Part shown: positions 1-64,000 of the stretch, piece after piece | How positions within the stretch are numbered: the stretch's first letter is position 1 | Layout of the letters: the number at the start of each line of letters is the position of its first letter | The notes under the pieces: model-generated | The model's database searches: none | What the model was told of the DNA's origin: nothing | Seen by the model: the letters and a program-made list of their open reading frames with translations, nothing else | Source of the DNA: a candidate division WOR-3 bacterium | Lineage (GTDB): Bacteria > Hydrothermota > Hydrothermia > LBFQ01 > DSFT01 | DNA length: 64,000 bases | Assembly: GCA_965649115.1 (NCBI GenBank) | Contig: CBFGJN010000001.1 | Location: 568-64,567 of the forward strand | Direction of reading: 5' to 3' | Translations under genes and position numbers: made by a program

Positions 1-276
1 GTTTCGCCCCCATTAAAACCTCCTAAAACAAAGATTTCTAATAAATTTTCGCAAGTTATTAACAATCAATTACAAAGCTTCGCTTTATAAATTCCCATAT
101 TTAGGCTATGGGTGTCAAAGCCCCCCCCAATAATTCATCACACAAAATCAATAACCTTAAATTAACACTAATAATAAGCCTACAACTTATAAACACCCCA
201 ACTTTTACCTTTGGAGGATTTTCCACCATTAACACTCAATAAAATCAAGTCTTCAAAATTCATTATTGGACAAAGC
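1..276 (+). repeat. MITE-like structured interspersed repeat copy, cut by the window edge. Variant subfamily with the CCTCCTAAAACAAAGATTTCTAATAAATTTTC interior.
   Basis: Ends with the family 3' terminus ATTATTGGACAAAGCA at 262-276. The interior shares TTCGGCTATGGG and CAAAGCCCCCCC boxes with other copies, for example 18484-18560. Confidence 0.6.
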
Positions 277-286
277 AATTATCAAT

Positions 287-448
287 TACTTGATGCTGTA
301 TTTAGTAATCCTAAAAGTATTTATTTTATTATGTTCTCCAATCAGTCCTGAATTTAAGCCTTCGGCTTACAAATCTTCGCTCCCCGTTAGAACCTCCTAA
401 AATCAATGGTTTCATTGACAATTGCTTAACATTATTTACTAAACAAAG
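287..448 (+). repeat. Degenerate copy of the same repeat family
   Basis: Contains the TATTTATTTTATTAT, AAGCCTTCGGCTT hairpin, AAAATCAATGGTTTCATTGA and AACAAAGCA boxes in family order. Confidence 0.55.
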
Positions 449-451
449 CAA

Positions 452-1036
452 TTACTTGACACCTTTATCTGAATAAAATTTTTTGGCAATTTCGTATTTC
501 CCTTCCTCTTTGTTTTTGTGTTTTATTTCCAAAATTAAATCATCACCAATAAATAAACTAAATTTGTACTGATCCTCAAATTTCTCAACTTTTATTTTTG
601 AGTTTGGATATTCTCTTTTTAATCTGCTAATGAAATCATCAAAATTACTTAACAAAAATTTTCTTTTTGACCAAAGAACATTTTCTAAAAATTCAAATAG
701 CTTATTAAAGCCATAATCAAAATAAATTCCACAACAATATGCTTCAAAAATTGTTGCCAATAAATAATCTGAAAATTTTATACTTCCAACATAAATTAAT
801 TCTTTATCCAAATTTAATTCTTTTGAAATATAACTTAAACTTCTTTTACTTGCTAATATCCCTCTTTCAATAGATGCATATTTTAAGTCATCAAAGTAAA
901 TTTGAAATAACTTTTGTCTTAAATACAAATCAATTAAGCTATCGCCAATAAATGCATATATTCTTTGAAACTTTCCACCTGCTGAACTATGTCTAAATAC
1001 TCTATCTCTTGTTTTAGAATTTAATTCAACCTTCAA
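452..1036 (-). CDS. rnc: Ribonuclease III-like protein (divergent)
   Basis: Has an AFIGDS motif resembling the RNase III signature LEFLGDS and an [12 protein letters not shown] block resembling ALEALIGAIYLD. The C-terminus is dsRBD-like, and the gene sits immediately downstream of fabF and acpP in the conserved acpP-fabF-rnc order. Some catalytic acidic residues appear substituted. Confidence 0.55.
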
Positions 1037-2273
1037 ATTTTTTGAAAATTAAACTAACATTATGACCACCAAAACCAAAAGAATTTTTAAGAGCGTATTT
1101 CACCTGTTTAGTTCTTTTTATATTTGGAACATAATCTAAATCACATTCAGGGTCAGGAACTTCATAATTTATTGTAGGATGAATAATTCCTGTTTCAATA
1201 GTTTTTATAACCGCTATACTCTCTACAACGCCAGCAGCACCAAGTAAATGACCAATCATAGATTTTGTAGAGCTTATTGGTATTTTATAAGCATATTCTT
1301 TAAATACACTTTTTATTGCAAGTGTTTCTGATTTGTCATTTAATTCAGTAGATGTTCCATGAGCATTAATATAATCAATTTGTGAAATATCAATTTGAGC
1401 ATCTTTTAAAGCATTTAACATACACTTAATAGCACCTTCTCCATCAGAACAAGGAGCTGTTATATGATAAGCATCAGCACTTTGACCATAACCTACAATT
1501 TCAGCATAAATTTTAGCACCTCTTTTTAAAGCATGTTCAAGCTCTTCAAGAACAATAATGCCTGCACCTTCTCCCATTACAAAACCATCTCTTAGCTTAT
1601 CAAATGGCCTTGAAGCTTTTTCTGGTTCATCATTTCTTGTTGATAATGCCCTAATTTGATTAAACCCTGAAATAGCAATAGGAATAATAGGAGCTTCTGC
1701 ACCTCCTGCCAATATAACATCAGCATCACCGTACTTTATTAATCTATAAGCTTCTCCAATAGCATGAGCAGAAGATGAACAAGCAGAAACAGTACAAAAG
1801 TTTGGACCCTTAAAACCAAACTTTATAGATACTAAACCACTTGCCATATCAGGTATCATCATAGGAACAAGATAAGGGCTAACTCTATCATAACCTTTAT
1901 CAAAGGCAACTTTAATTTCCCCAACTAATGTTTCAATCCCACCAATTCCACTCGCTATAATAACACCAACTCTATCAGGATTTACATTATATAATTTCGC
2001 ATCTTCAACAGCTTCAACCGAACAGTACAAAGCATATATGGAAAATCTATCAAGTTTATTTAATGGAACACCTGCTTCCTTCTTTTGTAATTTTTCAAAT
2101 GGATCAAAATCTTTTGGTAATAATCCTGCAATTTGCGTTTTTAGATTAGATACATCAAATCTATCTATTCTTCTAATACCACTTTTCCCTTCAATTAAAT
2201 TTTTCCAAAATTCATTTACATTTTTTCCAAGGGGCGTTAATGCCCCCATTCCCGTTATTACTACTCTCCTCAT
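1026..2273 (-). CDS. fabF: 3-oxoacyl-[acyl-carrier-protein] synthase II (KAS II)
   Basis: Full-length thiolase-fold condensing enzyme with active-site Cys in the CSSS context and HGTST and GHLLGAAG motifs. It is adjacent to acpP. Confidence 0.95.
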
Positions 2274-2509
2274 GTTCCCAACTTGCTCTTTATATAATTT
2301 ATTGCATCTCCGACAGTTCTAATTTTTTCAATATCTTCATCAGGTATCTTTATGCCATATTCTTCCTCAAACTTCATTACAAGCTCCATAAGTCCAATAG
2401 AGTCAGCACCAAGGTCTTCTATAAATCTTGCCTCTTCCTTTACTTGAGAGGGATCTATTGAAAGCTCATCTGCTATAAGTTTTTTGAACTTTTCAACATC
2501 AAAATTCAT
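2270..2509 (-). CDS. acpP: Acyl carrier protein
   Basis: 79 aa with the phosphopantetheine attachment motif [12 protein letters not shown] strong AAAGGAGG Shine-Dalgarno sequence precedes it. The stop overlaps the fabF start. Confidence 0.95.
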
Positions 2510-2537
2510 AACCTTTTCCTCCTTTTTGAATTTTAGA

Positions 2538-2554
2538 TTTGAAAATTTTAAAGG
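2538..2554 (-). promoter_or_regulatory. Palindromic promoter-like motif CTTTAAAATTTTCAAA upstream of acpP
   Basis: An instance of the recurrent 16-bp palindrome, about 30 nt upstream of the acpP start. Confidence 0.5.
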
Positions 2555-2572
2555 ATAGTTGATTAAAGATTT

Positions 2573-2777
2573 GCTGTGTCCAATAATTCTAAAACTATTT
2601 ATTTTATTATATTTTTCCCACCCACCCTATATTTAAGCCTTCGGCTTATAAATACCCATATTTCGGCTATGGGGGGCGAAGCCCCCCTAATAATCCCCCC
2701 GATAAATCAATAGTTTCATTAAAACTTTAATAAGTTATTGATATTCAAGGACTTAACAATAATTATTGGACAAAGCA
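2573..2777 (+). repeat. Full-length MITE-like repeat unit (205 bp) with terminal inverted repeats
   Basis: Starts GCTGTGTCCAATAATTCT and ends AATTATTGGACAAAGCA. It is flanked by perfect 10-bp direct repeats TTAAAGATTT at 2563-2572 and 2778-2787. The interior carries the CCCACCCACCC, AAGCCTTCGGCTT, GGGGGGCGAAGCCCCCC and TTGATATTCAAGG boxes. Confidence 0.8.
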
Positions 2778-2787
2778 TTAAAGATTT

Positions 2788-2935
2788 GCCTTGTCTAGTA
2801 ATTCTGAAAATATATTCATTTCTTTATTTTACCCACCCACCTATCCTGAAAATAAAGGTGGAGCCTTATAAATACCCAATTTTTTGCCTTTGGAGGGCAG
2901 AGTTCCCCTTAAATTCCCCCTGAAAATTTATGCTT
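2788..2935 (+). repeat. Degenerate tandem second copy of the repeat
   Basis: GCCTTGTCTAGTAATTCTGAAAA start, then CCCACCCACC and GGAGCCTTATAAATACCC boxes. The 3' end is missing. Confidence 0.6.
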
Positions 2936-2964
2936 TATAATTTTCAACTAACGGGAGGTGGAAC

Positions 2965-3252
2965 ATGTGGTTAATAATTATAAGTCAAATAAATCCCTTT
3001 ACAATACAAAGGGATATAAATAGAATGAGTGTTGAAATATATGATACATCCTGGACAAATCATCCTGAAAAAATCCAATCACTTATGGAATATCTCAAAA
3101 ATGCTCTTAGTAATAATCTCGTTTATATATCCTATGACAATTTCAAAACAGCTATATATATGAAATTCAGAAATTGGACTGAAAATGATTCCTTAACTAT
3201 TGAAAAAATTTTAATAGAAAAGGGGGTAAATGGCTATGTTGTTCGTCATTGA
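2965..3252 (+). CDS. Hypothetical small protein
   Basis: ORF preceded by a GGGAGGTGG RBS. No recognisable motif. Confidence 0.35.
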   Translation: MWLIIISQINPFTIQRDINRMSVEIYDTSWTNHPEKIQSLMEYLKNALSNNLVYISYDNFKTAIYMKFRNWTENDSLTIEKILIEKGVNGYVVRH

Positions 3253-4828
3253 GCTTCAAATCTGGGCAGGTTTAAAAACTTATGGTGGTTCTAATTGGGA
3301 TCAATTGTGGGGTGTTGATTTTAATGCACCTGGCAATAATATCGTTGCGAACTTATTCTCTATGACATATAAAATTGATGCTTCTACTGGTGCTGATTTT
3401 GTTGTTATCGTCTCTACACAATCTGGAACTCCTGTTTGGGAAAGAATTGTAGGAAGGTCAAATATGAATGAATGGTCTTATAAAATTGCTTATGATAATG
3501 CTGGAAATCCAATTATAGGAGGAGCAAGTTGTGTTCCAAATGGTGGTCCTTCAAATTGTCAATTATCTACGAGTGATAGGGCGTTTGCTATTAAACTTAA
3601 TGGTTCAAGTGGTGCTTTCATATCTGCAAGAGATTTAGCTTCAAGCTGGGGAAGTTCTGATTGGATAAGGATAATGTCAATTAACGCTACAAGTGATGGT
3701 GGATTTGTAGTAGCAGGAGATATATATTACGATTCTTGGGCTGGCGATATTGATGGCTTTGTTGCTAAGTTTGATGCAAGCATGAACTTACAATGGAGGA
3801 GAATTCTTGGAACGACTGGTGCTGAATGGCTAACTACTGCTTTTCAAACAACAGATGGTAATATTGTTGTTGTTGGAACACCATTTAATGAGATTTTTAT
3901 AGCAAAACTAAATGTTTCTAATGGTAATATTATATGGCAAAGAAGGTATCCAAGAACCTATTATGATGATGGGTCTGGAAAGTACTTTACTTGGGCTAAA
4001 CCTTCTTCTGATGGAGGGATTATTATTGCAGATGAGATAAGTGGTGGCACTAATAGAGATGTCCTTTTTGCAAAGTTAAATGGTAGTGGTAATGTTGTTT
4101 GTGCAAGAAGGATAGGTGGTCCTGGTCATGATGTTGGAATTGATGTTGTAGAAGGAGCAAATTATTATTACTTAGCAGGATTTTGGAATGGTGGTGATTT
4201 ATTCTATGCAAAGTTTGATAAAACGAATTGTAATTTAGTAGGTAATGTCAGATATGTTCTATCATCTGGTGATGAATCTGCAAGGGCTATTGATATAAGG
4301 CCTTCCTCTGGAATTCCTTATGTTGCAGGTTATACAAATAGAGCGGGATGGACTGCTGGAAATTATGATGGATTATTAGCAGCAGATAGTGGAACACAAG
4401 ATACTTGTTATTGGAGAAGTTTAACACCAACGACGAATGTTTCTGTTTCATTTAGTAATAGTGGCTCTTGGAGTGATTATGGGAATACGGGAATAAATGT
4501 TTCAAGTGTTACTTATACAACTGTTTCAGTTAATACTAATAAAACTATTGCTTGTGGTTTATTAACACCTGTTTCTAATAATGAAAAATATGAGGATTGT
4601 TATATTTCAATAGCAAAAGATGGTTCATTTTTAACGATAAGGTCAAAGGACAAGCAGGATATAAGGTTAGTAATTTATAGCTCAGATGGTAAAGTGATTT
4701 ATAAGAATGAGTTTAGAAATGTTGAAGGTGTTTTAAATGAGAAAATTAAATTGAATAGTGGAATTTATATCGTTAAAGTTAATTATAAAAAAGGAGAGAT
4801 AAAAAATAAGTTTATAGTTAGGGATTAA
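3230..4828 (+). CDS. SBBP beta-propeller-repeat secreted protein with a T9SS C-terminal sorting domain
   Basis: Repeated DGG(F/I)VVAG and GNIVVVG blocks typical of PF06739-like beta-propeller repeats. The C-terminal approximately 80 aa (…SGIYIVKVNYKKGEIKNKFIV) match the Por secretion tail. The likely start is the second ATG at 3236 (MLFVIELQIW), 8 nt after an AAGGGGG RBS. Confidence 0.7.
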   Translation: MAMLFVIELQIWAGLKTYGGSNWDQLWGVDFNAPGNNIVANLFSMTYKIDASTGADFVVIVSTQSGTPVWERIVGRSNMNEWSYKIAYDNAGNPIIGGASCVPNGGPSNCQLSTSDRAFAIKLNGSSGAFISARDLASSWGSSDWIRIMSINATSDGGFVVAGDIYYDSWAGDIDGFVAKFDASMNLQWRRILGTTGAEWLTTAFQTTDGNIVVVGTPFNEIFIAKLNVSNGNIIWQRRYPRTYYDDGSGKYFTWAKPSSDGGIIIADEISGGTNRDVLFAKLNGSGNVVCARRIGGPGHDVGIDVVEGANYYYLAGFWNGGDLFYAKFDKTNCNLVGNVRYVLSSGDESARAIDIRPSSGIPYVAGYTNRAGWTAGNYDGLLAADSGTQDTCYWRSLTPTTNVSVSFSNSGSWSDYGNTGINVSSVTYTTVSVNTNKTIACGLLTPVSNNEKYEDCYISIAKDGSFLTIRSKDKQDIRLVIYSSDGKVIYKNEFRNVEGVLNEKIKLNSGIYIVKVNYKKGEIKNKFIVRD

Positions 4829-6767
4829 AGAGCATCCAAGCAAGTTTATCTTTTGCCTTCTTTTTAATAGCAATATTTTGATAAAATAGGCTTTTGAAAT
4901 TGTCATTTAAAATATAAAACATTGCAGATAATGTCCAATATGCATCTATTTCTAAAAGAAAAGTAGCAATTTTTGCTTTTTCAATTGCTAAATCATATTT
5001 TTTCAATTTGAAAAGACTTAATGCCCATAAATGATATAAATAACCATTTAAATAACATCTATCTGAAATAATTTTCATTAAACTATCTAATTTTTGATAT
5101 TCTTTCAATTCATAATAAAGAGCAGATTGAAGCTCTCTTATATTTCTATTACAAAACTCATAACTTAAAACTTCATTTATTTTATTTTCCAAAGCTTTGT
5201 AATTTGTAGTTTTTGTTAATTCCAAGAAATTGTACTTATAACTAACTTCATTAAAAAAATTATTATTTTTGTAAATTTTAAAAAAGCAAATTAAACTAAA
5301 TGATGAAAACAACAATAAAAATAAAAATTCATAAAATTTTTTTTGAATTGAAAGAATAAAACAAATAACTGAAAATAAAATTCCAACTAAAATGTTTATT
5401 TCTAAAATTTTTGAGATTATTATAAATGTTGAACTAGTTAAAATTGCCTGAATAAATTTTCCGAAATTTCCAAATAAAGTGTAAGCTGTAAATATAAGTC
5501 CTTTTTTATCGCCTTCAACATCAGATAAATCTTTAATTCCAAATCCAAGTGTTATGCCAATTATAACACTTAAAATAATTTTTTCATTTAAAATCAAAAT
5601 TGGATTTTCCTTATAAAAATAACTAATCCCAAGAACAATGCTCATTAGTGCAATAAAACTTAAATTTAATGTAGATAATAACCAAAATCTTTTAATCCTT
5701 ATAGGTTCAATTGAATAAATAATAGCTGATGATATAATAACAGCTAAAACAATAAAGACACTATAAGAAGTTAAAAATGAAAATAAAATTGAAAGAAGAG
5801 ATAAGGTAATAATAAAAGGTAAAAATTCCTTCTCATTTAAAATTCCATCATTAAAAACATTTTTTTTATTGTTAATTTTGTCAATTTCCCTATCGTAATA
5901 ATCATTTACAATTAAAGCGATTAAAAACGCCAAAAATAATGAAAAAATGATATTGAAAATTCCCGAATAATCAAATATATTTTCAAAAGCTCTAAAATAT
6001 GTGAATTTAACAACTTTAATTCCAACAAAAAATCCAAATATCAATAGTGGTAAATAATATAAAAATTTATAAATTCTCATTTTTAGAATTTTTAAAATAT
6101 ATTCAGGAAAAATCAAAATTAAAAATATCGTTAAAATATATAAATTTACAAGGGCGTACCGTTGAGTATCGGTTTCAATTAGTGAAAAAGAATTAAAATA
6201 AACTTTTGATATAAATCCTGGCATTGAGCCAATTATTGCTAAAATTATTAAAAATGAAATGGTTGTTGAAATTGATTTTAAAAAATTTTTTGAGATTGAT
6301 AGTGTCCATAATAGAATCCCAATAACTGCCAAAAAAATCTCAAATCTCATTCCAGGACTTAATGCCTTTAATTGGACGAATGGATTAAAAACATTCAAAA
6401 GACTAAATATAAATTCTTCAAATGTAAATATATAGCTTGGCCTAAAATTCCCTCCAAAAAATAAATCAATTATTGGTGGTGTTATGATAATAATTGAGGT
6501 TGAAAATATAAATGTTAAAGTTTTGATTATATCTTTTTTATGAATTAATTTGATTAAAAAAGCAAGTGCGAAATAAACTGAAAAATAAAATGTGTATTGA
6601 TGAAAAAATATAAATAAAAATGATTTGTATTCAATAGGATTTGTTAGCATTTTGTTGTGATCAATAGCACCTTCAAGAACACCTCTAATTATTGGACTAA
6701 TTAAAGCTATTATTAAAGCATTAATAAAATTTGTATTTTCAATATAATCAAAAATTTTTTTCATCAT
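4818..6767 (-). CDS. Large polytopic membrane protein with a UbiA-family prenyltransferase core and a C-terminal TPR-like soluble domain
   Basis: Asp-rich motifs NDYYDREID (NDxxDxxxD) and KDLSDVEGD (DxxDxxxD) are embedded in multi-TM segments. There are about 230 extra N-terminal TM residues and about 160 C-terminal helical-repeat residues. The start overlaps the upstream ORF in an ATGA arrangement. Confidence 0.6.
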   Translation of the reverse strand: MMKKIFDYIENTNFINALIIALISPIIRGVLEGAIDHNKMLTNPIEYKSFLFIFFHQYTFYFSVYFALAFLIKLIHKKDIIKTLTFIFSTSIIIITPPIIDLFFGGNFRPSYIFTFEEFIFSLLNVFNPFVQLKALSPGMRFEIFLAVIGILLWTLSISKNFLKSISTTISFLIILAIIGSMPGFISKVYFNSFSLIETDTQRYALVNLYILTIFLILIFPEYILKILKMRIYKFLYYLPLLIFGFFVGIKVVKFTYFRAFENIFDYSGIFNIIFSLFLAFLIALIVNDYYDREIDKINNKKNVFNDGILNEKEFLPFIITLSLLSILFSFLTSYSVFIVLAVIISSAIIYSIEPIRIKRFWLLSTLNLSFIALMSIVLGISYFYKENPILILNEKIILSVIIGITLGFGIKDLSDVEGDKKGLIFTAYTLFGNFGKFIQAILTSSTFIIISKILEINILVGILFSVICFILSIQKKFYEFLFLLLFSSFSLICFFKIYKNNNFFNEVSYKYNFLELTKTTNYKALENKINEVLSYEFCNRNIRELQSALYYELKEYQKLDSLMKIISDRCYLNGYLYHLWALSLFKLKKYDLAIEKAKIATFLLEIDAYWTLSAMFYILNDNFKSLFYQNIAIKKKAKDKLAWMLFNP

Positions 6768-7213
6768 TTAAAATTGTACTCTTTGAGAATAATTATTTTG
6801 TTTTTTATAACTTTTAGTTTATATGGGGCATTATTTAGTTTTTTATAAAAAAATTGTCCATCAATTAAATCAATGACACTATCATTTATCCATATACTAC
6901 TTGGCTTTTCGGTTATTCCAAAAGCATGCCAATTTTTCCTTTCAAAAAATATAATAAAATAATTAGCACTTTTCCCCTTTTCAAAATATATTTTTCCAAA
7001 ATTGGAATTATTATTTCTATCTAAAATCCTATAATTTTTTATTCCTGAAGTTGATTTCGTTGAAATTTTTAATGTTTCATTTTGGATTTTATAGTTATCA
7101 AACTCAAATAACTTGGCATTTAAGTTAAAAATTTTTAGACTATCAAGTGTTATGTTAAAAACAATTAAGCTATCTATTATGAAATTCATATATAACCTCT
7201 TTCTTTTAACCAA
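6764..7213 (-). CDS. Hypothetical protein, translationally coupled between the cysK-like and UbiA-like genes
   Basis: An alternative start at 7189 would overlap the cysK-like stop as ATGA. The stop overlaps the next gene's start. Confidence 0.4.
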   Translation of the reverse strand: MVKRKRLYMNFIIDSLIVFNITLDSLKIFNLNAKLFEFDNYKIQNETLKISTKSTSGIKNYRILDRNNNSNFGKIYFEKGKSANYFIIFFERKNWHAFGITEKPSSIWINDSVIDLIDGQFFYKKLNNAPYKLKVIKNKIIILKEYNFK

Positions 7214-8133
7214 TTTTCATTGAATGCTTTGCTTAAATATCTGCTTCCTCCATCGGGAAATAGAACAACAGCACGTTTTATTTCAGGATGCTCTTTTATG
7301 TACTTTAAAGCACCAACTAATGCCGCTCCTGATGATGGACCTACAAATAATCCCTCATATCTTAATAAATTTAAAGTCATTTCAAAAGCTTCCTTATCAT
7401 ATATTCTTACAAAATCATCAATTACTGAAAAATCTAAGGTTTTTGGTATGAAATCTTCTCCAATTCCTTCAACATCATAAACTCTTGCTTGAACAATTTC
7501 CTTTTTATAAAAATAATCATAGAGAATTGAACCATCAGGATCAATACCAACAATTTTTATTTTTGAATTCATATTTTTTAGAAATTTTCCAACACCAGAA
7601 ATTGTTCCACCTGTTCCAACACCTGCAAAGAAAGCATCAATTTTTCCATTCATTTGATACCAAATTTCAGGTCCCGTTGTTTCATAATGGGCTTTTGGAT
7701 TATTTGGATTTTCGTATTGATTAGGATAAAATGCATTTCTTTCTTTTGCTATTCTTTTTGAAACTTCATAATAACTATTTGGGTCATTTGGTGGCACATT
7801 TGTAGGACATATAACTACTTCTGCACCATAACTTCTTAACAAGTTTCTTTTTTCTTCTGAAACCTTATCTGGCATAACTGCTATAAATTTATAACCTTTT
7901 AGGTTGGAAATGAGTGCAAGACCAAGTCCTGTATTTCCACTTGTTGGTTCAACAATATAAGAGCCTTTTCTTAAAATCCCTTCTTTTTCAGCATGTTCTA
8001 TCATATAAAGTGCTATTCTATCTTTTACACTTCCTGTTGGGTTGTAAAATTCAAGTTTTGCGTATATTTCATAAGATGATGTTGAAAAACTCTTCAATTT
8101 ATAGATAGGTGTTTTGCCTATAAATTCAATCAT
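7186..8133 (-). CDS. cysK: Cysteine synthase family PLP-dependent enzyme (O-acetylserine sulfhydrylase-like)
   Basis: PLP-lysine motif SVKDRIA, the glycine-rich loop GVGTGGTISG, and a TSGNTG block. Confidence 0.85.
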   Translation of the reverse strand: MIEFIGKTPIYKLKSFSTSSYEIYAKLEFYNPTGSVKDRIALYMIEHAEKEGILRKGSYIVEPTSGNTGLGLALISNLKGYKFIAVMPDKVSEEKRNLLRSYGAEVVICPTNVPPNDPNSYYEVSKRIAKERNAFYPNQYENPNNPKAHYETTGPEIWYQMNGKIDAFFAGVGTGGTISGVGKFLKNMNSKIKIVGIDPDGSILYDYFYKKEIVQARVYDVEGIGEDFIPKTLDFSVIDDFVRIYDKEAFEMTLNLLRYEGLFVGPSSGAALVGALKYIKEHPEIKRAVVLFPDGGSRYLSKAFNENWLKERGYI

Positions 8134-8136
8134 AGT

Positions 8137-8152
8137 TTTGAAATTTTAAAGG
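8137..8152 (-). promoter_or_regulatory. Promoter-like palindrome motif immediately upstream of the cysK-like start
   Basis: CACCTTTAAAATTTCAAAACT-ATG in gene orientation. No Shine-Dalgarno sequence is present. Confidence 0.5.
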
Positions 8153-8162
8153 TGAATTAGAT

Positions 8163-8227
8163 GCTGTGCCCAAATAATTCTGAAAATCGGCACTTTTAAA
8201 ATACTCATTTTTTAATTATTTATCTTG
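8163..8227 (+). repeat. Fragment (5' end) of the repeat family
   Basis: GCTGTGCCCAAATAATTCTGAAAAT start box only. Confidence 0.5.
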
Positions 8228-9427
8228 TTATCTTTGTTCTTCCAGTTCAATATCAGGAAGATATTGACCGAAACCTTGAACATTTGAAAATAAAAGTTTA
8301 TAATCTCCTGTTCCAAGTTGGTCATAAAATTTAAATTTTTTATTTCCATTATAATAAATCCATATTACATAAGATTTCGTTCCAAGAGCAACTTCTTCCC
8401 TTCTTATATCATCTGGTTGTCCAAATAAAATGTAAATTTTGCCCATATCAGTATATCTTCCTTTTTTGAATGGTGTTGAAAATTTTAAATCTGCTTCAAT
8501 TACTCTTTGTCTAAATATAGGATAGAAAGAACCATCTGGATCTTTAATTTTCCAAAACTTTTCAATCCATAAATTTTTACTTTTTATATCCTTTATATTT
8601 CTAAATTCATTTAATTCACTTGGTGAAGCTATATAATCAATGAAATACCTTATCTCATCGTTGAGAACTATTCCTTCTCTTTGAATGATAAAGTAATGCT
8701 TTAAAACTTTTTTTATGTTTAAACCCAAATCAACAATTTCAAATTTTAAATTGTACTCTCCATCAGATATATTATTTAGTGGAATTTTTCCACTAACTAC
8801 AAGTTGTTCTTTATCCTTTATGATTAATTGAGGGCTTGATATTAAAATTACACTATCATTTTTATCTTCAATGATGTACCTTAAAAAAAGTTTTTGACTA
8901 TCCTTCTTAATATTGTAAATTTCAAAAAAGTAAAAAATTGTATCTTTGAAAATATTTGATGGATTTGGTAAAAATCCAATTCCATTTCTATAAAATGGAC
9001 TATTTAAGCTGTCTTCATAAAGTGAACTTGATAAGACAAGAGAAGAAAAATTCAAATTACTATCTTCTTGAATAATTAAAGGAAATTCAATTTTTGAAGA
9101 CTTACTTTTCGTTTTAACTTCAAATTTTATTGTATATTTCCCAGGTTTAGATAGAATTTCATAACTATCCACCATATAAATAGCATTTTTTGAAATTTTT
9201 TTGTCTTTTTTTTCTTCCATAAGTTTTTGCCTATCCAAGAAAACTCTTAAATATATTTGATAATTTTCAGAAATATCGTTTGGGTTTATTGAATAAACAA
9301 AATTTACAATATAAATATCACCTGATAGTTTAAAGTATATAGGTTCAACATAACCCCTAATAGCTCCATCTAAAACGTAACTTTTATTATCTAATGTAGT
9401 CAGTCCAACTAGAAGGAGCAAGTTCAT
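8228..9427 (-). CDS. GWxTD domain-containing protein
   Basis: C-terminal region contains FWKIKDP … GRYTDMGKIYILFGQPDDI … YVIWIY … LGTGDYKLLF, matching the GWxTD-domain architecture. Confidence 0.7.
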   Translation of the reverse strand: MNLLLLVGLTTLDNKSYVLDGAIRGYVEPIYFKLSGDIYIVNFVYSINPNDISENYQIYLRVFLDRQKLMEEKKDKKISKNAIYMVDSYEILSKPGKYTIKFEVKTKSKSSKIEFPLIIQEDSNLNFSSLVLSSSLYEDSLNSPFYRNGIGFLPNPSNIFKDTIFYFFEIYNIKKDSQKLFLRYIIEDKNDSVILISSPQLIIKDKEQLVVSGKIPLNNISDGEYNLKFEIVDLGLNIKKVLKHYFIIQREGIVLNDEIRYFIDYIASPSELNEFRNIKDIKSKNLWIEKFWKIKDPDGSFYPIFRQRVIEADLKFSTPFKKGRYTDMGKIYILFGQPDDIRREEVALGTKSYVIWIYYNGNKKFKFYDQLGTGDYKLLFSNVQGFGQYLPDIELEEQR

Positions 9428-10400
9428 AATCGCCTGTCCCGTACTTATCTATAAAAATAAACCTAAGATTTAAGCTTTCATAGTACCATATTTGATATGG
9501 TCTATCGTAAAGATTTAGTTCGCTTTTCTCTATATAATCAGGAGGTCCGTACCTTAAATAAACTAATCCCATAGCATTTATTTTGTTATTTTTAGTATAA
9601 TTTTTTATAACATAATGGTATCTTTGTAAAAATAATTCTTTCTCTTCGTTTAAATTTGTATTTGGAGTTGGGTCCTTATCTTTCCAAAAACTTTCCCACG
9701 CTTTCTTTAAGTCATTGTTGTTCTTTTTAAGATATTTACTAAATTCTCCTGAGTAAAGGTAGTTAAGAGCAAAGATAAGGTTTTTAAGTTCATCGGAAGT
9801 TAGGTTAAATAGTCCAAGCTTTTGAAATTCAAATGTTCTTGAAATTTTAAATTTTTTATATTTAAATTCTAATTTGCCTTCATATCTATCAAGTTTCAGG
9901 TTTTTAATTTCAAGAGGAATTTCTACTTCATTTTCACCATCTCTCAAATAAAATTTGTAGTTCTTCTTCGTTTTACTTTTTAAACTTTCAAATTTCATTT
10001 CAATATTTATAGTATCGTTAATTTTTGAATAGATTGGGACTTTTAATACTAAAAAACTATCATTTTCTTCATATTTATTTTTATTAGTTATAGGCTTTCC
10101 AAGAATAAAATAATCATTGCTTTGTGGTTTTAAGTTAAATGAAGTGTCATAAAGTGTAGCATCTGTTTTTTGGTTTTTAACTAAAAAATTAACTTTATAG
10201 CTTTCATTATATTTTAGGTTAATTTTTAAATTAAGAGAACTATCAAATTCAACAATTTCAGATTTAAAAATTTTTTTGTTTTCAAAAACATCATAAAGAG
10301 CTCTATAATTTCCTTTTTCATTTAAAACAAAATTAATAACTAATAAGTAGTTTTCTTTTTGAGGAATTTCTATGACTTGAATAAAATTAATAAGCCACAC
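9387..10400 (-). CDS. GWxTD domain-containing protein (paralog of 8228-9427)
   Basis: Same C-terminal block: FWKDKDP … GLVYLRYGPPDYI … YQIWYY … YGTGDYELAP. Confidence 0.7.
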   Translation of the reverse strand: MWLINFIQVIEIPQKENYLLVINFVLNEKGNYRALYDVFENKKIFKSEIVEFDSSLNLKINLKYNESYKVNFLVKNQKTDATLYDTSFNLKPQSNDYFILGKPITNKNKYEENDSFLVLKVPIYSKINDTINIEMKFESLKSKTKKNYKFYLRDGENEVEIPLEIKNLKLDRYEGKLEFKYKKFKISRTFEFQKLGLFNLTSDELKNLIFALNYLYSGEFSKYLKKNNNDLKKAWESFWKDKDPTPNTNLNEEKELFLQRYHYVIKNYTKNNKINAMGLVYLRYGPPDYIEKSELNLYDRPYQIWYYESLNLRFIFIDKYGTGDYELAPSSWTDYIR

Positions 10401-11235
10401 CTATCTCCCTCGCAAGTTGTTTTAGCCTCTTTATTCTTTCACTTGTTGGTGGGTGGGTTGAAAATAGTTTTTGTAATCCTTCCAAAACGGGAGGAATTAT
10501 AAACATATGACTTGTTGCTGGATTTGCTTGGAATTGATAATCATAAACACCCTTTTCAATTTTTTCAAGGGCATTTGCTAATGCTATTGGATCTCTTATA
10601 AATTTTGCTCCTGTCTCATCTGCTAGGAATTCTCTTGAACGGGATATAGCCATTTGTATTATTATAGCTGAGATTGGGGCAAGTAGAATTATTAATATAT
10701 CTAAAATTGGGTTATGATTTTGCCTTTCGTCTGAACTCCTAAAAATAAACATCCATCTTCCTATTTCAATTAAATATACAATAGCACTTGCCAAAACTGC
10801 GGAAATTGTAGATATTAAAATATCTCTATTTTTTATATGAGCTAACTCGTGAGCTATAACACCTTTTAATTCTCTTTCATCAAGTATTCTCAAAATACCA
10901 GTTGTGAATACAACTGCTGAATGATTAGGGTTTCTACCTGTTGCAAAGGCATTCGGAGCTGTTTCTTCTATTATATAGACCTTTGGCATAGGAAGATTTG
11001 CTTTTATTGCAACTTCCTTTACAAGTTCATATAACTTTGAACTTTTGTCAACTTCTTTTGCTCCGTACATTTTAAGGACAATTTTATCAGAGAACCAGTA
11101 AGAAAAGAAATTAAATATAATTGCAATAACGAGAGCAATCGTAAGTCCTATTTTCCCTCCAAAGTATCCACCAATCACAATTAAGAGAGCAGAAAGCAAC
11201 GTCAATAATATAAGTGTCTTTATTTGGTTAGTCAT
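10387..11235 (-). CDS. htpX: Zinc metalloprotease HtpX
   Basis: N-terminal TM helices, HEXXH motif AHELAHIKNRD, and M48 family length. Confidence 0.9.
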   Translation of the reverse strand: MTNQIKTLILLTLLSALLIVIGGYFGGKIGLTIALVIAIIFNFFSYWFSDKIVLKMYGAKEVDKSSKLYELVKEVAIKANLPMPKVYIIEETAPNAFATGRNPNHSAVVFTTGILRILDERELKGVIAHELAHIKNRDILISTISAVLASAIVYLIEIGRWMFIFRSSDERQNHNPILDILIILLAPISAIIIQMAISRSREFLADETGAKFIRDPIALANALEKIEKGVYDYQFQANPATSHMFIIPPVLEGLQKLFSTHPPTSERIKRLKQLAREIGVAY

Positions 11236-11237
11236 AT

Positions 11238-11252
11238 TGAAATTTTAAAGGA
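11238..11252 (-). promoter_or_regulatory. Promoter-like palindrome motif abutting the htpX start (leaderless arrangement)
   Basis: CTATCCTTTAAAATTTCAAT-ATG. TAAAAT lies 6 nt before the A of ATG. Confidence 0.5.
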
Positions 11253-11293
11253 TAGATTTTCTGTTTTAATTAAGCAAATAATCTGAGGCTTAT

Positions 11294-11372
11294 TGCTTTG
11301 TCCAATAAGAGGCATAAGAATGGTGATTTGTAAGCCGAAGGCTTGAATACAGGGTGAGTGGGAGAAATAAGA
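11294..11372 (-). repeat. Partial repeat copy in reverse orientation
   Basis: TGCTTTGTCCAATAAGA … AAGCCGAAGGCTT … AGGGTGAGTGGG, the reverse complements of the family boxes. Confidence 0.6.
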
Positions 11373-11433
11373 AATAATCTATTTGTCTAGTAAATTAAGG
11401 AAGGGTGAATGATTAAGCCTTTCTAAAAAATAA

Positions 11434-11612
11434 TGCTTTGTCCAGTAAATAATGTTAAGTAATTGACAATCAATAACTTATAAAAATCTACTTGAAACTA
11501 TTGATTTTATTGGGAGGAATTAAGGGGGCGAAGTTATAAGCGGAAGGCTTAATTTCAGTGGGGCTAGGAAAACAAAGAAAAATAAATACTTTCAGAATTT
11601 TCAGACACACCA
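11434..11612 (-). repeat. Repeat copy in reverse orientation
   Basis: TGCTTTGTCCAGTAAATAATG … TCAATAACTTATAAAA … GGGGGCGAAG … AAGCGGAAGGCTT … TTTCAGAATTTTCAGACACACCA. Confidence 0.7.
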
Positions 11613-11680
11613 GATAGTAAGGAAAGTTATGCTTTAAAATTTTCAAAGTTAGCTATGCTAACTAAAAAGGAGGTAAGGGT

Positions 11681-12109
11681 ATGAAGGTAAAAATGCTAAC
11701 AATAACAATAATCCTAGTAGGGGCAATATCTGCTGTAATGCTAATGGGACAATCTAAAACTAAACAGACTACTGACTTTACAGTATATATAAGAGCTTAT
11801 GATACGAATATACCAGAAGCTACGATAGAAGGTGTCCAAATAAAAAACGTAAGGCAATTCAATGTAATAAATGAACCATCTGACTTAGTTGTAAGAAAAG
11901 GAACCACTGTAAATGTAAGAATCATAAATGAATCTCCTATAAGTGAGAACTTTTCAATAGATGGTTATAATGATGTAAATTGGACACTGAAAGCAAAGGA
12001 AACCAAAGAATTTTCATTTGTTGCCAATAAAGTTGGTTCATATACTATATGGTGTAATCTACATCCTAAGAATATTCATCTTCCTGGAACATTTTCAGTA
12101 ATAGAATGA
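11681..12109 (+). CDS. Secreted cupredoxin-like (putative copper-binding) protein
   Basis: Signal peptide, then a C-terminal [10 protein letters not shown] block resembling a type-1 copper ligand set. Co-oriented and overlapping with the SCO1 gene. AAAGGAGGT RBS. Confidence 0.45.
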
Positions 12110-12642
12110 AAAAAATTATCATTTTTGGACTCCTTTTGGGGTCCTGCCAAAAAAATTTCAATGGAATGGTTTTGAAAGAACCAATTAAAGTAGAGCAAGA
12201 TTTCTTTTTGTTTGATTACAATGGAAATATAATTAATTTAAAAAACATTCTGAAAAGTTATAACTTAATTTTCTTCGGATATACAAGTTGTCCTGATGTA
12301 TGTTTTTTAGCTCTCAAAGATATTTCTGAAACTTTGAGATATGTCAAAAAGAAAGAAATAAATGTTATATTTATAAGTTTAGATTTAAAAAGGGATAAGC
12401 CTGAAATTGTAAAAAGTTATTTAAGCAAATTCAATAGTTCGTTTCTTGGATTTATTCCAAAGGATGAAAATGAATTGTATAAAATTTCAAAATTTTTCTC
12501 AGTTGCTTATGAAATAGATACTTTATCAGGTTATATTGGTCATAGTGCTTTTATTATATTCGTAAAAGGTAATAAAATTATTGAGTACTTTCCAATTGGG
12601 ATGAAACCTATTGATATAGCATCTGATATAAATAAATTCTAA
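12106..12642 (+). CDS. SCO1/SenC family copper chaperone (cytochrome oxidase CuA assembly)
   Basis: Thioredoxin-fold CxxxC motif [10 protein letters not shown]. Confidence 0.75.
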
Positions 12643-12694
12643 TAAGGATAAATCTTTATGAATTTTTAATGAAATTATTGAATTTGTAGGGGTT

Positions 12695-12880
12695 TGCCTT
12701 CCTATACCGAAAAAGTGTTAAGTTGTTGATTATTAATAATTTATAAATTTTTAAGAAAATCACTTATTTATTGGGGGGTTTTAAGGAGGACGAAGATTTT
12801 AAGCCATAGGCTAAGTTTTTATTTTTGTAAATCAAAACATTTGCCTCCATAAGTTATTGATAATCAGAAATTTATAAAAC
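12695..12880. repeat. Degenerate repeat-family remnant(s)
   Basis: GGGGGGTTTTAAGGAGGACGAAG, AAGCCATAGGCTAAG and TTATTGATAATCAG boxes. Confidence 0.45.
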
Positions 12881-12917
12881 TTGAAATGGTACCACATTAA
12901 ACTAAAAAATTTTCAGC

Positions 12918-14297
12918 ATGATTTTACTAACCTTTCATTTCATAAATGGTTATGGCGATAATGTAGATAACTACGCTTATTCTATAAGTATAACATCAGC
13001 TAATGAGATTATTGTTGTTGGTAAAGATGGTGGTGGTATGATAACGAAAATGGATTTAAATGGAAATATAAAATGGGCAAAGAGAGTAGGAGGACTATAT
13101 ACTATAAACGATATTGTAGAAACATTAGATGGTAAATATATTGTAGTTGGACAAACGGATGCAGGGAATATTTTTATATCTAAAATTGATACGAATGGAA
13201 TAGAAATTTGGAAAAAATCAATATATAATGGTGGGCTTGCTTCTGGTTATAAGATAGTAAAACTAGGAGATGGAAATTATTTAATTATTGATTATTTTAG
13301 GGGTATTGCAGTAATAGATGAGAGTGGAAATGTAATAAAAACTAGGAAAGAAAATACTTATTCCAATACGATATTTTACACTGGTTTGGCAAGAATTGAG
13401 GGTAGTTACTTAATAGCAGGCAATATCTCTTCACAAGGAATGGCTATTGTTCATACTGACTTTTCAATTGATTATTTTACAAAAGCAGATAATCCTAATG
13501 CTTCTATTTATCCTTACTTTATTTTTCAAGATGATGATAGTTCGTGCATTATTACTGGCTCTATTAACTCACAAGGCTTTATAATAAGACTTGATAAAAA
13601 TATAAATCCATTTCAATTAAAGTGGGCTAAAATTTATAATGGAACGAATAACATAAAATTTATTTCAAAAACTTCTGATGGAAATTATATTGCTATTGGA
13701 AACTATAAACCAAATAATGATTCTACTCAAATTGTCATATTTAAAACAGATACACTTGGAAATGTTATTTTCTCTAAAATTTTTAAGAGTCTTCATAATA
13801 AGTTCATCACATCAGCTATTTATAAAAATGGCTATGTCTATGTAATTTCAAATTTTAAGAATGTTAATAATAATGTCGATTTTTTGGTTATGAAAATAGA
13901 TGAGAACCTATCAGGAGATTGTAATTTCCAAAATCATAATTTAACATATAGTGATTTTCAGCTTAACAGGCAAGCTTTAACTCATTCTTACAATATATCA
14001 AATTCAATAAGTACTCCATCAACATCAATAAATGATTTGAATTATAATAGCTATAATTTTTGTACTACTCATAATCTTGAAAGTTGTCATTATAATATAT
14101 CAATCTCAATAAGTGGATACAATTTGAAAATTTATTCTCCATACAGAAATGAAATGTTTTATATTTACGATGTTTTAGGTAATCTTATAAAAAGAGGATA
14201 TTTAAAAGAAAATAATTTAATTAGTTTTAGTAAAGCGGGAATTTACATTTTAAAAGTTAAAGACAGAACTTATAAACTTTTCATAGGAAGGAGGTGA
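12918..14297 (+). CDS. SBBP beta-propeller-repeat protein with a T9SS C-terminal sorting domain
   Basis: Repeats of the DG(K/N)YI(V/A)(V/I)G type. C-terminus …AGIYILKVKDRTYKLFIGRR. N-terminus MILLTFHF, with no classical signal peptide. Confidence 0.7.
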   Translation: MILLTFHFINGYGDNVDNYAYSISITSANEIIVVGKDGGGMITKMDLNGNIKWAKRVGGLYTINDIVETLDGKYIVVGQTDAGNIFISKIDTNGIEIWKKSIYNGGLASGYKIVKLGDGNYLIIDYFRGIAVIDESGNVIKTRKENTYSNTIFYTGLARIEGSYLIAGNISSQGMAIVHTDFSIDYFTKADNPNASIYPYFIFQDDDSSCIITGSINSQGFIIRLDKNINPFQLKWAKIYNGTNNIKFISKTSDGNYIAIGNYKPNNDSTQIVIFKTDTLGNVIFSKIFKSLHNKFITSAIYKNGYVYVISNFKNVNNNVDFLVMKIDENLSGDCNFQNHNLTYSDFQLNRQALTHSYNISNSISTPSTSINDLNYNSYNFCTTHNLESCHYNISISISGYNLKIYSPYRNEMFYIYDVLGNLIKRGYLKENNLISFSKAGIYILKVKDRTYKLFIGRR

Positions 14298-14404
14298 GTT
14301 TATGTTAATGTTTATAATGAGCGAGATATTTCTTTGGAGAGGTGTAGCACAGGAACTAGAAAAAAGTTTCTATAAATTTAAAACTATAAAAAGGAGGTGA
14401 AAAT

Positions 14405-15520
14405 ATGATGCCCCTTATAATAACCACCATAACTCAAAACAACCCTGGAATGTGGGATGAATACATAAGAACCTACGAGAGGACAATAATAGAGAACAAA
14501 GGACAACTGAAAGACAGAGAAATAATCCTATACTCAAAAATAGACAAAAACCTAAACATATACCTAAAAGAGGACGGACTATACTTTGTAATATACTCAA
14601 ACGAAAAATATAACATAGTAAAGTACAATCTTATGTCATCAAGAATAAAAAAAGAGAACATAGTATATGAAGAAGAACTACCTGGATACAGAAATTACTA
14701 TTTATCAAATAGCCAAGGGGTGCTTTTTGTAAAGAGTTATAAGAAAGCCATAATAAAGGACATATATAACAACATAGATTGGGTATTAAAATTTGACGAA
14801 TATGGCAAATTTCATCACGAATTTATAGTAAAGAAAGGGGGGAGAGTTGAAGACATAAAGATAAGGATTGAAAATGGAAAAATCAGAATAGATGATAACA
14901 GAAAAAACATAATAATAACTACTGAACTTGGAGAGATAAAAGATGGAAACTTAATAGCATATCAAGAAGGCAAGGAAATTGAAGTAAAATTAAATTTGAG
15001 TAATAATAATGAAATAACTTATGAAGTTTCAAATTATGACAAGAACAAGGATTTAACAATTGACCCAAATACACTAATATGGTCTACTTACTTTGGAGGA
15101 AGTAGTGATGATTTTTCTTATTCCATTACAACAGATGCTAATGGTAATGTATATATAACGGGATACACTGCTTCAACAGACTTTCCATTAGCAAATCCAG
15201 GAGGAGGCGCTTATTTTGATAATACTCAAAATGGTTCTTACGATGCTTTCATTTCAAAATTTACTGGTTCAACTTCCATAAATGAAAAATATGAATATAC
15301 CTATATTAAAGATGGAATATATTTAAATCTACAAAAGACAGACAAGCCCATTAAAGTTATAATTTATAGCATAGATGGAAAGTTAATAAGAGAATATAAC
15401 TATTTAAAATCAGATGGGAAATTATTTATTAGAACCAAAGAATTAAAAAATGGCATTTATATTATAAAGGTTTATATTGATAGTAGAGAAGTTCTAAGTT
15501 TAAAAGCAATTAAAAATTAA
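14405..15520 (+). CDS. SBBP-repeat protein with an N-terminal DUF-type domain and a T9SS C-terminal domain
   Basis: Canonical SBBP block LIWSTYFGGSSDDFSYSITTDANGNVYITGYTASTDFP…YDAFISKF. C-terminus NGIYIIKVYIDSREVLSLKAIKN. AAGGAGGTG RBS. Confidence 0.75.
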   Translation: MMPLIITTITQNNPGMWDEYIRTYERTIIENKGQLKDREIILYSKIDKNLNIYLKEDGLYFVIYSNEKYNIVKYNLMSSRIKKENIVYEEELPGYRNYYLSNSQGVLFVKSYKKAIIKDIYNNIDWVLKFDEYGKFHHEFIVKKGGRVEDIKIRIENGKIRIDDNRKNIIITTELGEIKDGNLIAYQEGKEIEVKLNLSNNNEITYEVSNYDKNKDLTIDPNTLIWSTYFGGSSDDFSYSITTDANGNVYITGYTASTDFPLANPGGGAYFDNTQNGSYDAFISKFTGSTSINEKYEYTYIKDGIYLNLQKTDKPIKVIIYSIDGKLIREYNYLKSDGKLFIRTKELKNGIYIIKVYIDSREVLSLKAIKN

Positions 15521-15535
15521 AAAGGAGGTCAAGCT

Positions 15536-17002
15536 ATGCTCTTCTTTATCATAAATCAAACACTTCTTTGGATGGCGACTGAACAGGGTAATGGTCCAGG
15601 GGGTGCATCTATGAAGATTATCTATTATAATGATACACTCTTTTCTTTTGGAACGCTGAATATGAGTAATTTCTCAACCGACTACGATGTATGTAGTATA
15701 TCTTATAGCATGAATGGGACTAAACTTTGGCAAAATTGCTACGGTGGTAATGCTAATTCAAATGACCATTTTGGTGACGCTATAATAGGAATTGACGGAT
15801 ATATATATACTACCGCTGGGGTTAAGAATTTAAGTAGTGATTATGATATAGTTGTTTATAAGCACAATAGGGCTAATCTTATACCTGTATGGAGTTATTT
15901 GTATAACAGCTCTCAAAATAGGTGGGATGAAAGTAGTGTTATTGTCCAGGATAATAGTGGGAATCTGTATGTAGGGGGCTATTCTGATACAATTGTTAAT
16001 AACACTACAAGTCAAAAGCATATTGTTTTAAGCCTTAATCAAAATGGAAATTTAAGATGGATTTATAAGAATTATGTAGGTAATAATTGGGGATATTCTC
16101 AAGGTGTTCGATCAATAGCTTATGTTAATAATGCTGTTTATGCTTCTGGAACATTTAATTCTTCAACAATTTTTTCATTAAATGCTAATAATGGTTCTTT
16201 GAAGTGGTACAATTCGCAAGTTTTGCCTAATGATAATATAATTTACGATAATGGTTATTTATATGTTTCTGGTGTTAAATGGTTTGCTGGCGTACCAAAA
16301 TTAACAGTTGATAAAGTTGATACGATAAATGGTAGTTCTATATGGGGGACGATAGTATCAGATTCTATAGCAACTGGGAGCACACGGATTACAAAAGGAA
16401 CTGATGGATATATTTATTTTATTGGTTGTGCAAGTTATAATAATGTTTATCAATATATTATTTCAAAAATTGATCCTCAAAATGGGCAGAAAATTTTTGC
16501 TTCAAATTATTCAATATTGAATTCTTCTTGTCCTGGTTCTACGCCTGTTATTTATGGCAATAATGGTAGTTTATATTTTGGTGGAAAAAGAGCTGATTCA
16601 CTTGTTATTTATAAAATAAATTCACAAAATGGAAACTTAATATGGAAATGGACTTATCCCCAATCTATGGTTTATTCAATCGTTTATGTTAATTCAAATC
16701 CTCCAAAAATATGTGGCTCTGGGTATTTAGGGAATAACTTTCTAACATTTTGTATTCAAGATAATTCAACTCAAATTTTAGAGAAGAGTAATTTAATAAT
16801 AAAGGATAACAAGATAATTGTAAAGTTGTCTGGAGTTTCAAAAAACAATTTAAAAATTGCTTTATATTCTGTTGATGGAAGGAAAATCTATGAAAGTAGT
16901 TTTGAAATTAAGAATGGGGAAGTTTCTCTTAATAAACCTGATAGAAGAGGTATTTACATTATAAAAATTGAATCCATAGGAAGCATGAGGGTTATTTTTT
17001 AA
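15536..17002 (+). CDS. SBBP beta-propeller-repeat protein with a T9SS C-terminal sorting domain
   Basis: Repeats GNLYVGGYSD and NAVYASGTF. C-terminus KIALYSVDGRKIY…RGIYIIKIESIGSMRVIF. AAAGGAGGT RBS. Confidence 0.75.
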   Translation: MLFFIINQTLLWMATEQGNGPGGASMKIIYYNDTLFSFGTLNMSNFSTDYDVCSISYSMNGTKLWQNCYGGNANSNDHFGDAIIGIDGYIYTTAGVKNLSSDYDIVVYKHNRANLIPVWSYLYNSSQNRWDESSVIVQDNSGNLYVGGYSDTIVNNTTSQKHIVLSLNQNGNLRWIYKNYVGNNWGYSQGVRSIAYVNNAVYASGTFNSSTIFSLNANNGSLKWYNSQVLPNDNIIYDNGYLYVSGVKWFAGVPKLTVDKVDTINGSSIWGTIVSDSIATGSTRITKGTDGYIYFIGCASYNNVYQYIISKIDPQNGQKIFASNYSILNSSCPGSTPVIYGNNGSLYFGGKRADSLVIYKINSQNGNLIWKWTYPQSMVYSIVYVNSNPPKICGSGYLGNNFLTFCIQDNSTQILEKSNLIIKDNKIIVKLSGVSKNNLKIALYSVDGRKIYESSFEIKNGEVSLNKPDRRGIYIIKIESIGSMRVIF

Positions 17003-17004
17003 AA

Positions 17005-17020
17005 AGGGGCTCTTGCCCCT
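17005..17020. terminator. Bidirectional intrinsic terminator hairpin between convergent genes
   Basis: AGGGGCTCTTGCCCCT GC-rich hairpin flanked by T-run and A-run. Confidence 0.6.
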
Positions 17021-17023
17021 AAA

Positions 17024-18469
17024 TTAAGAGCTTTTTACTTGTACATTTAAAAATACATCGTTGTAATTTTTTGAAATAATTTCAAATCCAAATTTTTTAT
17101 TTAAATAGTTTATAATTCGCTTGACTTCTTTTTTTCTAAAATAATAGTAGCTATTTAGGTTAATGTGGCATTGCGATTTTATTAAACTTAATAAAAATTT
17201 ACAAGCTTTGCTATTCTTTCTCAATTTTATTAATTTATTATCAATTTTGAAGTTGATGAATGTTTTTTCTTCAATTAAACTTAAACTTTTTGGAAGTTTC
17301 AAGTATCTTGAAATAATTTTTAAGAATTTTAAATTTTTCTGTGCTTTTGGAATTTTTCTAAATAAAATCATATTTAAATATAAATGAGTTAAAACTTTAT
17401 GCTTCTTCGCCAACTGAAATGCATTATTGAACCTACCTTTCAAAAAATAATAAGTAATTTTATCCTTAATTCTTAAAGAATTTTTAAAAGAATTTAAGTC
17501 AATTTTAGGTTTTAAGTTATCGTATATTGCTTTTTTTAGGTTTATAAGCATTTCGTAATTACTATAAGCAATTTTGTATTTATGACATAAAAATGAGATT
17601 TTTCTTAAATTAATCTCAAATAAAACTTGCTGATCTGTCATTAAGTAGGCAATAGCTTTTTTTACTAAATATGCTATTTGTTCTCCATCATATTTACTTT
17701 TAAAGCCAAAAGTCAAGAATTTTCTGAAATTTCCTTCATAAAAGTAAATATCAGGGTCTTGTGGATTAATTTTTTCAAGCTTGTCAATAGTTCCAATTGA
17801 AACATAAATGCTTTTTAATAAATTATATATCCAGTTTTCTTGTTGTTTTCTATAAAGTTTTTCAAATAATTTCAAGAGTTTATTTAAAACTTCTTTTCTA
17901 TCCCACAAGGAATTTAGAATCATACCGAAAATTCTATATTTCAGCCAATTAGGCAGTTTTATGATATTACCTTTTTCGTTATTGTAAATTTCAAAAATTT
18001 CATCTTTTTTCCCTAAGTTTCTCAAAATCTCAAGTTTTACAAGTAAAAATTTATAGTAGGAAAATTTATAACTTGATTTTATACATATCTCCATATATTC
18101 TTCAACTTTTTTTAAGGCTAAGTGAAAGTCAATTTTTCCAAATGATATTAAATGATTATATTTATGTGGTAGATGAAATAGTGGAAGATACTTATCATCA
18201 ATGCTTTCATAAAGATATGTCCATTCTTGTTTTAATAAATTATATTTCAAAATTTCTTTTATTGATTTAAAGTCCTTTTGCTCTATTAATTTTGTTATAA
18301 TTTTTAAAAACTCATTGCTTGGATATTCAAATGAATAAACACCGTATCTTGATAGTTTTTCATTTATTGTTGAGATTGGTAATTTGAAATGTTTTGAGAT
18401 TTTTTTATGATGAAAAATTAAATTTTTTTCCACATACAAGTAAATTTTATAAGCAATTTCATCTATCAT
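17024..18469 (-). CDS. Hypothetical lysine-rich helical protein
   Basis: Long ORF with a promoter palindrome directly at its start. No recognisable motif. Confidence 0.4.
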   Translation of the reverse strand: MIDEIAYKIYLYVEKNLIFHHKKISKHFKLPISTINEKLSRYGVYSFEYPSNEFLKIITKLIEQKDFKSIKEILKYNLLKQEWTYLYESIDDKYLPLFHLPHKYNHLISFGKIDFHLALKKVEEYMEICIKSSYKFSYYKFLLVKLEILRNLGKKDEIFEIYNNEKGNIIKLPNWLKYRIFGMILNSLWDRKEVLNKLLKLFEKLYRKQQENWIYNLLKSIYVSIGTIDKLEKINPQDPDIYFYEGNFRKFLTFGFKSKYDGEQIAYLVKKAIAYLMTDQQVLFEINLRKISFLCHKYKIAYSNYEMLINLKKAIYDNLKPKIDLNSFKNSLRIKDKITYYFLKGRFNNAFQLAKKHKVLTHLYLNMILFRKIPKAQKNLKFLKIISRYLKLPKSLSLIEEKTFINFKIDNKLIKLRKNSKACKFLLSLIKSQCHINLNSYYYFRKKEVKRIINYLNKKFGFEIISKNYNDVFLNVQVKSS

Positions 18470-18483
18470 AGTAAAATTTTAAA

Positions 18484-18737
18484 GCTGTGTCTAATAATTC
18501 TGGAATTATTTATTTTCCTCCTAAAACAAGGATTTCTAATAAATTTTCATAAGTTAAAGCATAATTCTAAAAATATAATCATTCCTATTTAAGGCTTCAC
18601 AATTCATCAACCCTCCATTGTCTTGAAATGCTTGAAGTAATAGGGAATTAAAAAGGCTTAGAACCGAAGGCTCAATTCGTAGGGTGAGTGGTAAAAGTAT
18701 AGAAATAATTATACTCTCAGAATTTTTGGACACAGCA
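18484..18737. repeat. Repeat element with perfect inverted ends (head-to-head arrangement of family termini)
   Basis: Starts GCTGTGTCTAATAATTCTGG and ends CAGAATTTTTGGACACAGCA. The interior has AACCGAAGGCTC and AGGGTGAGTGG boxes in reverse orientation. Confidence 0.7.
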
Positions 18738-18757
18738 AAAACCATTTATTTTTTAGC

Positions 18758-18774
18758 TTTAAAATTTTCAAAGT
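18758..18774 (+). promoter_or_regulatory. Promoter-like palindrome CTTTAAAATTTTCAAAG upstream of serS
   Basis: Ends 4 nt before the serS ATG. No Shine-Dalgarno sequence. Confidence 0.5.
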
Positions 18775-18778
18775 TTTT

Positions 18779-20047
18779 ATGCTTGATTTAAGTTATCTAA
18801 AGGGAGAAAAACTTGAAAAATTAAAAAGTAGTTTAATAAATAGAGGATATAGCTTAGATATTCTTGAAAAGATTTTGGATATTGATGGAAAAAGAAGGAA
18901 ATTAATTAAGGAAGTGGATGATTTAAGAGCAAAGAAAAATGAGAAATCAAAAATTATTTCTCAAATGATATCAAAAGGAGAAAATGTAGATGATTTATTA
19001 AAGGAGGCAAGGGAAATTGATAATATGCTTGAACATTTGGAAGAAGAAAGAAGAAAAATTGAAAATGAATTTAATTATTATTGGAGTTTAATTCCAAACA
19101 TTCCCCATCAAAGTGTTCCTATTGGTAAAGATAGTTCTGATAATGTAGTAGTTAGAGAATGGGGTAGAATTCCAGAATTTGAATTTGAACCCAAACCACA
19201 CTGGGAAATATGCGAAAAACTTGATATTATAGATTTTAATATGGGAGGGGAATTAGCAGGTTCAAGATTTGTTGTTTATAAAGGAATTGGAGCAGAGCTT
19301 GAATGGGCTTTGATAAACTATTTTAGAGAATTTGCTAAAAAGCATGGATATAAAGAAATTATTCCACCATTTTTGGTAAATGAAAGAGTTATGTTCAATA
19401 GTGGCCAATTACCAAAATTTAAGGATGAAATGTACTATATTGAAAAAGATGAGTTATATCTCGTTCCTACAGCAGAAGTTCCACTAACAAGTTTATTTAT
19501 GAATAAAACATTAGATGAAGAAGAATTACCTATATATTACTTTGCCTATACACCTTGTTTTAGGAGAGAAGCTGGCGCTTATGGTAAAGATGTTAGAGGA
19601 ATTAAAAGAATGCATCAATTTAATAAAGTTGAATTATATAAATTTACACTTCCTGAAAATTCATATGAGGAACATGAAAAAATGGTAAGAGATGTTGAGG
19701 AAATTTTACAAAGTTTGAATATTCCTTATAGAGTTGTTTTGCTATGTACTGGTGATATGGGCTTTGCATCAGCTAAAACTTATGATATTGAGGTTTATTG
19801 TGCAGGGCAAGGTGGTTATTTGGAAGCAAGTTCAATTAGTAATGTAGAAGATTTTCAAAGTAGAAGAGCTAATATAAAAGTTAAAAGAAAAAGTGGAAAG
19901 AAGGATTTTGTTCATACACTTAATGGTTCAGGTCTTGCAACACCAAGAGTCCTAATAAGTATTATTGAAAATAATCAAACAAAGGAAGGTTATGTTGTTA
20001 TTCCTGAACCTTTAAGAAAATATATTGGAGTTGATATTATTAAATGA
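18779..20047 (+). CDS. serS: Seryl-tRNA synthetase
   Basis: N-terminal coiled-coil arm and class II aaRS motifs (…FRREAG…, GSGLATPR). Confidence 0.95.
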   Translation: MLDLSYLKGEKLEKLKSSLINRGYSLDILEKILDIDGKRRKLIKEVDDLRAKKNEKSKIISQMISKGENVDDLLKEAREIDNMLEHLEEERRKIENEFNYYWSLIPNIPHQSVPIGKDSSDNVVVREWGRIPEFEFEPKPHWEICEKLDIIDFNMGGELAGSRFVVYKGIGAELEWALINYFREFAKKHGYKEIIPPFLVNERVMFNSGQLPKFKDEMYYIEKDELYLVPTAEVPLTSLFMNKTLDEEELPIYYFAYTPCFRREAGAYGKDVRGIKRMHQFNKVELYKFTLPENSYEEHEKMVRDVEEILQSLNIPYRVVLLCTGDMGFASAKTYDIEVYCAGQGGYLEASSISNVEDFQSRRANIKVKRKSGKKDFVHTLNGSGLATPRVLISIIENNQTKEGYVVIPEPLRKYIGVDIIK

Positions 20048-20897
20048 AATTTTTAAGAAGTTTTCTTTCAATTTTTTCAATTATCCTATTTTTTTTGATG
20101 GTTTATTTTGCATTTAAAGATATTGATAAAATCAAGGAGATTTTAAAATTCTCAAATAAATTCTATCTTCTTTTATCAGGGATTTTTTTTTAGCGTTTAA
20201 TTTATTTTCAATTTATATTGTTAAGTTTATCTATCATTTTTTTTCACTTGAATTATCATTTAAGAGAGCTTTTTATATTTCATTTATTTCAATTCTTGGA
20301 AGATACCTACCTGGAAGGTTTTGGACATTTACATTACTTTTAGCATTCTCAAAAGCTTTAAATTTAGATTTGAAAGCAATTACAAAAGGTGCAATTTTAA
20401 ATCAATTTTTCTTAATTTTTTCAGCAATTCCTGCGTTGTGTTTTTATTTTTTGGAAATAAAAAATTACTTACTATTTTTTATTTTTTTAATTTTTTTCCT
20501 TATCTTTCCATTAACATTACATTTTTTGTCTTTAAAGTACGAAATAAAATTAAATGTCTTTGTGTTTTTAAAAATTTTTTTAATGTTTTTAGTTCTTTGG
20601 TTTCTTGTGGGTTTTTCTTTATTTTTCTTTATTTTATCATTTTCAAAATCAATAAATTTATTTTATACAATTTTAATTTTTCCGATAGCTTATAACATTG
20701 GGATATTGTCTTTAATATCACCTGCGGGAATTGGTATAAGAGAGGGAGTTATGACATTTATGTTATTAAAGTTTTTTGATTTGGAATTTTCAAATAAAAT
20801 TAGTGTTCTTTTTAGAATTTTTAATTTGATTATTGAATTGTTTCTTTCACTAATAGCTTATATTTTGTATAAATTAGATAAACTAAGTAGAATTTAA
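20044..20897 (+). pseudogene. Flippase-like / UPF0104 (LPG-synthase TM-type) membrane protein gene interrupted by a frameshift at a T9 homopolymer
   Basis: ATG at 20044 overlaps the serS stop. The frame breaks at TTTTTTTTT (20173-20181). Inserting one T joins it to the 20370-20897 frame (…ILGRYLPGRFW…SPAGIGIREGV…), giving an approximately 284-aa protein. Confidence 0.55.
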
Positions 20898-21449
20898 CAG
20901 ATTTACTAAATTTTCCTTGCTTAATGTATTCAGCTCAAAATTACCAAAATTTACTATAATTGCCCTATTTTTAATTTTAATAATCATAGGAAGAGCATAA
21001 TAAGGCTCAATTCTTTTTAAAAAACTATAAATTTTTTCATTAAAGTCAAGAATCCCATCGTTTTCATCGTGAAGTTTTCCCTCGGGAAAAATAAAGAAGT
21101 AAAATTTATTTGGAAATTCGTTAAGAAGTCTAATTGTTTTAATAATTGAAGCAGTTCTAATATGTTTTTCTTTAAATGGTAAAGTTAATGCAAATTTTGA
21201 AAAAAATGGATATTTTTCATATTCTTCCATCCAAATAATTATTTTTCTATCTTTAAGGATTGTTTTTCTTAACCTATTTAAAATATGAACATCATAAATA
21301 TAAAAGTGATTGGAATAAATAATAATTTTTTTATCTTTGTATTCACTAAAATTTGGAATGTTCAATAAAATTAACTTTCCAATCATTTTTAATTGAATTT
21401 CAAGAACAAGATCAACAAGAAACTTAGGATAATAACTTTTAATACTCAT
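20883..21449 (-). CDS. Lysophospholipid (1-acylglycerol-3-phosphate) acyltransferase family protein
   Basis: HxxxxD block (NHFYIYD) and FPEG block of PlsC-type acyltransferases. Confidence 0.6.
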   Translation of the reverse strand: MSIKSYYPKFLVDLVLEIQLKMIGKLILLNIPNFSEYKDKKIIIYSNHFYIYDVHILNRLRKTILKDRKIIIWMEEYEKYPFFSKFALTLPFKEKHIRTASIIKTIRLLNEFPNKFYFFIFPEGKLHDENDGILDFNEKIYSFLKRIEPYYALPMIIKIKNRAIIVNFGNFELNTLSKENLVNLLNST

Positions 21450-21540
21450 ATCAATAGAAAATGTTAAAGATTAGGTAAAAATAGACTTTATTTATTAAGC
21501 AAAACACAAATTTTTCATTTACTTTAAAATTTCAAACTTT

Positions 21541-22485
21541 ATGAAAACAATTGATTATCTTTTGAAATTTGACGGTAAAATTGTTTTAATTGTTCATAAA
21601 AATCCTGACCCTGATTGTATTGGTAGTGCATTAGCACTTTACAAATTTTTAAAAAATTTTAAAAGTGATGTTAAAATTGTTTCAAAAGATGAACCACCTC
21701 AAAACTTGGATTATTTGAAAGGATTTAATGAGATTATTGTTAATAATTTTCAGGATGCTAATTTATATGTCTTAATTGATACACCTAATATAAAAAGAAC
21801 AGGTTTTGATAATTTTAATTTTAATAATAAAAATATAATAAAAATTGACCATCATATTTCTGATGATAAATATAGTGAATTTGATTATGTTAAGATTGAG
21901 GCTCCTTCAACAACATATCTGATTTTAGAACTTATAAGAAATTATAATGAAAATTATTTAGATGAAGATATGGCTGAGTGTATTTTTATAGGACTTGTAG
22001 GTGATACGGGTAGCTTTTCATATTCAAACTTGAAGTTAGCATTTGAAGCAGCTTTGTATTTAGCAAATAAAGGTTATGATTTATCTAAATTTTCAGAGAG
22101 ATATTCAAGAAATAATTCAATAAGTAGATTTTGTTTAATTAGGAAGGCTCTTGAAACATTAAAGCAAGATGGTGAGATTGCTTATATTGTAATAAGAAAG
22201 CATTTTTATGATGATTGTAGTGCTAAAAAATATGAAAATTTTGGAATTGTTGATTATCCACTTTCAATAAAAGGTGTAAAGGTTGCTTTGAAATTTGAAG
22301 AAATAGAAAATAATAAATGGAAAATAAATTTAAGAAGTAAAAAGGAAATAGATGTTCAAAAATTTGCTTCGCTTCATGGTGGTGGAGGACATAAGAATGC
22401 TTCTGCATTTGAAAAGTTAGGAACAGAAGAAGAGGTTATAAATGAGGTTATTTCTGATTTGAAGGAATATCTAAAAAGCTTTTGA
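21541..22485 (+). CDS. DHH-family phosphoesterase (NrnA-like oligoribonuclease/pAp phosphatase)
   Basis: DPDCIGSALAL, KIDHHISDD (DHH) and GGGH motifs. Confidence 0.8.
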   Translation: MKTIDYLLKFDGKIVLIVHKNPDPDCIGSALALYKFLKNFKSDVKIVSKDEPPQNLDYLKGFNEIIVNNFQDANLYVLIDTPNIKRTGFDNFNFNNKNIIKIDHHISDDKYSEFDYVKIEAPSTTYLILELIRNYNENYLDEDMAECIFIGLVGDTGSFSYSNLKLAFEAALYLANKGYDLSKFSERYSRNNSISRFCLIRKALETLKQDGEIAYIVIRKHFYDDCSAKKYENFGIVDYPLSIKGVKVALKFEEIENNKWKINLRSKKEIDVQKFASLHGGGGHKNASAFEKLGTEEEVINEVISDLKEYLKSF

Positions 22486-23590
22486 TTTCATCAATTTCAG
22501 ATTTTTTGTTTACTTTTAAAATTTCTAAAAGTTGATTAAAATCTTTATTGGTTAATTCATATAAGAATTGGATAATAGAAGCAAATCCACTTCCAATTAA
22601 AAATTTTAATTGCTCGTAATCTATATTTTTAAAATTGAGAACCATAAGTTTCAAGTAATAGTCAGCAATTTTCAAATTATAATTCTCATCAAATTGTTCA
22701 GTTATATGTTTTGGTAAATTTTCAAATTTTAGAACTTTATTATCTAAGGATAATGCATATTTTATAGCATTTTCAATTTCGCTAAAATTTCCAAACCAAG
22801 GATAAGTTAAGAATGCTTTATAAAAGTTATCTTCAATCTCAATAAAATCATTTGAAATTTTCCTTAAAAAGTGTTCTAAAATTAGTAATTTTTCTTTATT
22901 GTTTCTTTCACTTATTGAGGGAATATAAATTGAAGGGATTGTCAATAAATTTTGTGGAGGAGATATTTTATCAGTAATAAAAATAATTCTCTGACCACGT
23001 TTATAAATTTCATTTATAGCAAAATTCAAATCATATTCGTTTTCAAATAAATCTATATTTAGTATAATGATTGATTTTTCAGTTTTTTTATTATCAGTTT
23101 TGAATCCAGCATGTTTTTCCTCAATCTCAAAATAATCAATAGCATTTTCAAGAATTGATCTAATAATTGTTAATTTGCCAACACCTCTTTGACCATATAT
23201 TAATATCCAAGGATTATAAGGACTTTTTAGTAATGTTTCAAGTTTTTCGTAAGTCTCCATTGTTTGACCATAATAGCAAACAAATTTAACATTTGCAGGT
23301 TTTAGGCTGTCTAAGTTGTAAAATTTATTATAAAAATCAGAAATTCTTTGTCTTATTGTCTTCTTTGAATAATCATTTAAGAAATTTTTAATTTCATCTT
23401 TATTTTCAAATGACCAATCTACTGATTTAAAATTCGTTTTACCAATTGTAATAGTTAGATAATTTAAGGATAATTCATATAATTTTTTATGGTTGTTAGG
23501 AATTATTACAATATCGGGAATATCAGTTATAGATTTTGCTAATTCGTATTGTTCAATTTTTAGATCCTTTACTAAATTAAGAATTTTCAA
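22448..23590 (-). CDS. AAA+ ATPase resembling the sigma-54 interaction domain but lacking a canonical GAFTGA
   Basis: Walker A GQRGVGKLT. A FGNFSEIENAIKYAL block matches the GNVRELEN sensor-II region of enhancer-binding proteins. The GAFTGA position reads HAGFKTD. Confidence 0.5.
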   Translation of the reverse strand: MKILNLVKDLKIEQYELAKSITDIPDIVIIPNNHKKLYELSLNYLTITIGKTNFKSVDWSFENKDEIKNFLNDYSKKTIRQRISDFYNKFYNLDSLKPANVKFVCYYGQTMETYEKLETLLKSPYNPWILIYGQRGVGKLTIIRSILENAIDYFEIEEKHAGFKTDNKKTEKSIIILNIDLFENEYDLNFAINEIYKRGQRIIFITDKISPPQNLLTIPSIYIPSISERNNKEKLLILEHFLRKISNDFIEIEDNFYKAFLTYPWFGNFSEIENAIKYALSLDNKVLKFENLPKHITEQFDENYNLKIADYYLKLMVLNFKNIDYEQLKFLIGSGFASIIQFLYELTNKDFNQLLEILKVNKKSEIDEIKSFLDIPSNQK

Positions 23591-23597
23591 TAATAAG

Positions 23598-23670
23598 AGC
23601 GAGCGACGGGACTCGAACCCGCAACCCCCAGCTTGGAAGGCTGGCGCTCTACCAATTGAGCTACGCTCGC
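23598..23670 (-). tRNA. tRNA-Gly (anticodon UCC)
   Basis: Reverse complement GCGAGCGTAGCTCAATTGGTAGAGCGCCAGCCTTCCAAGCTGGGGGTTGCGGGTTCGAGTCCCGTCGCTCGCT folds as a cloverleaf. The anticodon loop is CTTCCAA and the discriminator is U. CCA is not encoded. Confidence 0.85.
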
Positions 23671-23674
23671 AAGG

Positions 23675-23689
23675 TTTAAAATTTTAAAG
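23675..23689. promoter_or_regulatory. Perfect palindrome TTTAAAATTTTAAAG shared by divergent tRNA-Gly and truB
   Basis: Lies 5 nt upstream of the tRNA 5' end on the minus strand and 9 nt upstream of the truB ATG on the plus strand. Confidence 0.55.
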
Positions 23690-23698
23690 CATAAGTTT

Positions 23699-24535
23699 AT
23701 GGATGGTTTTATCCTCATAAACAAACCAAAGGGTTGGACATCTTACGATGTTATTAGGGTTTTAAAGAAGTTATTTAATGTTAAAAAAATAGGACACTCT
23801 GGGACATTAGACCCTTTTGCAGAAGGACTTTTAATTATTGGGATAAATAAAGCTACAAAATTTATTGAATTCTTGATGAATTTACCAAAGGAGTACATTG
23901 CTAAAATTAAACTTGGTGCTGAAACGGATACACTTGATATAGATGGTGAAATTGTAAATTACGATAATAACTTTAAATTAAATAGAGAAATTCTTGAAAT
24001 GGTTATTAATGATTTTCCAAGAGATTATGAGCAAATTCCACCAAAATTCTCTGCTAAGAAAATTGATGGAAAAAGGGCTTATGAATTAGCAAGGGAAGGT
24101 AAGGAATTTGAATTAAAACCAAAACTTGTAAGTATATATGATTTGAAAATTGAAGATATTGATGAGGTTAATAATGAAGCTATTTTTTATCTTAAAGTTA
24201 GTTCTGGGTTTTATGTTAGAAGTTTTGCAAGAGATTTAGCCAATAAAATGGGAACATTTGGATATTTATTAGAATTAAAAAGGATAGCAATTGGTAATTT
24301 TAAAATAGAAAAAGCACATAGTATAAATGATAAAGAATTTAAACTTATTCAAATTGATACTGCTCTTGATTTTATAGAAAAAATTGAAATTCTTGATTGT
24401 AGAAAATTCAAAAATGGCCAGATTACAACTTATAAATACAAAGATGGAATTTATAGAGTTTACTGTGATAGTAATTTTTTAGGAATAGGAAAAATTGAAA
24501 ATAATTTATTAAAACCATTAAAAGTTTTGACTTAA
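23699..24535 (+). CDS. truB: tRNA pseudouridine(55) synthase
   Basis: GHSGTLDPFAEGLL catalytic Asp motif and TruB length. Confidence 0.9.
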   Translation: MDGFILINKPKGWTSYDVIRVLKKLFNVKKIGHSGTLDPFAEGLLIIGINKATKFIEFLMNLPKEYIAKIKLGAETDTLDIDGEIVNYDNNFKLNREILEMVINDFPRDYEQIPPKFSAKKIDGKRAYELAREGKEFELKPKLVSIYDLKIEDIDEVNNEAIFYLKVSSGFYVRSFARDLANKMGTFGYLLELKRIAIGNFKIEKAHSINDKEFKLIQIDTALDFIEKIEILDCRKFKNGQITTYKYKDGIYRVYCDSNFLGIGKIENNLLKPLKVLT

Positions 24536-24555
24536 ATAGTTTTAAATTGCTTGGT

Positions 24556-24640
24556 ATCGGGTGGCTTTTTGGCTTTAAAAACTCCATTTTTTGGCATTGG
24601 GGGTTCGCCTTTATAAATACTTTGGGTGAGAAATTCCAAA
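24556..24640 (+). repeat. Degenerate repeat fragment
   Basis: GGGTGGC … GGGGGTTCGCCTTTATAAATAC boxes. Confidence 0.4.
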
Positions 24641-24645
24641 TTACC

Positions 24646-24828
24646 TGCTTTGTCCAATAAATAATGTTAAATGCCTAATAATCAATAACTTATAAAATTT
24701 TTAAGGAAATTATTGAATTTTAGCCCCCCATAACCGAAAAATGGGTATTTTTAAGCCGAAGGCTTAATTTCAGGGTGGGTGGGAAAAATATAGAAAAATA
24801 AATAATTTCAGAATTATTAGACACAGCA
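24646..24828 (-). repeat. Repeat copy in reverse orientation
   Basis: TGCTTTGTCCAATAAATAATG … AATCAATAACTTATAAAA … GCCCCCCATAACCGAAAAATGGG … AAGCCGAAGGCTT … AGGGTGGGTGGG … CAGAATTATTAGACACAGCA. Confidence 0.8.
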
Positions 24829-24863
24829 TAATTTCAGGAAATTTATCCTTTAAACTTTTCATA

Positions 24864-26327
24864 GTGGAAAAATTGTCTATTGAAATTTCTAATGGTGCTA
24901 TTGGTTTTTCGCTTCCAGAGTTAGATGTGCCAGAAGTTAAAATTGATGAGAGAATTCCAAGTCATTTATTAAGAAAAACAGAATTGAATTTACCTCAAAT
25001 TTCTGAAAATGAAACATTTAGACATTTTTTGAGATTATCTCAATTGAATTATAACATTGATAAAGGAATTTATCCACTTGGTTCTTGTACTATGAAATAT
25101 AATCCTAAAATAAATGAGGAATTGGCAAGGCACTATAAATTCGTTAATATCCACCCTCATACACCTATTGAATTTTCACAAGGTTGTTTAGCAATAATAT
25201 ATGAGTTATCTGAATTATTAAAAGAAATATCGGGAATGGATGCTGTTAGCTTACAAGCGGTAGCAGGTGCTCAGGGAGAATTGGCGGGTGTTTTAATTAT
25301 TTCAAAGTATCATAAAATGAAAAATGAAAAACGAGACATTATATTAGTTCCCGATTCAGCACATGGAACTAATCCAGCAACTGCTACACTTGCAGGTTTA
25401 AATACTATTGAAATTAAAACTATTGAAACAAATGGAATTTTAAGGGCTAAATTGGTTAAGAAAGAAGTTGAAAATTATGGAGAAAGAATAGCAGGTTTAA
25501 TGATTACAAATCCAAATACACTTGGTATATTTGAAGAAGAAATATATGAAATTTCGCAAATGCTTCATCAAATAGATGCACAAATATATATGGATGGAGC
25601 AAATATGAATGCATTAGTAGGGAATATAAAGCCTTCAAAATTTGGTATTGATGTAATGCACTTTAATTTACATAAAACATTTTCAACACCTCATGGAGGT
25701 GGTGGTCCTGGTAGTGGAGCAATTGCTGTTAAAAAACATCTTGAAAAATTTTTGCCAAATCCAAGAATTAGGAAAATTGGTGAGAAGTACGAGTTAGTTT
25801 ATGAAGATGAAGAATATAGCATTGGAAGATTACATAGTTTTTATGGAAATTTTGGAATGTTCATTAGAGCATTAGTATATATAAGAATGCTTTCAAGTGA
25901 AGGATTGAAAATGATTTCATATTTGGCGGTTTTAAATGCTAATTATTTGAGGAAAAGACTTGAAGAAATAGGATTTAAGATATCTTTTGATATGCCAACA
26001 ATGCATGAATTCGTTTTAACATTAAAAGATATAAAAGAAAAATATAATGTAAAAGCGTTAGATTTTGCTAAAAGAATTCTAGATTATGGTTATCATGCAC
26101 CTACAATTTATTTCCCTCTAATCGTTGAAGAAGCATTTATGATAGAACCGACTGAAAGTGAAAGTAAAATTTCACTTGATAATTATATTGAAGTTTATAG
26201 AAAAATTTTAAATGAGATAAGAGAAAACCCTGAAATTGTCCTTTCTGCTCCATTAAATACTCCTGTATCAAGACTTGATGAAGTTAAGGCAGCAAAAGAT
26301 TTAATTGTAAAATGGCAAGATATTTAA
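24864..26327 (+). CDS. gcvPB: Glycine dehydrogenase (decarboxylating) subunit 2
   Basis: GTG start. N-terminal LPQISENETFRHF block, a PLP-binding NLHKTFSTPHGGGGPG block, and approximately 487 aa. Confidence 0.9.
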   Translation: MEKLSIEISNGAIGFSLPELDVPEVKIDERIPSHLLRKTELNLPQISENETFRHFLRLSQLNYNIDKGIYPLGSCTMKYNPKINEELARHYKFVNIHPHTPIEFSQGCLAIIYELSELLKEISGMDAVSLQAVAGAQGELAGVLIISKYHKMKNEKRDIILVPDSAHGTNPATATLAGLNTIEIKTIETNGILRAKLVKKEVENYGERIAGLMITNPNTLGIFEEEIYEISQMLHQIDAQIYMDGANMNALVGNIKPSKFGIDVMHFNLHKTFSTPHGGGGPGSGAIAVKKHLEKFLPNPRIRKIGEKYELVYEDEEYSIGRLHSFYGNFGMFIRALVYIRMLSSEGLKMISYLAVLNANYLRKRLEEIGFKISFDMPTMHEFVLTLKDIKEKYNVKALDFAKRILDYGYHAPTIYFPLIVEEAFMIEPTESESKISLDNYIEVYRKILNEIRENPEIVLSAPLNTPVSRLDEVKAAKDLIVKWQDI

Positions 26328-26836
26328 TGCTATTTTTTATTTTTGGTTGTTTAAATGCCCAAAACTCTCTAAAATTAAATGAAGAGAAATTAAATGAATT
26401 TATTAAAAAAAATTTTAAAAATTATCAGCTCTTTGAAAAGCCTATTATAAGAAAACAATATAAAAATTTTATTCTTGTTGATTTTGCTTATGCTGGTGCA
26501 ACAGGAAATTATTCGGTTTTGATTATAAATAAAAACAATAATTTTCAAATTGCAAAACTTAAAAATAAAGAAATTAAAAATGCTATATTTCTAATTGCTT
26601 CAGGAGGAGCTGGAAGATATAGTTCTTATGTGGAACTTGATGATAAATTAAAAGTTTTTGAATATTCAATTTATGGAGAGGATAATGATTATTGTAGGGT
26701 TGAAGTTTATAGTTTTCAAAAAGGTTATTTTATTTACGACAAAACTTTAAGTGATATAGAAAGGAAAAATTATTGTAAAAAAATTTGTGAAATGCTTTCA
26801 ATTGAAAGTAAAGTTTGTAAAACCTTGGAAAAATAA
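26312..26836 (+). CDS. Hypothetical secreted protein or lipoprotein
   Basis: N-terminal signal peptide LMLFFIFGCLNAQ. Confidence 0.4.
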   Translation: MARYLMLFFIFGCLNAQNSLKLNEEKLNEFIKKNFKNYQLFEKPIIRKQYKNFILVDFAYAGATGNYSVLIINKNNNFQIAKLKNKEIKNAIFLIASGGAGRYSSYVELDDKLKVFEYSIYGEDNDYCRVEVYSFQKGYFIYDKTLSDIERKNYCKKICEMLSIESKVCKTLEK

Positions 26837-26900
26837 ATCATTATAAGGACTAATATAGGGTAATCTGCCCCCCATAAAAACTATATTTTCTTAAAATTTT

Positions 26901-27857
26901 TTAGTCACTTATTTCCATTACAATTTTTCCTCTAACATGACCGCTTTCTAATATCTTATGAGCTTTTTTAACACTTTCAACACTAAATGGTAAAACCTCT
27001 GAAATTATTGGTTTCACTAATCCCCTTTCAATAACTTCCTTCATTTCTTCAAGTCTTTTACTTTCTCTTGTTAAGAAAATCCCATATAGAGTTATATTAT
27101 TTCTATAAAGCAATGATAAATCTCCTTTCGGTGGTAATATACAAGCAACCCTTCCAAAAGGTTTAATTACAGGTAAAACTCTTGAAACGATGTTATCACC
27201 TTGAATATCAAAAGCACAGTCAACCCCTTTATTTTCAGTTATTTCCATAACAATTTTATTTACATCGTCATTATAGTCAATAACATAATCTGCTCCAATT
27301 TGCTTTAAGAAGTCAAAATTTCTTGGACTACTTGTTGCAATTACTCTTGCAGAAATCATTTTAGCAAACTGAACAGCAAAAGAACCAACACCACCTGCTC
27401 CCGAATGAATAAGAATTGTCTCGTAAGGCCTTATATTTAACCTTCTAACAATTGCTTCCCAGGCTGTTCCTCCTGCTAAGGGAACAGCTGATGCTTCAAT
27501 GAATGACAAATTTTTTGGTTTTTTTGAAACAATGTTTGCTTTAACAACATTATATTCTGCATAAGCACCATTTGGATTATTATATATTTCAGGAGTGTAA
27601 TAAACTTCATCACCGACTTTAAAATCTTTAACACCTTCCCCAACTTCTTCAACAATTCCACTTACATCATAACCTATTATAATAGGTGGCTTTAATCCAG
27701 CCCAAGTTCCATTTATTCTTATTTTATAATCAACAGGGTTAAAAGCAACTGCCTTAACCTTCACAAGTATTTCGCCAGCATTAGGTTTTGGTTTTTTCAT
27801 TTCAGTCATTTCAAAGTTTTCAACATCTCCAAACTCTTTAAGAACGATCGCACGCAT
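26901..27857 (-). CDS. Zinc-type alcohol dehydrogenase-like / NADPH:quinone oxidoreductase (MDR family)
   Basis: GroES-like N-terminal domain and Rossmann GxGxxG (GAGGVGSFAVQ) block. Confidence 0.85.
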   Translation of the reverse strand: MRAIVLKEFGDVENFEMTEMKKPKPNAGEILVKVKAVAFNPVDYKIRINGTWAGLKPPIIIGYDVSGIVEEVGEGVKDFKVGDEVYYTPEIYNNPNGAYAEYNVVKANIVSKKPKNLSFIEASAVPLAGGTAWEAIVRRLNIRPYETILIHSGAGGVGSFAVQFAKMISARVIATSSPRNFDFLKQIGADYVIDYNDDVNKIVMEITENKGVDCAFDIQGDNIVSRVLPVIKPFGRVACILPPKGDLSLLYRNNITLYGIFLTRESKRLEEMKEVIERGLVKPIISEVLPFSVESVKKAHKILESGHVRGKIVMEISD

Positions 27858-27896
27858 AGTTTGAAAATTTTAAAGCTTTTTAGAGACTTTCAATTG

Positions 27897-28032
27897 CTGT
27901 GTCTAGCCTAAAAATAAGGCTTCGCCTTATAAATGCCCATTTTTCGGCTATGGGAGGGCTTAAATTCAATAATTTCATTAAAAATTTTACAAGTTCTTGA
28001 TCGTCAAGGACTTAACACTATTTATTGGACAA
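27897..28032 (+). repeat. Compact repeat copy. Its 3' end overlaps the C-terminal codons of ORF 27987-28556.
   Basis: GCTGTGTCTAGCC … AAGGCTTCGCCTT (hairpin with swapped stem) … TTTTCGGCTATGGGAGGG … TCAAGGACTTAACACTATTTATTGGACAA. Confidence 0.7.
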
Positions 28033-28556
28033 TTGTATAATTGCAAATTTCTATTTATAATTTCTTTTAAATTTTTCAAAGTTTGACTTTTTTCAAAATT
28101 AGTGAAAATAATTTCTAAAACTTGTTCAAATTTAAATTCAGATTTGAGTTCCTTCAATTTGCCATAATTAGTTCCTTTTATTTCTTTATATATTTCATTT
28201 ACAAAACTTTCAATTGCTTTTGGTTTGACAATCCAAACTTGATGTTTGGGATTTTGTTTCTTTTTAAAAATTATCATTAAATCATTTTCGCATGAATTAT
28301 AATCTTCATGGAGTTTTAATTTTTTAGCGAGTTTATCAAAATGTTGTTCATTATCATAATCAAAAACTGCAATTATTAGTTTATTTTTATTATTATTTTT
28401 AATTCTTTTACAATAAGTTTTTATAACTCCATCATAACCACCTGTTTCTACTTCATCTGAGCAGTGTAAAACATCACAAACAGCATTTAGTTTTAAAAAA
28501 TCTCGTAATTTCTTAAAAAATGAGTAATCATTATTACATTCAACAATAAAAATCAT
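27987..28556 (-). CDS. Small TOPRIM-like protein (DUF4276/DUF4435-like), partner of the AAA_21 ATPase
   Basis: N-terminal IFIVEC (conserved Glu) followed by IIAVFDYDNE (DxD) about 60 aa later, the TOPRIM arrangement. Start overlaps the ATPase stop (ATGA). Confidence 0.5.
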   Translation of the reverse strand: MIFIVECNNDYSFFKKLRDFLKLNAVCDVLHCSDEVETGGYDGVIKTYCKRIKNNNKNKLIIAVFDYDNEQHFDKLAKKLKLHEDYNSCENDLMIIFKKKQNPKHQVWIVKPKAIESFVNEIYKEIKGTNYGKLKELKSEFKFEQVLEIIFTNFEKSQTLKNLKEIINRNLQLYNCPINSVKSLTIKNL

Positions 28557-29647
28557 TTTTTACTGAAATATTCAGTATTAAGGAAGGGGTCTAAATCTTC
28601 TTCTTGATAAATTTTTTCAGTTATATCAATAATTTTTGTTTCTTCATTCTCAAATTTAAATAGAAGAACTGCAACATCTTTATTTTCCTTACCTTCTCTA
28701 ACAAGTTTTCTAAATAGATAAGGATTATGAGTTGAAATGAAAAATTGGTTTTCACTATAATAAATATCTTTTGCCATTTCAAAAATAAATGGAGGGAAAA
28801 CTTTACTTTCAGGTTCTTCAAAAATTAAAGTTGAATTTTCTGATGAATGAATTGCTGATAAATAAAAGATGTAGTTCCTCAAAGTATCTGCTAACAATAG
28901 ATAAGAAAGTCTTATAATTTTCCCTTCCTTTTTCTTAACGACATAGTACTCCTTATCATCTACATCTTCGTAAATTTCATACCCTATTTTTTGAAGATAA
29001 AGTCTAAATCTCTCATAAACTTCTCTGTTTCTATTTAAAATTCCAAATATATTTTTGCCATAAGGTGGAATAAGGGAAGGATAATAAAAATTGTATCTTT
29101 CTTTTTCTTCTAAATCCAAATGATAATATCTTTTTACAGAATTTAAGGGTTTTGGTACTTCAATTTCACCAAGGTATTCAATTCCAAAATTTCCTTTATA
29201 AAATTTAAATTCCAAATTTTTTGAAATGGAAAAACTATAAAAAATTTTTCCTTTCATTTTTTCTGTGAGTTCTAAAAGATTTTTTACTTGTTCCAATTCT
29301 TCTTCAAATTTTAATTTGTCTTGATACCTTATTAGAAATCCGCAAACTGATTCAACATAATCAAAAATAATAAGTGAAAATTCTTTGTTAATATCAATAT
29401 AAATTTTTTCTTGAATGTTCTTAAAATAAAAAAGTTCATAGGGGGAGTTAATACGAATAATTTTTTTGTCAATTAACATTGGTGATTTCGTTAATAAAAA
29501 ATTTATAGGGTTTAAAATAGTTAAGGCTTCTAAAAAGTTGCTTTTCCCTGAGTTTGGACTTCCAATAATTAGATTTATTCTTCTTATATTTTCCAACTTA
29601 ACATCTTTAAGGGTTTTGAAATTTCTTATACTGATTTCTCTAATCAT
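28553..29647 (-). CDS. AAA_21/ABC-type ATPase of the OLD/PARIS-AriA-like defense family
   Basis: N-terminal ISIRNFKTLKDVKLENIRRINLIIGSPNSGKSNFLEAL (SMC-like Walker A), a LIFEEPESKVFP Walker B/D-loop, and an STHNPYL H-loop. Confidence 0.65.
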   Translation of the reverse strand: MIREISIRNFKTLKDVKLENIRRINLIIGSPNSGKSNFLEALTILNPINFLLTKSPMLIDKKIIRINSPYELFYFKNIQEKIYIDINKEFSLIIFDYVESVCGFLIRYQDKLKFEEELEQVKNLLELTEKMKGKIFYSFSISKNLEFKFYKGNFGIEYLGEIEVPKPLNSVKRYYHLDLEEKERYNFYYPSLIPPYGKNIFGILNRNREVYERFRLYLQKIGYEIYEDVDDKEYYVVKKKEGKIIRLSYLLLADTLRNYIFYLSAIHSSENSTLIFEEPESKVFPPFIFEMAKDIYYSENQFFISTHNPYLFRKLVREGKENKDVAVLLFKFENEETKIIDITEKIYQEEDLDPFLNTEYFSKK

Positions 29648-29682
29648 ATTTAAAATTTTAAAGGAAAAAATTTTATTTATCT

Positions 29683-29800
29683 GCTGTGTCTAGGAATTCT
29701 AAAATCATTTATTTTTCACCCTTTAAATAAAGCTTCGCCCTAATAAAATCAATAATCTCAAAAAAGTTTTTATAAGTTTGTGTCTAATAATTAATACCCC
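29683..29800 (+). repeat. Compact or degenerate repeat copy plus a fragment
   Basis: GCTGTGTCTAGGAATTCTAAAATCATTTATTTTTCACCC … AAAGCTTCGCCCT … AAAATCAATAATC, then GTTTGTGTCTAATAATTAATACCCCCC. Confidence 0.6.
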
Positions 29801-29821
29801 CCGTCTTAGATAAAACGCAAT

Positions 29822-31219
29822 CTATTTAATTAAAGACCTTACAACTTCCTCATCATCAAAATGATATTTTATTCCCTTGATTTCTTGATATGTTTCATGA
29901 CCTTTTCCTGCAATTAAAATAACATCATCTTCATTTGAAATGGAAATTGCAAGTTCTATTGCTTTTTTTCTGTCTATTTCAATAATGTGAGCCTTATCAA
30001 TACCTTCTTCTATATCTCTAATAATATCCATAGGGTCTTCATCTCTTGGATTATCGCTTGTTAAAATAATAATATCAGCTATTTGTGAAACTTTTCCCAT
30101 AATTGGTCTTTTTAAATGATCTCTATTTCCACCTGCTCCAAAAACCAAAATAATTTTTTTATTATAAACACTTTTTAATGTTTTCAAAACCCTTTCAAGA
30201 GCATCAGGTGTATGAGCATAATCAATAAATACATTTTTTATTTTTTGTAATCTTCCTTTTGGTGGTTTAACGTTTCTTAAAACATCAATAATTTTATTAA
30301 TGTCAAATCCAATTGAATTCAATATGGAAAATGAGCAAAGTAAATTATAAGCATTAAATTCACCTATGAAGTTTTCATTTTCAATAATTTTATCAAAAAC
30401 TTTTATTTTTAAACCATTTTTTGAATTTTCAATAATCTCTCCTTTTATATTAGCATTTTTATAAAATCCATATGTTATTGCTTTACCCTTACAGGCATTT
30501 ATGAAATAAGGACTATTCTCATCATCTAAATTTATAATACCAATAGCATTTTCATTTAACATTCTAAATAATTTGAGTTTTGCTTCTCTGTAATTTTCAA
30601 ATGTTTTGTGAAAATCAAGATGATCTATCGTTAAATTTGTAAAAACTGCTATTTTGAAATTAACATCATCAACTCTATTTAGTGCTAATGAATGACTTGA
30701 AACTTCCATTACAAGAAATTCACCATTATTTTTTAGAATTTCAAACATGTACCTTTGTAAATCTAAGGATTGAGGCGTTGTTAATTTTGGCACTTCTTTT
30801 CTTGAAATTAAATCATTTATTATTGTTCCAAGAAGAGCAGTTTTATGTCCCAATAGATTTAAAGCTTGATAAGTTATATAGGTTGTTGTAGTTTTTCCAT
30901 TCGTTCCTGTAATTCCTATTACAAATAAATTTTTTGAGGGATAATTGTAAAATTTTGCTGAAATTTTTGAAAGTTCAATTCTTGAATTTTCAACAATTAC
31001 TTGATTAACCTTTACATCTAACTTTCTTTCAACAACAATAGCTTTTGCTCCATTATTGATTGCTTCATATACAAAATCATGACCATCAAACTTTTCTCCC
31101 TTTATTGCAAAAAAGACATAATTTTCTTTTACTTCTTTGCTATTATAGGCAATTCCTTCAACTATAAAATCTTCAAAGTTTTCAATTTTATAACCTTCAA
31201 ATAATTCTGAGAACTTCAA
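29822..31219 (-). CDS. murE: UDP-N-acetylmuramoyl-L-alanyl-D-glutamate--2,6-diaminopimelate ligase
   Basis: Mur ligase P-loop GITGTNGKTTTT and the MurE-specific DNPRDEDP (DNPR) motif. Confidence 0.9.
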   Translation of the reverse strand: MKFSELFEGYKIENFEDFIVEGIAYNSKEVKENYVFFAIKGEKFDGHDFVYEAINNGAKAIVVERKLDVKVNQVIVENSRIELSKISAKFYNYPSKNLFVIGITGTNGKTTTTYITYQALNLLGHKTALLGTIINDLISRKEVPKLTTPQSLDLQRYMFEILKNNGEFLVMEVSSHSLALNRVDDVNFKIAVFTNLTIDHLDFHKTFENYREAKLKLFRMLNENAIGIINLDDENSPYFINACKGKAITYGFYKNANIKGEIIENSKNGLKIKVFDKIIENENFIGEFNAYNLLCSFSILNSIGFDINKIIDVLRNVKPPKGRLQKIKNVFIDYAHTPDALERVLKTLKSVYNKKIILVFGAGGNRDHLKRPIMGKVSQIADIIILTSDNPRDEDPMDIIRDIEEGIDKAHIIEIDRKKAIELAISISNEDDVILIAGKGHETYQEIKGIKYHFDDEEVVRSLIK

Positions 31220-31470
31220 AGTTGTTTATAAAGAATTACAAGGATAAGCCCAAAAATTAACATTATTAAAGAAAATGAAAACATTAAGGAAAGTGAGAAA
31301 TTGAAAGCAACTAAATCAACTTTTAAGTTTTCTATTCCAAATCTGATTTTGTGAGTTAAAAATTCACTTGCAGGGTGAGGAGGAAAGTATCTGTTTATTG
31401 ACCAATCTAAGATAGTTCCTATAATAATACCGATTATAAATACAACAAAATAAGATTTTACTGATTTCAA
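31216..31470 (-). CDS. Small integral membrane protein upstream of murE. The start is uncertain.
   Basis: Two TM helices. The longest ORF would begin inside the tRNA-Leu gene, so the real start is probably internal or non-ATG. Confidence 0.4.
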   Translation of the reverse strand: MKSVKSYFVVFIIGIIIGTILDWSINRYFPPHPASEFLTHKIRFGIENLKVDLVAFNFSLSLMFSFSLIMLIFGLILVILYKQL

Positions 31471-31473
31471 AGA

Positions 31474-31559
31474 TGCCCGGGGAGGGACTCGAACCCTCAC
31501 GCCCCTTTCGGGGCCCAGGATTTTAAGTCCTGTGCGTCTTCCGATTCCGCCACCCGGGC
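31474..31559 (-). tRNA. tRNA-Leu (anticodon UAA)
   Basis: Reverse complement GCCCGGGTGGCGGAATCGGAAGACGCACAGGACTTAAAATCCTGGGCCCCGAAAGGGGCGTGAGGGTTCGAGTCCCTCCCCGGGCA. Long variable arm, anticodon loop CTTAAAA, discriminator A. Confidence 0.85.
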
Positions 31560-31562
31560 AAG

Positions 31563-31648
31563 TTTTAAAATTTTAAAGGATAGAGCTTAATTTATGAAAA
31601 ATTTAATGGGGGCGCCAGGAAGCTTAAATATCCTTTAAAATTTTAATT
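31563..31648. promoter_or_regulatory. Divergent pair of promoter-like palindromes (tRNA-Leu on the minus strand, kelch gene on the plus strand)
   Basis: TTTTAAAATTTTAAAGG at 31563-31579 lies 4 nt from the tRNA 5' end. CCTTTAAAATTTTAATT at 31632-31648 abuts the ATG at 31649. Confidence 0.55.
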
Positions 31649-32551
31649 ATGAGGAAGCCTTCTATATTATTAATTTTCGTTATATCCTGTGCTAAAAGTA
31701 GTATGGAGAAATTTTGGCAAGATGGGAATCCTTTACCTTACAGCGTTGCAAATTTTGGATGGACATCAGACTTAAATGGTTTTTATATATTTGGAGGAGA
31801 TACAAGCTTTAATGATTATTCAACTTCAAGAATGATTATTTATAATAATAATTCTTATCAAATTTCTGAAACTTTAATAGCTCCTATTCACTTAAAAAAT
31901 TCCTGTATCGCTATTTATAATAATAAAGTTTATATTTTTGGGGGTTATATTGCTAATAGTCCGACGAATTATTTCTTTTCTTATGATTTAAATACAAAAA
32001 CTTATCAAGATTTAGGAAATTTGCCTTTTGATGCAGGAGGATGTTTTGCTCTTACTTTGAATAATAAAATTTACATTATTGTTGGTGCAAATACTTCTTC
32101 GTTTTATGAATTCAATCCTACAAATAATTCGTTTAATCAAAAGGCATCATTAAAATATAGTAGAGATGGGGCTTGTGCAGTTGTTTTAAATGGACAAATT
32201 TATGTCATTGGAGGAGGAAATGATAAGCTTGAGGCTTATGATATTACAACGAACGCTTGGATTGAAAAGAAAAATTTAGATATTAGTTTAAAAAATCATA
32301 CATGTTCAGTTTTAGATAATAATGTATATGTTTTTGGAGGTCAAACATCTTCAAATACTATTTCTTCAAAGGTTTTTAAATACGATCCTAATAGTGATAC
32401 TTGGACATATATAACTGATATGAAAACACCAAGAAAAGGGCTTGGTTCAGCAGTAATAGGAAATGAAATTTATATATTTGGTGGTATTGATGATAACAAT
32501 AACTTTACAAATAAAGTAGAGATATTTAAGGTTTCTCCTATTGTTTTTTAA
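31649..32551 (+). CDS. Kelch-repeat beta-propeller lipoprotein
   Basis: Lipoprotein signal (VISCAKSS). Six repeats of the xYIFGG/IYVIGG type. Confidence 0.7.
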   Translation: MRKPSILLIFVISCAKSSMEKFWQDGNPLPYSVANFGWTSDLNGFYIFGGDTSFNDYSTSRMIIYNNNSYQISETLIAPIHLKNSCIAIYNNKVYIFGGYIANSPTNYFFSYDLNTKTYQDLGNLPFDAGGCFALTLNNKIYIIVGANTSSFYEFNPTNNSFNQKASLKYSRDGACAVVLNGQIYVIGGGNDKLEAYDITTNAWIEKKNLDISLKNHTCSVLDNNVYVFGGQTSSNTISSKVFKYDPNSDTWTYITDMKTPRKGLGSAVIGNEIYIFGGIDDNNNFTNKVEIFKVSPIVF

Positions 32552-33632
32552 TTCAGTTTTAAATTTAATTAATATCTTACTTGGTTTTTTAAATTTGAAA
32601 GTTCTTTTTACTTTTTTAGATTTAAAAACATTAGATAATTTCTTTTTAATTCAGTCAATATCACTTTCAATTTCAAGTATATTTGTTGTTAGTTTTGAAA
32701 CAACTTTTCAAAATTTCATTCCAAAGATGAATGATAAAGATAGTAAAATTTTACTTACAAAATCATTAATTTTGACTTTTTGTTTTTATATAATTTTTTC
32801 CATTTTTAATTTTAAAATTTTTCTTTTTTTCCCCTATGCTATTTTTCCAATTTTTTTAAGTTATCTTTATGCTATTAAAAAATTTACAATCTCTAATATA
32901 ATAAATGCCCTTTCAATTATTTCAACAACTTTTTTCATTTTCCTTATCAAACCAAAAGAAATAAAATTAGTTATTCTTATATATTTCTTCGTTTATTTAG
33001 TGTTTTGCTTATTTTTGATTGTCTTAATAAGACCACCTTTGACTTTTAAAAAAGAAATTATAATTCAAATAAAAGATTATTATAAATTCTCATTCCTTTC
33101 ATCACTAACAAGCCCTATATATAGATATTTAGATAGATTTATTCTTGGATTTTTTGGGAATGTTGGTGATGTTTCAGGATTTGTGCTAATCAGAAGAATT
33201 GATAATTTCATTAGGCAAGTTTTAAATGCACCATTATCAATAGCGCTTGTAAATATAAGTTCAAATCCAAATTATTTCAATAATTTTTTTAGAAAGTATT
33301 TAATTTTTTCATTTTTTCTCTTTATTGTTGAATTAGTTTTAGGATATTTTATTCTTCTCATTATTGGAGGTAAAATTTTTTTAAAATTTTATTTTTCATT
33401 AATTTTGTTCTCTTTTTCATTTCTAATTTCTGCTATTTTTTCAGTTTTCATATTAAAAGAAAGAGTTCTTAACAATCCAAAACCATTTTTCATTTATAAT
33501 ATCTCATTTGTAGTTTTTTACTTTCTTTTCTCTATAATTTTATTTAAATTTTTTAATTATAATGGTATTGCATTAGCTTTTCTTTTAAGCACAGTAATTT
33601 CAAGTTTAATTAGTATGAGCTTTAAAATTTAA
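32541..33632 (+). CDS. Polytopic membrane protein (possible polysaccharide flippase-like)
   Basis: About 10 predicted TM helices. No specific motif. Confidence 0.35.
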   Translation: MFFNSVLNLINILLGFLNLKVLFTFLDLKTLDNFFLIQSISLSISSIFVVSFETTFQNFIPKMNDKDSKILLTKSLILTFCFYIIFSIFNFKIFLFFPYAIFPIFLSYLYAIKKFTISNIINALSIISTTFFIFLIKPKEIKLVILIYFFVYLVFCLFLIVLIRPPLTFKKEIIIQIKDYYKFSFLSSLTSPIYRYLDRFILGFFGNVGDVSGFVLIRRIDNFIRQVLNAPLSIALVNISSNPNYFNNFFRKYLIFSFFLFIVELVLGYFILLIIGGKIFLKFYFSLILFSFSFLISAIFSVFILKERVLNNPKPFFIYNISFVVFYFLFSIILFKFFNYNGIALAFLLSTVISSLISMSFKI

Positions 33633-33634
33633 AA

Positions 33635-34081
33635 ATGCCTATTTTAATCATAGTTCTTTTAATTTTAGGATGTAAAAAGAAAGATCTTGTAGAATCTTGT
33701 CAAGAACCATCCCAACAAAATATGTCAGGCGTTTGGAAGGGTTCATGGAAGCTACCACCTGATCCGCCTTACAATAGCCAAACAGGTCAGATCTGCTCTA
33801 AAATTAATCAAAATGGAAATTTGTTAAATGGAAAATTGTACGATATGGACAATTCAAGTCAATTTTTTGATAGTATTGATATAAAAGGGACAATATGTGG
33901 TTCTTCATTGAAATTGCAAACTGATACGATGACATTTATAATTAAAATTGTTGCTAAGTTTAATGGAAGTGTAATAAATGATAGCTCATATGGAACATTT
34001 AGAATATATTCAGAAAATAATTATGAAAGTCAAGATGGAACTTGGTGGATGAAAAAAGATACTGCCAATGCTTGTAAATGA
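33635..34081 (+). CDS. Hypothetical lipoprotein
   Basis: Lipobox LLILGC. Confidence 0.4.
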   Translation: MPILIIVLLILGCKKKDLVESCQEPSQQNMSGVWKGSWKLPPDPPYNSQTGQICSKINQNGNLLNGKLYDMDNSSQFFDSIDIKGTICGSSLKLQTDTMTFIIKIVAKFNGSVINDSSYGTFRIYSENNYESQDGTWWMKKDTANACK

Positions 34082-35088
34082 TATTTATTATAATTCAACA
34101 AGTTTTGGAAGGTGCTAAACCACTATTTGAAATAAAGAACACTAATCCATATAATTTATTTGAAAAAAAACCGAATTATATTCAGTTTTTCAAATATAAA
34201 AACAATTACATAATGGAAGGTTATTTTTTCAACGATGAAAATCATTTTTTAAAGCAATTAATTATTTTGGATAGTTTAAGTTATTTTAAAATTGTTCAAA
34301 ACTATTCAAGAAAACAAAGTTTTTTAATACACTATTTAACTTCGCAAGCTTTAATTTCTTATATATTTTATTCTGATTTTGCTAATGTTATTGAAATTCC
34401 TGAAAGTTTTGTAAAACCTTTAAGAGTTTATTTTCCTTTAATTTGGACGAGTTTTAGTTATATTTTAAGCTTGAAGTTTTCACCAATTACTTCTTCTATG
34501 GTTTATTCTTCAACTTCTTGTGCAATTATTTCTTATTTAAAAAACTATTTAGTTCTTGATATTTATGACAGAATTGTTTGGAGTATGATTGAAAATAACT
34601 TTTGTTTTATCACTTCGTACTACATAAAACCTAAAATACCAAATATAACGCGTGGAATTTTTTTAATATTTTTGTTTTATTATAATTATTATAGCTTTGA
34701 AAACAATTTATTTGATATAAAGAGTTCTTTTAATAGTTCTCTAATAAATGCTTTGAATTTGTTTTTATCTTATTTTGAAAGAAAATCAACAAATGGTGAT
34801 GTTTTTTTTGAAGGTTTCTCATCATTTTCTTTTGGTTATAGCTTTTATAATTTAACAAAGAATTATAGGTATTCAGCAATAGCATCTAATTTAGGTTATT
34901 TAACAGGCTTTATTCTTTCCCAAAAGAATGATTTATCACTTTCAAAATCATTAGCAATTATTATTTCAACTTTAATTTTTACTTATACAATTTCAGGAAC
35001 ACTAAGTAATTATGAAAAAGAAGTTTATAACTTCTTGCCTGTTATTCTTTATTTAGATTACTTTCTATTTAGCAAAATTAAAATTTAA
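34078..35088 (+). CDS. Hypothetical membrane protein
   Basis: Hydrophobic ORF overlapping the previous stop. Confidence 0.35.
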   Translation: MIFIIIQQVLEGAKPLFEIKNTNPYNLFEKKPNYIQFFKYKNNYIMEGYFFNDENHFLKQLIILDSLSYFKIVQNYSRKQSFLIHYLTSQALISYIFYSDFANVIEIPESFVKPLRVYFPLIWTSFSYILSLKFSPITSSMVYSSTSCAIISYLKNYLVLDIYDRIVWSMIENNFCFITSYYIKPKIPNITRGIFLIFLFYYNYYSFENNLFDIKSSFNSSLINALNLFLSYFERKSTNGDVFFEGFSSFSFGYSFYNLTKNYRYSAIASNLGYLTGFILSQKNDLSLSKSLAIIISTLIFTYTISGTLSNYEKEVYNFLPVILYLDYFLFSKIKI

Positions 35089-35115
35089 ATGCTCTGTCCC
35101 ATAAAATCAATAATT

Positions 35116-36756
35116 TTATTCTAAATTCAATATCTTTTTTATTATTTCATAGTGATTTTTAATTTCGTTATCATCAGGTTTCTTTTCATAGGCTTGCTTG
35201 ATGTACTTAAAAGCTTCTTCGTATTGACCTTTTTTAAATAATGCCCAGCCATAAGAATCTAATATAGATGCATCGTTTGGATTTAAAGAAATTGCCTTCT
35301 TTATTAATTCAAATCCTTTATTTATGTCTATATTTTCATTAACTAACATATATCCATAATTATTATAAACCATTGAAGCAAAAATGATAAACTGTTTATC
35401 AGTTGTTGTATCAATTATTTCCTGAATGATTTTTATCGTTTCTTCATAATAATATTGTGCTTTTTGGAAATCACCTTCTTTATTATATTCTTCTGCCAAT
35501 TCAAAATATGCTGAATAATCTTCTGGTTTTCTTTTAGTATATTCAATTAGAACCTCCTTTGCTTTTTTTTGAAATCCTATCCTTTTATAAAAATTTGAAA
35601 GTTCTCTATATCTTGATAAATTATCTTTATCATAATCAACTGCAAGTTTATAGTATTTTTCAGCAAGTTTAAGTTTGTTTTCATTTTCAAAGATGTTTGC
35701 CAGTGCAGAGAATAATGAGGGTTTTTTTGATTTAACACCTAATGCTAAATTTTTAGCTTCTTCATATCTCTTATCTTCTACTAACCAATGAATTTTTAAA
35801 ATTTTATAGTCATCTTTGAAATCTAAAATTTTATCAATAACTTTATAAGCTCTTTCCTTCATTTTAAGTTTATAATATGAGTAAGCAATAAAAAAGTCAT
35901 TGTCAGTTGAATAAGATAAACTATTTGCTAATTGTAAATTTTCTATCACTTTTGAGTAAAGACTATCTTGTTTTTTATCCTCTGCTATTTTATAATAAGA
36001 AAAACCCTTATATTTCCAACAATAATCTTCATCAGGGTAAGTCTTTAACAAATCTTCACATATCTCAATAACCCTTTCATATTCTTTATATCCAAATAGC
36101 ATACTCACAAGAAATTTATTAAATTCTTTTTTTTCTTTTAAAGAATAAATATATGCTCTAACACCCGTTAAAATTGCATTTTCTTTATCTCCTTTTTTGT
36201 TATAAATAGATGACAATGCAGCAAGAACTCTAAAATGTAATTCTTGATTTTTTAAAAAAACATCAATTGAACCTTTTATCTCAAAATTACTTAAAATACT
36301 ATCTGCTTTTTTTAGATAAAGTAAAGCTTGGTCATAATTCTTTTTTCTAAATAAAATTATTCCATAATTTACAAGATTTTCTAAATTTGATGTATCCATT
36401 TCATAAAGCTTTTTAAAAATACTATAAGCCTCTTCTATTTTATCCATATTATCTAAAAAAATTGCTTGATATTTGAGAAAGTTAGAATTTTCAGGAAATT
36501 TAAGATATGCTTTTTTTGACCAATTATAACCACCTTTTAAGTCTTTTAAACTTCCATGAATCCTTATTATTAAATCATAAGCTGAACTATCATCCACATA
36601 TTTAATATATTTTTTAAGTAATTTTAAAGCATTTTTGTAATCTTGTTTTTTTAAATAATAATTTGCTAATTCCTTTAAAGCAAATGTATCTTTTGATTTT
36701 ATTCTTTGTTTTAATTTAATTTCTGTTGTATCAATTAATAAAATTAAAAAAATCAC
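35116..36756 (-). CDS. TPR-repeat protein
   Basis: Multiple 34-residue repeats with W/LG/Y/A/F/A/P spacing ([20 protein letters not shown] and similar). Confidence 0.65.
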
Positions 36757-38138
36757 TCAGATGGTTTGTAAAACTTATCAAGGTACTCTTTTGAAATTCT
36801 AACTAATTCGCTTCTTGGTAGTATTGAGAGTAATTTCCAGCCAACTTCAAATGTTTGTTCTATCGTTCTACCTTCAAATCCTTGATTTATCATAACTTTT
36901 TCAAATTCGTCAGCGAATTTAATGTACTTTCTATCTATTTCAGATAAAGCATCTTCTCCTACAATTGCAGCAAGTCTTCTATTATCTTTTCCTCTTGCAT
37001 AAGCGGCAAAAATTTGATCTGCCCATTGTCTGTGATACTTTTCAGTTTTACCTTCACCAATTCCATTATTCATTAATCTTGAAAGTGAAGGTAATATGTC
37101 AATTGGTGGGAATATACCTAATCTATGTAATTCTCTTGATAGAACAATTTGTCCTTCTGTAATATAACCTGTTAAGTCTGGTATTGGATGAGTAATATCA
37201 TCATCAGGCATGGTTAAAATTGGAATTTGTGTAACTGAACCTTTTTTACCTTTAATTCTTCCTGCTCTCTCATATATACTTGCTAAATCGGTGTACATAT
37301 AACCAGGATAACCTCTTCTTCCTGGAACTTCCTCTCTTGCTGAGGAAATTTCTCTCAGTGCTTCACAATAATTTGTAATATCAGTTAAGATAACAAGGAC
37401 ATGGTAATCTAATTCAAATGCAAAGTATTCAGCAACAGTTAGGGCAAATCTTGGTGTTAAAATTCTTTCAATAGTAGGGTCATCAGCTAAGTTTATAAAT
37501 GCTATTAATCTATTACTTGCTCCCATTTCTTCAAATTGTTGTTTAAAATAAGCATATTCTCTTTGGGTTATACCAATTGCACCAAATACAATTAAGAATT
37601 GCTCACCTTCTCCTCTAACGGTAGCATATCTCATAATCATTGCTGCTATTTCATTTGCAGGAAGTCCTGAACCAGAAAATATAGGTAATTTTTGGCCTCT
37701 TACTAATGTGTTAAAACCATCAATAGCAGAAATTCCTGTTTGTATAAAGTCAGATGGTTTTTCCCTTGCGACAGGGTTTATTGGAGAACCTATGATTGGT
37801 AGCTTCTTTTCGGGTATAACTGGACCAAGGTCATCAATTGGTTCTCCTCTTCCATTGAATATTCTTCCAATCATATTTCTACTTACTCCAAAACGAATAA
37901 CATCTTCAACTAATTTTATTTTACATGTTTTAACATCAAGTCCAAGTGTTCCTTCAAGAACTTGAATGACTGCAAATTCTTCTGTAACTTCAAGAACTTG
38001 ACCACTTCTTTTAATACCCGTTTCAGTTTCTATTTCAACTAAAGCTCCATAAGAAAGTTCCTTAGCATTTTTTACTATTAATAGAGGTCCAGATATGTAA
38101 TCAACGGATGTCCATTCTTTAATAGATAAGTCAGTCAT
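36753..38138 (-). CDS. atpB: V/A-type ATP synthase subunit B (non-catalytic)
   Basis: High-confidence B-subunit blocks: [13 protein letters not shown] (degenerate P-loop), [25 protein letters not shown] and PSLSRLM. Confidence 0.9.
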
Positions 38139-38190
38139 ATTGAAAATTTTAAAGGGTAAATAATTTACTTTTCAGCTAAATCGGTTTTTT

Positions 38191-38350
38191 ACCACTTACC
38201 TGCTTTGTTTAATAATTCTAAAATTATTTATTTTTCTTTATTTCCCCACCCACCCTAAAAATAAGCCTTCGGCTTATAAAAGCCCCTATTTTTTTTCAGG
38301 AGGCTTTGCCCCCTTATTAACCCCCATAAAATCAATAGGGACTTAAAATA
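38191..38350 (+). repeat. Repeat copy (3'-truncated)
   Basis: TGCTTTGTTTAATAATTCTAAAATTATTTATTTTT … CCCACCCACCCTAAAAATAAGCCTTCGGCTTATAAAAGCCCC … CCCCCATAAAATCAATAGGGACTTAAAA. Confidence 0.75.
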
Positions 38351-38351
38351 T

Positions 38352-38996
38352 CTATAAAAAATTATCTATGCTAACTTCAAAAACTTCTTTAAAAATTCTT
38401 TCATTAAGAAGTGTTGAATAAATTTTTCCATTTTTCATAATAATAAAATCTTTAAAATACTTAATTGCTAAATGAATATCGTGAATTGTTAAAATAACTG
38501 TCTTGTTAATTTGATTTAGGTAATTTAAGAGTTTTATTTGGAAGTAAGGATCCAAGTGAGATAATGGTTCGTCAAGTATTAAAATTTTTGAATCTGAATT
38601 AATAACTCTACTTAACCTAACTCTTTGAATTTCTCCACTTGAAAGTTCATCTAATTTTTTGTTTAATAGGTTTGATATTTCAAAAATATCATATTTTAGT
38701 TTTATATTTGCTAAATTTAAATATGTTTTAACTTTTATGCTTGGGCAATATTCAACTTGTAATAAAAAAGAACAAAGTCTTGTAAGTTCTTTTTGACTAA
38801 TTTCACTTAATTCTTTATTAAATAATTTTATAGAGCCTTCATAATTTAACATTTTTAGTAGGGTTTTTATAAGTGTGCTTTTACCACTTCCATTCGGACC
38901 TAAAATGGCAATTTTCTGTCCTTCGTAAATTTCTAAATTACCTATATGAATTTTAAAATTTTTATAACCTGAAATAACATTTTTTAATTTTAACAA
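38352..38996 (-). CDS. ABC transporter ATP-binding protein (short, single-domain)
   Basis: Walker A GPNGSGKST, signature LSSGE, Walker B ILILDEP. Confidence 0.8.
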   Translation of the reverse strand: MLKLKNVISGYKNFKIHIGNLEIYEGQKIAILGPNGSGKSTLIKTLLKMLNYEGSIKLFNKELSEISQKELTRLCSFLLQVEYCPSIKVKTYLNLANIKLKYDIFEISNLLNKKLDELSSGEIQRVRLSRVINSDSKILILDEPLSHLDPYFQIKLLNYLNQINKTVILTIHDIHLAIKYFKDFIIMKNGKIYSTLLNERIFKEVFEVSIDNFL

Positions 38997-38999
38997 TGC

Positions 39000-39620
39000 T
39001 TATATTTCTTTTCCGTGTTTAAAAATTTTACCTTCCATAAGAAAAATAACATCTTCACATATATTAGTACATAAATCTGCTATTCTTTCAAGATTTTGAA
39101 TAATGTTTATTGTCTTTATACCACTATCAACAAGATTTGAATTTTCCGTCATTAAACTGACAATTTTGTTAATCAGCTCATTTCTTAAATTATCAATTTC
39201 TTTGTCACCATTTAAAACTTCTCTTGCTATAACTAAATCATTATTCCTATATGAATTTATTGATTTTTGAAAGACATTGAAAACCTTTTCAAACAATTCA
39301 TCAATACTAATAATAACATTATCCTTTATTAGATAAAAGTCTCTTGCTATATTTTCAATATGGTCTGCTATTCTCTCTAAATCATTATTTACTTTAATAG
39401 CGGTTATGATTTTTCTTAAATCCATGGCTTCTGGTTGATACAATGCTAATATCCTTATTGCGAAAAATTCAATTTCAATTTCACTTTGATTAACACTATC
39501 TTCAAGTTTTAAAATTTCTTCATAATTATGACAATGTAAAAACATATTTTTTATAATATCTGACATCTGAAAAATTTTCTCTTCAAGTTCTTTCAATTCA
39601 TCAGAAAGGGGTTTTCTCAT
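39000..39620 (-). CDS. phoU: Phosphate transport system regulator PhoU
   Basis: Two PhoU repeats with a (D/E)LERIADH(I/A)ENIA block. Confidence 0.8.
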
Positions 39621-40375
39621 CCAAACCTTCCTGTTATATAATCTTCTGTTAGCTTTTGTTTAGGTCTAGTAAATATATCATCGGTTTTTCCATATTCTAT
39701 AATTTCTCCAAGGTACATAAAAGCTGTCCAGTCAGATACCCTTGCTGCTTGTTGCATATTATGAGTTACAATAACGATTGTCATTTTTTTACCAAGTTCC
39801 CTTATAAGTTCTTCAATTTTGGCAGTAGATATTGGGTCAAGGGCACTTGTTGGCTCATCAAATAATAAGACTTCTGGTTCAACCGCAATAGCCCTTGCTA
39901 TACATAGTCTTTGTTGTTGTCCGCCTGATAATGATAAGGCATTTTTGTTTAATTTGTCTTTTACCTCATCAAATAAATATGCGTCTTTTAGTGCTTTTTC
40001 AACCCTATCTTTAATTTCAGTTTTATTTTTTATTCCTTTAAGTTTAAGACCAAATGCGACATTATCAAAAATTGACATATTAAAAGGGGTTGGTTTTTGA
40101 AAAACCATTCCTATTCTCATTCTTAAACTTATGACATTTATATTATTTTTTAAAATATTTTCATTATCAAAAATAATTTCACCTTCATATTTCGTATTTG
40201 GATATAAATCGTGTATCCTATTTAAACATCTTAAAAATGTAGTTTTACCACATCCTGATGGACCAATTAGAGCGGTTATTTTGTTCTCAAAAATTTTCAA
40301 ATTTATGTTTTTAAGAACTTTTAAATTACCATAATAAAAATTTAAATTTTTGACCTCTATTTTGATATTTTCCAT
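39617..40375 (-). CDS. pstB: Phosphate ABC transporter ATP-binding protein PstB-like
   Basis: Walker [10 protein letters not shown], an [14 protein letters not shown] signature, and characteristic PstB length and C-terminus. Confidence 0.85.
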
Positions 40376-40380
40376 AAAGC

Positions 40381-40469
40381 TGAAATTTTAAAGGACTTTC
40401 TAAAATATGTGTATAATAAATTTTGAAACTATTCAAGGCGTATTAAAATAGACTTTAAAATTTTCGTCT
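40381..40469. promoter_or_regulatory. Divergent promoter-like palindromes for pstB (minus strand) and coxB (plus strand)
   Basis: GTCCTTTAAAATTTCAG at 40381-40394 in minus orientation and GACTTTAAAATTTTCGTCT at 40451-40469 abutting the coxB ATG. Confidence 0.55.
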
Positions 40470-41423
40470 ATGCTTTGGATAACCAACCTTTTTCCAAAGA
40501 TAGGTTCATCTTATGGCAAAGAAGTAGATAATTTATTTTGGTTTATTTTTTGGATTTCACTATTTTTCTTTTTAATTGTTCAAATTGCTATGATTTACTT
40601 TGTAATTAAGTATAGAAATAAAAAGGAGGAGGAAGTTAGCACTGTTGAAGGAAACAATTTTCTTGAAATAACTTGGACAATTATTCCAACGATTATTCTT
40701 GTTATTATATTCTTTTATGGAGTTTATGTTTTTGATAACTTCCAAAGAAGACCTCCCGCTAATAGTATAGAGATAAAAGTTATTGGTCATCAGTGGTGGT
40801 GGGAATTTCAATATCCAAATGGTTATACTACAAGAGATACACTTATTGTTCCTACTAATAAACCAGTAAAACTCATTATGACATCAACTGATGTAATTCA
40901 TAGTTTTTATGTAAGAAGTTTTAGAATTAAAGAAGATGCTGTTCCTGGAAGATATACTTGGACTTGGTTTAAAGTAGTTGAACCTGGTGTTTATGATATT
41001 CAATGTGCGGAATATTGTGGTTCAAGACATTCAAAAATGATAGGATATATTAAGGCTGTAAATAGAAGTGATTTTGAAACGTGGCTGGCAAGTGTTTCCA
41101 AAGAAACTGATTTATCTTCATTATCTCCTGTTGAGAAAGGTAAGAAATTATCTCAAATTAAAGGTTGTACAAGTTGTCATTCAGTTGATGGTTCTCAACT
41201 TGTAGGACCAACTTGGAAAGGATTATATAACCATGAAGTAGTTGTTTTAGAGAATGGAAAAGAAAAGAAGATATTAGCAGATGAAAATTATTTGAGAGAA
41301 AGCATATTAAATCCAAATGCTAAAATTGTCAAAGGTTTTCAAAATATAATGCCTTCTTATCAGGGTCAATTAAGTGAAGATGAGATTTTAGCAATCATAG
41401 AATATATAAAAAGTTTGAAGTAA
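40470..41423 (+). CDS. coxB: Cytochrome c oxidase subunit II with fused C-terminal cytochrome c (caa3-type)
   Basis: CuA ligands H…CAEYCGSRHSKM and a heme-c CTSCH motif. Confidence 0.9.
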   Translation: MLWITNLFPKIGSSYGKEVDNLFWFIFWISLFFFLIVQIAMIYFVIKYRNKKEEEVSTVEGNNFLEITWTIIPTIILVIIFFYGVYVFDNFQRRPPANSIEIKVIGHQWWWEFQYPNGYTTRDTLIVPTNKPVKLIMTSTDVIHSFYVRSFRIKEDAVPGRYTWTWFKVVEPGVYDIQCAEYCGSRHSKMIGYIKAVNRSDFETWLASVSKETDLSSLSPVEKGKKLSQIKGCTSCHSVDGSQLVGPTWKGLYNHEVVVLENGKEKKILADENYLRESILNPNAKIVKGFQNIMPSYQGQLSEDEILAIIEYIKSLK

Positions 41424-41439
41424 AAGGAGGGATTTAGAT

Positions 41440-43047
41440 ATGCTAAATAAACTTTTAAGCCATGAACCAAGACCTGGGATATTAGGTTGGTTGTTTTCAA
41501 CAGATCATAAGAGAATTGCCCTTCTTTATTTTTGGACAATAATTTTCATTTTCTTAATAGCGGGTATTTTCGCACTCTTAATAAGAACTGAACTTTTCTT
41601 ACCTGGAAAGCAAATTGTTGATTCTGATACTTATAATAGATTATTCACACTACATGGTGTAATGATGGTTTTCTTAGTTATTGTTCCTTTAATACCTGCG
41701 GTCATGGGCAATTATTTAATTCCGCTTATGATAGGAGCAAGAGATGTTGCATTTCCAAAATTAAATCTTTTGAGTTATTGGATATTTTTAACAGGTGTTA
41801 TTATTATCCTATCTTCACTTATATTTGGTGCTATTGATACAGGTTGGACATTTTATACACCATATAGTCTTAAGACAGGCGGTGGTGTTTTATTGGCGCT
41901 ATTTGGTGTTTTTGTTGTTGGTTTTTCATCTATTTTAACAGGTCTGAATTTTGTCGTTACAATTCATAGGTTAAGAGCACCTGGAATGACATGGAGCAAA
42001 TTACCCCTTTTCGTTTGGGCTTTATATGCTACTTCACTAATGAATGTTATTTCAACACCTGTTATTGGTATAACATTATTACTATTAATTTTGGAAAGGG
42101 TTTTTGGTGTTGGCTTCTTTGATCCTACAAAAGGTGGAGATCCTTTAATGTTTCAACATTTCTTTTGGTTTTATTCTCATCCCGTTGTTTATATAATGAT
42201 ACTTCCAGGAATGGGTATAATTTCTGAATTAATTGCAGTTCATTCAAGAAAAAGGATATTTGGTTATTGGGCAATGGCTGCTGCCATTTTTGGAATTGCT
42301 TTTATTGGTTTTATTGTTTGGGCTCATCATATGTTCGTTAGTGGTATGTCTGATGTTGCAAGGTGGGTATTTTCATTCTTAACATTTTTTGTTGCTGTTC
42401 CAACAGGTGTTAAAATTTTTAATTGGGTAGCTACACTTTATAAAGGTTCAATTAGATTAACAACACCTATGTTATTTGCTTTGTCATTCTTATTCCTTTT
42501 TACAATTGGTGGATTAACGGGATTATGGCTTGCTACTATTGCTACTGATGTTTATTTACATGACACATATTTTGTAGTAGCACACTTTCATTATGTAATG
42601 GTTGGAGGTGCTATAACTGCATTCTTTGGTGGATTGTTCCATTGGTTTCCTAAAATTACAGGTAGAATGTACAACGAAAATTGGGGTAGGTTAGGAGCGA
42701 TTCTTATATTTATAGGTTTTAATCTAACATTCTTCCCACAATTTCTCTTGGGTATGCAAGGTATGCCAAGAAGATATTGGGATTATTTACCTGAATTTAC
42801 ATTATTAAATCAAATATCTACAATTGGTGCATATACAATAGCTCTTGGTGTTTTCATTTCACTAATAACATTACTTATAGCTTGGAGAAGAGGACAAAAA
42901 GCTTCTGAAAATCCTTGGGGTGGTGCAACACTTGAATGGAAGACTTCATCTCCACCACCATATTATAATTTTGAAGAAATACCACATGTAGAACACGGAC
43001 CTTATGATTTTGAACATTTATTAAAGAAAGAAAAAGTTTCTCAATAA
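41440..43047 (+). CDS. coxA: Cytochrome c oxidase subunit I
   Basis: 12-TM heme-copper oxidase with WAHHMF and HFHYV blocks. AAGGAGGG RBS. Confidence 0.95.
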   Translation: MLNKLLSHEPRPGILGWLFSTDHKRIALLYFWTIIFIFLIAGIFALLIRTELFLPGKQIVDSDTYNRLFTLHGVMMVFLVIVPLIPAVMGNYLIPLMIGARDVAFPKLNLLSYWIFLTGVIIILSSLIFGAIDTGWTFYTPYSLKTGGGVLLALFGVFVVGFSSILTGLNFVVTIHRLRAPGMTWSKLPLFVWALYATSLMNVISTPVIGITLLLLILERVFGVGFFDPTKGGDPLMFQHFFWFYSHPVVYIMILPGMGIISELIAVHSRKRIFGYWAMAAAIFGIAFIGFIVWAHHMFVSGMSDVARWVFSFLTFFVAVPTGVKIFNWVATLYKGSIRLTTPMLFALSFLFLFTIGGLTGLWLATIATDVYLHDTYFVVAHFHYVMVGGAITAFFGGLFHWFPKITGRMYNENWGRLGAILIFIGFNLTFFPQFLLGMQGMPRRYWDYLPEFTLLNQISTIGAYTIALGVFISLITLLIAWRRGQKASENPWGGATLEWKTSSPPPYYNFEEIPHVEHGPYDFEHLLKKEKVSQ

Positions 43048-43059
43048 GGAGGCTTAGAA

Positions 43060-43686
43060 ATGGAGCATATTTTAGAACATAAACATATTGAAACTACTCA
43101 TAGAGATGATTTTTCTGCTAAACTTGGAATGTGGCTATTCCTTGCAACTGAATTACTTCTTTTTGCAGGTCTATTCACACTTTATTTTTTATTTAGAGGA
43201 ATATACTTACCATTTTTTCATGAAGGTCAAAAGGAACTTCAACCAATTATAGGACTTATAAATAGTATTGTTTTATTTATTGGAGGATTAACAGCAGTTT
43301 TATCTATATCAGCAGCAAGAAAAGATAATAAAAACCACTTAATTCTATTTCTTTTTATTACAATTCTAACGGGATTAACATTTCTTGGAATAAAAGCTTA
43401 TGAATATGGTTTGAAGTTTGAGCATGGTTTATTCTTTAATATGGAACACTTTAAAAGTTTGCCAAATGGTGAAAAAATTTTCTTTTCTTTATATTTTGTA
43501 ATGACTGGTATTCATGCTTTACACGTTTTAATAGGTGTTATATTATTTTCATTTTTGTTATTTTTTGCCATTAGAGGAGATTATAATTCAAAAAACTACA
43601 TTCAAGTAGAAATAGGGGGATTATATTGGTGTCTTGTTGATTTAATATGGATGTATCTTTTTCCTCTTTTATATTTAATTAAGTAA
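43060..43686 (+). CDS. coxC: Cytochrome c oxidase subunit III
   Basis: Five to seven TM helices. The MWLFLATE and GIHALHVLIG blocks are typical of subunit III. Confidence 0.8.
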   Translation: MEHILEHKHIETTHRDDFSAKLGMWLFLATELLLFAGLFTLYFLFRGIYLPFFHEGQKELQPIIGLINSIVLFIGGLTAVLSISAARKDNKNHLILFLFITILTGLTFLGIKAYEYGLKFEHGLFFNMEHFKSLPNGEKIFFSLYFVMTGIHALHVLIGVILFSFLLFFAIRGDYNSKNYIQVEIGGLYWCLVDLIWMYLFPLLYLIK

Positions 43687-44444
43687 TGGATTTTTTAAAA
43701 AAATTTTTTGAAGTTTTATATAATTTTAATGCTTTTAAGGAAATTTCAAGTAAGAACTACATTTTGCCATCTATATTATTTTTTATAATTTCCACGATAA
43801 CATTCAATAGCTTGAAAATTTCACTAAATTACGATAAATATAGAGAACTTATGTTAAATCAAATGGATACTAATCTTAATGAAATAAAGAAAAATTTGAA
43901 AAAGCAGGATTTAACTACACAAGAGATTGAAAAACGCCTTGAAAATTATAAAAATGTTTATTTGGCTTCAATATCACTTGAAATTATTATTCTTTCTGAA
44001 ATAGCAAAGGGAATTTTTATCCAACCTATTATTCTTTTAATTCAGTCTCTTGCTTTCAGTTTGATATTTTTAATTTTTTCAAAAGTTCAAATAAAATTAG
44101 AATTTAAGAAATTATTTTCAATTTTAATTTATTCAAAATCTCCAATTATTATAGGCTCATTTATTGTTTTTATTTTATCAGTTATTCTACAAAATCCATT
44201 CTTTTCTTTAAATTTTTCAAATTTTATTCCTTATGAGATTGTTTCAAATAATGATTATTTAAAGGCTTTAAGAAATACACTTTATCATGTTGAACCATTT
44301 TCAATTTTAAGTTTAATTTTGCTTTCTTTTGGAATAAATAAAGCTTTTGAATTTCCACTAAAAAGTGTTATTTATGGTGTTTTTGTTATATATTTTTCAT
44401 TTTTGATTTTAAATGCTTTGTTCTATCTAATTTTTTTTAAATGA
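43686..44444 (+). CDS. Hypothetical membrane protein co-transcribed with the cox operon
   Basis: Overlapping start/stop with coxC. Multi-TM. Confidence 0.4.
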   Translation: MDFLKKFFEVLYNFNAFKEISSKNYILPSILFFIISTITFNSLKISLNYDKYRELMLNQMDTNLNEIKKNLKKQDLTTQEIEKRLENYKNVYLASISLEIIILSEIAKGIFIQPIILLIQSLAFSLIFLIFSKVQIKLEFKKLFSILIYSKSPIIIGSFIVFILSVILQNPFFSLNFSNFIPYEIVSNNDYLKALRNTLYHVEPFSILSLILLSFGINKAFEFPLKSVIYGVFVIYFSFLILNALFYLIFFK

Positions 44445-45424
44445 AACGGATAATTTTTTTATTTTTGTTATCTTGTTCAAAAGTTGATATTATTCCAAAA
44501 ATTTCAATTAGTCCAAATCCTTCCCAATCAAATAGTTATGTAAATATATTACTTGACATTCCTGATACTTTAAAAAAATTTGATAAGTACTTGGTTGTCC
44601 ATTTCATTTATAAAAATAGTAAGGAAAGGAAAGTTATTAAATTAAATGATGAAAAAATTTATCAGATTTATCTTCCTGAAAGTTTGATTAATTATTCAGT
44701 TTATTTAATTGTTGATACATTTAATGCAAAAGTTGAAGGTATTAGGGTTTATGATGGTTCAAAACCGAAAGAAGGAACATTTTTTATTTCTTCAAGTTAT
44801 ACAAAAAATGATAGTGAAAAATTAGCTCTTATTGAAAAAGAATTAACATTTTATCCTAATAACATTAAAGCAAGAGCATATTATGATTGTTTGAAAGGAA
44901 TTAAAAATAATGTTAGTGAAATTTATGAAATTTATTATAATATATGTAAAAATGAAAATGATTATCAAAGCATTTATAAAGCGCTATATTATGGTGATAG
45001 TTCTTATGAATTTTTATTGAAATTGGCAAGTGTTTCAGATACTATTCTTGAAATTGCATCAAAAAAATTTCCTGATGATATTCAAATTCAAATGATGAAA
45101 TTAAAAAAGTTAAATGAAAAAAATAGATTTAACGAAGCTATTATTTATTCCGACTTTATATTACAGAACTTAAATATTGAGTGGTTATATAAATTTTTTC
45201 CAAATTTAAATTATATTGAGAGAAACAGAAAGTTTTTTGAAAATTTTTCAAATGTTTATAAATTAAGAGCAATGGCATATTTGAAATTGAACGATAGTTT
45301 AAAATATAAAGAAAATTTTTTACTTTATTGCCTAAATTATCCTAATGAAAGTGAAGTTTACGAAGAGTGTAAAAGTTTTGATAGATTTTTAAATAAAATA
45401 AAGAAAAAGGAGAAGAAAAAATGA
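44441..45424 (+). CDS. Hypothetical lipoprotein (TPR-like)
   Basis: Lipobox FLLSCSK. Confidence 0.4.
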   Translation: MKRIIFLFLLSCSKVDIIPKISISPNPSQSNSYVNILLDIPDTLKKFDKYLVVHFIYKNSKERKVIKLNDEKIYQIYLPESLINYSVYLIVDTFNAKVEGIRVYDGSKPKEGTFFISSSYTKNDSEKLALIEKELTFYPNNIKARAYYDCLKGIKNNVSEIYEIYYNICKNENDYQSIYKALYYGDSSYEFLLKLASVSDTILEIASKKFPDDIQIQMMKLKKLNEKNRFNEAIIYSDFILQNLNIEWLYKFFPNLNYIERNRKFFENFSNVYKLRAMAYLKLNDSLKYKENFLLYCLNYPNESEVYEECKSFDRFLNKIKKKEKKK

Positions 45425-45972
45425 ATAGAGAGTGGGCTATAAATTTAGTTAAACAACATATAAAGAAACCTAATCTTATAAAGCATGTTATAGCGGTTGG
45501 AGGGTGTATGAGGAGACTTGCTAATTATTTTAATGAAAATGAAGAAAGATGGGAAATAGCAGGAATTTTACATGACTTGGATTATGAATATACAAATGAA
45601 GATCCTCAAAATCATCCTGAAATGGGTGTTAATATATTAAGGGCGTTAGGTTTTAATGATGAAGAAATTTTACATGCTATTTTAGCCCATAATAATAAAG
45701 TTCCTCTTGAAACACTAATGGACAAGGCACTTTATTTATCTGACCCAACAAGTGGATTTATTGTTGCTTGTGCTTTAATTTTACCTCAAAAAAATTTAGA
45801 TTATGTTGATGTTGATTTTATGTTAAGAAGGTTTAAAGAAAAGTCATTTGCAAAAGGAGCTAATAGAGAACAGATATTAAGGTGTAAAGAACTTTTAAAT
45901 TTGGAATTAAGTGAATTTCTTAATTTATGTCTTGAAGGTTTGAAACTTGTTAGAAGTGAGCTTGAATTATGA
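45421..45972 (+). CDS. HD-domain phosphohydrolase
   Basis: Metal-ligand motifs KH…ILHDLDY…AILAHN. Confidence 0.7.
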   Translation: MNREWAINLVKQHIKKPNLIKHVIAVGGCMRRLANYFNENEERWEIAGILHDLDYEYTNEDPQNHPEMGVNILRALGFNDEEILHAILAHNNKVPLETLMDKALYLSDPTSGFIVACALILPQKNLDYVDVDFMLRRFKEKSFAKGANREQILRCKELLNLELSEFLNLCLEGLKLVRSELEL

Positions 45973-46934
45973 TTGTTGATACAATTGTTTTTTCATTTGT
46001 AGGCGATATAATGATTACGAATAACTATCCATTTTCTGAAAAATTGCCATCTTACGAAGTTTTTAAAAATTCGGATATTGCTTTTGGAAATCTTGAAGGT
46101 CCAATAATTGAAAATGGTAAATCTACAAAATGTTCAGAAGAAAGTATAAAATTAAAAAAATGTTTTGCATTTAAGATGCCAAAAATTTCTGCAATTTATT
46201 TAAAAGAAATGGGTTTTAATGTTTTAGCATTAGCTAATAATCATATTTTAGATTATGGAATTGAAGGCATAGAATCAACAAAGAAAATGCTTGATAGTGT
46301 TAAAATTAACTATTGTGGAACTAATAAAGAAGATAATGCTTATGTAATTTTGAAAGTTAGGAACACGAAAATTGGTATTATTTGTTTTGACCATAATCCT
46401 ATTTCTCCCAGTGTAAATGATATTGAATATTCAAAAAAAATTGTTAGAGATTTAAGAAAAAATGTAGATATTTTGATTGTTTCATTTCATGGAGGAGCAG
46501 AAGGTTCAAATGCTCAAAGGGTTAAGGATGGAAATGAGTACTTTTATGGTGAAAATAGAGGAAATTTAAAATTGTTTTCAAGAATTGTAATTGATGAAGG
46601 TGCTGATTTAGTAATAGGTCATGGACCTCATGTTTTAAGAGGTATGGAAGTTTATAAAAATAAATTAATAGCTTATTCACTTGGTAATTTCTTGACTTAT
46701 GAACATTTTAATCTTTCGGGTAATCAATCAATTACTTGTGTTTTACAAGTTAAACTAACTTCAAAGGGTGAATTTGTTGAAGGCAAAATTTATCCTTTTA
46801 AACTTTTTGGCATTGGTTTATTAAGAGAAGATAATGATAAAAATGCAATAAAAATTATTAAGAAACTATCAGAATTGGATTTTCCAGAAACTAAACCTAT
46901 TATTCTTGATGATGGAACAATAAAATTAAAATAA
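45969..46934 (+). CDS. CapA/PgsA-family metallophosphatase (capsule biosynthesis protein-like)
   Basis: FGNLEGP, ALANNHILDYG and GHGPHVLRG blocks. Confidence 0.75.
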   Translation: MIVDTIVFSFVGDIMITNNYPFSEKLPSYEVFKNSDIAFGNLEGPIIENGKSTKCSEESIKLKKCFAFKMPKISAIYLKEMGFNVLALANNHILDYGIEGIESTKKMLDSVKINYCGTNKEDNAYVILKVRNTKIGIICFDHNPISPSVNDIEYSKKIVRDLRKNVDILIVSFHGGAEGSNAQRVKDGNEYFYGENRGNLKLFSRIVIDEGADLVIGHGPHVLRGMEVYKNKLIAYSLGNFLTYEHFNLSGNQSITCVLQVKLTSKGEFVEGKIYPFKLFGIGLLREDNDKNAIKIIKKLSELDFPETKPIILDDGTIKLK

Positions 46935-46937
46935 ATA

Positions 46938-47960
46938 ATGAAGTTAATTTTTCTTATTATCTTTTCTTTCCATTTATTTTCCTTAATCATTGCCATTTAT
47001 AAATTCTTCTCAATTAAAAAATTAAAAAGAAACTATCAAAATAACTTTAATAGAATCTCTATTTTAATTCCTGCGAGAAATGAAGAAAGAAACATAGAAA
47101 GAATTTTAAATTCTATTAAAAATTTAGATTATGAAAATTACGAAGTTTTAATTTATGATGATTTATCAGAAGATAGGACTTATGAAATTGCTAAAGGTTT
47201 TGAAAGTGAAAAAATAAGAGTTATAAAGGGATTTGATAAGCCAAAAGAATGGGTTGGTAAAAATTTTGCTCTTTATAATCTTGTAAAATTTTCAAGTGGA
47301 GAAATTTTATTATTTTTAGATGCAGATATTGAAATCAAAGATAAGGAGATTTTAAAAAAAATTTCAGAAAATATAAATGATGATGTTATTACAGGTTTTG
47401 GAAAATTTGAAGGATATGGAAAATTTATATTATCTATTGTTCCTTATTTATTTTCAATAATCCCAATAAATTTGGGTTTAAATGGTCAATTTTGGGCAAT
47501 TAAAAAAAACATTTATTTAAAATACAATCCTCATCTTTTATTTAAAAACGAAATTCTTGAAGATGTTAAAATTGGAAATTATCTAAAAATGAAGGGAATT
47601 AAGGTTAAGTTTTATGATTTGAAAGATGTGTTTGAAGTCAGAATGTACAATAATTTTAATGAATTACTTGAAGGTCTTACAAAAAATTCTTATAGAATGT
47701 TTGGAAAATTTTTAACACCAATTGCACTCATTTTTTATATTTTATTTTTCATATTACCATTTTTAAAATTTTGGAAAATTGGATTTATAGTTATCTTTGT
47801 AAAATTTATTTCGGATTTTAAGTTTGGCTTTTCAATTAAAGAAACAATTTTATCACCAATTGGTTTTATGATATTTGGAATAATTATTTTAAGGTCTTGG
47901 ATTTTTTCTATTTTAAATAGAATTTATTGGAAAGGTAGAAAATTGGAAACTAAATTGTGA
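46938..47960 (+). CDS. Glycosyltransferase family 2 (membrane-anchored)
   Basis: ISILIPARNEE, YDDLSEDRT and LDAD (DxD) motifs. C-terminal TM helices. Confidence 0.8.
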   Translation: MKLIFLIIFSFHLFSLIIAIYKFFSIKKLKRNYQNNFNRISILIPARNEERNIERILNSIKNLDYENYEVLIYDDLSEDRTYEIAKGFESEKIRVIKGFDKPKEWVGKNFALYNLVKFSSGEILLFLDADIEIKDKEILKKISENINDDVITGFGKFEGYGKFILSIVPYLFSIIPINLGLNGQFWAIKKNIYLKYNPHLLFKNEILEDVKIGNYLKMKGIKVKFYDLKDVFEVRMYNNFNELLEGLTKNSYRMFGKFLTPIALIFYILFFILPFLKFWKIGFIVIFVKFISDFKFGFSIKETILSPIGFMIFGIIILRSWIFSILNRIYWKGRKLETKL

Positions 47961-47984
47961 GTTAATGTTAAGTTTTTCATTATA

Positions 47985-48527
47985 AATAAGTTATTTTCGA
48001 GTGGGTGGGGAAAATAAAGTTGCTTTGTTCAATAAAAATTTTAAGAAAACTATTGATTTTAGCGGGTTTTTAAGGGGGGCAAAGCCCCCCATAACCGAAA
48101 TAGACACAGCAAATATATTTTGCTTTGTCCAGTAATTATTGTCAATCACTTGATAATCAATAACTTATAAAATTTTTAGGGAAATTATAGATTTCATTAG
48201 GGGGATTTTAGGGGGGCGAAGTCCCCCACAGCCTAAAAATGGGCATTTTAAAGCCGAAAGCTTTTATTTAGGGTGAGCGAGGAAAAATAGTAAAATAAAT
48301 AATTTTAGAATTATTAGACACAGCAAATATATTTAACTTTGTCTAGTAATTGGTGTTAAGTTATTGATAATCAATAATTTGTGAAAACTTAATAAAATTA
48401 TTGTCTTTATGGGGGTTTTAAGGGGGGCGAAGCCCCCCATAGCCGAAATATGGGTATTTTAAAGCCGAAGGCTTAATTTTAGGGTGGGTGGGAAAAATAA
48501 ATGGTTTTAGAATTACTAGACACAGCA
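47985..48527 (-). repeat. Array of three reverse-orientation repeat units plus a leading fragment, separated by a constant AATATATTT(T/A) spacer
   Basis: Units approximately 48011-48111, 48122-48325 and 48336-48527. Each starts (T)GCTTTGTYYARTAA and ends AGACACAGCA. The GGGGGGC(A/G)AAG(C/T)CCCCC hairpin is present in all. Confidence 0.8.
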
Positions 48528-48561
48528 AATATATTTATCAATTCTACTTTAAAATTTCATT

Positions 48562-48747
48562 ATGAAAAAAATTTTAATAATTATAATTTTTTTACTTTCT
48601 TGTGAGAAAGAAGCTGATATTATAATAGAAAAAAATGGCTCTGTAATTATAAAAAGTAAAAGAATTAAATGCGAAAAAGAAAAATTCCTTTTTTGGGAAA
48701 CAGGTAGATTGAAATGTTATATTGTAGAGGAAAAAGGGAGAAAATAA
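48562..48747 (+). CDS. Small hypothetical lipoprotein
   Basis: Lipobox FLLSCEK. The promoter palindrome CTTTAAAATTTCATT abuts the ATG. Confidence 0.4.
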   Translation: MKKILIIIIFLLSCEKEADIIIEKNGSVIIKSKRIKCEKEKFLFWETGRLKCYIVEEKGRK

Positions 48748-48749
48748 AA

Positions 48750-50207
48750 ATGTTGCTTTTATTTCTTTTTGGAAGTTTTTCATTAATTTTAACTCAATAT
48801 CCATTTTATTTTTTTCCAGCAAGCTTATTTGCTTTTGTTCCACTGCTTATTATAACGAAAAATTTTGATAATAAAAGGACATTTTTTATAAGTTTTCTTT
48901 ATACCTTTCCATTTTTTTTTATTCATTTAAATTGGTTGTACAATTTAGATGTAGGTAAAAGTCTTGGGGTTTTATTAGTGATTGGTGTTAGTTTTATGAT
49001 AATTTTAAGAACAATTTTATTTTGTATTTGGTTTTTATTATTTAGAAAATCAAAAAGTCCTATTATTTTTGGACTTTCATTTACAGTCTATGAATGGATT
49101 ATTTCATATTGGTTATTTGATTTATCACTTCCTTGGGCAAATTATTATTATTCATCACTTGGTTTTTTAATATATGCTCAAATTAGTTCAGTTTTTGGTC
49201 CTCATTTCATAACATTTTCTCTTATTACATTCAATTATGCACTTTATCTCTCAATTGAAAGAAGGATTAATATATTGCCATATTCATTTTTTATACTAAT
49301 TATAGTAATTTTTGGTATCTTTTGGAAGAATTTTAAAATTAAAGAAAATGATTATTTAAGAGTTGCTATTATTCAACCAAATGTCCTTCCAAGATATGCT
49401 TATGACCCGATGGAATGGAAAGAGACAAGAGAAGCATTTTCAATTCTATTAGATTCCATAAAAAATAAAAATTATGATATTTTAGTTTTGTCTGAATCAG
49501 CAATACCTGGAATTTATCCTCAAAATTATTGGAATTTTGAACTTGTTAATAAAATTTTAAAAGAAACAAAAAGGCCAATTCTAATGGGAAGTGCTCGTGA
49601 GGAAGATGGTAATTATTATAATACAGCTCTTTTAATTGATACAACTGGAAAAATTGTTGATTTTTATGATAAAGTTCATATTGTTCCTTTTGGTGAAAAT
49701 CTACCATTTTATGAATATCTTCCAAATTTTATTAAAAATTTAGATTTAGGTCAAGGCAATTACAAGAAGGGAAAATTTTTCAAACCTATTAATTTTAATG
49801 AACAAAAAATTGGTGTTATGATATGTTATGAAAGTATATTTCCTGAAATTTCAAGAAGCTTAGTTAGGAATGGTTCAAATGTTCTTTTTGTTATAACGAA
49901 TGACGGATGGTTTGGTCCTTCAACAGGACCAAGAGAACATTATTTATTTTCAAAATTGAGAGCTATTGAAACAGGAAAATTCATTGTTAGGAGTGCAAAG
50001 ACTGGTATTTCTGCTATTATAAATGATAAGGGAGAGACAATTAAGGAGATAGATTTATTTAAAAGAGGATATTTAATTGAAAATGTTCCAACTAATGACT
50101 ATAAAACATTATATTCTTATATTGGAGAATCTTGGATTTTCGTTATTTTCTTGCTTTTAGTGATTTTAAAATTTCTTCAAATTTTCCATAAAAATTCTCA
50201 TAACTAA
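48750..50207 (+). CDS. lnt: Apolipoprotein N-acyltransferase
   Basis: N-terminal TM domain plus a C-N hydrolase domain (ICYESIFPE with catalytic Cys; E…K…C triad). The likely start is at 48750 after an AAGGGAG RBS rather than at 48714. Confidence 0.85.
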   Translation: MLLLFLFGSFSLILTQYPFYFFPASLFAFVPLLIITKNFDNKRTFFISFLYTFPFFFIHLNWLYNLDVGKSLGVLLVIGVSFMIILRTILFCIWFLLFRKSKSPIIFGLSFTVYEWIISYWLFDLSLPWANYYYSSLGFLIYAQISSVFGPHFITFSLITFNYALYLSIERRINILPYSFFILIIVIFGIFWKNFKIKENDYLRVAIIQPNVLPRYAYDPMEWKETREAFSILLDSIKNKNYDILVLSESAIPGIYPQNYWNFELVNKILKETKRPILMGSAREEDGNYYNTALLIDTTGKIVDFYDKVHIVPFGENLPFYEYLPNFIKNLDLGQGNYKKGKFFKPINFNEQKIGVMICYESIFPEISRSLVRNGSNVLFVITNDGWFGPSTGPREHYLFSKLRAIETGKFIVRSAKTGISAIINDKGETIKEIDLFKRGYLIENVPTNDYKTLYSYIGESWIFVIFLLLVILKFLQIFHKNSHN

Positions 50208-51057
50208 ATAATTTAATAAATAATTCTTTTTGATTGAAATCTTCAATTTCAGAGTTTTTAATATAATTTGCGATTTGTTCTATACTATCAAAACACCATT
50301 CATATTTACTAACTAATTGTAAAATCTCAAAAGCTCCACCTGCACTACTTAGGGTTAAAACAGGAACACCATAATAGAGTGATTCTAAACAAACAAAAGG
50401 AAATGCTTCATAATAACTTGTTATTATAATTGCTTTTGCCTTATTAATAAATTCATAAACATTATTGACATATCCAAAAAATTTAATGTTATTATAATTT
50501 TTTCCTTCAACACCTAAAACCCATCCCTCATAATTAGGCAATAATTTCATAAGCTCTAAGAATCTATTTAGTCCTTTAATCCAAGCATTTCTTCCAATCC
50601 AAAGCAAAACATTCTCATTTTTATTTCTTTCCATTTTTGGTAATGAATCAAAATCCAAAGGAGAATGTAAAATAAAGCTATTAACATTATAAAATTTTTT
50701 AGCCATAAAACTCATAGAAAATGAAACACTTATAAAATAATCAAAGTTTTTAAGCCAATTTCTAAATTTGATAAGTTTTAGGATATGATAAGGATTAAAT
50801 TCAAATTTATTTAGAATCATTCTTTTAGAAACTTCTCTTAAGCCTTGAAAGTAATAAATTTTTATTTTATTTTTAAAAGGTTCAAAATTAAAATTAGAAA
50901 TATAGCCGTGTAAAATAATAGTATCAACTTCATCTAGGTTTAAAGGTGGTTCTTTTTGTTTTTTCATTTCCCAAATAATTTCACCTTTCCTTTCAAGAAT
51001 TTTTAAGAATGTTCCTATTCCACCTCCTTTTATGTTTGTAATATGAAGAACTTTCAT
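50143..51057 (-). CDS. Glycosyltransferase family 1 (GT4-like)
   Basis: C-terminal GT-B motif EAFPFVCLESLYYGVPVL. Confidence 0.7.
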   Translation of the reverse strand: MKVLHITNIKGGGIGTFLKILERKGEIIWEMKKQKEPPLNLDEVDTIILHGYISNFNFEPFKNKIKIYYFQGLREVSKRMILNKFEFNPYHILKLIKFRNWLKNFDYFISVSFSMSFMAKKFYNVNSFILHSPLDFDSLPKMERNKNENVLLWIGRNAWIKGLNRFLELMKLLPNYEGWVLGVEGKNYNNIKFFGYVNNVYEFINKAKAIIITSYYEAFPFVCLESLYYGVPVLTLSSAGGAFEILQLVSKYEWCFDSIEQIANYIKNSEIEDFNQKELFIKLFSYENFYGKFEEILKSLKARK

Positions 51058-51992
51058 TATTTTAATATAAATTCAGGATTATCCAAAATTCTTTTAATTC
51101 CTTCTTCTATGCTAATAAATTCTTTCTTGTAAAACATTCTTAACTTTGAAATATCAGGGCATCTTCTTTTCATATCACCCTCTTGGAGGGGTGGAAGAAA
51201 AACGATTTGCGATTTTGAATTTGATAAATTTTTAATGATATTAGCAAGTTCTAAAATTGTTATTTCATTATCTGAACCTATATTAACAATTTCATTCATA
51301 AAAATATCTTTTTCAATTGTAAAAATAATTATATCTATTAAATCATTTATGTAAAGAAATGTTCTCGTTTGTTTTCCATCTCCATATATTGTAATTGGTT
51401 CATTCTTTAAAGCTTGTTTTATAAATTTAGAAATTACAAAATCGGGTCTTTGAAGCTCTCCATATATATTGAATAATCTAAAAATTGTCCAAGATAAATT
51501 ATGTTGTCTTGAAAAATGTCTTATATAAGTTTCTCCAAAGACTTTTACAACAGCATAAGGTAATTTTGAATTTAATGGTGTTGATTCCTCATCTTGTGGA
51601 ATTTTAAATGGTTCTCCATAAACTTCTGATGATGATGAAAAAAATAATCTTTTAACATTTGTATAATATGAAAGATGAACAATGTTCTTTATCCCTTCAA
51701 TATCCTTAAAAACAAGCATAGGATTTTCTAATGTTTGTTTGACACCTACAACAGCAGCAAAATGAAAAACATAATCAAATGAATAAGTGTAAAAAATTGA
51801 TGATATTGAATTAAAATCATTTACATCGCAATTTATAAATTTGATATTATCTGCTTTTTTAATTCTTCTTAAATCCCCAAATAGTAAATTATCAACACAC
51901 ACAATAAACCAATTTGGAAACTTTTCAGATAAAGCGTTTGCTAATGATGCACCTATAAAACCTGCTACACCTGTTATAAGAACTTTTTTCAT
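51057..51992 (-). CDS. NAD-dependent epimerase/dehydratase (extended SDR)
   Basis: N-terminal Rossmann VLITGVAGFIGASL and a YAVVK (YxxxK) catalytic motif. Confidence 0.85.
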   Translation of the reverse strand: MKKVLITGVAGFIGASLANALSEKFPNWFIVCVDNLLFGDLRRIKKADNIKFINCDVNDFNSISSIFYTYSFDYVFHFAAVVGVKQTLENPMLVFKDIEGIKNIVHLSYYTNVKRLFFSSSSEVYGEPFKIPQDEESTPLNSKLPYAVVKVFGETYIRHFSRQHNLSWTIFRLFNIYGELQRPDFVISKFIKQALKNEPITIYGDGKQTRTFLYINDLIDIIIFTIEKDIFMNEIVNIGSDNEITILELANIIKNLSNSKSQIVFLPPLQEGDMKRRCPDISKLRMFYKKEFISIEEGIKRILDNPEFILK

Positions 51993-52054
51993 AGTATGAA
52001 ATTTTAAACGAGGTAAAAGATGAAAAATTATTTTAATGAGACTTTTGATTTCAT

Positions 52055-52180
52055 GGGGGGATTGAAGGGGGTGGTAGCCCCCTACTGCTGAAAAATGTGT
52101 ATTTTAAAGGTTCCACCTTGGTGGATGGGTAAAATAAAGAAATAATCTATATTTTAGAATTACTAGACAAAGAAAATAAT
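52055..52180 (-). repeat. Degenerate repeat copy in reverse orientation
   Basis: GGGGGGATTGAAGGGGGTGGTAGCCCCC … GGTGGATGGG … TTTAGAATTACTAGACAAAG. Confidence 0.55.
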
Positions 52181-52212
52181 TTTAAATAATTTTCCTTAAA
52201 ATTTTAAGTTTA

Positions 52213-53100
52213 ATGAAATTTCCAATTTCTTTAATTTTTTTAATCGTTTCATTATTTTTTTATTTTTTGAAAACTGATTTTTCTCTATTTTTTCTTTCAG
52301 TTCATAAATTGATGATAATTTTTATTGTTGGTTCATCGTTGTCAATTTCAGGTCTTATTTTACAAAATTTGTTAAAAAATCCACTTGTTGAACCATATAT
52401 TCTTGGTATATCTTCAGTTTCTGCGCTTGGTTATGTTTTATCAATTATTCTAAACTTAAATGTTGTTTTATCGAATATCTTAATGCTAATTTTTGTTTTT
52501 ATCTGTTTTTTTATTATTATGCTAAGTTATGATAATTCATTTAAGCTTATATTGGTCGGTATAGCAATAAATATGCTATCTTCAAGTTTAATAAATTTTT
52601 TGATGGCAATTTCAAAACAAGATATATTCAAAACAATTTTTATTCTTTGGGGAAATGTTGATAGAATTTTGAAAAAATCAGAAGTTATATTTCTATATTT
52701 CTGTTTTGTAGTAGTTATAATAATTATATTTTGGTTATTTTTAAATCGTAAAAAGCTTTTATTGTTATCACTTTCAGATGAAGAAGCATTAAGTTTTGGT
52801 TTTGATATAAAAAGATATAAAAAAATTTTTTTAATAATAAGCTTTTTCTTAACATCAATTAGTGTGTATTTTGCAGGAATTATTGGTTTTATAGGTTTGA
52901 TTGTTCCACATATTTCAAGGATGTTAAATGATGATAATTATAATTCTATAATTATTGATTGTATAGGTTTTTCAGTATCATTTATTATTCTTTCTTTTCT
53001 AATTTTTAAGTTTCTAAATTTATCTTTACCAATAGGAATTATAACTTCAATCATTGGAACACCAATTTTTATTATAATTCTTTTAAGATATTTTAGGTGA
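52213..53100 (+). CDS. FecCD/BtuC-family ABC permease (vitamin B12/siderophore type)
   Basis: Close block matches to BtuC: LQNLLKNPLVEPYILG, LWGNVDR, AGIIGFIGLIVPHISRML and LPIGIITSIIGTPIF. Confidence 0.8.
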   Translation: MKFPISLIFLIVSLFFYFLKTDFSLFFLSVHKLMIIFIVGSSLSISGLILQNLLKNPLVEPYILGISSVSALGYVLSIILNLNVVLSNILMLIFVFICFFIIMLSYDNSFKLILVGIAINMLSSSLINFLMAISKQDIFKTIFILWGNVDRILKKSEVIFLYFCFVVVIIIIFWLFLNRKKLLLLSLSDEEALSFGFDIKRYKKIFLIISFFLTSISVYFAGIIGFIGLIVPHISRMLNDDNYNSIIIDCIGFSVSFIILSFLIFKFLNLSLPIGIITSIIGTPIFIIILLRYFR

Positions 53101-53130
53101 TAATAAGAGGCAATGCTTTAAAATTAACAT

Positions 53131-55053
53131 ATGATTTTCATAACAACTTCTCTAATAACTTTTAAAGTTAGAGATGCTTTTACATTCTTTGGGGTGAGTG
53201 ATTATAGTGTCGTCGTTAGAGATCCGAATGGTTCTATTTTAAGCTACAAATCTAACAATCCTATATTCAAATTCCAAGGTGATAAGAAAGGTAAATATGA
53301 ATTTGAATTTTACGCTGATGGTTATCAGACATTAAGTACTTATTTTATGATAGACGATACTACCAATTTGGATGTTGATATTTTACTTTCTTCAAAGGCT
53401 TCTAAATTAGATGATGTTAAATTAATGCCTGATGAAGTTCTTATTGAAGGTTATGTTTCGGATAATGATAATTTAAAACCTCTTCCTAATGTAAAAATTA
53501 AAGTTGGAAATTTAACGACTTTTACTAATGAAAAGGGATACTTTTCGATAAGGCTAATTACTTTTAGTCCTTATGAAGATGAAAATTCAAGAGAATATAG
53601 AGTTATATCTGACAGAAAAGATATGTCGTTTTCAAAATTTGGTTATAAGGATTACATTTTAAAAAATGTTTTAATAGTTCCTGGAAGAAAAATTATAAGA
53701 ATTGCTTTGGAAAAGGGTCAAGGCTTTGTTATTAAGGAATATAAACATGGACTTATTGACAGAAAAACTGATGAATATCTTATAAAGGATGGCATCAATT
53801 CAAGTGAAAATGGTATTTATCAAAAAGATAAATTAGAAAAAATTAAAAGTGATAATGTTATTAATGAGACTGATGTTATACCGTTGCCATTTTTTGATCC
53901 ACCAAGTTCAATAAGAGTAGGGACGAATTGTTCTTGTACAAGTTGTTCAAGTGTTTCAGTAATGAGTCTAGAAAATTATGTAGGAACTGGATTAGATGAT
54001 GAGTGGATAGCTGGTTGGAATGCGCAGTCTTTAAGAGCTGGTGCTCTTGCTTATAGGGCTTATGGTTCTTGGTACGTTTTAAATCCTATATCTAATAATT
54101 ACGATATATGTTCTACTGCTTGTTGTCAAGTTTGGAATGCTGATCAATATCAAAGTACAATGAATGCAGCTATTTATACTTCTGGTTTTGCTATTTCGCC
54201 GTCTTCTAATTCGGTTGCAAGGGCCGAGTATTCTGCTGAAAATAATGGACTTGTTGGTCAATTAAATTGTGTTAATAGTTGTCCTTGTGGAGATGGTAAA
54301 GCAGGTTCTCCTTGTGCAGGTTGGCCTTGTATAAGTGATAATGTTTGTTCTGGGCAGGCTTGTTTTGGACATGGAAGAGGAATGTGTCAGTGGGGAACTT
54401 ATAGATGGGGTAATAACGGGAAGTTTTGGGACTGGATGGCGATTCATTATTATTCTCCCAAAGGTTGGCATATTTCAACACCTATGGGATTTACAAATTT
54501 ATCTGCTAATCCAACCAATGTCCAACCTGGTCAAACATTTACAATATATGCAAGTATTTATTCTGGTGCTCAAAATTCACATAATCAAATTATGCTTGGA
54601 GCTAGCTTATATGATGGTGCTAATTGGATAAGTGATCCTGCTCATGATGTAAAGATAAATATAACGCCAGGAAATGGAACTTATCAAAGACAGTTTACAA
54701 CACCAAGCAATATAGCAACTAAGTGTTATGATTTGGTAGTTATGATATGGTTTGATATTGATGAAAATAATCAAATAAACTCTCCTGCTGACTTGCCAAT
54801 AGATAAGATAACTAAAACTAATTATATATGTGTTACTGCTGTTAATCAAAATGAAGTTTCAATAGGAGATTTGAAGTTTTATTTGAAGGATTCAAAACTA
54901 ATTTTTAGTGGTTATGGTAGATTTAACTTATACTCCACTGATGGAAAAGTTATAATATCTGATGAAGTAAGGGGTAAAAAGATTTTAAACTTGAAAAGGG
55001 GGCTTTATATTTTAAAGGTAGAAAAAATTATCAAAGTTATCTTAATACCATAA
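53131..55053 (+). CDS. SpoIID/LytB-domain cell-wall protein with N-terminal CarbopepD-like domains and a T9SS C-terminal sorting domain
   Basis: SLRAGALAYRAYGSW…YDICSTACCQVW…MNAAIYTSGFAI…FGHGRGMCQWGTYRW matches the SpoIID/LytB domain. C-terminus RGLYILKVEK. Confidence 0.7.
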   Translation: MIFITTSLITFKVRDAFTFFGVSDYSVVVRDPNGSILSYKSNNPIFKFQGDKKGKYEFEFYADGYQTLSTYFMIDDTTNLDVDILLSSKASKLDDVKLMPDEVLIEGYVSDNDNLKPLPNVKIKVGNLTTFTNEKGYFSIRLITFSPYEDENSREYRVISDRKDMSFSKFGYKDYILKNVLIVPGRKIIRIALEKGQGFVIKEYKHGLIDRKTDEYLIKDGINSSENGIYQKDKLEKIKSDNVINETDVIPLPFFDPPSSIRVGTNCSCTSCSSVSVMSLENYVGTGLDDEWIAGWNAQSLRAGALAYRAYGSWYVLNPISNNYDICSTACCQVWNADQYQSTMNAAIYTSGFAISPSSNSVARAEYSAENNGLVGQLNCVNSCPCGDGKAGSPCAGWPCISDNVCSGQACFGHGRGMCQWGTYRWGNNGKFWDWMAIHYYSPKGWHISTPMGFTNLSANPTNVQPGQTFTIYASIYSGAQNSHNQIMLGASLYDGANWISDPAHDVKINITPGNGTYQRQFTTPSNIATKCYDLVVMIWFDIDENNQINSPADLPIDKITKTNYICVTAVNQNEVSIGDLKFYLKDSKLIFSGYGRFNLYSTDGKVIISDEVRGKKILNLKRGLYILKVEKIIKVILIP

Positions 55054-55060
55054 TTTAAAA

Positions 55061-56203
55061 ATGTCCCTTAAACTTTTGAGTATGAAGAAACTAACCTTAG
55101 CCACTTTGTTGAGCATAGGGGTTGCTTTTGCAACAGAAACGAGAGTAAATGTTCTAACTCAAAACTCAAATAGATTCGGCTATGCGAACTTCCTCTTGGA
55201 TGATGAGTACATAATTCAATTCTATCCTTCTGCTCTCTTCAAATTCCCAGCCCACTTCACTATTGAAGTTCCTAATATACCAAGAAATACAGTTTATGGT
55301 AATTATGATTATGCTTCTGCTTTTGGTAAATATCAAAATTATGGATTTGGTGCGTATCTTGGAAGAGATAGGGTAGGTATTGATTTAGATTTAAATGGTA
55401 ATGTTGATTTTACTGTTGTTCCTATTGATCTTGTAGGAGCTATAAACTTAACAAGTGCTTCCTTTGGTCTAAATTTAAGATTTGGAAATGCCTCAATTGA
55501 TGATAAACAGAATCCTGCAACTGTTAATAGTGCAACTGTAATTGGTTTAAATCCATCCTTAACATTTAATATAGCTGAGAATAGTGCTTTTAACCTTGGT
55601 ATTCCTTTACAATTTGTTAATGGTTCAAGCAAAACTGGTAATACTAAAAACTTTGATTATAAAGATAATAGATTTGGTTTCTTTGGAAGATTTTACAATT
55701 CAAAATTTATAGCTTATGCTTTATATTTAAATAGAAGTCAAAGTTCTGATAATCCAGCGACAAATGCTAACCCTGATATAAAAATTACTACTAATACATT
55801 TTCAGCAGGAGGAGGCTTGAATTTACCAATTTCTGATATTGGATTTGGTATTATTGGTCTTACAGCAAATGTTGAAAGTCAAAATAGGACTGTTGGTAAT
55901 CAAGAAACAAAAACCTCTGATTTCTTCTTAGGATTTCTAATTGGTGGTGAAGTGAAGGCATTAAGAGATAATTTCAAATTGAGAAGTTCATTTACTTATG
56001 ATTTCCTTAGGAATGTAGATGCTAATGTTAAAGCAAGTGGAATTGGTAGTGTTGGTGATTTAACACTTGGTTTTGGATATGAAATTGGATTTATAAGATT
56101 TGATGCATCTGTCTCAACTGAATTAATATATAATGGTCCATATTTCTTAACAGGTGTTCCATCAGGATTTATTCCAAGTATTTCTATTCTCGGAAAATTT
56201 TAA
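55061..56203 (+). CDS. Outer-membrane beta-barrel protein (porin-like)
   Basis: Clear signal peptide (…LLSIGVAFA). Alternating amphipathic beta strands. C-terminal aromatic (…ILGKF). Confidence 0.6.
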   Translation: MSLKLLSMKKLTLATLLSIGVAFATETRVNVLTQNSNRFGYANFLLDDEYIIQFYPSALFKFPAHFTIEVPNIPRNTVYGNYDYASAFGKYQNYGFGAYLGRDRVGIDLDLNGNVDFTVVPIDLVGAINLTSASFGLNLRFGNASIDDKQNPATVNSATVIGLNPSLTFNIAENSAFNLGIPLQFVNGSSKTGNTKNFDYKDNRFGFFGRFYNSKFIAYALYLNRSQSSDNPATNANPDIKITTNTFSAGGGLNLPISDIGFGIIGLTANVESQNRTVGNQETKTSDFFLGFLIGGEVKALRDNFKLRSSFTYDFLRNVDANVKASGIGSVGDLTLGFGYEIGFIRFDASVSTELIYNGPYFLTGVPSGFIPSISILGKF

Positions 56204-56222
56204 GGGGCTTTTGCCCCTTTTT
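56203..56222 (+). terminator. Intrinsic terminator
   Basis: AGGGGCTTTTGCCCCT hairpin followed by a TTTTT run. Confidence 0.65.
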
Positions 56223-56226
56223 CAAA

Positions 56227-57138
56227 ATGATAATTGTTCATGGTGGTGCAGGTGAATGGAATGAAGAAAAATTTAAAATTGCTGAAAAAATTTTAATTAA
56301 AGCAGTAGAAGAAGCATTAGAAATTTTAAGAAAAGATGATGACCCTATAACTGCTTGTGAAACAGCTATTAAAATTCTTGAAGATGAACCTATCTTTAAT
56401 GCAGGAACGGGAAGTGTTTTGAATATATTTGGTGAGGTTGAAATGGATGCAAGCATTATGCGTGGAGATAATTTAAAAGCAGGGGCTGTTGCAGGTATTA
56501 AAAATATTAAAAATCCAATCAGTTTAGCAAGGAAAATTATGGAAGAAACTGAACATGTTTTAATAATTTCAGAAGGCGCTCAAAAACTTGCTAAAACCTT
56601 TGGATTTGAAGAATATAATCCTATTACAGATGAAAGTATTGAAAAGTACAAAAAGGCAAAAGAAAATTTTGATAAAATTAATAGTTTGAAACATATTAAA
56701 GAATTTATGGAAAAATATCCAAATTATTTCATTGGAACTGTTGGAGCAGTTGTTGTAAATAGTAAGGGAGTTATTGTAAGTGGTTCTTCAACAGGTGGGA
56801 CAATTTTAAAATTAAAGGGTAGAGTTGGAGATACACCCTTAATTGGTGCAGGAATATATGCTAATGATGTTTGTGGAGCAAGTGCAACAGGAATAGGAGA
56901 GGGCATAATTAGAGTAAATTTAAGTTCATTTGTTTGTTATTTAGTTAAATTTGGAGTTTCAGTTGAAAATGCTACAAAAAGTGCTATTGATTATTTAACT
57001 CAAAAAGTAAATTTGCCAGCAGGTATTATTGCTGTTGATAAATATGGAAATGTAGGATTTTATCATAATACAAAATATATGCCTGTTGCCTACTATAAAG
57101 ATGGTGAAATTCAAACAAAATTTAGTTGTTTTGTCTAG
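56227..57138 (+). CDS. Isoaspartyl peptidase / L-asparaginase (Ntn-hydrolase)
   Basis: Autoproteolytic GTVGAVVVN site (Thr nucleophile) and GAGI/GGT blocks. Confidence 0.85.
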   Translation: MIIVHGGAGEWNEEKFKIAEKILIKAVEEALEILRKDDDPITACETAIKILEDEPIFNAGTGSVLNIFGEVEMDASIMRGDNLKAGAVAGIKNIKNPISLARKIMEETEHVLIISEGAQKLAKTFGFEEYNPITDESIEKYKKAKENFDKINSLKHIKEFMEKYPNYFIGTVGAVVVNSKGVIVSGSSTGGTILKLKGRVGDTPLIGAGIYANDVCGASATGIGEGIIRVNLSSFVCYLVKFGVSVENATKSAIDYLTQKVNLPAGIIAVDKYGNVGFYHNTKYMPVAYYKDGEIQTKFSCFV

Positions 57139-57250
57139 TAATTCCAATTTCGGTTATGGGGGGCAAAGCCCTCTTAACCCCCGATAAATCAACTATTTTA
57201 AGGACTTAACAATAATTACTGAACAAATAGTTCGGCTGTGGGGCTGAGCA
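57139..57250 (+). repeat. Partial repeat copy (3' portion)
   Basis: TTCGGTTATGGGGGGCAAAGCCC … CCCCCGATAAATCAAC … AAGGACTTAACAATAATTACTGAACAAA. Confidence 0.6.
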
Positions 57251-57262
57251 ATTTAAAGAACT

Positions 57263-58660
57263 TTATATTTTTTCTTCTTCAAGATTAATAAATTTTAAAT
57301 TTTTAGATTTTATTTCTTTTAATATACTTCCAAGTGATTTTAGTGTGTTTTTTCTTTCGTGAAATAGAATTATTGAACCTCCTCTTAATTGGTTAATTAC
57401 TTTAAAATAAATTCCATTTGGACTTAAAAGTTTCCAATCTTCTGAATCATCGTTCCATAAAACTACTTTCATATTTAAGTCTCTTATTACTGAATCCATA
57501 GTGTAGGAATATCTTCCATAAGGTGGTCTAAAAAGGAAGGGTTTAAAACCTGTTAATTTCTCTATTAATTTATTTGTAGTATCAATCTCTTTTCTTATCG
57601 TTTTATAATCTTTAAAAATTAAAACAGGTGAGTGTGAATATGAATGATTTCCAATTATGTGTCCCCTCTTATAAATTTCTAAAACTTCATTTGGATATTT
57701 TTCTATATTCTTTCCAACTAGAAAGAAAACAGCTTTTATTTGGTATTTATCTAAGGTATCAAGTATTTGTTTTGTCCATGGACTTGGTCCATCATCAAAT
57801 GTTATTAAAACTTCGTCTTTGCTATTTAATTGATATATAATATATGGCTTTTTAAGTAATTTTTTGTTTAGTTGAGCATGGACTTCAAAGTACGAAAATG
57901 TAATTAGTATAATAGCAAAAACTACAAATGCTAAAATGTTTCTTCTTTTTATCTCTCTAATTGGTGGTAAGTTCTTCATAATAGGTTTTTTAAAAACATT
58001 TAAAAAGATGTAATTTAGTAAAATATATACAAATAAAGATTTAAAAAGACCCATTTTAAATCTCCTACTTGATGTAATAACAGGATTGTTAATGGTTTTT
58101 ACTTTGCCTATTTTCTTTAAACGATTGCCAAGGTCAATATCTTCGCCTGTTATAAAATTTAAATTAAATCCACCCACTTTCAAAAATGCTGATTTTTTAA
58201 CTGCAAAATTACAACCTGCAAAACTATTATTTCCTTTTATCATTCTTTCAATTTTTAAGACAATTGGTGTAAAAATTTTAAAAATTAATGATGTAAAATT
58301 AAAGACCTCTTTAAATTTTACTTCTCCATTTAAAGCAATTATATTTTCATCTTTTTTAAATTCCTCAACATATTTACTTATCCAATTTCTTGGAACAATA
58401 GTGTCAGCATCTGTTGATAAAATAATATCCCCACTTGCATTTAAAAATCCTGTTTGTCTTGCAAAGGCAGTTCCTTTTCTATTTTCAACAATTACTTTAA
58501 CAGGATAATTTTTTAAAATTTCTAATGTTCTATCAGTAGAACCATTATCAACAACAATAATTTCATATTCTTCTTCATAATCTTGATTTAGCAAAGATTC
58601 TATACAATTTTTTATATATTTTTCTTCATTATAAACAGGAATAACGATAGAAACTTTCAT
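57263..58660 (-). CDS. Bifunctional GT2 glycosyltransferase / polysaccharide deacetylase (PgaC-PgaB-like fusion)
   Basis: N-terminal VSIVIPVYNEE…DADT GT2 motifs, central TM helices, and a C-terminal NodB domain (ITFDDGP, GNHSYSH). The start at 58660 (MKVSIVIP) is preferred over the longer ORF that runs into the repeat. Confidence 0.75.
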   Translation of the reverse strand: MKVSIVIPVYNEEKYIKNCIESLLNQDYEEEYEIIVVDNGSTDRTLEILKNYPVKVIVENRKGTAFARQTGFLNASGDIILSTDADTIVPRNWISKYVEEFKKDENIIALNGEVKFKEVFNFTSLIFKIFTPIVLKIERMIKGNNSFAGCNFAVKKSAFLKVGGFNLNFITGEDIDLGNRLKKIGKVKTINNPVITSSRRFKMGLFKSLFVYILLNYIFLNVFKKPIMKNLPPIREIKRRNILAFVVFAIILITFSYFEVHAQLNKKLLKKPYIIYQLNSKDEVLITFDDGPSPWTKQILDTLDKYQIKAVFFLVGKNIEKYPNEVLEIYKRGHIIGNHSYSHSPVLIFKDYKTIRKEIDTTNKLIEKLTGFKPFLFRPPYGRYSYTMDSVIRDLNMKVVLWNDDSEDWKLLSPNGIYFKVINQLRGGSIILFHERKNTLKSLGSILKEIKSKNLKFINLEEEKI

Positions 58661-58699
58661 AATATATAAAATTTTAAAGTTTAATGTTGATTTTTTTGT

Positions 58700-58903
58700 G
58701 CCTTGTCCAATAATTCTGGAAATATAATTATTTCTATATTTTCCCACCCGCCCTAAAAATAAGCCTTCGGCTTTAAAAAACCCCATCTTTTGCTATGGGG
58801 GGCTCTGCCCCCCATAAAGTGCCCCCATTATTTCAAGTATTTCAATTAATACTTAATAAGTAGTTGATTATCAATCACTTAGCAATAATTATTGGACAAA
58901 GCA
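58700..58903 (+). repeat. Full-length repeat unit
   Basis: GCCTTGTCCAATAATTCTGG … CCCACCCGCCC … AAGCCTTCGGCTT … GGGGGGCTCTGCCCCCC … TTGATTATCAATCA … AATTATTGGACAAAGCA. Preceded by ATTTTTTTGT. Confidence 0.8.
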
Positions 58904-58913
58904 AGAGTTAGTT

Positions 58914-59116
58914 GCTGTGTCTAAGAATTCTGAAAGTATTTATTTTTCTTATTTTGCCCACCCGCCCTGAAATAAAGGCTACGCCTTTAAAATGCCCATT
59001 TTTCGGCTGTGGGGGGCTCCGCCCCCCATTAGATCCCCCATAAAATCAATAGTTTTATTGAAATTTTCGTAAGTCATTGATAATCAAGGATTTAACAATA
59101 ATTATTGGACAAAGCA
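58914..59116 (+). repeat. Full-length repeat unit (tandem to the previous one)
   Basis: GCTGTGTCTAAGAATTCTGAAA … CCCACCCGCCC … AAAGGCTACGCCTTT (stem-swapped hairpin) … GGGGGGCTCCGCCCCCC … AATTATTGGACAAAGCA. Followed by ATTTTTTTGT. Confidence 0.8.
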
Positions 59117-59126
59117 ATTTTTTTGT

Positions 59127-59200
59127 GCTGTGTCCAGTAATTCTGAAATATAAAATAATTCTTTTTCCCCCGAAAAATCAAGAGTTTTAATTAACAATAT
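59127..59200 (+). repeat. 5' fragment of a third tandem repeat unit
   Basis: GCTGTGTCCAGTAATTCTGAAATATAAAATAATTC. Confidence 0.6.
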
Positions 59201-59207
59201 TTTTCAT

Positions 59208-59225
59208 GCTTTAAAATTTTCAAAC
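59208..59225 (+). promoter_or_regulatory. Promoter-like palindrome GCTTTAAAATTTTCAAAC immediately upstream of the riboswitch
   Basis: The riboswitch P1 stem begins 1-2 nt after the motif. Confidence 0.55.
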
Positions 59226-59226
59226 A

Positions 59227-59366
59227 TGCAGGCGACAGGGAAGAGGGGTGAAATTCCCCCGCTGTCCCAGCAGCCGTGATGGGCATAAAAATTGCCCCTG
59301 AAAGCCACTGCCGAAAGGTGGGAAGGCTCAGGGGTTTTTAGCCCTAAGCCGGAAGACCTGCCTGCA
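59227..59366 (+). promoter_or_regulatory. Cobalamin (AdoCbl) riboswitch
   Basis: P1 TGCAGGC…GCCTGCA. Conserved AGGGAAGAGGGGTGAAATTCCCC, GCCACTG and GGGAAGGC elements. B12 box AAGCCGGAAGACCTGCC. A downstream hairpin CCCTTCCTG…CAGGAAGGGG can sequester the GGAGG RBS. Confidence 0.85.
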
Positions 59367-60841
59367 TGCTTCAAAACCCTTCCTGCTGGGGTTCAGGAAG
59401 GGGGGAGGTTGTAAGCTTGCTTGATACTATAATTGTTATAGATACTTTTAGATTTTTTTATAAAATTGATAGTTTAAGTAAATTTTCAGATTTTAGGGAA
59501 GTTTTTAGACAGAATAGTTCTATTATTTTTAGAGAACTTTCTAATAGGATTGTAGTTTCAATAAGAGGACTTGAAGATAAGCAAAATGAAGTTTATTTAA
59601 ATGGTGTAAAATTGAATAATCCAATTTGGGGATTTTTTTATGCTAATGCTTTACCTTTAAATTTAATAAGTTCTTCAAACGTTATTCTGAATAATTATAG
59701 AGTAAATTTTGAAATTTCAGGGGAGAAAGAAATTGGATTTTTTATTGGCTCATATAATAAATTTTCAATGTACTATAAAAATGGAACTTTTGGAATTGAA
59801 AGAACATATAATGAAAATAATTACAGATATTGGGATAGTTTTAATAGGGAATATCAAAGAAAAAATAATTTTGAAGATAAAATTGGAGGATTTTTAAATT
59901 TTAAGAATTTAAGCATCATTTTTTATGATGGAATTTTTGGAATGCCATTAAGAGGATATGGTAATGAAGGAAGCGATTTTGAAATTTATAAAGGTTTAAT
60001 TTTAAGTTATAAAAATCATTATTTTAATTATCAATTCTATCGCTATAATTATGAAAAACCCTATGAAAGCTATATATTGGATCTCAATTATTTCCAAGTA
60101 GTTTTTTCAAATATGGAAGAATTTCACAAAAGATTTATTTTCAAAATGCCTTTCAAATATCTTGGTTATTTTTCAATAGTTTTAGATGAAAACAATTTCA
60201 AATTTGACTATTTAATTTCAAAAGCTTTTAGGTATCATAATTTTATTTTTGAATTAGCACTAAAAAGAAGAATTCCAAATTTTTCTGAATTATATTATAA
60301 AAGTAATTATGCAATTGGAAATCAAAGCTTAACCCCTGAAAATTTTTACACATTACAAATGAAATATAAACTTTTTGACATTTTTATAACTTATATTCAA
60401 AATCCTATTTTATGGCTACCTGATGAAAATTATTGGAAAGCTCAAAACTTAAATTATTTATTTTTATATGGTTTTGAAATGGATTATAATTATAGATTTT
60501 TAGAGTTTTCAGTTTCTTATATCAAAAATAAGCTTTCAAATAACATGATATTGCCATATAGACCAAATTTAACAATTTCAGCCTCTATAAATTACAATTT
60601 TAGCTCTTTCTTGAAAGATAAATTAGTTTTTATATATTATTCAAAAAGACCAAGCTATTATTATCCTTCAAGTTTTTATTTAGAACCAATTTTAATAATA
60701 GATTATTATAAATTCTTTGAGTTTAAAAAGTTTTTCTTCTACATTTACTTTAAAAATCTTTTAAATAAATCTTATGAGTTTATAAAAGGCTATCCTATGG
60801 AAAGCTTTTCTTTAAACATAAAAGGAGGTTTAAAGTGGTAG
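59366..60841 (+). CDS. TonB-dependent outer-membrane receptor, BtuB-like (start uncertain; no recognisable signal peptide)
   Basis: The TonB-box-like DTIIVIDTFRF aligns with BtuB DTLVVTANRF. Plug motif VSIRGLEDKQNEVYLNGVKLNN. C-terminal aromatic (…GGLKW). A candidate TTG start at 59417 lies 8 nt after GGAGG. Confidence 0.6.
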   Translation: MLQNPSCWGSGRGEVVSLLDTIIVIDTFRFFYKIDSLSKFSDFREVFRQNSSIIFRELSNRIVVSIRGLEDKQNEVYLNGVKLNNPIWGFFYANALPLNLISSSNVILNNYRVNFEISGEKEIGFFIGSYNKFSMYYKNGTFGIERTYNENNYRYWDSFNREYQRKNNFEDKIGGFLNFKNLSIIFYDGIFGMPLRGYGNEGSDFEIYKGLILSYKNHYFNYQFYRYNYEKPYESYILDLNYFQVVFSNMEEFHKRFIFKMPFKYLGYFSIVLDENNFKFDYLISKAFRYHNFIFELALKRRIPNFSELYYKSNYAIGNQSLTPENFYTLQMKYKLFDIFITYIQNPILWLPDENYWKAQNLNYLFLYGFEMDYNYRFLEFSVSYIKNKLSNNMILPYRPNLTISASINYNFSSFLKDKLVFIYYSKRPSYYYPSSFYLEPILIIDYYKFFEFKKFFFYIYFKNLLNKSYEFIKGYPMESFSLNIKGGLKW

Positions 60842-61920
60842 CTTGGATAGATACAATATACTTATTTTCACACGGAGATGGTCAATGGTATGGTCAAAAT
60901 AACTATCCTTATATTGTTTATAATTCTCCACCTAATTCTGCTACACCTACTAATCCTTCACTTGATGTTTTATCGCTTGGAAAATATGGATTTATTATTT
61001 TTGGATTTAAAAATAAATTTACAAATTCGGAGATAAGAGTTTTTGAAAATGCTTTTATAACATCTACAAATCCTGACACGCAAGTTTTTGCTGAACCTGG
61101 ACTTCTTTACTATTCTAAAAATGGAAAATTATTTTTTATTTATCCTTTTGATACAAGCTCAAATAACATATACTATTGGAAAGGTCTTGCTGGAATAAAA
61201 CCAACGAATTATGGAGCGAATACAAATGATCCGAATGTTTGGATGGGTGATAAATTTCTATTTAATGATACTGTAAGATTTGTTTTAATAGCGGATTGGA
61301 TAGAGAAGTGTAAAAGTCAATTGTGTTCAGGTTTTGATTTAGATGCAACTGCTTGTTTAAATTGTCAAAACGATAATTATAATTATCAATTGCCTGAAAT
61401 TATTTATGCAGTAGGAATTGGTGGAGATACAAATGATTGGGAAAATAAATTAAAATTTGTAGATGGCAATTGTTTAAATATAGGTGAAAATGGGATTGTT
61501 ATTTTTAGAAATTTAAATATCATTAACAAAAATGGAATTGATTTTAAAATTAAAACAAATAAACCTGTCAGAATATATGGTGGAAATGGAAAACTGAATT
61601 TTATAAATGCTTTTTATAGTGATTCAAGAGTGGATAGTATTGGTGAAATAGATTCACTAAAATCAAGACAAATTTTAAGTCCATTTATTGTTTCTGATAC
61701 TATTAATATAATTGCTATAAGAAGCAAAGAAAATGCTTGTATTGATGGAATTGAGATTTATAACGCAAAATTAAATGAAGAAATAAAAAATTATGATATT
61801 GTAGAAATTTATAATTTAAGTGGTAAAAGGGTTTTTTATGGAAAGTATATGGATTTTAAATCAAAGGGTGTTTTTATAATAAGAAAAGGGAAACTTATCA
61901 AAAAGGAGGTAAAAAAATGA
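60835..61920 (+). CDS. Hypothetical cell-surface protein with a T9SS-like C-terminal domain, co-transcribed with the BtuB-like gene
   Basis: Overlaps the btuB-like stop. C-terminus IVEIYNLSGKRVFYGKYMDFKSKGVFIIRKGKLIKK. Confidence 0.4.
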   Translation: MVAWIDTIYLFSHGDGQWYGQNNYPYIVYNSPPNSATPTNPSLDVLSLGKYGFIIFGFKNKFTNSEIRVFENAFITSTNPDTQVFAEPGLLYYSKNGKLFFIYPFDTSSNNIYYWKGLAGIKPTNYGANTNDPNVWMGDKFLFNDTVRFVLIADWIEKCKSQLCSGFDLDATACLNCQNDNYNYQLPEIIYAVGIGGDTNDWENKLKFVDGNCLNIGENGIVIFRNLNIINKNGIDFKIKTNKPVRIYGGNGKLNFINAFYSDSRVDSIGEIDSLKSRQILSPFIVSDTINIIAIRSKENACIDGIEIYNAKLNEEIKNYDIVEIYNLSGKRVFYGKYMDFKSKGVFIIRKGKLIKKEVKK

Positions 61921-63074
61921 TAAACCTTATAGTTAGCTATGGAGCGTTTGTTATTGGTCAAAGTACAAAACAAGTTTATATTATATATCAAAATCAGATT
62001 GTTGATAGCTTTCCAACTGGAACAAGAGCTGTTCCAAATTATCTAATATCTTTTGGTGATACTTTTCTTATTGTGAATTCTGGTGGATTTTCAGATAATG
62101 GCTCAATTGCTTTTATAAAGAATAAAAACATCATATATGAACTTTTACTTCCAAGCTTTATGAATCCTATGGAAGCTGTTAAGGTAAACAACAAAATATA
62201 TTTTACTGATTTTGGAGATACTTTTAATGATAAAATTTACATTATTCAAAATTACCAAATTATTGATTCAATAAAGGTTTATAAAAGACCAAGTTCAATA
62301 GCTTATTGTTTTGGCTATATCTTTTCTACTTCAACGGGGATAAATAGTGATTATAGTTATGACGATTCGTCATTTGTTCATAAAATAAATCCTTCAAACA
62401 ATAGTGTTTTGAACTTAAAGCTTCGCTCAAATGCTAATGGTGTAAAATGTGATAATAATTATGTTTATGTAATGACAAGTGGAACTTATGATAATAATTT
62501 CAATCCTTTAAACAATTCAACAATTTATAAAATAAATCCACTGACATTTCAAATTATTGATTCTACAAAAAATTTAGAAAATGTTTCAAGTTTTGCTGTT
62601 GGTAATAATTATATTCTTGTTGGTGTTTGGAAATTTGATAGTGTAAAAGTTTATAAAATAAATAAAAATAATTTTAGTTTAATTGATAGTTTCAAATTAA
62701 ATTATGGTGGCCTTGGAGGGATTGATTTTGATGGTCAATTTTTTAAATTTTCACTTGGTGGATTTACAGGTGGTCCAAATGTAATTTATGTTTTAAAAGA
62801 AAGTGATAATACTTCATATTATTTTATTCATCATAATAGTGATGTTGGAAGTGGATTTATTAAAGGATTTATTAGTTTATCTAATTACGAGGTCGTTAAA
62901 AATAAAGTTGGAAACGGAATTATTCATTTCTCAAAAATTCAAGAAATCTATGTTTATGATATTTCAGGAAGAAAAATCCTTCATTTAAGAGATAATAAGT
63001 TAAATTTAAGAAGTTTAAATAATGGCGTTTATATTATTAAAACTGATGAAGGATATTTGAAAATTTTAAAATAA
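61917..63074 (+). CDS. Beta-propeller-like surface protein with a T9SS C-terminal domain (possible BtuG-like B12-binding protein)
   Basis: Overlapping ATGA start. Repeated (Y/F)x(T/V)D-type blade motifs (IYFTDFGD, YVYVMTSG). C-terminus NGVYIIKTDEGYLKILK. Confidence 0.4.
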   Translation: MINLIVSYGAFVIGQSTKQVYIIYQNQIVDSFPTGTRAVPNYLISFGDTFLIVNSGGFSDNGSIAFIKNKNIIYELLLPSFMNPMEAVKVNNKIYFTDFGDTFNDKIYIIQNYQIIDSIKVYKRPSSIAYCFGYIFSTSTGINSDYSYDDSSFVHKINPSNNSVLNLKLRSNANGVKCDNNYVYVMTSGTYDNNFNPLNNSTIYKINPLTFQIIDSTKNLENVSSFAVGNNYILVGVWKFDSVKVYKINKNNFSLIDSFKLNYGGLGGIDFDGQFFKFSLGGFTGGPNVIYVLKESDNTSYYFIHHNSDVGSGFIKGFISLSNYEVVKNKVGNGIIHFSKIQEIYVYDISGRKILHLRDNKLNLRSLNNGVYIIKTDEGYLKILK

Positions 63075-63089
63075 ATTGAGATAAACTTT

Positions 63090-63372
63090 ATTGGGGGTAG
63101 GGTTTTAAGGGAGTCCCCCCATAGCCTAAAAATGGACATTTAAAAGATGGATTTTTTAAAGCTGTGGGCTTAATTTTTAGGATAGGTAGGCAAAATATAG
63201 AAATACAATAACTTATAAATTTTTAAGGAAATTGTTAATTTATTGGGGGAAATTAAGGGGGGCGAAGCCCCCCACTGCCGAAAAATGGGTATTTTTAAGC
63301 CGAAGGCTTAATTATAGGGTGGGTGGGCAAAATATAGAAATGAATATATTTTTAGAATTATTGGACACAGCA
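63090..63372 (-). repeat. Two reverse-orientation repeat units
   Basis: GGGAGTCCCCCCATAGCCTAAAAATGG … and GGGGGGCGAAGCCCCCCACTGCCGAAAAATGGGTATTTTTAAGCCGAAGGCTTAATTATAGGGTGGGTGGGC … TTTTTAGAATTATTGGACACAGCA. Confidence 0.75.
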
Positions 63373-63407
63373 TTTGAACCTTTCTTATGCCCTTTAAAAT
63401 TTAAATT

Positions 63408-64000
63408 ATGCTATTTTTAAATTTTCAATTTACATGGAGTGGTTATTCAGATATTCATATAGCTGATGAGCAGATAAAAAGTGTGAAAGAAATTGGAAAT
63501 GGTTTTCTCATAACAGGATATTTCTATAATGATGATGGTTATGCTGATGTTATTATTATGAAAATTGATAAATTAGGTAATGTCGTTTGGGCTAAGTACT
63601 TTGGTGATTTTTATGTAGATGATGTTGGTTATGATATTTTAATTTTAAATGATGGTTTTTTGATTTTTGGGACAACAAATCAGGGTTCAATTGATGGCTA
63701 TAATGATTTATTTCTTGCAAAATTTACAAATAATGGAGATTTAATTTGGGCAAAAATTTATAAATATCCAGGTCAGGTTTATGCTAATGAAATTATAAGA
63801 GATAGTAATAGTTACATTCTTGTTTCAAAAATAGCTCCTGGAAATGTTTCACTTCATCCATTTGTTATAAATGTGGATACTAATGGAAATATAATATGGG
63901 CTAAATTTTATGGTTATCCTTCTGATATTCAGGAATATAGTCCTGCTTATTATTTTGATAGAATAGCACTAAAAATAAATGATGGTTTCTTTATATTAGG
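63408..64000 (+). CDS. SBBP beta-propeller-repeat protein (5' part; continues beyond the window)
   Basis: ATG at 63408 directly after CCTTTAAAATTTAAATT. N-terminus MLFLNFQFTW is paralogous to the other SBBP genes. Repeats DGYADVIIMKIDKLGNVVWAKYFG and DLFLAKFTNNGDLIWAK. Confidence 0.6.
   Translation, partial: MLFLNFQFTWSGYSDIHIADEQIKSVKEIGNGFLITGYFYNDDGYADVIIMKIDKLGNVVWAKYFGDFYVDDVGYDILILNDGFLIFGTTNQGSIDGYNDLFLAKFTNNGDLIWAKIYKYPGQVYANEIIRDSNSYILVSKIAPGNVSLHPFVINVDTNGNIIWAKFYGYPSDIQEYSPAYYFDRIALKINDGFFIL

Follow-up and report, generated by a model that had tools for sequence, protein, structure and literature searches.

Repeats in the intergenic regions of the window

Within the 64-kb stretch of DNA analysed here (the window), an nhmmer profile identified about 27 full or partial copies of a repeat of ~205 bp, distributed in both orientations over 14 intergenic regions of a genome with a GC content of 27%. 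Iteration of the profile gave 37 matches, which merged to 3409 bp or 5.33% of the window, and blastn with a seed copy (2571–2777) also retrieved the loci listed in the initial annotation. That annotation had described a family of ~200-bp repeats with at least 25 copies in both orientations, which is borne out by our searches; all 15 of its intervals hold family sequence, one of them (8163–8227) only as a short degenerate remnant. The 12-mer TGTCCAATAATT, counted with at most two mismatches, occurs 51 times, compared with 23.8 ± 4.3 times in shuffled sequences. Repeats make up 3360 of 6418 non-genic bases (52%) and occur in all but one of the 15 intergenic gaps that exceed 120 bp, as had been claimed for the longer intergenic spaces; they do not, however, fill these spaces at random, but follow a placement rule near host promoters. 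The term hyper-abundant holds for the window (5.3%) and for the ~85 metagenome loci now known, the genome-wide copy number being an extrapolation.

The consensus of a 64-copy alignment, which agrees with the order of parts first proposed, runs from a 17-bp terminal inverted repeat (TIR, TGCTKTGTCYAATAATT) through an AT-rich stretch, CCCACCCACCC, a AAGCCTTCGGCTT hairpin, a GGGGGGC-TTC-GCCCCCC hairpin and TTGATWATCAA to the second TIR. Both hairpins are conserved across the 64 aligned full copies, and 94% of the cells for the two element ends, TGCTKTGTCYAATAATT and AATWATTRGACAAAGCA, are paired. A 9-bp target-site duplication (TSD) was perfect (9/9) in 38 of 107 unique full copies, and imperfect in a further seven (8/9) and four (7/9), giving 49 of 107 with at least 7/9, compared with a maximum of 6/9 in a shifted control. 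The copies contain no ORF of at least 80 aa, and the earlier statement that no transposase ORF accompanies them was upheld by Pfam scans of 30 proteins from the window, in which no transposase domain was detected, and by a tblastn search of the whole window with the partner transposase described below, which gave no match. Rfam searches of the family returned no repeat-associated match at gathering score, and a permissive Rfam scan of 47950–48720 produced chance-level matches only (E ≥ 0.23). The TIRs, the 9-bp TSD, the many copies, the filled and empty sites, and an autonomous insertion sequence (IS) with the same ends support the interpretation of the repeats as MITEs, and we class the family as new among MITEs but familiar in kind, its targeting rule being the unusual feature.

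Position of the MITEs relative to a promoter-like motif

The window contains 20 exact copies of the motif CTTTAAAATTT, each of them immediately upstream of a gene, a tRNA or a riboswitch. Because the motif is also found upstream of start codons in MITE-free relatives (L123, L124) and at empty insertion sites, we regard it as a feature of the host; its position marks it as promoter-like and suggests a putative role as a promoter, and no conserved −35 element was seen upstream of it in the left flanks. About 80% of outer left ends of MITEs lie 18–19 bp upstream of CTTTAAAATTT, always in the same orientation, with a single-nucleotide peak in the spacing (61 share one offset, and no other offset has more than 16), and solo insertions with a perfect TSD follow this spacing as well. 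The 139 unique left flanks outside arrays have the consensus AAATTTTAAAG from −30 to −20; every position between −30 and −21 shows the consensus base in 89–118 of them, and position −20 in 66. Sequence information is absent from the TSD positions of these flanks, and no motif was found in the right flanks. The other ~20% of outer left ends depart from the 19-nt rule, with spacings of 8–12 and 23 nt also seen. Most metagenome loci were collected by TIR pattern and dereplicated by flank, and the counts are not fully independent, since related populations may have contributed a given locus more than once. A looser initial distribution could also be narrowed by selection, if insertions at other places in this gene-dense genome are disfavoured.

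Ten promoter motifs in the window have a MITE left end 18–19 nt upstream. A full-length copy with TSD TTAAAGATT (2572–2777, +) begins 18 nt from the motif of the ACP gene (2553, −) and is followed after 9 bp by a 5′-complete, 3′-truncated copy (2787–2936, +; model 1–144) that abuts a promoter motif at 2933 (+); the same 18-nt distance separates a deleted copy (29682–29782, +; model 1–168) from the motif at 29663 (−). Left ends 19 nt from a motif belong to a 179-bp copy with both ends and an internal deletion (11434–11612, −; motif 11632, +), a left part (18658–18737, −; model 1–78) at the SerRS promoter motif (18757, +), an internally deleted copy (27895–28032, +; motif 27875, −) with its right part overlapping ORF 27987–28556 at the 3′ end, a 5′-complete copy (52027–52175, −; model 3–156) at the FecCD motif (52194, +), and two pieces (63084–63372, −; model 30–136 and 1–168) at the motif at 63392 (+). 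The same spacing is seen for a copy with both ends (24646–24828, −) at the GcvP2 motif (24848, +); this copy is orthologous to L122 9732–9897 with 83% identity and has a fragment of a second copy beside it (24569–24645, +; nhmmer match 24569–24700, model 69–191).

Two of the ten motifs are preceded by head-to-tail arrays supported by nhmmer and TSD. At 48121–48527 (−), two full copies (48121–48325 and 48335–48527) have AAATATATT before, between and after them, the outer left end lies 19 nt from the motif at 48547 (+), and a fragment found by nhmmer (48022–48102, −; model 87–204) forms the distal end. The array at 58699–59170 (+), upstream of a cobalamin riboswitch, consists of two full copies and a truncated one (58699–58903, 58913–59116 and 59126–59170) with spacers ATTTTTTTG / AGAGTTAGT / ATTTTTTTG, its left end being 19 nt from the motif at 58679 (−).

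Window copies off the 19-nt rule include a 5′-complete copy (38201–38354, +; model 1–158) located 46 nt from the motif at 38154 (−), fragments detected by nhmmer at 12707–12887 (−; model 59–191 and others), and a copy that lies between convergent genes and retains both TIRs despite an internal deletion (57130–57227, +; nhmmer). The asparaginase gene takes its final codons and its stop codon from the left TIR of this last copy, whose site is empty in the relative L227. A further exception lies downstream of the RNase III gene (1–450, +; nhmmer, TSD), where four or five MITE pieces are clustered, namely 3–73, 74–157, 165–277 with a complete right end, and 294–450, which has both ends, an internal deletion and the TSD ATTACTTGA. 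Smaller nhmmer matches are an internal fragment (11311–11377, −; model 30–96), a left-end fragment (18484–18519, +; model 2–37) fused directly to the motif at 18484 (−), and the degenerate remnant (8161–8227, +; local nhmmer E = 0.0019), in which a left TIR and an internal piece remain, 10 nt away from the motif at 8151 (−).

A partner insertion sequence related to IS903

A transposase with matching TIRs, which the initial annotation had suggested looking for, was found on related metagenome contigs, where an IS5-family IS of 1039–1055 bp with the same ends as the MITE encodes a 295–300-aa, IS903-like DDE transposase. Four full copies with MITE-type TIRs are located at L175 8623–9662, L286 9933–10987, L287 6605–7643 and L287 9944–10982, the second and fourth flanked by the 9-bp TSDs GTAAGGCAA and AAGCTTTAT, respectively. 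In the window's own genome, an IS-end fragment is present at a contig end (L001 11099–11218), 440–560 bp outside the window. The IS ORF matches NCBIfam NF033579 (IS5 family) over its full length with 227.6 bits (cut-off 140), a model on which the IS903 transposase scores 353 bits.

IS903-group elements are 1050–1054 bp long and make 9-bp duplications (PMC3281130, Table 2). The partner IS resembles IS903 in its length of ~1050 bp, its 9-bp duplication, the size of its inverted repeats (~18 bp) and its single DDE transposase, which in both cases contains PF13737 and PF01609 and has NF033579 as its best NCBIfam model. The two transposases are, however, only 29% identical (BLASTP, E = 2e-32), and the left repeat of the IS, TGCTTTGTCTAGTAAATC, shares 14 of 18 positions with the verified IS903 repeat GGCTTTGTTGAATAAATC but has the tip TGC where IS903 has GGC. 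On the basis of the TSD length and the partner transposase, and more tentatively of the ends, we assign the repeats to the IS5 family, IS903 group. The earlier impression of an unrecognised family stands insofar as Rfam holds no match and the repeats are not REP/BIME elements, but the family is no orphan.

The IS obeys the same placement rule, with five of seven IS right ends at the same spacing from the motif and the other two abutting a MITE; in this rule, the MITE left end corresponds to the right inverted repeat of the IS. No extra domain relative to IS903 that could obviously read the motif was found in the partner transposase. Judged from these sequence comparisons, an IS5-family, IS903-like insertion sequence is predicted to move the MITEs.

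Head-to-tail arrays and mobility in related genomes

Among 45 adjacent pairs of copies, 44 are arranged head-to-tail and 35 are exactly 9 bp apart, with array spacers identical to the TSD. Repeated insertion into one 9-mer would build these arrays with their exact 9-bp spacers. The outermost copy is in register with the motif in 17 of 27 arrays and near a motif in most others, and in ~30 of the 38 perfect-TSD copies the left end of another copy directly follows the TSD. Identity between adjacent copies does not exceed that of random pairs (74% versus 76%, p = 0.44), and since neighbours are as diverged as random pairs, tandem duplication is excluded as the origin of the arrays.

Comparisons with L122, L177, L195, L217, L227 and L286 revealed orthologous sites that are filled in one genome and empty in the other, between genomes 85–91% identical. 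The range of the family is narrow: a relative whose SerRS is 93% identical carries it, and 40 kb of sequence from the next relatives (86% and 82%) contain no copies. Separately, we observed that the element marks borders of variable gene cassettes.

Proposed mechanism and alternative explanations

We consider it probable, with good confidence, that the ~205-bp MITEs are moved in trans by an IS903-group IS and are placed orientation-specifically 18–19 bp upstream of CTTTAAAATTT. In the mechanism that we propose, an IS5-family, IS903-group DDE transposase would move the gene-less MITEs in trans, both IS and MITE would insert in a fixed orientation relative to CTTTAAAATTT, and the MITE left end would land 19 bp (sometimes 18) upstream of it, so that the duplicated 9-mer would occupy positions −19 to −11 from the motif, with no sequence preference within the 9-mer. 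The promoter-proximal copy of the 9-mer would keep the right distance to the motif and would therefore be struck again by later insertions, so that the most recent copy would lie closest to the promoter and those that are older and decayed would be displaced outward. We infer that the transposase, or a protein bound at the motif, directs the elements to these positions, and that selection after random insertion does not account for them. Terminator-like sites, each a hairpin with a T-run, occur within copies on both strands, the T-run following hairpin 1 on the strand that is read toward the left end, whereas on the opposite strand it follows hairpin 2; the GC-rich hairpins would be candidates for terminators or insulators before the promoter. 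Covariation in these hairpins is modest, and the copies share common descent. We lean, by a small measure, towards a more specific version, in which a single-protein IS5 transposase, with or without a host protein, reads the 11-bp promoter element and integrates one helical turn away with orientation fixed, its MITE derivative having put hairpin/terminator cassettes before ~40% of the window's promoters.

A fixed placement could also arise if insertion were near-random within intergenic DNA and selection retained harmless sites just upstream of −35-independent promoters. The genome is so compact, with MITE-free gaps mostly shorter than 110 bp, that few neutral sites exist; the region upstream of the motif, which has no conserved −35 element, is plausibly dispensable; and exceptions to the spacing rule are present. 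We nevertheless find this explanation unlikely, because the spacing forms a single-nucleotide peak (61 versus at most 16) and not a lower bound with a tail, orientation is essentially invariant, and the same 9-mer has been struck two or three times independently in X/X/X arrays of unrelated copies, while the perfect-TSD copies, which are the youngest, already follow the rule, as does the autonomous IS.

Less probable by a wide margin is an origin of the arrays from new copies attracted to the ends of resident copies, or from local tandem duplication, with no promoter-directed rule. End-targeting has been described for some IS families, and both the exact 9-bp spacers and the neighbouring left ends right after most perfect TSDs (~30 of 38) would fit it, but neighbour-free solo insertions lie at the same distance from the motif, outermost copies are in register with or near it as described above, and promoter-directed reuse of the 9-mer covers orientation, spacer identity and decay polarity with no extra assumption. 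We give hardly any credence to the repeats being primarily structured RNA genes or cis-regulatory RNAs (terminators or attenuators) spread by recombination. The conservation of two GC-rich hairpins in a genome of 27% GC, the folding z-scores (−3.3 and −2.1), the terminator-like sites and some compensatory changes (hairpin 1 pair 70–76: CG in 44 copies, GC in nine) speak for it; however, transposition is shown by the TIRs, the 9-bp TSDs, the sites that are filled in some genomes and empty in others, and a partner IS whose ends are identical, and Rfam contains no match. Promoter-directed transposition of MITEs remains our preferred explanation, of which a secondary RNA-level role of the repeats may form a part.

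Comparison with known systems

Correia/CREE, RUP, ERIC and the Porphyromonas gingivalis IS5-related MITE are short, non-coding elements with TIRs, TSDs and many copies, and such bacterial MITEs are intergenic, often contain hairpins, promoters or terminators, and are mobilised in trans by related IS elements. Their sequences are probably unrelated to the present family, which differs from other bacterial MITEs in its high density (5.3% of the window, half of non-genic DNA), and our literature searches returned no report of motif-set site or orientation, or of TSD-spaced arrays, for those families. To our knowledge, the termini and TSDs (TA or none) of Correia, RUP, ERIC, RPE and HIP1 are unlike TGCTKTGTCC with 9 bp. 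REP/BIME elements are similarly abundant, intergenic, hairpin-forming and regularly clustered, but REPs are 20–40-nt palindromes that lack TIRs and TSDs and are tied to Y1 (RAYT) transposases; we rejected this identification because the units here are 205 bp long with TIRs, 9-bp TSDs and a DDE partner, and not a bare palindrome.

As in our family, a feature at a distance sets position and orientation and spares genes for Tn7 at attTn7, yeast Ty3 and Ty1, and fission yeast Tf1. Those elements, which are of unrelated classes, rely on specialised target-selector proteins or are tethered to host transcription factors, whereas here a small, single-ORF IS5-family element acts with a putative recogniser. 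The target motif of IS903 itself is a weak palindrome directly flanking the duplication, WTTYA-N9-TRAAW (PMC2577343). In contrast to that palindrome, the motif described here is one-sided, 11 bp long and 10 bp off the duplication, and it sets orientation; the hosts differ too, being proteobacterial for IS903 and an uncultured thermophilic WOR-3/Hydrothermia lineage for the partner IS.

Implications

MITEs are common, and a new family is thus in itself a modest result. Motif-set target choice is usually found in larger systems that possess specialised target selectors; here, a small DDE insertion sequence seems to pick its target by a sequence outside the duplicated site, which fixes orientation. 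If this is true targeting, the transposase would be a simple candidate for motif-directed integration, a model for the evolution of target capture geometry within the IS903 group, and an example from nature of 'safe-harbour' targeting by a bacterial DDE insertion sequence. For the host, our analysis exposes the putative promoter motif of the lineage and suggests that leaderless transcripts are widespread, both of use for annotating its genomes. The genome is streamlined and comes from a barely studied phylum, and the element has remodelled the DNA upstream of a large fraction of its promoters in the window.

A MITE family fills the intergenic space

The window has a G+C content of ~27% and carries housekeeping genes (FabF, ACP, SerRS, TruB, glycine dehydrogenase, a MurC-like ligase, A/V-type ATPase, cytochrome oxidase and others), and over its first 10.6 kb it matches contig JBDRXU010000048.1 of the MAG GCA_039803085.1 at 99.99% identity. 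The repeat loci listed in the initial annotation were recovered by blastn with the seed copy 2571–2777, and all of its intervals are confirmed, with 8163–8227 holding only a short remnant. The consensus proposed there agrees with that of our 64-copy alignment, and the claim that repeats lie in most longer intergenic spaces was borne out by copies in 14 of the 15 intergenic gaps >120 bp. An iterated nhmmer profile of the window gave 37 hits, covering 3409 bp after merging, equal to 5.33% of all bases in the window and 52% of those outside genes.

Full copies are ~205 bp long, with ends TGCTKTGTCYAATAATT and AATWATTRGACAAAGCA, and direct repeats of 9 bp (ATTACTTGA, TTAAAGATT, AAATATATT) border the copies in the window. 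We pooled copies from the window, one relative and 120 metagenome loci obtained by a TIR pattern, ~85 of which contain the family. Perfect 9/9 duplications flank 38 of the 107 unique full copies in this set, and 11 more match at 7–8 of 9 positions, compared with never more than 6/9 in a shifted control. The features of a MITE, checked one by one, were all found, in line with the class originally assigned. The family is old, since random pairs of copies are just 76% identical, yet still active, judging from the perfect duplications, and it is new to the libraries searched. Truncated copies in the pooled set are more often 5'-complete and 3'-truncated (66) than 3'-complete and 5'-truncated (29), with end points clustering right after hairpin 1 (model positions 73–81) and at ~133–150.

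Among species-representative genomes, the nearest SerRS sequences come from MAGs labelled Candidatus Hydrothermia (93%; now filed by NCBI under class Caldifarciminia) and candidate division WOR-3 (86% and 82%). The 93% relative carries the family (five profile matches in 9.9 kb); the profile found no copies in the 18.7 and 21.3 kb searched from the 86% and 82% relatives (L123 and L124), nor was any other repeat family found there, so GC-rich hairpin repeats are not general to the clade. Viral contigs scanned with the TIR pattern gave single chance matches only, and a paper on the WOR-3 isolate sy37 leaves repeats and transposons unmentioned.

An IS903-like element shares the MITE ends

A transposase source with matching TIRs, which the initial annotation had proposed to look for, was found on related contigs as an IS with MITE-type ends. 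TIR-like sites outside the MITE hits led to a 1040-bp element with MITE ends and a 295-aa ORF on one such contig (L175, 8623–9662). This ORF scores 227.6 bits with NCBIfam NF033579 (IS5 family; cut-off 140) and also matches Pfam PF13737 and PF01609. The transposase of IS903, taken from a Klebsiella plasmid record, also matches NF033579 and is 29% identical to that of the new IS, and the inverted repeats of the two elements (GGCTTTGTTGAATAAATC in IS903, TGCTTTGTCTAGTAAATC in the new IS) match at 14 of 18 positions. The length reported for elements of the IS903 group is 1050–1054 bp, with 9-bp duplications (PMC3281130). Judged by these sequence features, all of which were found with the one exception of a TGC tip in place of the GGC of IS903, the partner IS and the MITE belong to the IS5/IS903 lineage.

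Two long contigs, reached through homologues of 95% and 73% identity, hold full IS copies that have MITE-type TIRs and perfect 9-bp duplications, with MITEs all round. Two TIR variants, GTCCAATAA and GTCTAGTAA, match two IS lineages and co-vary between both ends of MITE copies; hybrids are many. Beside nested copies of the IS903-like element, L287, a contig with a full partner IS, carries an IS1-family fragment at 5296–6023 (InsA zinc ribbon, DDE_Tnp_IS1). The contig of the window's own genome (L001) ends at an IS-end fragment (11099–11218) located 440–560 bp beyond window position 1, and two other contigs end inside the IS (L176, 10535–10720; L275, 11706–11803), which suggests that assemblies of this lineage are broken up by the multi-copy IS.

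Insertions lie at a fixed distance from a promoter-like motif

The consensus of positions −30 to −20 over 139 unique non-array left flanks is AAATTTTAAAG, corresponding to CTTTAAAATTT on the other strand; at each position between −30 and −21 the consensus base occurs in 89–118 flanks, and at −20 it occurs in 66. In these left flanks, the nine duplication positions carry no information, and the right flanks hold no motif. All 20 exact occurrences of CTTTAAAATTT in the window immediately precede genes, two tRNAs or a cobalamin riboswitch, with the motif starting 15–22 nt before the start codon, or further away with GGAGG between; given the short distance, many genes look leaderless. In the form CTTTAAAATTT(T)CAAA, the motif starts 15–22 nt before most start codons, both tRNAs and the riboswitch, for example at 8151(−), 11250(−), 18757(+), 21522(+), 23689(−), 31578(−), 40393(−), 40453(+), 53116(+) and 59209(+). 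Start codons in the MITE-free L123 and L124 are likewise preceded by the motif, and empty sites carry it too; it is therefore a feature of the host, in the simplest view a promoter element of the −10 type.

At ten promoters in the window, the MITE end lies 18–19 nt upstream and is the left end every time. Solo insertions with perfect duplications obey the same rule, as do five of seven right ends of the autonomous IS, which correspond to the MITE left end; the other two abut a MITE. Start-codon and tRNA distances point to a transcript start ~15 nt after the first base of the motif, which would place the last MITE base near −35. A hybrid promoter with TTGGACA of the TIR as its −35 box was rejected, because the spacing to the −10-like box (~28 nt) is too long. 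This placement differs from the target preference reported for IS903, a weakly palindromic sequence immediately on either side of the duplication (PMC2577343), and the open-access literature that we searched describes no IS that keeps a constant spacing to a promoter element. Comparison of the target motif with subterminal IS sequence yielded a common TTAA at 22–25 from the tip, too weak to serve as evidence.

Occupancy of several sites differs between genomes that are 85–91% identical. Site 57130–57227 is filled in the window and empty in the related sequence L227. Empty in the window are the COX2 promoter (a three-copy array in L177, one copy in L217), site 31560–31648 (filled in L286 and L195) and the promoter at 21522 (filled in L122). 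At 57130–57138, the MITE left inverted repeat provides the last three codons and TAG stop of an asparaginase gene, whose product ends in KFSCFV in the window and KFSYFS at the empty L227 site. A mechanical ORF at 57263–58786 (−) extends into a MITE; both the L227 sequence and the location of the promoter motif point to the ATG at 58662 as the real start. The cobalamin riboswitch (59213–59379 (+), 85.8 bits), upstream of a TonB-receptor-like gene (Plug domain), comes straight after a three-copy array, and in L227 the gene behind the orthologous MITE is a different one, which puts the riboswitch-side array at a synteny break.

Larger segments also vary. MITE copies border both ends of a 7.5-kb segment (11255–18752; cupredoxin, SCO1, a DUF7948/Por-tail protein and three unannotated ORFs) that is absent from the related genome L122 between the M48 peptidase and SerRS genes. 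A cassette flanked by conserved genes, its modules separated by MITEs, holds an alcohol dehydrogenase and a two-gene AbiL/PDC-M38-like candidate defence pair (a DUF3226 protein and an AAA_15 ATPase; AbiLi E=2e-19) in the window (26901–29800), and two Uma2-family genes in L286 (15053–16110).

Arrays arise by repeated insertion

In 45 pairs of neighbouring MITEs, the facing ends are complete; a gap of exactly 9 bp separates the two copies in 35 of these pairs, and 44 have a head-to-tail arrangement. The spacers are mostly equal to the flanking duplication, in the patterns X/X/other or X/X/X, and the far-end copy often lacks its 3' side. Array neighbours are 74% identical, compared with 76% for random pairs (p = 0.44); being as diverged as random pairs, they rule out local tandem duplication, and the arrays are repeated independent insertions. 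Our first reading, in which the end of a resident copy is the target, was dropped because solo insertions and IS copies show the same motif distance. Later insertions would instead use the promoter-proximal 9-mer again, producing head-to-tail orientation, identical 9-bp spacers, dissimilar neighbours and decay of distal copies. The open-access literature searched describes no bacterial MITE arrays with TSD-length spacers.

Hairpins and an outward motif within the MITE

Two hairpins, AAGCC-TTC-GGCTT and GGGGGGC-TTC-GCCCCCC, are conserved within the MITE; the former shows exchanges of CG for GC and for UA. A single copy that was folded forms a more stable structure than its shuffled versions (z = −3.3 on one strand, −2.1 on the other). 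From the 64-copy alignment, RNAalifold retrieved the TIR helix and hairpin 1 alone, hairpin 2 being hidden by alignment shifts in the G-run; a structure specified by hand was consequently scored. In a few copies, the loop of the GGGGGGC hairpin is inverted (CGAAG for CTTCG), resembling a flip of the palindrome. Neither at the gathering nor at a permissive threshold did Rfam scans return anything relevant to the MITE. Copies contain terminator-like sites, consisting of a hairpin and T-run, on either strand, among them the strand that transcription reads as it nears the promoter, so that the element could act as a terminator or insulator before promoters.

Every copy contains a near-consensus host motif, TCCTAAAATTTTCATA, pointing out of the right end (model ~146–161; e.g. 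window 24705(−), 63227(−) and 12755(−)), with a conserved palindrome, TTGATWATCAA, just downstream; outward promoters have been reported in IS903-group elements (PMC3281130). C-runs including CCCACCCACCC are located at model ~46–57 and 100–135 (e.g. window 2616–2627), and on the opposite strand GGGTGGGTGGG and further G-runs are a possible G-quadruplex former.

Targeting or selection

The motif may be read by the transposase itself, in which comparison with IS903 revealed no extra domain, or by a protein bound at the motif. Selection could contribute to the placement pattern; targeting is favoured by the spacing peak at a single nucleotide, by an orientation that does not vary and by several insertions hitting one 9-mer. 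The interest of this MITE family is moderate to high, and hinges on the targeting being real.

Follow-up and report, generated by a model that had tools for sequence, protein, structure and literature searches.

A new MITE family with 9-bp target-site duplications next to promoters of a WOR-3 bacterium

The 206-bp sequence at positions 2572–2777 of the window, the 64,000-nucleotide stretch of WOR-3 DNA analyzed here, is probably one copy of a MITE family that is moved in trans with a 9-bp stagger, lands at the edge of promoters, and builds up arrays. The family is a new one within the known MITE kind: its members are short and non-coding, carry terminal inverted repeats (TIRs) and locus-specific target-site duplications (TSDs) of fixed length, are dispersed, and are polymorphic for insertion. 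Only spurious ORFs (45–61 amino acids) overlap the copy at 2572–2777 (copy A), which is bordered as follows.

2539–2553, − strand: promoter-like motif CTTTAAAATTTTCAA of acpP, directed away from copy A, 18 nt off its left end
2563–2571, strand not applicable: left copy of the 9-bp target-site duplication TTAAAGATT
2572–2777, + strand: full-length MITE copy A (206 bp; nhmmer match, model positions 1–206, E = 3.5e-61)
2572–2588, + strand: left TIR of copy A, TGCTGTGTCCAATAATT, 16/17 complementary to 2761–2777
2761–2777, + strand: right TIR of copy A, AATTATTGGACAAAGCA (reverse complement TGCTTTGTCCAATAATT)
2778–2786: right copy of the 9-bp target-site duplication TTAAAGATT, doubling as the 9-nt spacer before the next copy
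2787–2928, + strand: older degenerate copy C, 3′-truncated, model positions 1–136, 68% identical to copy A
2933–2947, + strand: promoter-like motif CTTTATAATTTTCAA of ORF 2965–3252

A sequence-only reading had placed this copy at 2573–2777, with a 16-bp TIR containing one mismatch (GCTGTGTCCAATAATT at 2573–2588, pairing with 2761–2777) and with identical decamers TTAAAGATTT at 2563–2572 and 2778–2787. The letters were read correctly, and the TIR is present, but its boundary shifts. The element termini are TG...CA, and the start is the T at 2572, one base before the earlier call, which gives a TIR of 17 bp (16/17). The decamers ATTTTTTTGT that were noted at 58690–58699 and 59117–59126, around a tandem pair at 58700–59116, are also identical. 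Whereas the direct repeats are genuine, the duplication, previously given as 9–10 bp, is 9 bp and not 10, because the tenth “repeat” base in both arrays already belongs to the next copy, as the T with which its TIR opens (2787 and 59126). At insertions without a right-hand neighbor copy, the tenth base is mismatched: ATTACTTGA around the copy at 294–450 is followed by T on one side versus C on the other, and TTATAAAAA around the copy at 9988–10189 of the related contig L003 by T versus A.

Copy C is followed by the native sequence TGAAAATTTATG and a promoter motif, matching the MITE-free relatives L148–L150, whose promoter gap corresponds, in this one-sided comparison, to the array at 2572–2928. 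On the other side, the acpP promoter-like motif is also kept upstream of acpP in the element-free relatives L002 and L003. No empty site for copy A was found among the relatives, none of which keeps both flanks: a different gene lies upstream of acpP in L002, L003, and L143, and a different gene on the opposite side in L148–L150. For this reason, the case for copy A is built on its own TSD and on the behavior of its family.

The family is abundant. With up to three mismatches allowed, the TIR pattern is matched 21 times in the window, versus 0.72 expected from shuffles (largest shuffle value, 4). The 23 nhmmer matches (copies or fragments) in the window add up to 3,041 nt, or 4.75% of the window and 43% of its intergenic sequence; a single MITE family is nearly half of the window's non-coding DNA, and just 15 nt of MITE bases lie inside ORFs. 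Full-length copies measure ∼205 bp and a deletion subfamily 176–183 bp (copy range 176–206 bp). The TIRs are conserved across 22 aligned copies. Identity among copies is 65–87%, a divergence that gives no sign of a recent burst from one master copy. The remaining members in the window are listed below, where “motif” denotes the promoter-like motif.

3–277, + strand: cluster of MITE fragments, with a right TIR at its end (261–277)
294–450, + strand: shortened copy with a perfect 9-bp duplication ATTACTTGA (285–293 and 451–459)
8162–8186, + strand: solo left-TIR remnant
11295–11612, − strand: 179-nt subfamily copy (11434–11612) plus a fragment (11295–11380)
12712–12795, − strand: fragment, model positions 106–191
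18483–18737: head-to-head pair of partial copies whose left ends face two divergent genes, one each
24646–24828, − strand: internally deleted copy without direct repeat (CTGAAATTA versus GGTAATTTG); motif 19 nt from the left end
27896–28032, + strand: copy with an internal deletion; motif (27861–27875) 19 nt from the left end
29682–29800, + strand: degenerate copy; motif 18 nt from the left end
38201–38351, + strand: 3′-truncated copy; motif 46 nt from the left end (an exception in spacing)
48033–48111, − strand: internally deleted copy, distal to the promoter, in a head-to-tail array of three copies
48121–48325, − strand: middle copy of this array
48335–48527, − strand: promoter-proximal copy of this array
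48528–48536, − strand: 9-mer AAATATATT (element orientation), again at 48326–48334 and 48112–48120 (pattern X-A-X-B-X-C)
52030–52174, − strand: 3′-truncated copy; motif 19 nt from the left end
57130–57231, + strand: internally deleted copy between convergent genes
58690–58698: left 9-bp duplication ATTTTTTTG of a tandem pair, starting 10 nt past the end of the motif at 58665–58679
58699–58903, + strand: full-length copy, first of the tandem pair
58904–58912: 9-nt spacer AGAGTTAGT inside the pair, different from the outer repeats
58913–59116, + strand: full-length copy, second of the tandem pair
59117–59125: right 9-bp duplication ATTTTTTTG of the pair
59126–59195, + strand: older internally deleted copy, followed by a motif (59209–59223) and a cobalamin riboswitch (59213–59379)
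63060–63372, − strand: truncated copy (63206–63372) plus an adjoining fragment; motif 19 nt from the left end

At the site orthologous to the remnant at 8162–8186, L150 carries a three-copy array and L149 a copy of ∼70 nt. The left TIR of the copy at 57130–57231 provides the last codons and the stop codon of an asparaginase gene.

The element moves, and 9 bp of the target are duplicated upon insertion. Across the window and related contigs, the flanking 9-mers match at 8 or more of 9 positions in 9 of 19 full-length copies (eight perfect, one 8/9), versus 0.6% of mispaired flank controls that reach 8/9. The composite pair at 58699–59116 adds one more perfect 9-mer, and about half of the full-length copies are without duplication. 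Because the 9-mers differ between loci (e.g. TTAAAGATT, ATTACTTGA, AAATATATT, ATTTTTTTG, TTATAAAAA, CAACCACTT, CTTTGTAAT, and ACTAATTCT), they are not part of the unit itself. The transposition of a non-autonomous element that had been proposed from the sequence is supported by these locus-specific 9-mers and by filled versus empty sites, which are indeed present in near-identical relatives.

In L007, the copy at 12345–12548 is flanked by CAACCACTT, whereas L008, L009, and L012 have this site once and element-free. Similarly, L003 is filled at 3135–2933, whereas L002 has the target TCTAATAAA once; L006 is filled and L004 empty at the same site; and L007 is filled at 3864–4067, whereas L008, L010, and L012 are empty. 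Closely related strains thus differ in being filled or empty, and the element therefore moves. Some “empty” alleles contain 13–38 nt of filler in place of a clean site, and in one filled allele the left repeat is replaced by 9 unrelated nt. The MITE load explains contig breaks and gene-order differences between close relatives, and the insertions are a ready marker for strain typing.

Insertion is not random: the same end of the element usually lies ∼19 bp upstream of a gene's promoter. Of 37 left ends, 24 have the motif CTTTAAAATTTTCAA no more than 20 nt away (21 at 18–20 nt and three at 11 nt), compared with 3 of 29 right ends (Fisher p = 1e-5). In the usual layout, 10 nt and the 9-bp target separate the left end from the motif, which is directed outward. 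Exact copies of the motif stand immediately upstream of gene starts and of the riboswitch, and about one-third of the surveyed promoter-like motifs (window and relatives) carry such an element. No conserved −35 was found at 41 promoter-like sites. A sigma-70-type −35 supplied by the element end was rejected, as ∼28 nt, too long a distance, would separate the TTGGACA of the TIR from the −10-like hexamer.

One possible reading, somewhat less likely than not, is a transpososome that recognizes host promoters. Insertion would always take the same orientation, with the 9-bp target beginning 10 bp from the core motif and the left end placed at about −35, and the target would be rebuilt each time, leaving dated head-to-tail stacks. 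In a streamlined, largely leaderless thermophile genome, such copies may have come to serve as terminator or insulator modules, and the promoter-like motif inside them as a promoter. Promoter-edge targeting, if true, would be a rare case of promoter-directed transposition in bacteria and would explain the ordered MITE arrays mechanistically.

However, the 19-nt spacing could also stem from selection instead of targeting, a real possibility that we hold in some doubt. The MITE would then transpose without regard to promoters and insert anywhere, and the survivors would be those that spare the upstream gene and the ∼35-bp core promoter in a very compact genome, with the orientation bias reflecting polar effects, for instance of terminator-like hairpins on one strand. 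Indeed, gaps in MITE-free relatives are tiny, with 14–29 nt between divergent promoter motifs (L148, L150, L008, and L004) and 29 nt between UbiA and acpP in L143. The insertion in L006 occupies, within the 29-nt gap of L004, the sole position that leaves 19 nt on both sides, a predicted spacing, as the left end lies beyond the end of the L006 contig. Deletion-truncated copies, too, break off at a constant small distance from the promoter motif that comes next, and only the minus strand of the element has a hairpin with a T-run behind it. If the spacing does reflect selection, the element marks how far upstream functional promoters extend in an uncultured phylum.

Against selection alone stands the shape of the distribution, a sharp peak without upward spread from a minimum (18–20 nt in 21 of the 26 left ends that have a motif within 70 nt). 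The copy at 11198–11400 of L003 lies exactly 19 nt from its motif, in a gap that measures 163 bp in L002, the relative without the insertion. Furthermore, at least six arrays each reuse a single 9-mer, and no clear nested copy was found, although copies make up 43% of the tolerant DNA; that copies tolerate insertions is shown by an IS1-family element inserted into one of them.

The sequence-only reading had invoked an IS4/IS5/Tn5-like transposase acting in trans, which can be narrowed to an IS5-family enzyme of the IS903 group. This is the best candidate solely because the ends resemble the IS903 inverted repeat (IR) and the duplications are equal in length. Of the 18 positions of the IS903B IR (GGCTTTGTTGAATAAATC, as found on plasmid Rts1), 14 are identical in the left TIR (shuffle p ∼1e-5), and IS903B on this plasmid is flanked by a 9-bp duplication, GACACAACG. 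Four of 18 positions differ, and the first base of the MITE is T where IS903-group ends have G. IS903 is an autonomous element of 1,057 bp that encodes its own transposase, whereas the MITE is non-coding. The published IS903 target motif WTTYA-N9-TRAAW (PMC2577343) is not evident at MITE targets: it fits poorly to the flanks of 10 reconstructed targets, where only the T-R start of the right half-site recurs, mostly as the TG of a resident copy. IS903 is known to select its targets non-randomly and with a preferred orientation (Hu and Derbyshire 1998, as cited in PMC2577343), and its targeting is influenced by H-NS (Swingle et al. 2004, as cited in PMC8944449). Its transposase acts preferentially in cis (Derbyshire et al. 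1990, as listed in PMC8944449), and mobilization in trans would therefore be inefficient for a close IS903 relative.

A transposase gene with matching TIRs was found neither in the window nor in ∼300 kb of related contigs. A tblastn search with the IS903B transposase gave no match in the window and 23 related loci (L002–L024), and Pfam scans of ORFs adjoining copies in related loci returned housekeeping genes only. The sole candidate among TIR pairs 450–4000 bp apart (L012 16345–17744) proved to be a partial copy followed by a large secreted-protein gene. An IS1-family transposase as the mobilizing enzyme, in place of one from the IS903 group, is improbable. IS1-family elements also make 9-bp duplications, and L003 contains such an element (∼4545–5330, with InsA zinc ribbon and DDE_Tnp_IS1 domains and the flanking 9-bp repeat TAAATAATG) that is absent from L002 and therefore was recently active in the lineage. 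However, GGTAGTGGCAGAATTTGG and GGTAGTGGTTAATCATTG, the inverted repeats of this element, agree with the MITE end at 6 and 9 of 18 positions (shuffle p = 0.22 and 0.02), compared with 14 of 18 for IS903, and the terminal bases at the cleavage site are wholly different (GGTAGTG versus TGCTTTG).

Among IS903-group elements, ISAba12-type elements and their derivative MITEAba12 have GGCTTTGTTG ends and 9-bp duplications and, according to the available text of PMC6382973, occur in Acinetobacter and other Moraxellaceae (IS5 family, IS903-type ends). The WOR-3 element shares with MITEAba12/ISAba12 a non-coding nature with imperfect ∼16-bp TIRs starting xGCTTTGT, 9-bp duplications on a part of the copies only (∼40% for MITEAba12), AT-rich targets, internal promoter-like sequences, and participation in composite structures (PMC6382973). 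MITEAba12 is 113 bp long, highly conserved, present in up to ∼22 copies per genome, and co-resident with a parent IS that has identical ends; strict promoter spacing and orientation and 9-mer-reusing arrays, as seen in the WOR-3 element, are not among the features reported for it in the available text (PMC6382973). By contrast, the WOR-3 element is ∼205 bp long, shows 65–87% identity, and occupies ∼43% of the window's intergenic DNA, with no parent IS found. Its ends read TGCTTTGTCC as opposed to GGCTTTGTTG; the comparison with ISAba12 gives 10 of 16 identical positions, with a terminal T in place of G and differences at positions 9–10.

Head-to-tail arrays that reuse the same 9-mer occur in the window at 2563–2928, 48033–48536, and 58690–59195, at L012 16157–16345, and in L003. 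In the array at 10940–11468 of L150, the spacers form a stepwise series (TAGAGTTTT, TAGAATTTT, and TAAAATTTT). The decayed copy is the promoter-distal one in the window arrays and at L012 16157–16345. This suggests repeated insertion into a self-regenerating target; the pair at 58699–59116 probably moved as a composite. It is very unlikely that the repeats and arrays arose not by transposition but by tandem duplication or unequal crossing-over of a repeat plus a 9–10-nt linker. Although in-array spacers are always 9 nt and often identical, and X-A-X-C and X-A-X-B-X-C are patterns expected from unequal exchange between short repeats, adjacent copies (68–76% identical) are no closer to each other than unlinked ones (65–87%), yet their 9-mers are perfect. 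In addition, copies standing alone at unrelated loci are flanked by perfect 9-mers of their own, and empty alleles contain the 9-mer exactly once.

Transposition with a 9-bp stagger would proceed as follows. A DDE transposase supplied in trans would bind the 17–22-bp TIRs (TGCTKTGTCYAATAATTCT ... TTATTGGACAAAGCA) and cut at the TG/CA termini, the element would be joined to a target cleaved with a 9-bp stagger, and repair of the stagger would yield the 9-bp direct repeat. As the spacing pattern suggests, the promoter-side copy of the duplication would keep its distance, so that the target is regenerated. Further copies could then enter the same 9-mer, giving head-to-tail arrays with 9-nt spacers and the newest copy nearest the promoter, and a tandem pair could also move as a composite, as presumed for 58699–59116. 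Later deletions and inter-copy recombination may wear down old copies and would account for the loss of about half of the duplications.

REP/BIME sequences are palindromic units of 20–40 nt that lack TIRs and TSDs and are mobilized by RAYT, and a unit of ∼205 bp with TIRs and TSDs does not belong to them. That the family is a non-mobile REP/BIME-like regulatory or structural repeat, or a small-RNA gene, that merely looks like a transposon is the least credible reading: GC-rich hairpins (AAGCC-TTCG-GGCTT and G6-loop-C6) conserved against a genomic background of 27% GC, compensatory CG-to-GC changes in one hairpin pair (4 of 22 copies), and folding of both strands well below shuffled controls (z = −4.1 and −5.5) are in line with it, whereas TIRs, locus-specific duplications, and empty sites are not REP properties, Rfam at gathering thresholds matched only the riboswitch and two tRNAs in the window, the consensus fold (RNAalifold) keeps one 5-bp hairpin besides the TIR terminal stem seen in single-copy folds, and the 176–183-nt subfamily, which is without the G-run and hence without the G6/C6 hairpin, still has perfect duplications and arrays.

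Correia elements are 100–155 bp long, have 26-bp TIRs, and duplicate a TA dinucleotide; the 9-bp duplication of variable sequence, in place of TA, sets the WOR-3 MITE apart from them. Their ends are unrelated to those of the WOR-3 MITE, their share is ∼2% of the genome, and we know of no fixed 19-nt end–promoter spacing or regenerated-target arrays in them. Like the WOR-3 MITE, the Correia elements (CREE) of Neisseria are very abundant in intergenic DNA and often directly upstream of genes, and they carry promoters and TIRs that fold when transcribed (PMC10969869).

We found no literature linking WOR-3 with MITEs, and by keyword the available text on the WOR-3/“Pyropristinus” lineage contains no mention of transposons or repeats. 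This lineage was described from hot springs of ∼80 °C, and the genome studied here is small, with 27% GC. A scan of viral contigs returned one match, located in a coding region of a 39% GC contig and attributable to chance. In a scan of species-representative genomes for TGCNTTGTCCAATAA, the matches listed were dominated by chance; among them, only “Candidatus Hydrothermia bacterium PSS.bin.3” (L077) contains real copies of the element.

The flagged copy, read directly, starts with GCTGTGTCCAATAATT at 2573 and ends with AATTATTGGACAAAGCA at 2777. It lies between two copies of TTAAAGATTT (2563–2572 and 2778–2787), and ATTTTTTTGT flanks the pair at 58700–59116 on both sides, as the sequence-only reading had described. 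The direct repeat claimed there as a perfect 10-bp target-site duplication is real, but it is 9 bp long. Pairing of the T at 2572 with the terminal A at 2777 places the element at 2572–2777, with TG...CA termini, a 17-bp terminal inverted repeat (TIR; 16/17 positions matching), and the 9-bp direct repeat TTAAAGATT; the corresponding repeat around the tandem pair (58699–59116) is ATTTTTTTG. What looks like a tenth base belongs to the following copy as its initial T (starts 2787 and 59126), and this base is mismatched at insertions that have no right-hand copy (window 294–450 and L003 9988–10189; L001–L150 denote contigs or loci of related genomes or metagenomes). With ≤3 mismatches allowed, the window contains 21 matches to the element end motif, compared with 0.72 expected in shuffled sequence.

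We compared the left and right 9-nt flanks of 19 full-length copies. The duplication is perfect in eight (TTAAAGATT, ATTACTTGA, AAATATATT twice, TTATAAAAA, CAACCACTT, CTTTGTAAT, and ACTAATTCT) and matches at 8/9 positions in one more (TCTAATAAA/TATAATAAA), a level reached in 0.6% of comparisons between mispaired flanks; about half of the full-length copies have no duplication. The composite pair contributes a further perfect 9-mer beyond these single copies. As the 9-mers differ by locus, the flanks are not part of the unit itself. The flanks of window 24646–24828 resemble inverted rather than direct repeats (TTTCCTGAAATTA and the reverse complement TTCCAAATTACC).

Filled and empty sites, the polymorphism proposed as a check on transposition, are found among close relatives. 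L007 carries CAACCACTT-[204 bp]-CAACCACTT where L008, L009, and L012 have a single 9-mer (CAACTACCT or TACCCACCT) and no element, and L003 carries TCTAATAAA-[203 bp]-TATAATAAA where L002 has a single TCTAATAAA. Likewise, a copy in L006 is absent from the same place in L004, and the copy at L007 3864–4067 is missing from L008, L010, and L012. Two “empty” L002 alleles (∼13860–13900 and 14945–14960) are not clean, one holding 38 nt of filler that includes a GTCAG...CTGAC hairpin and the other a 13-nt palindromic filler, ATTTCGAAATTGG, and in one filled allele (L007 3855–3863) nine unrelated nucleotides, TAATTCCCT, occupy the position of the left repeat. We tentatively attribute the fillers, the odd left repeat, and the missing duplications to later deletions and recombination between copies. 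At one orthologous promoter-upstream site, the window has a 25-nt solo left-TIR remnant (8162–8186), L149 a deleted copy of ∼70 nt (10938–11005), and L150 a three-copy array (10940–11468), showing that copies are gained and eroded quickly at one and the same site.

Searched with a family profile built from seven full-length copies, the window yields 23 hits (copies or fragments) that total 3,041 nt. They account for 4.75% of its sequence and 43% of its intergenic sequence, and 15 nt of the total fall within ORFs. The FabF encoded by the window (27% GC) is 100% identical to a protein from a candidate division WOR-3 MAG, and the window is closely matched by two contigs of GCA_039803085.1, L001 at 99.99% identity and L147 with one run of N as the sole difference. 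Many further copies lie on contigs of relatives fetched via FabF, an asparaginase, and a T9SS-tail protein. No family member was found in 33 kb from a sister lineage whose FabF is 89% identical (L143 and L144, from GCA_026416795.1 and GCA_025060695.1; 30% GC, much tighter gene spacing), so expansion of the family seems confined to a narrow clade; it was likewise not found in the more distant L014, L015, L145, and L146. PMC4791363 describes a “Pyropristinus type 2/Ca. Thermoproauctor” population of ∼29% GC from an 80 °C Yellowstone spring; keyword searches of that paper and of a recent WOR-3 survey turned up no mention of transposons or repeats.

The insertions are closely associated with a promoter-like motif, CTTTAAAATTTTCAA, whose exact copies in the window are as follows.

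2539–2553, minus strand, motif
11632–11646, motif
18757–18771, motif
27861–27875, minus strand, motif
38140–38154, minus strand, motif
59209–59223, motif

Each closely precedes a gene start or the cobalamin riboswitch, and relatives lacking an element at acpP retain the motif found at that gene. The 41 sites in the window and related loci usually have an ATG start codon within 2–10 nt downstream and share no conserved −35-like element, which suggests that promoters of this WOR-3 lineage consist of one block and that leaderless mRNAs are widespread in it; CTTTAAAATTTTCAA would then be the core promoter of largely leaderless genes. An outward-pointing motif stands 18–20 nt from 21 of 37 left ends and 11 nt from three, the remainder being mostly inner array copies. 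Only 3 of 29 right ends have a motif as near, all in divergent-promoter gaps (Fisher p = 1e-5 versus left ends). In reconstructed targets, an unconserved 10-nt spacer separates the motif from the 9-bp target.

In our view, it is slightly more likely than not that the motif itself, or a protein bound to it, directs the transpososome. The less favored explanation is that the genome is so compact that selection spares insertions at this position only; consistent with it, gaps in MITE-free relatives measure only 14–29 nt, and deletion-truncated copies too end at a short, constant distance from the promoter that follows. We favor targeting because the spacing between left end and motif is sharply peaked, one insertion lies exactly 19 nt from the motif although the gap in the empty relative is 163 bp, the same 9-mer is reused although copies tolerate insertions (an IS1-family element sits inside one), and insertions follow an orientation rule, with the left end toward the promoter. 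The promoter-side copy of the duplication would preserve the motif spacing, so that each insertion would regenerate its target, which would explain the arrays. This end-specific 19-nt spacing and the self-renewing target are worth following.

In the arrays, copies are arranged head to tail, always 9 nt apart (A–C, copies; X and Y, 9-nt repeats or spacers).

2563–2928, array X-A-X-C
48033–48536, array X-A-X-B-X-C, X = AAATATATT
58690–59195, array X-[A-Y-B]-X-C

Arrays of this kind are also present in L012, L003, and L150. In the window arrays, and likewise at L012 16157–16345, it is the promoter-distal copy that is truncated or degenerate, and the L150 spacers (TAGAGTTTT, TAGAATTTT, and TAAAATTTT) show one change per step away from the promoter. 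These features fit a process in which one promoter-side 9-mer repeatedly receives unrelated copies, and the foreign inner spacer and matching outer repeats of 58699–59116 fit movement of that pair as a composite. Tandem duplication is disfavored, since adjacent copies (68–76% identity) are no more alike than unlinked ones (65–87%).

No relative compared keeps both flanks of the flagged locus together. On the acpP side, homology to L002 and L003 ends a few bases past the acpP promoter motif. On the far side, L148–L150 have 14–15 nt between two divergent promoter motifs, and their TGAAAATTTATG-CTTTATAATTTTCAAC is kept in the window directly after truncated copy C, indicating that the flagged array occupies a gap that is nearly empty in relatives. 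The changed neighboring gene suggests a rearrangement at the array.

Apart from identification of the parent IS, the element shows every testable feature of a MITE and represents a new family of this known kind. Its end, TGCTTTGTCCAATAATTC, is identical to that of IS903B at 14 of 18 positions (shuffle p about 1e-5). A 44-mer of the IS903 end is 100% identical to IS903B-annotated elements; on plasmid Rts1, IS903B reads GGCTTTGTTGAATAAATC...GATTTATTCAACAAAGCC with the 9-bp flanking repeat GACACAACG. The ends of IS10, IS50, and IS256 and of the L003 IS1-family element (6–9 of 18) match at chance level. For IS903, a published table (PMC2577343) gives a duplication length of 9 bp and WTTYA-N9-TRAAW as the target motif; this motif is not evident at the MITE insertion sites. 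Neither the window nor the related loci yielded a transposase gene with matching ends, so the family assignment draws on ends and duplication length, which point to the IS903 group as the probable source of the enzyme. The proposed transposition by an IS4/IS5/Tn5-like transposase in trans is supported, amended to a 9-bp duplication and narrowed to a likely IS903-group enzyme. IS903 is closest by ends, and MITEAba12/ISAba12 is the closest described analogue. ISAba12-type elements and MITEAba12 start with GGCTTTGTTG and generate a 9-bp duplication (PMC6382973), both shared with the present MITE. Correia elements are similar in abundance and gene-proximal position but differ in ends and duplication.

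The core of the element contains a C-rich block (CCCACCCACCC), a UUCG-type hairpin (AAGCC-TTCG-GGCTT; one pair with compensatory CG-to-GC changes in 4/22 copies), a G6/C6 hairpin with its loop found in either polarity, and an outward-pointing promoter-like motif, CCTTAAAAATTTTATAAG, ∼50 nt from the right end. Folds of either strand are clearly more stable than those of shuffled controls, mostly via TIR pairing, and a hairpin followed by a T-run is present on the minus strand only. A role as terminator, insulator, or promoter is speculative. A subfamily of 176–183 nt lacks the G-run segment.

Window 11434–11612, subfamily
L002 350–528 and 7972–8154, subfamily
L012 16157–16335, subfamily
L150 10940–11468, subfamily

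The G6/C6 hairpin cannot form in these copies, which nonetheless show perfect duplications and arrays; it is therefore unnecessary for movement.

Several neighboring features were also observed. The left TIR of a MITE copy supplies the last codons and TAG stop of the asparaginase gene (57130–57138), where L013 has a solo TIR-like sequence and L007–L012 a different, shorter ending. Between the asparaginase and glycosyltransferase genes, L004 (2010–3494) and L006 carry a 1.48-kb AT-rich insert with a single ORF of at least 50 aa (88 aa), a GC-rich hairpin (3400–3490), and no Rfam match; the site holds a MITE fragment in the window and 2 nt in L007–L012. A cobalamin riboswitch (59213–59379, 85.8 bits) directly follows a MITE array, and the ORFs downstream of it (59366–60841 and 61917–63074) have no Pfam match. 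The IS1-family element within a MITE copy of L003 (∼4545–5330; InsA zinc ribbon and DDE_Tnp_IS1) has inverted repeats GGTAGTGG... and a 9-bp duplication, TAAATAATG; it is missing in the close relative L002, indicating that a second transposon family is active in the lineage.

Follow-up and report, generated by a model that had tools for sequence, protein, structure and literature searches.

A UbiA-type prenyltransferase with an additional conserved membrane domain, beside an apparently unrelated PLP enzyme gene, in a candidate division WOR-3 bacterium

A stretch of 64,000 nucleotides from a candidate division WOR-3 ("Candidatus Hydrothermia") bacterium (assembly GCA_965649115.1, contig CBFGJN010000001.1; the window, below) carries three overlapping genes on its minus strand, which encode a PLP enzyme, a protein of 141 amino acids and a large (649 amino acid) membrane protein (Table 1). 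The initial annotation read these genes as one coupled operon, in which a CysK-like enzyme and the membrane protein might together make a prenylated lipid that contains a thiol or derives from an amino acid. The question that the locus raises is whether the three genes do belong together and, if not, what the membrane protein may be.

The three open reading frames and the two ATGA start/stop overlaps that join them, at 7186-7189 (PLP and 141-aa genes) and 6764-6767 (141-aa and 649-aa genes), are present as annotated, and alignment with orthologues (61-63% identity) places the start of the 141-aa protein at the ATG at 7189. The overlaps are unremarkable, however, because four-base overlaps are found in 11 of the 37 same-strand adjacent ORF pairs in the whole window; they are a habit of the genome and no mark of a cassette. 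At its 3' end the 649-aa gene also shares 11 nt (4818-4828) with a convergent gene for a T9SS-tail protein.

Table 1. Features of the locus, with positions counted from the first letter of the window.
Feature	Position	Strand	Details
Fold-type II PLP (PALP) gene	7186-8133	minus	315 aa ORF
141-aa ORF	6764-7189	minus	counted from ATG; the ORF lister runs on to TTG at 7213
UbiA-containing membrane protein gene	4818-6767	minus	649 aa ORF
N-terminal domain of the 649-aa protein	6078-6767	minus	residues 1-230, six membrane helices (predicted)
UbiA-superfamily core of the 649-aa protein	5253-6077	minus	residues 231-505, nine membrane helices
C-terminal TPR-fold domain of the 649-aa protein and stop codon	4818-5252	minus	residues 506-649, all-helical
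Intergenic stretch upstream of the PLP gene	8134-8227	minus	94 nt

The single promoter palindrome from which the operon had been thought to be expressed corresponds to a 12-nt AT-rich inverted repeat (8143-8154 and 8191-8202, arms 36 nt apart). Because its distal arm is not kept in the closest relatives, a regulatory palindrome is unsupported and we have rejected it; conservation of the region upstream of the PLP gene is limited to about 30 nt by the ATG. A promoter-like match, TGGGCA-18-TAAAAT, lies at 8172-8143, with the -10-like TAAAAT near the ATG of the PLP gene, and such matches number 36 in the region against 29.8 +/- 4.2 in shuffles, which is no clear enrichment. In the host organism the PLP gene is likely to be transcribed together with the other two genes, and a regulatory or metabolic link between them, local to a single genus, may exist.

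If the genes did form one pathway, a CysK/CBS-like enzyme would make a thiol or amino-acid head group that the UbiA protein would prenylate to give a novel lipid. The overlaps and probable co-transcription favour this idea, as does the retention of the PALP-small-UbiA trio at 12 loci of close relatives, but all of these loci come from near-identical relatives (PALP 97-98% and UbiA protein 83-87% identical), and below 83% identity of the UbiA protein the trio does not occur. Around UbiA orthologues at 61-69% identity the upstream genes are instead speE, sucD, Uma2 or NmrA-like, with no PALP gene found within 5-8 kb, and PALP orthologues at 94% identity (two loci) are coupled to unrelated downstream genes, either Uma2 genes or one for a 549-aa Rossmann-like protein. 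Four loci of distant family members have housekeeping contexts, no PLP partner and no common partner, and the two larger genes show unlike selective regimes (dN/dS 0.02 for the PLP gene against close relatives, 0.16 for the 649-aa gene). Locus comparison, by which the initial annotation had itself proposed to be judged, shows that the three-gene neighbourhood is not kept in related genomes beyond the genus, and because of this the three-gene pathway, together with its prenylated lipid, is refuted as a reading of the locus; we regard it as highly improbable. The PLP gene is, on this pattern of gene order, apparently a chance neighbour.

The region would then comprise two functionally unrelated units that rearrangement in a compact genome has placed side by side: 1) the 315-aa PLP protein, a putative housekeeping enzyme of sulfur amino-acid metabolism; and 2) the 141-aa and 649-aa genes, as a conserved two-gene module containing an uncharacterised UbiA prenyltransferase. 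Taken with the mechanism proposed below for the second unit, we consider this the best explanation of the locus and a reasonably probable one.

With respect to the first unit, Pfam PF00291 matches the 315-aa protein at 272 bits (cutoff 35), which identifies it as a fold-type II PLP enzyme. Its best matches are to CBS-type cores, and its CysK score (314 bits) lies under the cutoff of 351. Specifically, the best NCBIfam match is the CBS model TIGR01137, at 414 bits against a cutoff of 510 and over model positions 5-320 only, and the protein falls under the cutoff of every other equivalog tried, namely PRK10717 (364 against 387), CysM (254 against 394) and CapA (347 against 600); the last score led us to reject a cysteate-synthase or sulfonolipid link. 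Its top PDB matches are CBS cores, and it aligns end to end with short bacterial CBS or CysK-family enzymes (the Rv1077 core, E 6e-95; Coxiella 4ofx; Legionella 6vju; range 6e-95 to 1e-77), whereas it lacks both the Bateman (CBS-pair) module and the haem domain of CBS enzymes. The sequence contains SVKDR, TSGNTG, GTGGT and GIGEDFIP, which we take to be the site of the PLP lysine, the TSGNTG loop, the phosphate loop and a CBS-like motif, respectively. We infer that the protein is a cystathionine-beta-synthase-type beta-replacement core without a Bateman module and a housekeeping neighbour outside the conserved module, and its dN/dS points to very strong purifying selection, which fits such a role.

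The 141-aa protein has 11 homologues, all from WOR-3 where named, and no Pfam, NCBIfam or PDB sequence match, its profile also finding none in the PDB at E up to 10. When present, its gene immediately precedes the UbiA gene, and does so in at least five different contexts (behind PALP, speE, sucD, Uma2 or a 79-aa ORF); its dN/dS is 0.07-0.10. The sole exception to this adjacency is one orthologous locus from which the small ORF is absent, and it must therefore be dispensable there. Gene order thus suggests that the 141-aa and 649-aa genes are a conserved unit within the Hydrothermia clade, in which the small protein would be a lineage-specific accessory subunit of the larger one.

The 649-aa protein had been described as having UbiA-type Asp-rich motifs in its middle, and this is borne out by a Pfam UbiA match (PF01040) over residues 260-474, with 74.3 bits against a cutoff of 34.2. 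The first motif, NDYYDREID, spans residues 288-296 (5880-5906) and the second, DLSDVEGD, residues 413-420 (5508-5531); N288, D289, D292 and D296 of the former and D413, D416 and D420 of the latter are invariant in 49 relatives. The core, which also contains a Y351-S-x2-P-x-R-x-K359 motif, has the nine-helix UbiA fold. Unlike other UbiA prenyltransferases, for example AfUbiA (4tq3), DGGGP synthase (6m31) and chlorophyll synthase (9sas), the protein is about 650 rather than about 290 amino acids long and adds a six-helix N-terminal domain (N-domain) and a C-terminal TPR domain. Moreover, the Hydrothermia clade differs from UbiA prenyltransferases in lacking the Arg-Pro after motif 1 that is conserved elsewhere in the family (R303N, P304V), so its chemistry may differ from that of the rest of the family.

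Curated UbiA equivalogs in NCBIfam do not capture this protein, which scores far under every cutoff (ChlG 52 against 313, BchG 48.5 against 212, HPT 36.7 against 226 and EboC 22.7 against 250) and goes unmatched by the models for 4-hydroxybenzoate prenyltransferases, haem O synthase and MenA. In sequence comparisons the core matches chlorophyll and DGGGP synthases more closely (E 2e-17) than it does DPPR synthase (E 4e-4). This placement, together with the preserved catalytic residues, suggests a catalytically competent, membrane-embedded UbiA prenyltransferase of an uncharacterised subfamily, on the chlorophyll-synthase or DGGGP-synthase-like side of the superfamily.

One possibility is that the protein is a DGGGP-synthase-like enzyme for ether lipids of the archaeal type, whose synthesis has also been proposed for bacteria of the FCB group. 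Homologues of DGGGPS are reported from the FCB group, related candidate phyla and a Parcubacteria genome (PMC7852524), and WOR-3, Edwardsbacteria, Elusimicrobia and Parcubacteria are among the phyla surveyed in PMC6431249. However, the NCBIfam DGGGPS equivalogs give only 23-28 bits against cutoffs of 296-353 (27.9 against 296 for one of them), and characterised DGGGP synthases are about 280 amino acids long, with neither N-domain nor TPR. In addition, GGGP synthase and G1P dehydrogenase were found neither in the window nor in any fetched locus, and UbiA paralogues of ordinary size (about 300 aa) are also present in WOR-3 genomes (two loci). Ether-lipid synthesis is, in our view, quite unlikely.

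In the N-domain, the roughly 230 extra N-terminal transmembrane residues noted by the initial annotation are indeed present and predicted to form six membrane helices. The structure model of this domain is confident and compact, and its conservation, which extends to relatives of about 540 aa from other phyla, is about equal to that of the UbiA core, with a signature of R28-x3-E32, H56, P98-x2-D101, Y112, G139-x-R141-x-E143 and P183. It has no Pfam or NCBIfam family and, by fold comparison against the PDB, no counterpart there. A duplicated, degenerate half of UbiA was rejected as its origin (hhalign probability 0.4%), as was a lycopene-cyclase/CruF-like domain joined to a lycopene-elongase-like UbiA, because none of 49 members gave a Pfam match for the domain even with E values as high as 10 allowed, and because the candidate phyla that host the family are non-pigmented.

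At the other end of the protein, the TPR-like character that had been claimed holds at the level of fold, where residues 506-649 match TPR as a superhelix of helix-turn-helix repeats, and long family members carry canonical TPRs; it does not extend to sequence profiles, the best of which (TPR_2, E 0.36) gives 11.5 bits against a cutoff of 27. The positive-inside count (18 against 6) indicates a topology in which the TPR domain is probably extracytoplasmic, or periplasmic. From the predicted helices and the positive-inside rule, applied to one sequence, the invariant polar residues of the N-domain (R28, E32, H56, D101, Y112, R141 and E143) are also predicted to be grouped within the membrane's outer half.

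This layout, in which a TPR array outside the cytoplasm comes after many membrane helices, resembles that of the GT-C family protein O-mannosyltransferases (TMTC/PMT-like), envelope enzymes that cross the membrane many times and end in a periplasmic TPR domain, and by analogy suggests that the TPR domain binds a macromolecular acceptor or a partner. The likeness could be taken further, with a core that acts like DPPR synthase (decaprenyl-phosphate phosphoribosyltransferase), placing a sugar-phosphate onto polyprenyl phosphate inside the cell, and an N-domain and TPR domain that use the lipid-linked donor outside on an envelope polymer or protein, as in GT-C enzymes with C-terminal TPRs. Outward-facing membrane enzymes with TPRs are typically glycosyltransferases that use polyprenyl-linked donors, which would be consistent with this scheme, as would the predicted placement of both the polar cluster and the TPR domain on the outer side and the retention of the family in small-genome Patescibacteria, which are poor in lipid pathways. 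Set against it are the sequence affinities of the core given above and the absence of linked sugar-nucleotide or PRPP genes from the loci of distant members that were compared, and we think a DPPR-like role unlikely.

For the 649-aa protein we instead propose the following mechanism. The nine-helix core would bind an isoprenoid diphosphate at the cytoplasmic face, via Mg2+ and both Asp-rich motifs, and pass the prenyl chain to an acceptor that resides in the membrane. The N-domain fused to the core would provide a second, outward-facing site that binds the lipid product or processes it further, and the extracytoplasmic TPR domain would dock a periplasmic partner or acceptor. A bolder version, which we offer as speculation and think improbable, is that the N-domain represents a new membrane module, catalytic or lipid-handling, which together with UbiA and often a periplasmic TPR domain makes up a bifunctional enzyme working on the principle of 'make it inside, use it outside'. 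A prenyl-linked intermediate would be built at the cytoplasmic face and delivered or transferred outside, in an unrecognised envelope-modification system of Patescibacteria, Elusimicrobiota, Edwardsbacteria and WOR-3.

The architecture was unfamiliar to the initial annotation, and it is true that no curated family or solved structure covers the whole layout and that we found no description of an N-domain+UbiA(+TPR) protein in the literature; yet it is not unique. Hundreds of clusters at 50% identity share the N-domain+UbiA arrangement (951 at E≤1e-30), with hosts in the four phyla just named and canonical TPRs in several members. A further protein search with an alignment of 49 sequences added no new members, and a locus search with a narrower family alignment returned WOR-3 loci and UbiA paralogues of ordinary size only. 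The family is sizeable, and it has no annotation beyond 'UbiA family prenyltransferase' and no characterised member.

With the failure of a pathway linking sulfur amino acids to prenyl lipids, there is no new pathway to infer from the cassette. What is left is a UbiA subfamily whose conserved extra membrane domain belongs to no Pfam family and lacks a counterpart among solved structures. Most of its hosts are in uncultured phyla, among them the small-genome Patescibacteria, about whose membrane and envelope biochemistry little is understood; within WOR-3, strain sy37 has been cultured (PMC12285271). The substrate of the subfamily, once known, could expose a new isoprenoid-dependent envelope reaction, and would also allow the automatic labels '4-hydroxybenzoate polyprenyltransferase' and 'homogentisate phytyltransferase' to be mended.

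The genes for a 315-amino acid PLP enzyme of fold type II, a 141-amino acid protein and a 649-amino acid membrane protein were taken by the initial annotation to form an operon and, possibly, a lipid pathway. It correctly described the two ATGA overlaps, at each of which, on reading the sequence, the upstream stop overlaps the ATG of the next gene; the ATG of the middle gene, listed as a longer ORF, was placed by orthologue alignment. However, overlap is common in this stretch (G+C 22–34% in 2-kb windows): of the 37 pairs of same-strand neighbours among the ORFs of the window, 19 overlap, 11 of them by exactly four bases (10 ATGA and one GTGA). The overlaps around the three genes therefore reflect genome compaction and not specific functional coupling.

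Comparison with related loci from other genomes (handles beginning with L) bears directly on the proposed pathway. The trio, followed by a convergent gene for a T9SS-tail protein, is found in L005-7, L013, L026-31 and L033, where the PLP enzyme is 97–98% and the UbiA protein 83–87% identical. UbiA orthologues at 61–69% identity have other genes upstream, namely speE-PvlArgDC-speE-141aa (61%; L001, L002, L016), sucD-142aa (69%; L003, L014, L022-25), sucD directly, with no small ORF (66%; L008, L015), and either nuoA-nuoB-Uma2-142aa or Uma2-Uma2-NmrA-79aa-143aa (68%; L106-108), and no PLP gene lies within 5–8 kb on either side of those in L001-L003, L008, L014-16 and L106-108 (the last judged from gene tables). 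Orthologues of the PLP gene (94%) are in turn followed, with a 4-nt overlap, by different genes: two Uma2 genes, a carboxyltransferase and GT4 in L032, and a 549-aa Rossmann-like protein in L034, which in L032 is found behind sucD. The cassette is not conserved beyond the genus, and since the initial annotation had staked its proposal on conservation in related genomes, neither the operon nor the pathway interpretation is supported; that the three genes serve one pathway, which these neighbourhoods contradict, is highly improbable.

Uma2-family (putative endonuclease) genes, single or tandem, sit at rearrangement points beside the PLP gene and beside the small-ORF and UbiA pair in related genomes, and may mark or drive local gene shuffling. 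The soluble Rossmann-like protein (548 and 549 aa, copies 76% identical) has an N-terminal GxGxxG motif and no Pfam match, its gene overlaps the PLP-gene stop in L034, and it has no homologue in the window.

The PLP enzyme has a full-length PALP domain (Pfam, 272 bits) and its top curated match is TIGR01137, cystathionine beta-synthase (CBS), with 414 bits over model positions 5–320 of 457, which is below the cutoff of 510 because the Bateman module is missing. It falls under every cutoff of the PRK10717, CysK, CysM and cysteate synthase models, and the nearest solved structures are CBS cores (Rv1077, E 6e-95; Coxiella 4ofx; Legionella 6vju), with CysK structures about 50–70 bits lower. Close relatives are 98% identical in protein and 93% in DNA (dN/dS 0.02), which is the pattern of a central-metabolism enzyme under strong constraint. 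When the remaining ORFs of 120 aa or more were scanned against Pfam, no further gene for sulfur assimilation or isoprenoids turned up in the window, and the PLP gene is an ordinary gene.

The promoter palindrome proposed upstream of it exists as a 12-nt inverted repeat (11 of 12 bases complementary, 36-nt spacer), but a regulatory role for it is not supported, as the distal arm is unrelated sequence in L005-7, while the ~30 nt adjoining the ATG are conserved. The genome as a whole is very AT-rich and the repeat is AT-rich too. Promoter-like matches around this upstream region did not clearly exceed the number expected from shuffled sequence, and between the upstream GWxTD genes and the PLP gene there was no terminator-like site; we do not take the repeat as a demonstrated element. 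Directly 5' of the PLP gene, on the same strand, lie genes for a tandem pair of GWxTD-domain proteins (399 and 337 aa) and for an M48 peptidase. At the other end, the 3' end of the 649-aa gene overlaps by 11 nt that of a convergent gene for a 532-aa protein with SBBP-like beta-propeller repeats and a T9SS sorting tail, an overlap retained in close relatives.

The 141-aa protein has 11 matches, found only in this WOR-3 lineage and 60–94% identical to one another, and is under purifying selection (dN/dS 0.07–0.10). It has neither a family match nor a PDB sequence match, and its sequence shows neither a Cys that could be lipidated nor an obvious signal peptide. Where present, its gene always directly precedes the 649-aa gene, irrespective of what is found further 5', and we regard the protein as a lineage-specific accessory to the membrane protein.

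For the 649-aa protein, whose named homologues belong to MAGs of 'candidate division WOR-3' and 'Candidatus Hydrothermia', the genes, UbiA core, N-terminal membrane residues and TPR-like C-terminus of the initial annotation proved accurate at the gene and domain level. Pfam places UbiA at residues 260–474, and an AlphaFold model (14 homologues; pLDDT 82, pTM 0.72) has an all-helical domain after 15 long hydrophobic helices. Comparison with known UbiA structures gave 20.4 for AfUbiA (4tq3), 19.9 for DGGGP synthase (6m31), 17.4 for UBIAD1, 17.3 for ApUbiA and 17.0 for DPPR synthase (8j8j), and the C-terminal 127–141 residues match TPR proteins (MamA 15.4, consensus TPR 15.0, OGT TPR 15.0). Since all seven motif Asp/Asn are present and vary little or not at all across 49 diverse relatives, and dN/dS is 0.16, the protein is very probably an active enzyme. 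By sequence it is nearest to the chlorophyll-synthase/DGGGP-synthase group (E 2e-17), yet every NCBIfam equivalog is far under its cutoff (e.g., ChlG, 52 versus 313), so it is not an orthologue of any characterised UbiA subfamily. The good fold match would suit a DGGGP-synthase-like ether-lipid enzyme, but with these equivalog scores and no GGGP synthase seen in the window or the related loci we regard that as very unlikely. After Asp-rich motif 1 the Hydrothermia clade has Asn-Val-Phe (residues 303–305, with two Lys just upstream), whereas the rest of the family and other UbiA enzymes have Arg-Pro-Leu. Other WOR-3 genomes (L018, L020) carry an ordinary-size UbiA paralogue (~298 aa, ~33% identical to the core) directly 3' of a gene for an 800-aa OmpA/PorE-like outer-membrane protein.

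In its model the N-domain (residues 1–230) is a compact bundle of six helices, and the loop between helices 3 and 4 contains a short extra one (alone, pLDDT 86, pTM 0.86). A Pfam search at E up to 10 gave no match to it in 49 family members, and it has no PDB sequence match and no convincing Foldseek match in the PDB (best E 0.9, TM at most 0.27); a diverged copy of a UbiA half was rejected (hhalign probability 0.4%). Its conservation within the clade is similar to that of the catalytic core (61–88% versus 67–89%), and it bears a family-wide signature of charged and polar residues (R28, E32, H56, P98, D101, Y112, G139, R141, E143 and P183). Loops between the predicted helices hold 18 Lys/Arg on the proposed cytoplasmic side and 6 on the other, which suggests that the N-terminus and both Asp-rich motifs are cytoplasmic, as the motifs are in known UbiA enzymes, and that the TPR domain is outside; most signature residues would then lie in the membrane's outer half. 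Such a topology makes attractive a DPPR-synthase-like loader, with a polyprenyl-phosphate-linked donor used outside by the N-domain and TPR, but this is unlikely: in sequence the core lies nearer to enzymes that use prenyl diphosphates, and the N-domain is unlike any GT-C enzyme.

We consider it fairly probable, in overall outline, that a housekeeping CBS-type gene lies by chance upstream of a two-gene module (141-aa and 649-aa) whose main product would be a UbiA-type prenyltransferase that is active. In this enzyme the fused N-domain would give the lipid product a site that faces outward, and the TPR domain would dock a periplasmic partner; we have much less confidence in these specifics.

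Features of the window and of related loci, with coordinates
Feature	Sequence	Position	Strand
PLP gene, 315 aa (ORF list)	window	7186-8133	-
Middle ORF as listed, 149 aa from TTG	window	6764-7213	-
Middle gene from ATG at 7189, 141 aa	window	6764-7189	-
649-aa gene (ORF list)	window	4818-6767	-
ATGA overlaps	window	7189-7186; 6767-6764	-
Asn-Val-Phe codons	window	~5853-5861	-
Inverted repeat arms	window	8143-8154 / 8191-8202	
11-nt 3' overlap	window	4818-4828	
11-nt 3' overlap	L005	9943-9953	
GWxTD/M48 stretch	window	8228-10400; 10387-11235	-
Cupredoxin/SCO1 pair	window	11681-12642	+
AAA_15/AAA_21 and DUF3226 pair	window	27987-29647	-
V-type ATPase subunit	window	36753-38138	-
aa3-type cytochrome c oxidase operon	window	40470-45424	+
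Cobalamin riboswitch	window	59213-59379	+
ORFs 3' of riboswitch (491, 361, 385 aa)	window	59366-60841; 60835-61920; 61917-63074	
~298-aa UbiA paralogue locus	L018	5515-8879	
~298-aa UbiA paralogue locus	L020	5589-8921	
Rossmann-like protein	L032	1027-2673	-
Rossmann-like protein	L034	794-2443	+
Uma2 genes	L032	5945-6999	
Uma2 genes	L106	4041-4595	
Uma2 genes	L107	77-1154	
Uma2 genes	L108	2583-3660	

Elsewhere in the window, the oxidase operon (COX2 with fused cytochrome c, COX1, COX3, then two ORFs without Pfam matches), the cupredoxin/SCO1 pair and the V-type ATPase subunit fit the aerobic WOR-3 cluster reported together with strain sy37, the first isolate (PMC12285271). The cobalamin riboswitch (86 bits, E 1e-19) directly precedes three overlapping ORFs, none with a Pfam match, that may be an uncharacterised B12-regulated uptake or salvage system. 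An overlapping pair for an AAA_15/AAA_21 ATPase (364 aa) and a DUF3226 protein (189 aa) recalls, in its layout, small gene pairs of anti-phage defence.

Searching 1.84 billion representative proteins with a profile gave 951 clusters at E≤1e-30, and most of the best 150 are 520–560 aa, aligned over profile positions 1 to ~510, the N-domain plus UbiA core. Those members that carry names belong to Patescibacteria/Parcubacteria, Candidatus Edwardsbacteria, Elusimicrobiota and WOR-3 (Caldipriscus among them); their annotation goes no further than 'UbiA family prenyltransferase' or an automatic label of 4-hydroxybenzoate or homogentisate prenyltransferase. Canonical C-terminal Pfam TPR repeats are present in 8 of 10 longer members examined (731–888 aa), a ninth having one weak match. 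The three-part layout of the window protein therefore recurs within this family as a variant and is not unique. Among the loci examined, distant members lie amid housekeeping genes with no shared partner nearby, and a literature search found no paper describing the N-domain and UbiA architecture. What remains of interest is an uncharacterised and fairly large UbiA subfamily from poorly known phyla, with a membrane domain without known fold that is often joined to a periplasmic TPR domain.

Follow-up and report, generated by a model that had tools for sequence, protein, structure and literature searches.

Organization of the serS locus

The window, i.e. the whole stretch of 64,000 nucleotides from a candidate division WOR-3 bacterium that was analyzed, harbors a seryl-tRNA synthetase gene followed by a flippase-like membrane protein gene whose reading frame is interrupted at a run of nine T residues (T9). 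The locus comprises the following features:

18779–20047, forward strand: serS, seryl-tRNA synthetase, 422 aa (open reading frame list; Pfam Seryl_tRNA_N and tRNA-synt_2b on the orthologous genes)
20044–20193, forward strand: ORF1, zero frame, 49 codons plus TAG (open reading frame list, translation)
20183–20191, forward strand: T9 slippery run, putative recoding site (sequence; conserved in nine lineages)
20191–20193, forward strand: zero-frame TAG stop abutting the T9 run (TAG or TAA in eight of nine lineages)
20190–20897, forward strand: -1 frame part, from Leu50 (TTA, 20190–20192) to the TAA at 20895–20897 (PF03706 match, dN/dS, phase switch)
20883–21449, reverse strand: convergent neighbor, 188 aa, context only (translation of the open reading frame; motifs read by eye)

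The ATG at 20044 overlaps the TGA of serS as ATGA, and the junction between serS and the flippase-like gene, ATTAAATGAA, is invariant in seven aligned lineages. A scan of the interval between both genes revealed no terminator-like site, and promoter-like sites were not above the shuffled expectation. serS is the probable co-transcription partner of the frameshifted gene, and the arrangement suggests translational coupling between both genes in every lineage. The original prediction of an open reading frame that starts at 20044, overlaps the serS stop and ends right after a T run holds, as this frame contains 49 codons and terminates with the TAG at 20191–20193. The T9 run itself had been placed at 20173–20181, which is 10 nt too low; its actual position is 20183–20191.

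The zero-frame reading of the run is A_TT.TTT.TTT.T_AG, and a U_UUU_UUU heptamer is contained in it. Standard decoding hence yields the 49-aa peptide of ORF1, which covers the flippase-like protein from TM1 via a short amphipathic helix to the middle of TM2; an open reading frame of equal length is called in the orthologous loci. In the -1 frame, no stop occurs between 20160 and the TAA at 20895–20897, and the coding part of this frame supplies the remainder of TM2 and everything up to the C-terminus, with the motifs LGRYLPGRFW and SPAGIGIREG; AFYISFISILGR is an example peptide of the fused protein downstream of residue 50. No ATG, GTG or TTG is present in this frame of the window from 20160 up to 20370, and the 60 start-less codons between these positions are nevertheless conserved. 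The 20370–20897 frame that had been proposed as the second half of the gene does join in frame, but it is merely the portion after the first TTG of a frame that is open from 20160. Addition of one T at the run results in a 284-aa protein and removal of two T residues in one of 283 aa, both of which contain SPAGIGIREGV, so that translation confirms the anticipated fusion product of about 284 aa by one added T. The fused junction reads S-G-I-F-F|L-A-F-N, and a -1 ribosomal slip would give the identical product.

The convergent neighbor on the reverse strand (20883–21449) overlaps the 3′ end of the flippase-like gene by 15 nt. It carries an H-x4-D motif (NHFYIYD) and an FPEG motif, which are typical of PlsC-type acyltransferases, and had no match in Pfam or NCBIfam. 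This gene was found in the closest lineages only, in which the locus would thereby comprise two genes related to lipids.

The fused protein resembles the flippase domain of MprF

The fused protein aligns with the PF03706 profile (LPG_synthase_TM) across the junction, with residues 11–264 of 284 covering positions 3–297 of the 302 profile positions. The score obtained for the fused protein of the window (28 bits, E 1.9e-6) lies below the gathering score of 33.4, and its TIGR00374 score of 26 is below the cut-off of 43.2. PF03706 was matched by all six clade members tested, the best of them with an E value of 2e-10, and orthologs carry precomputed matches to the same family. An exhaustive phmmer search with the fused protein returned 1471 matches at E ≤ 1e-3, and most proteins of about 300 aa among the best 150 of these align to residues ~5–280 in one stretch. 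The alignment with full-length distant homologs (P0011–P0015) is likewise continuous across residues 49|50. The junction is spanned by a hydrophobic segment (residues 39–65) that is predicted to be a transmembrane helix, and the AlphaFold model of the fused protein (pLDDT 86.9, pTM 0.83) displays a single continuous helix at residues 39–66 with a pLDDT of about 96. When this model was compared to the PDB using Foldseek, the top three matches were all MprF transmembrane flippase domains (7duw_A with E 4e-4 and TMq 0.66, 7f47 and 9j8s_A), each with a probability of 1.00, while all others reached at most 0.16.

The family assignment is supported by the modeled fold and by co-linearity, with the sub-threshold HMM score as a caveat. 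The flippase-like (UPF0104) family initially proposed for the gene agrees with the PF03706 match, the co-linearity with intact homologs and the fact that only MprF structures were matched in the PDB. The best explanation would be that the product is one 284-aa MprF-flippase-like membrane protein (PF03706/UPF0104/'PplT') with a predicted lipid-translocase-like role. A function in lipid translocation is only partly established for stand-alone PF03706 members (bioRxiv 10.1101/2022.03.11.483950). The protein probably belongs to the same Pfam family as the MprF flippase domain and stand-alone PF03706 proteins (E. coli YbhN, 'PplT'), with which it has a modeled fold of about eight helices and the PAGIGxREG and GRYxPGK/RxW motifs in common, and it is itself a stand-alone protein of about 290 aa (bioRxiv 10.1101/2022.03.11.483950). 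Unlike MprF, the WOR-3 protein has no aminoacyl-PG synthase domain. A role in aminoacyl-lipid synthesis via the linkage to serS, in analogy to MprF, was considered and rejected because this synthase domain is missing and the outgroup ortholog is not linked to serS.

The frame break is conserved among WOR-3 lineages

A comparison with orthologs had been suggested together with the original prediction, and it reveals T9 and the same frame break in nine distinct lineages, which share 70–90% nucleotide and 60–91% protein identity with the window and could be aligned without gaps. The sample comprised 20 independent WOR-3/Ca. Hydrothermia records, the window included and duplicate contigs removed. 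T9 and the -1 frame break are present in 19 of these, and the remaining record (L009) carries T10. The records stem from different studies, SRA runs, assemblers and years, with coverages near 89x. Every retrievable relative possesses serS, followed by the ATGA overlap, the 49-codon frame, T9 and the -1 frame. The closest database proteins, which originate from MAGs of candidate division WOR-3/Ca. Hydrothermia and from hot-spring metagenomes, have without exception been annotated as truncated fragments of 170–244 aa, and an intact allele of about 284 aa was not found among the matches listed in two protein database searches. The nearest intact outgroup (P0017) shows 33% identity, has 42% GC and is not linked to serS; its equivalent site reads ATT GTA TAT GCA CTC and contains no T run.

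Substitution patterns were analyzed separately on both sides of the run. Upstream of the run, the mean pairwise variability of the three codon positions amounts to.264/.122/.431 in frame 0, and the corresponding values for frame -1 downstream of it are.207/.114/.369, i.e. the variable codon position changes phase within T9. The Nei-Gojobori dN/dS is about 0.07–0.2 on both sides (0.05–0.2 for ORF1 in frame 0 and 0.1–0.2 for the -1 frame part), while dS ranges from about 0.4 to saturation for both segments. The low frame-specific dN/dS on either side together with the phase switch at the run argues that the frameshift is old and that both halves are translated.

The zero frame is closed by TAG or TAA immediately after the run in eight of the nine lineages. 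In the ninth, L004, two substitutions shift the run by 1 nt to the right and remove the immediate stop, which now follows 19 codons later, and nine T residues are retained.

The single T10 allele (L009, JGI 3300003604, run at 1515–1524) shares 99.7% identity with L010 across 5.1 kb, in which 12 mismatches and two indels distinguish both sequences. Both indels are located inside the flippase-like gene, the second being a 2-nt deletion ~570 nt downstream that breaks the frame before PAGIGxREG. We considered whether L009 might be a low-quality contig and rejected this, as the few differences from L010 and the position of both indels in one gene look like a real variant allele. L009 could be a real variant whose 'repaired' gene was inactivated again, and this pattern would fit harmful constitutive expression or local decay, with the reservation that it is a single case.

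Two further observations concern sequence differences among close relatives. The window at 17370–23924 differs from L003 (GCA_039803085.1), a public MAG assembled from the same population, by two mismatches and eight indels totalling 42 nt, among which is a 15-nt in-frame deletion (SLFFF) of L003 inside the flippase-like gene. A 169-aa prediction on a JGI contig of 2860 bp (P0010) combines an unrelated N-terminal membrane segment with the last ~73 residues of the fused protein at 93% identity and probably arose by chimeric assembly or by rearrangement.

The T9 run is an exception to a depletion of long A/T runs

Only two A/T runs of at least nine nucleotides are present in the window as compared to 61 ± 12 in dinucleotide-preserving shuffles, which corresponds to a depletion of ~30-fold. 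In 21 related loci (104 kb), the run of the flippase-like gene is the sole A/T run of at least 9. Since such runs are so rare in the window and the related loci, the T9 run is not a chance feature. A search of the window for other split genes, i.e. pairs of open reading frames that abut at A/T runs of at least 7, retrieved ordinary gene boundaries only.

The second T9 of the window (48912–48920) is located in lnt (apolipoprotein N-acyltransferase, 48708–50204), where it lies in frame and encodes FFF, and it served as a matched control for the T9 at the frameshift site. The FFF motif of lnt is conserved at the protein level in the clade, including the same assemblies, while the T9 is broken by TTC in three orthologs, whose codons are TTC TTT TTT, TTC TTC TTC and TTT TTC TTT, respectively. 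As T9 is lost in lnt while FFF is kept, AT bias does not maintain such a run; the T9 at the frameshift site is kept nonetheless. Part of the latter is forced by its coding for Ile/Val-Phe-Phe-Leu. FF dipeptides in the window are encoded by TTTTTT in only 53% of cases, even though TTT makes up 85% of the Phe codons. The depletion of A/T runs and this codon usage suggest a lineage-wide selection against slippery runs.

The window also contains a dispersed intergenic repeat family, with copies at 2671–2687, 48074–48090, 48211–48227, 48422–48438, 52067–52082, 58797–58813, 59011–59027 and 63257–63273. Its core is a hairpin rich in GC (GGGGGGCGAAGCCCCCC, or a CTCYG loop); the flanks are conserved, and both orientations occur. 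In this genome of 27% GC the family looks REP- or MITE-like.

Transcriptional slippage as a candidate mechanism

We consider it fairly probable that the site is a conserved recoding site that operates mainly by transcriptional slippage at a T9 of fixed length. According to this model, the reading frame would be permanently interrupted in the DNA by T9, so that standard decoding would stop at the TAG abutting the run and the full-length protein would arise only upon a -1 shift of the frame at the run. RNA polymerase would slip on the nine rU:dA pairs, which amount to about one hybrid length, and add one untemplated U in a fraction of the transcripts; ribosomes slipping by -1 on U_UUU_UUU may add to this. 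If the shift is obligatory and of low efficiency, a lipid-translocase-like protein could be produced only as a small and constant share of what the serS transcript yields, and non-productive decoding would terminate at once. We infer all three elements of this proposal, namely the occurrence of slippage, its mainly transcriptional nature and a dosage-limiting purpose relative to serS, and regard the dosage rationale as speculation.

Slippage genes are characterized by runs of 8–9 or more nucleotides (PMC1088944, PMC3711429), and in the flippase-like gene a T9 (20183–20191) lies exactly at the frame transition with the phase switch inside it. The run is conserved in nine distinct lineages and 19 of the 20 records, while the control T9 in lnt is not. 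Slippage efficiencies of about 50% and 25–30% have been described for T. thermophilus dnaX (A9; PMC1088944) and Shigella spa13 (PMC5009743), respectively, and about 30% full-length transcripts rescued by slippage for Blochmannia (PMC3017870).

The proposal of transcriptional slippage has to be weighed first against programmed -1 ribosomal frameshifting, which we regard as rather unlikely to be the main mechanism. Here, the mRNA would contain a faithful U9, and tRNA-Phe on UUU.UUU would slip back by one base on U_UUU_UUU, aided by UAG or UAA in the A site, to produce the same I-F-F-L-A junction. Sequence alone does not separate both mechanisms, as the run is at the same time a perfect -1 frameshifting heptamer with a slow-to-decode stop. 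All nine lineages, L004 among them, possess a perfect X_XXY_YYZ heptamer in the proper phase; in eight of the nine the run is immediately followed by a zero-frame stop, and the third position of the preceding Ile, Val or Ala codon is always T. Elements that commonly stimulate a ribosomal shift are not conserved, however: RNAalifold, applied to the nine lineages from -40 to +110, detected no conserved downstream hairpin or pseudoknot (consensus of -1.58 kcal/mol, with a 6-pair AU hairpin only), and a conserved upstream SD-like element is missing, the bases before the run varying between AGGGA, AGCAA, TGGAA, TATTG and TTCTA. Unstimulated heptamers in E. coli yield well under 1% frameshifting, only 2–10 times the background of 0.055% (PMC4066793). 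Moreover, seven T residues would suffice for the ribosome, yet nine are kept even where the run is shifted by one base in L004, so that its length appears to be conserved, and the depletion of 9-mers suggests a hazard that is independent of the frame.

Phase variation at the DNA level is improbable. In this scenario, slipped-strand mispairing during replication would alter the length of the T tract and thereby turn the gene ON (T10 or T7) or OFF (T9) in subpopulations. Such a switch would agree with the role of homopolymers as classic contingency loci, with a membrane protein as the product, and with L009, which carries T10 while relatives with 99.7% identity carry T9. On the other hand, exactly T9 is found in 19 of 20 independent consensus sequences, with neither T8 nor T11 among them, and the one allele with T10 has an additional lesion in this gene, a deletion of 2 nt; over 5.1 kb there are no further indels. 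Further arguments against phase variation are that no intact allele of about 284 aa is among the matches listed in the two protein database searches and that a permanent OFF state would not sustain a dN/dS of ~0.1 past dS > 1. Hence, of the slippage-prone switch envisaged in the original prediction, the slippage-prone nature of the run is retained, while an on/off switch in the DNA is at odds with a tract length that hardly varies and with the second frameshift of the sole T10 allele.

It is very improbable that the interruption reflects an artefact, with a true T10 being systematically under-called, or a decaying gene. Homopolymers are error-prone in sequencing and most annotations call the flippase-like gene as truncated fragments, but the run has equal length in data from many assemblers and from different years and runs, with coverages near 89x, and a T10 was indeed assembled in L009. 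In addition, the other T9 of the window lies in frame within an intact lnt, and the same MAGs contain lnt and serS at full length. The sequencing error that had been considered for the flippase-like gene is thus very unlikely, as all but one of the 20 independent records, which derive from various studies and runs, show T9. Recent pseudogenization, the other initial suggestion, is effectively excluded, since the break has persisted to dS > 1 under strong, frame-specific purifying selection with low dN/dS in both halves.

Similarly slim is the chance of a genuinely split gene, in which the 49-aa peptide and a separately initiated protein of ~235 aa would assemble non-covalently. While termination-reinitiation is common at overlapping open reading frames and the 49-aa frame is conserved, the -1 frame of the window and its orthologs offers no ATG, GTG or TTG in the overlap of ~10 codons or the next 60 codons, its conservation starts exactly at the run, and the cut would fall into the middle of a transmembrane helix. 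Quadruplet decoding was dismissed, as the required shift is -1 and not +1.

As an extension of the slippage model, the T9 might act as a tunable rheostat, a doubtful idea to which we attach little probability. As slippage depends on the stability of the nine-pair rU:dA hybrid and on the UTP supply, the full-length fraction would rise with temperature or nucleotide status. If true, this would represent a thermosensor based on RNA polymerase that adjusts membrane lipid asymmetry in these thermophiles, and the 49-aa peptide might be functional as a second product.

Comparison with known recoding systems

To our knowledge, only few chromosomal, non-mobile bacterial genes need a conserved homopolymer frameshift (T3SS genes, dnaX, mapW, tssM and genes of endosymbionts). 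The flippase-like gene would add a deeply conserved case from a free-living, uncultured thermophilic phylum and from the PF03706 family, for which no recoding has been reported. A literature search by family names retrieved no paper in which the PF03706 family is connected with a frameshift, and PMC3711429 does not mention 'UPF0104'. Judged by comparative genomics, the gene would extend a mechanism already known in kind to a new gene family and a new phylum. The gene is mis-annotated in every record of the clade that was retrieved, as public annotations list a truncated fragment or a 'hypothetical protein' (170–244 aa). The depletion of 9-mers and the matched, non-conserved control in lnt would make the locus a clean natural system for studying protein dosage set by slippage relative to an upstream housekeeping gene.

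The site shares the zero-frame slippery heptamer and the overlapping -1 frame with the -1 frameshifting sites of IS elements, phages and E. coli dnaX (e.g. A_AAA_AAG). These require stimulation by a structure downstream and/or an SD-like element upstream, neither of which is conserved in the WOR-3 gene. The frameshifts in poly(A) and poly(T) runs of Blochmannia and Buchnera are comparable in that they are retained between species without gene degradation, the genes of these endosymbionts being rescued by transcriptional slippage (PMC3017870). Their genomes contain 114–153 runs of at least 9 each and are under strong drift, and many of the frameshifts are merely tolerated lesions, whereas the free-living WOR-3 lineage is ~30-fold depleted in such runs and the run at the frameshift site is the exception that is kept.

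In Shigella flexneri mxiE and spa13, two overlapping open reading frames are joined by one untemplated nucleotide that RNA polymerase inserts in a homopolymer, which is a U run in mxiE (mxiE, PMC1088944; spa13, PMC5009743). These are plasmid-borne virulence regulators or secretion components of a mesophilic pathogen for which slippage is experimentally proven; the putative WOR-3 case, in contrast, is chromosomal, concerns a lipid-translocase-like protein of uncultured thermophiles and extends over a far deeper divergence. The dnaX gene of Thermus thermophilus (A9) resembles the WOR-3 gene as a chromosomal housekeeping-type gene of a thermophile with a nine-base homopolymer, and its heterogeneous mRNA gives rise to two products (PMC1088944). 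The assignment of these products differs, as the templated length of the dnaX run encodes the long product and slippage leads to the short one, whereas in the WOR-3 gene slippage would be required for the long product.
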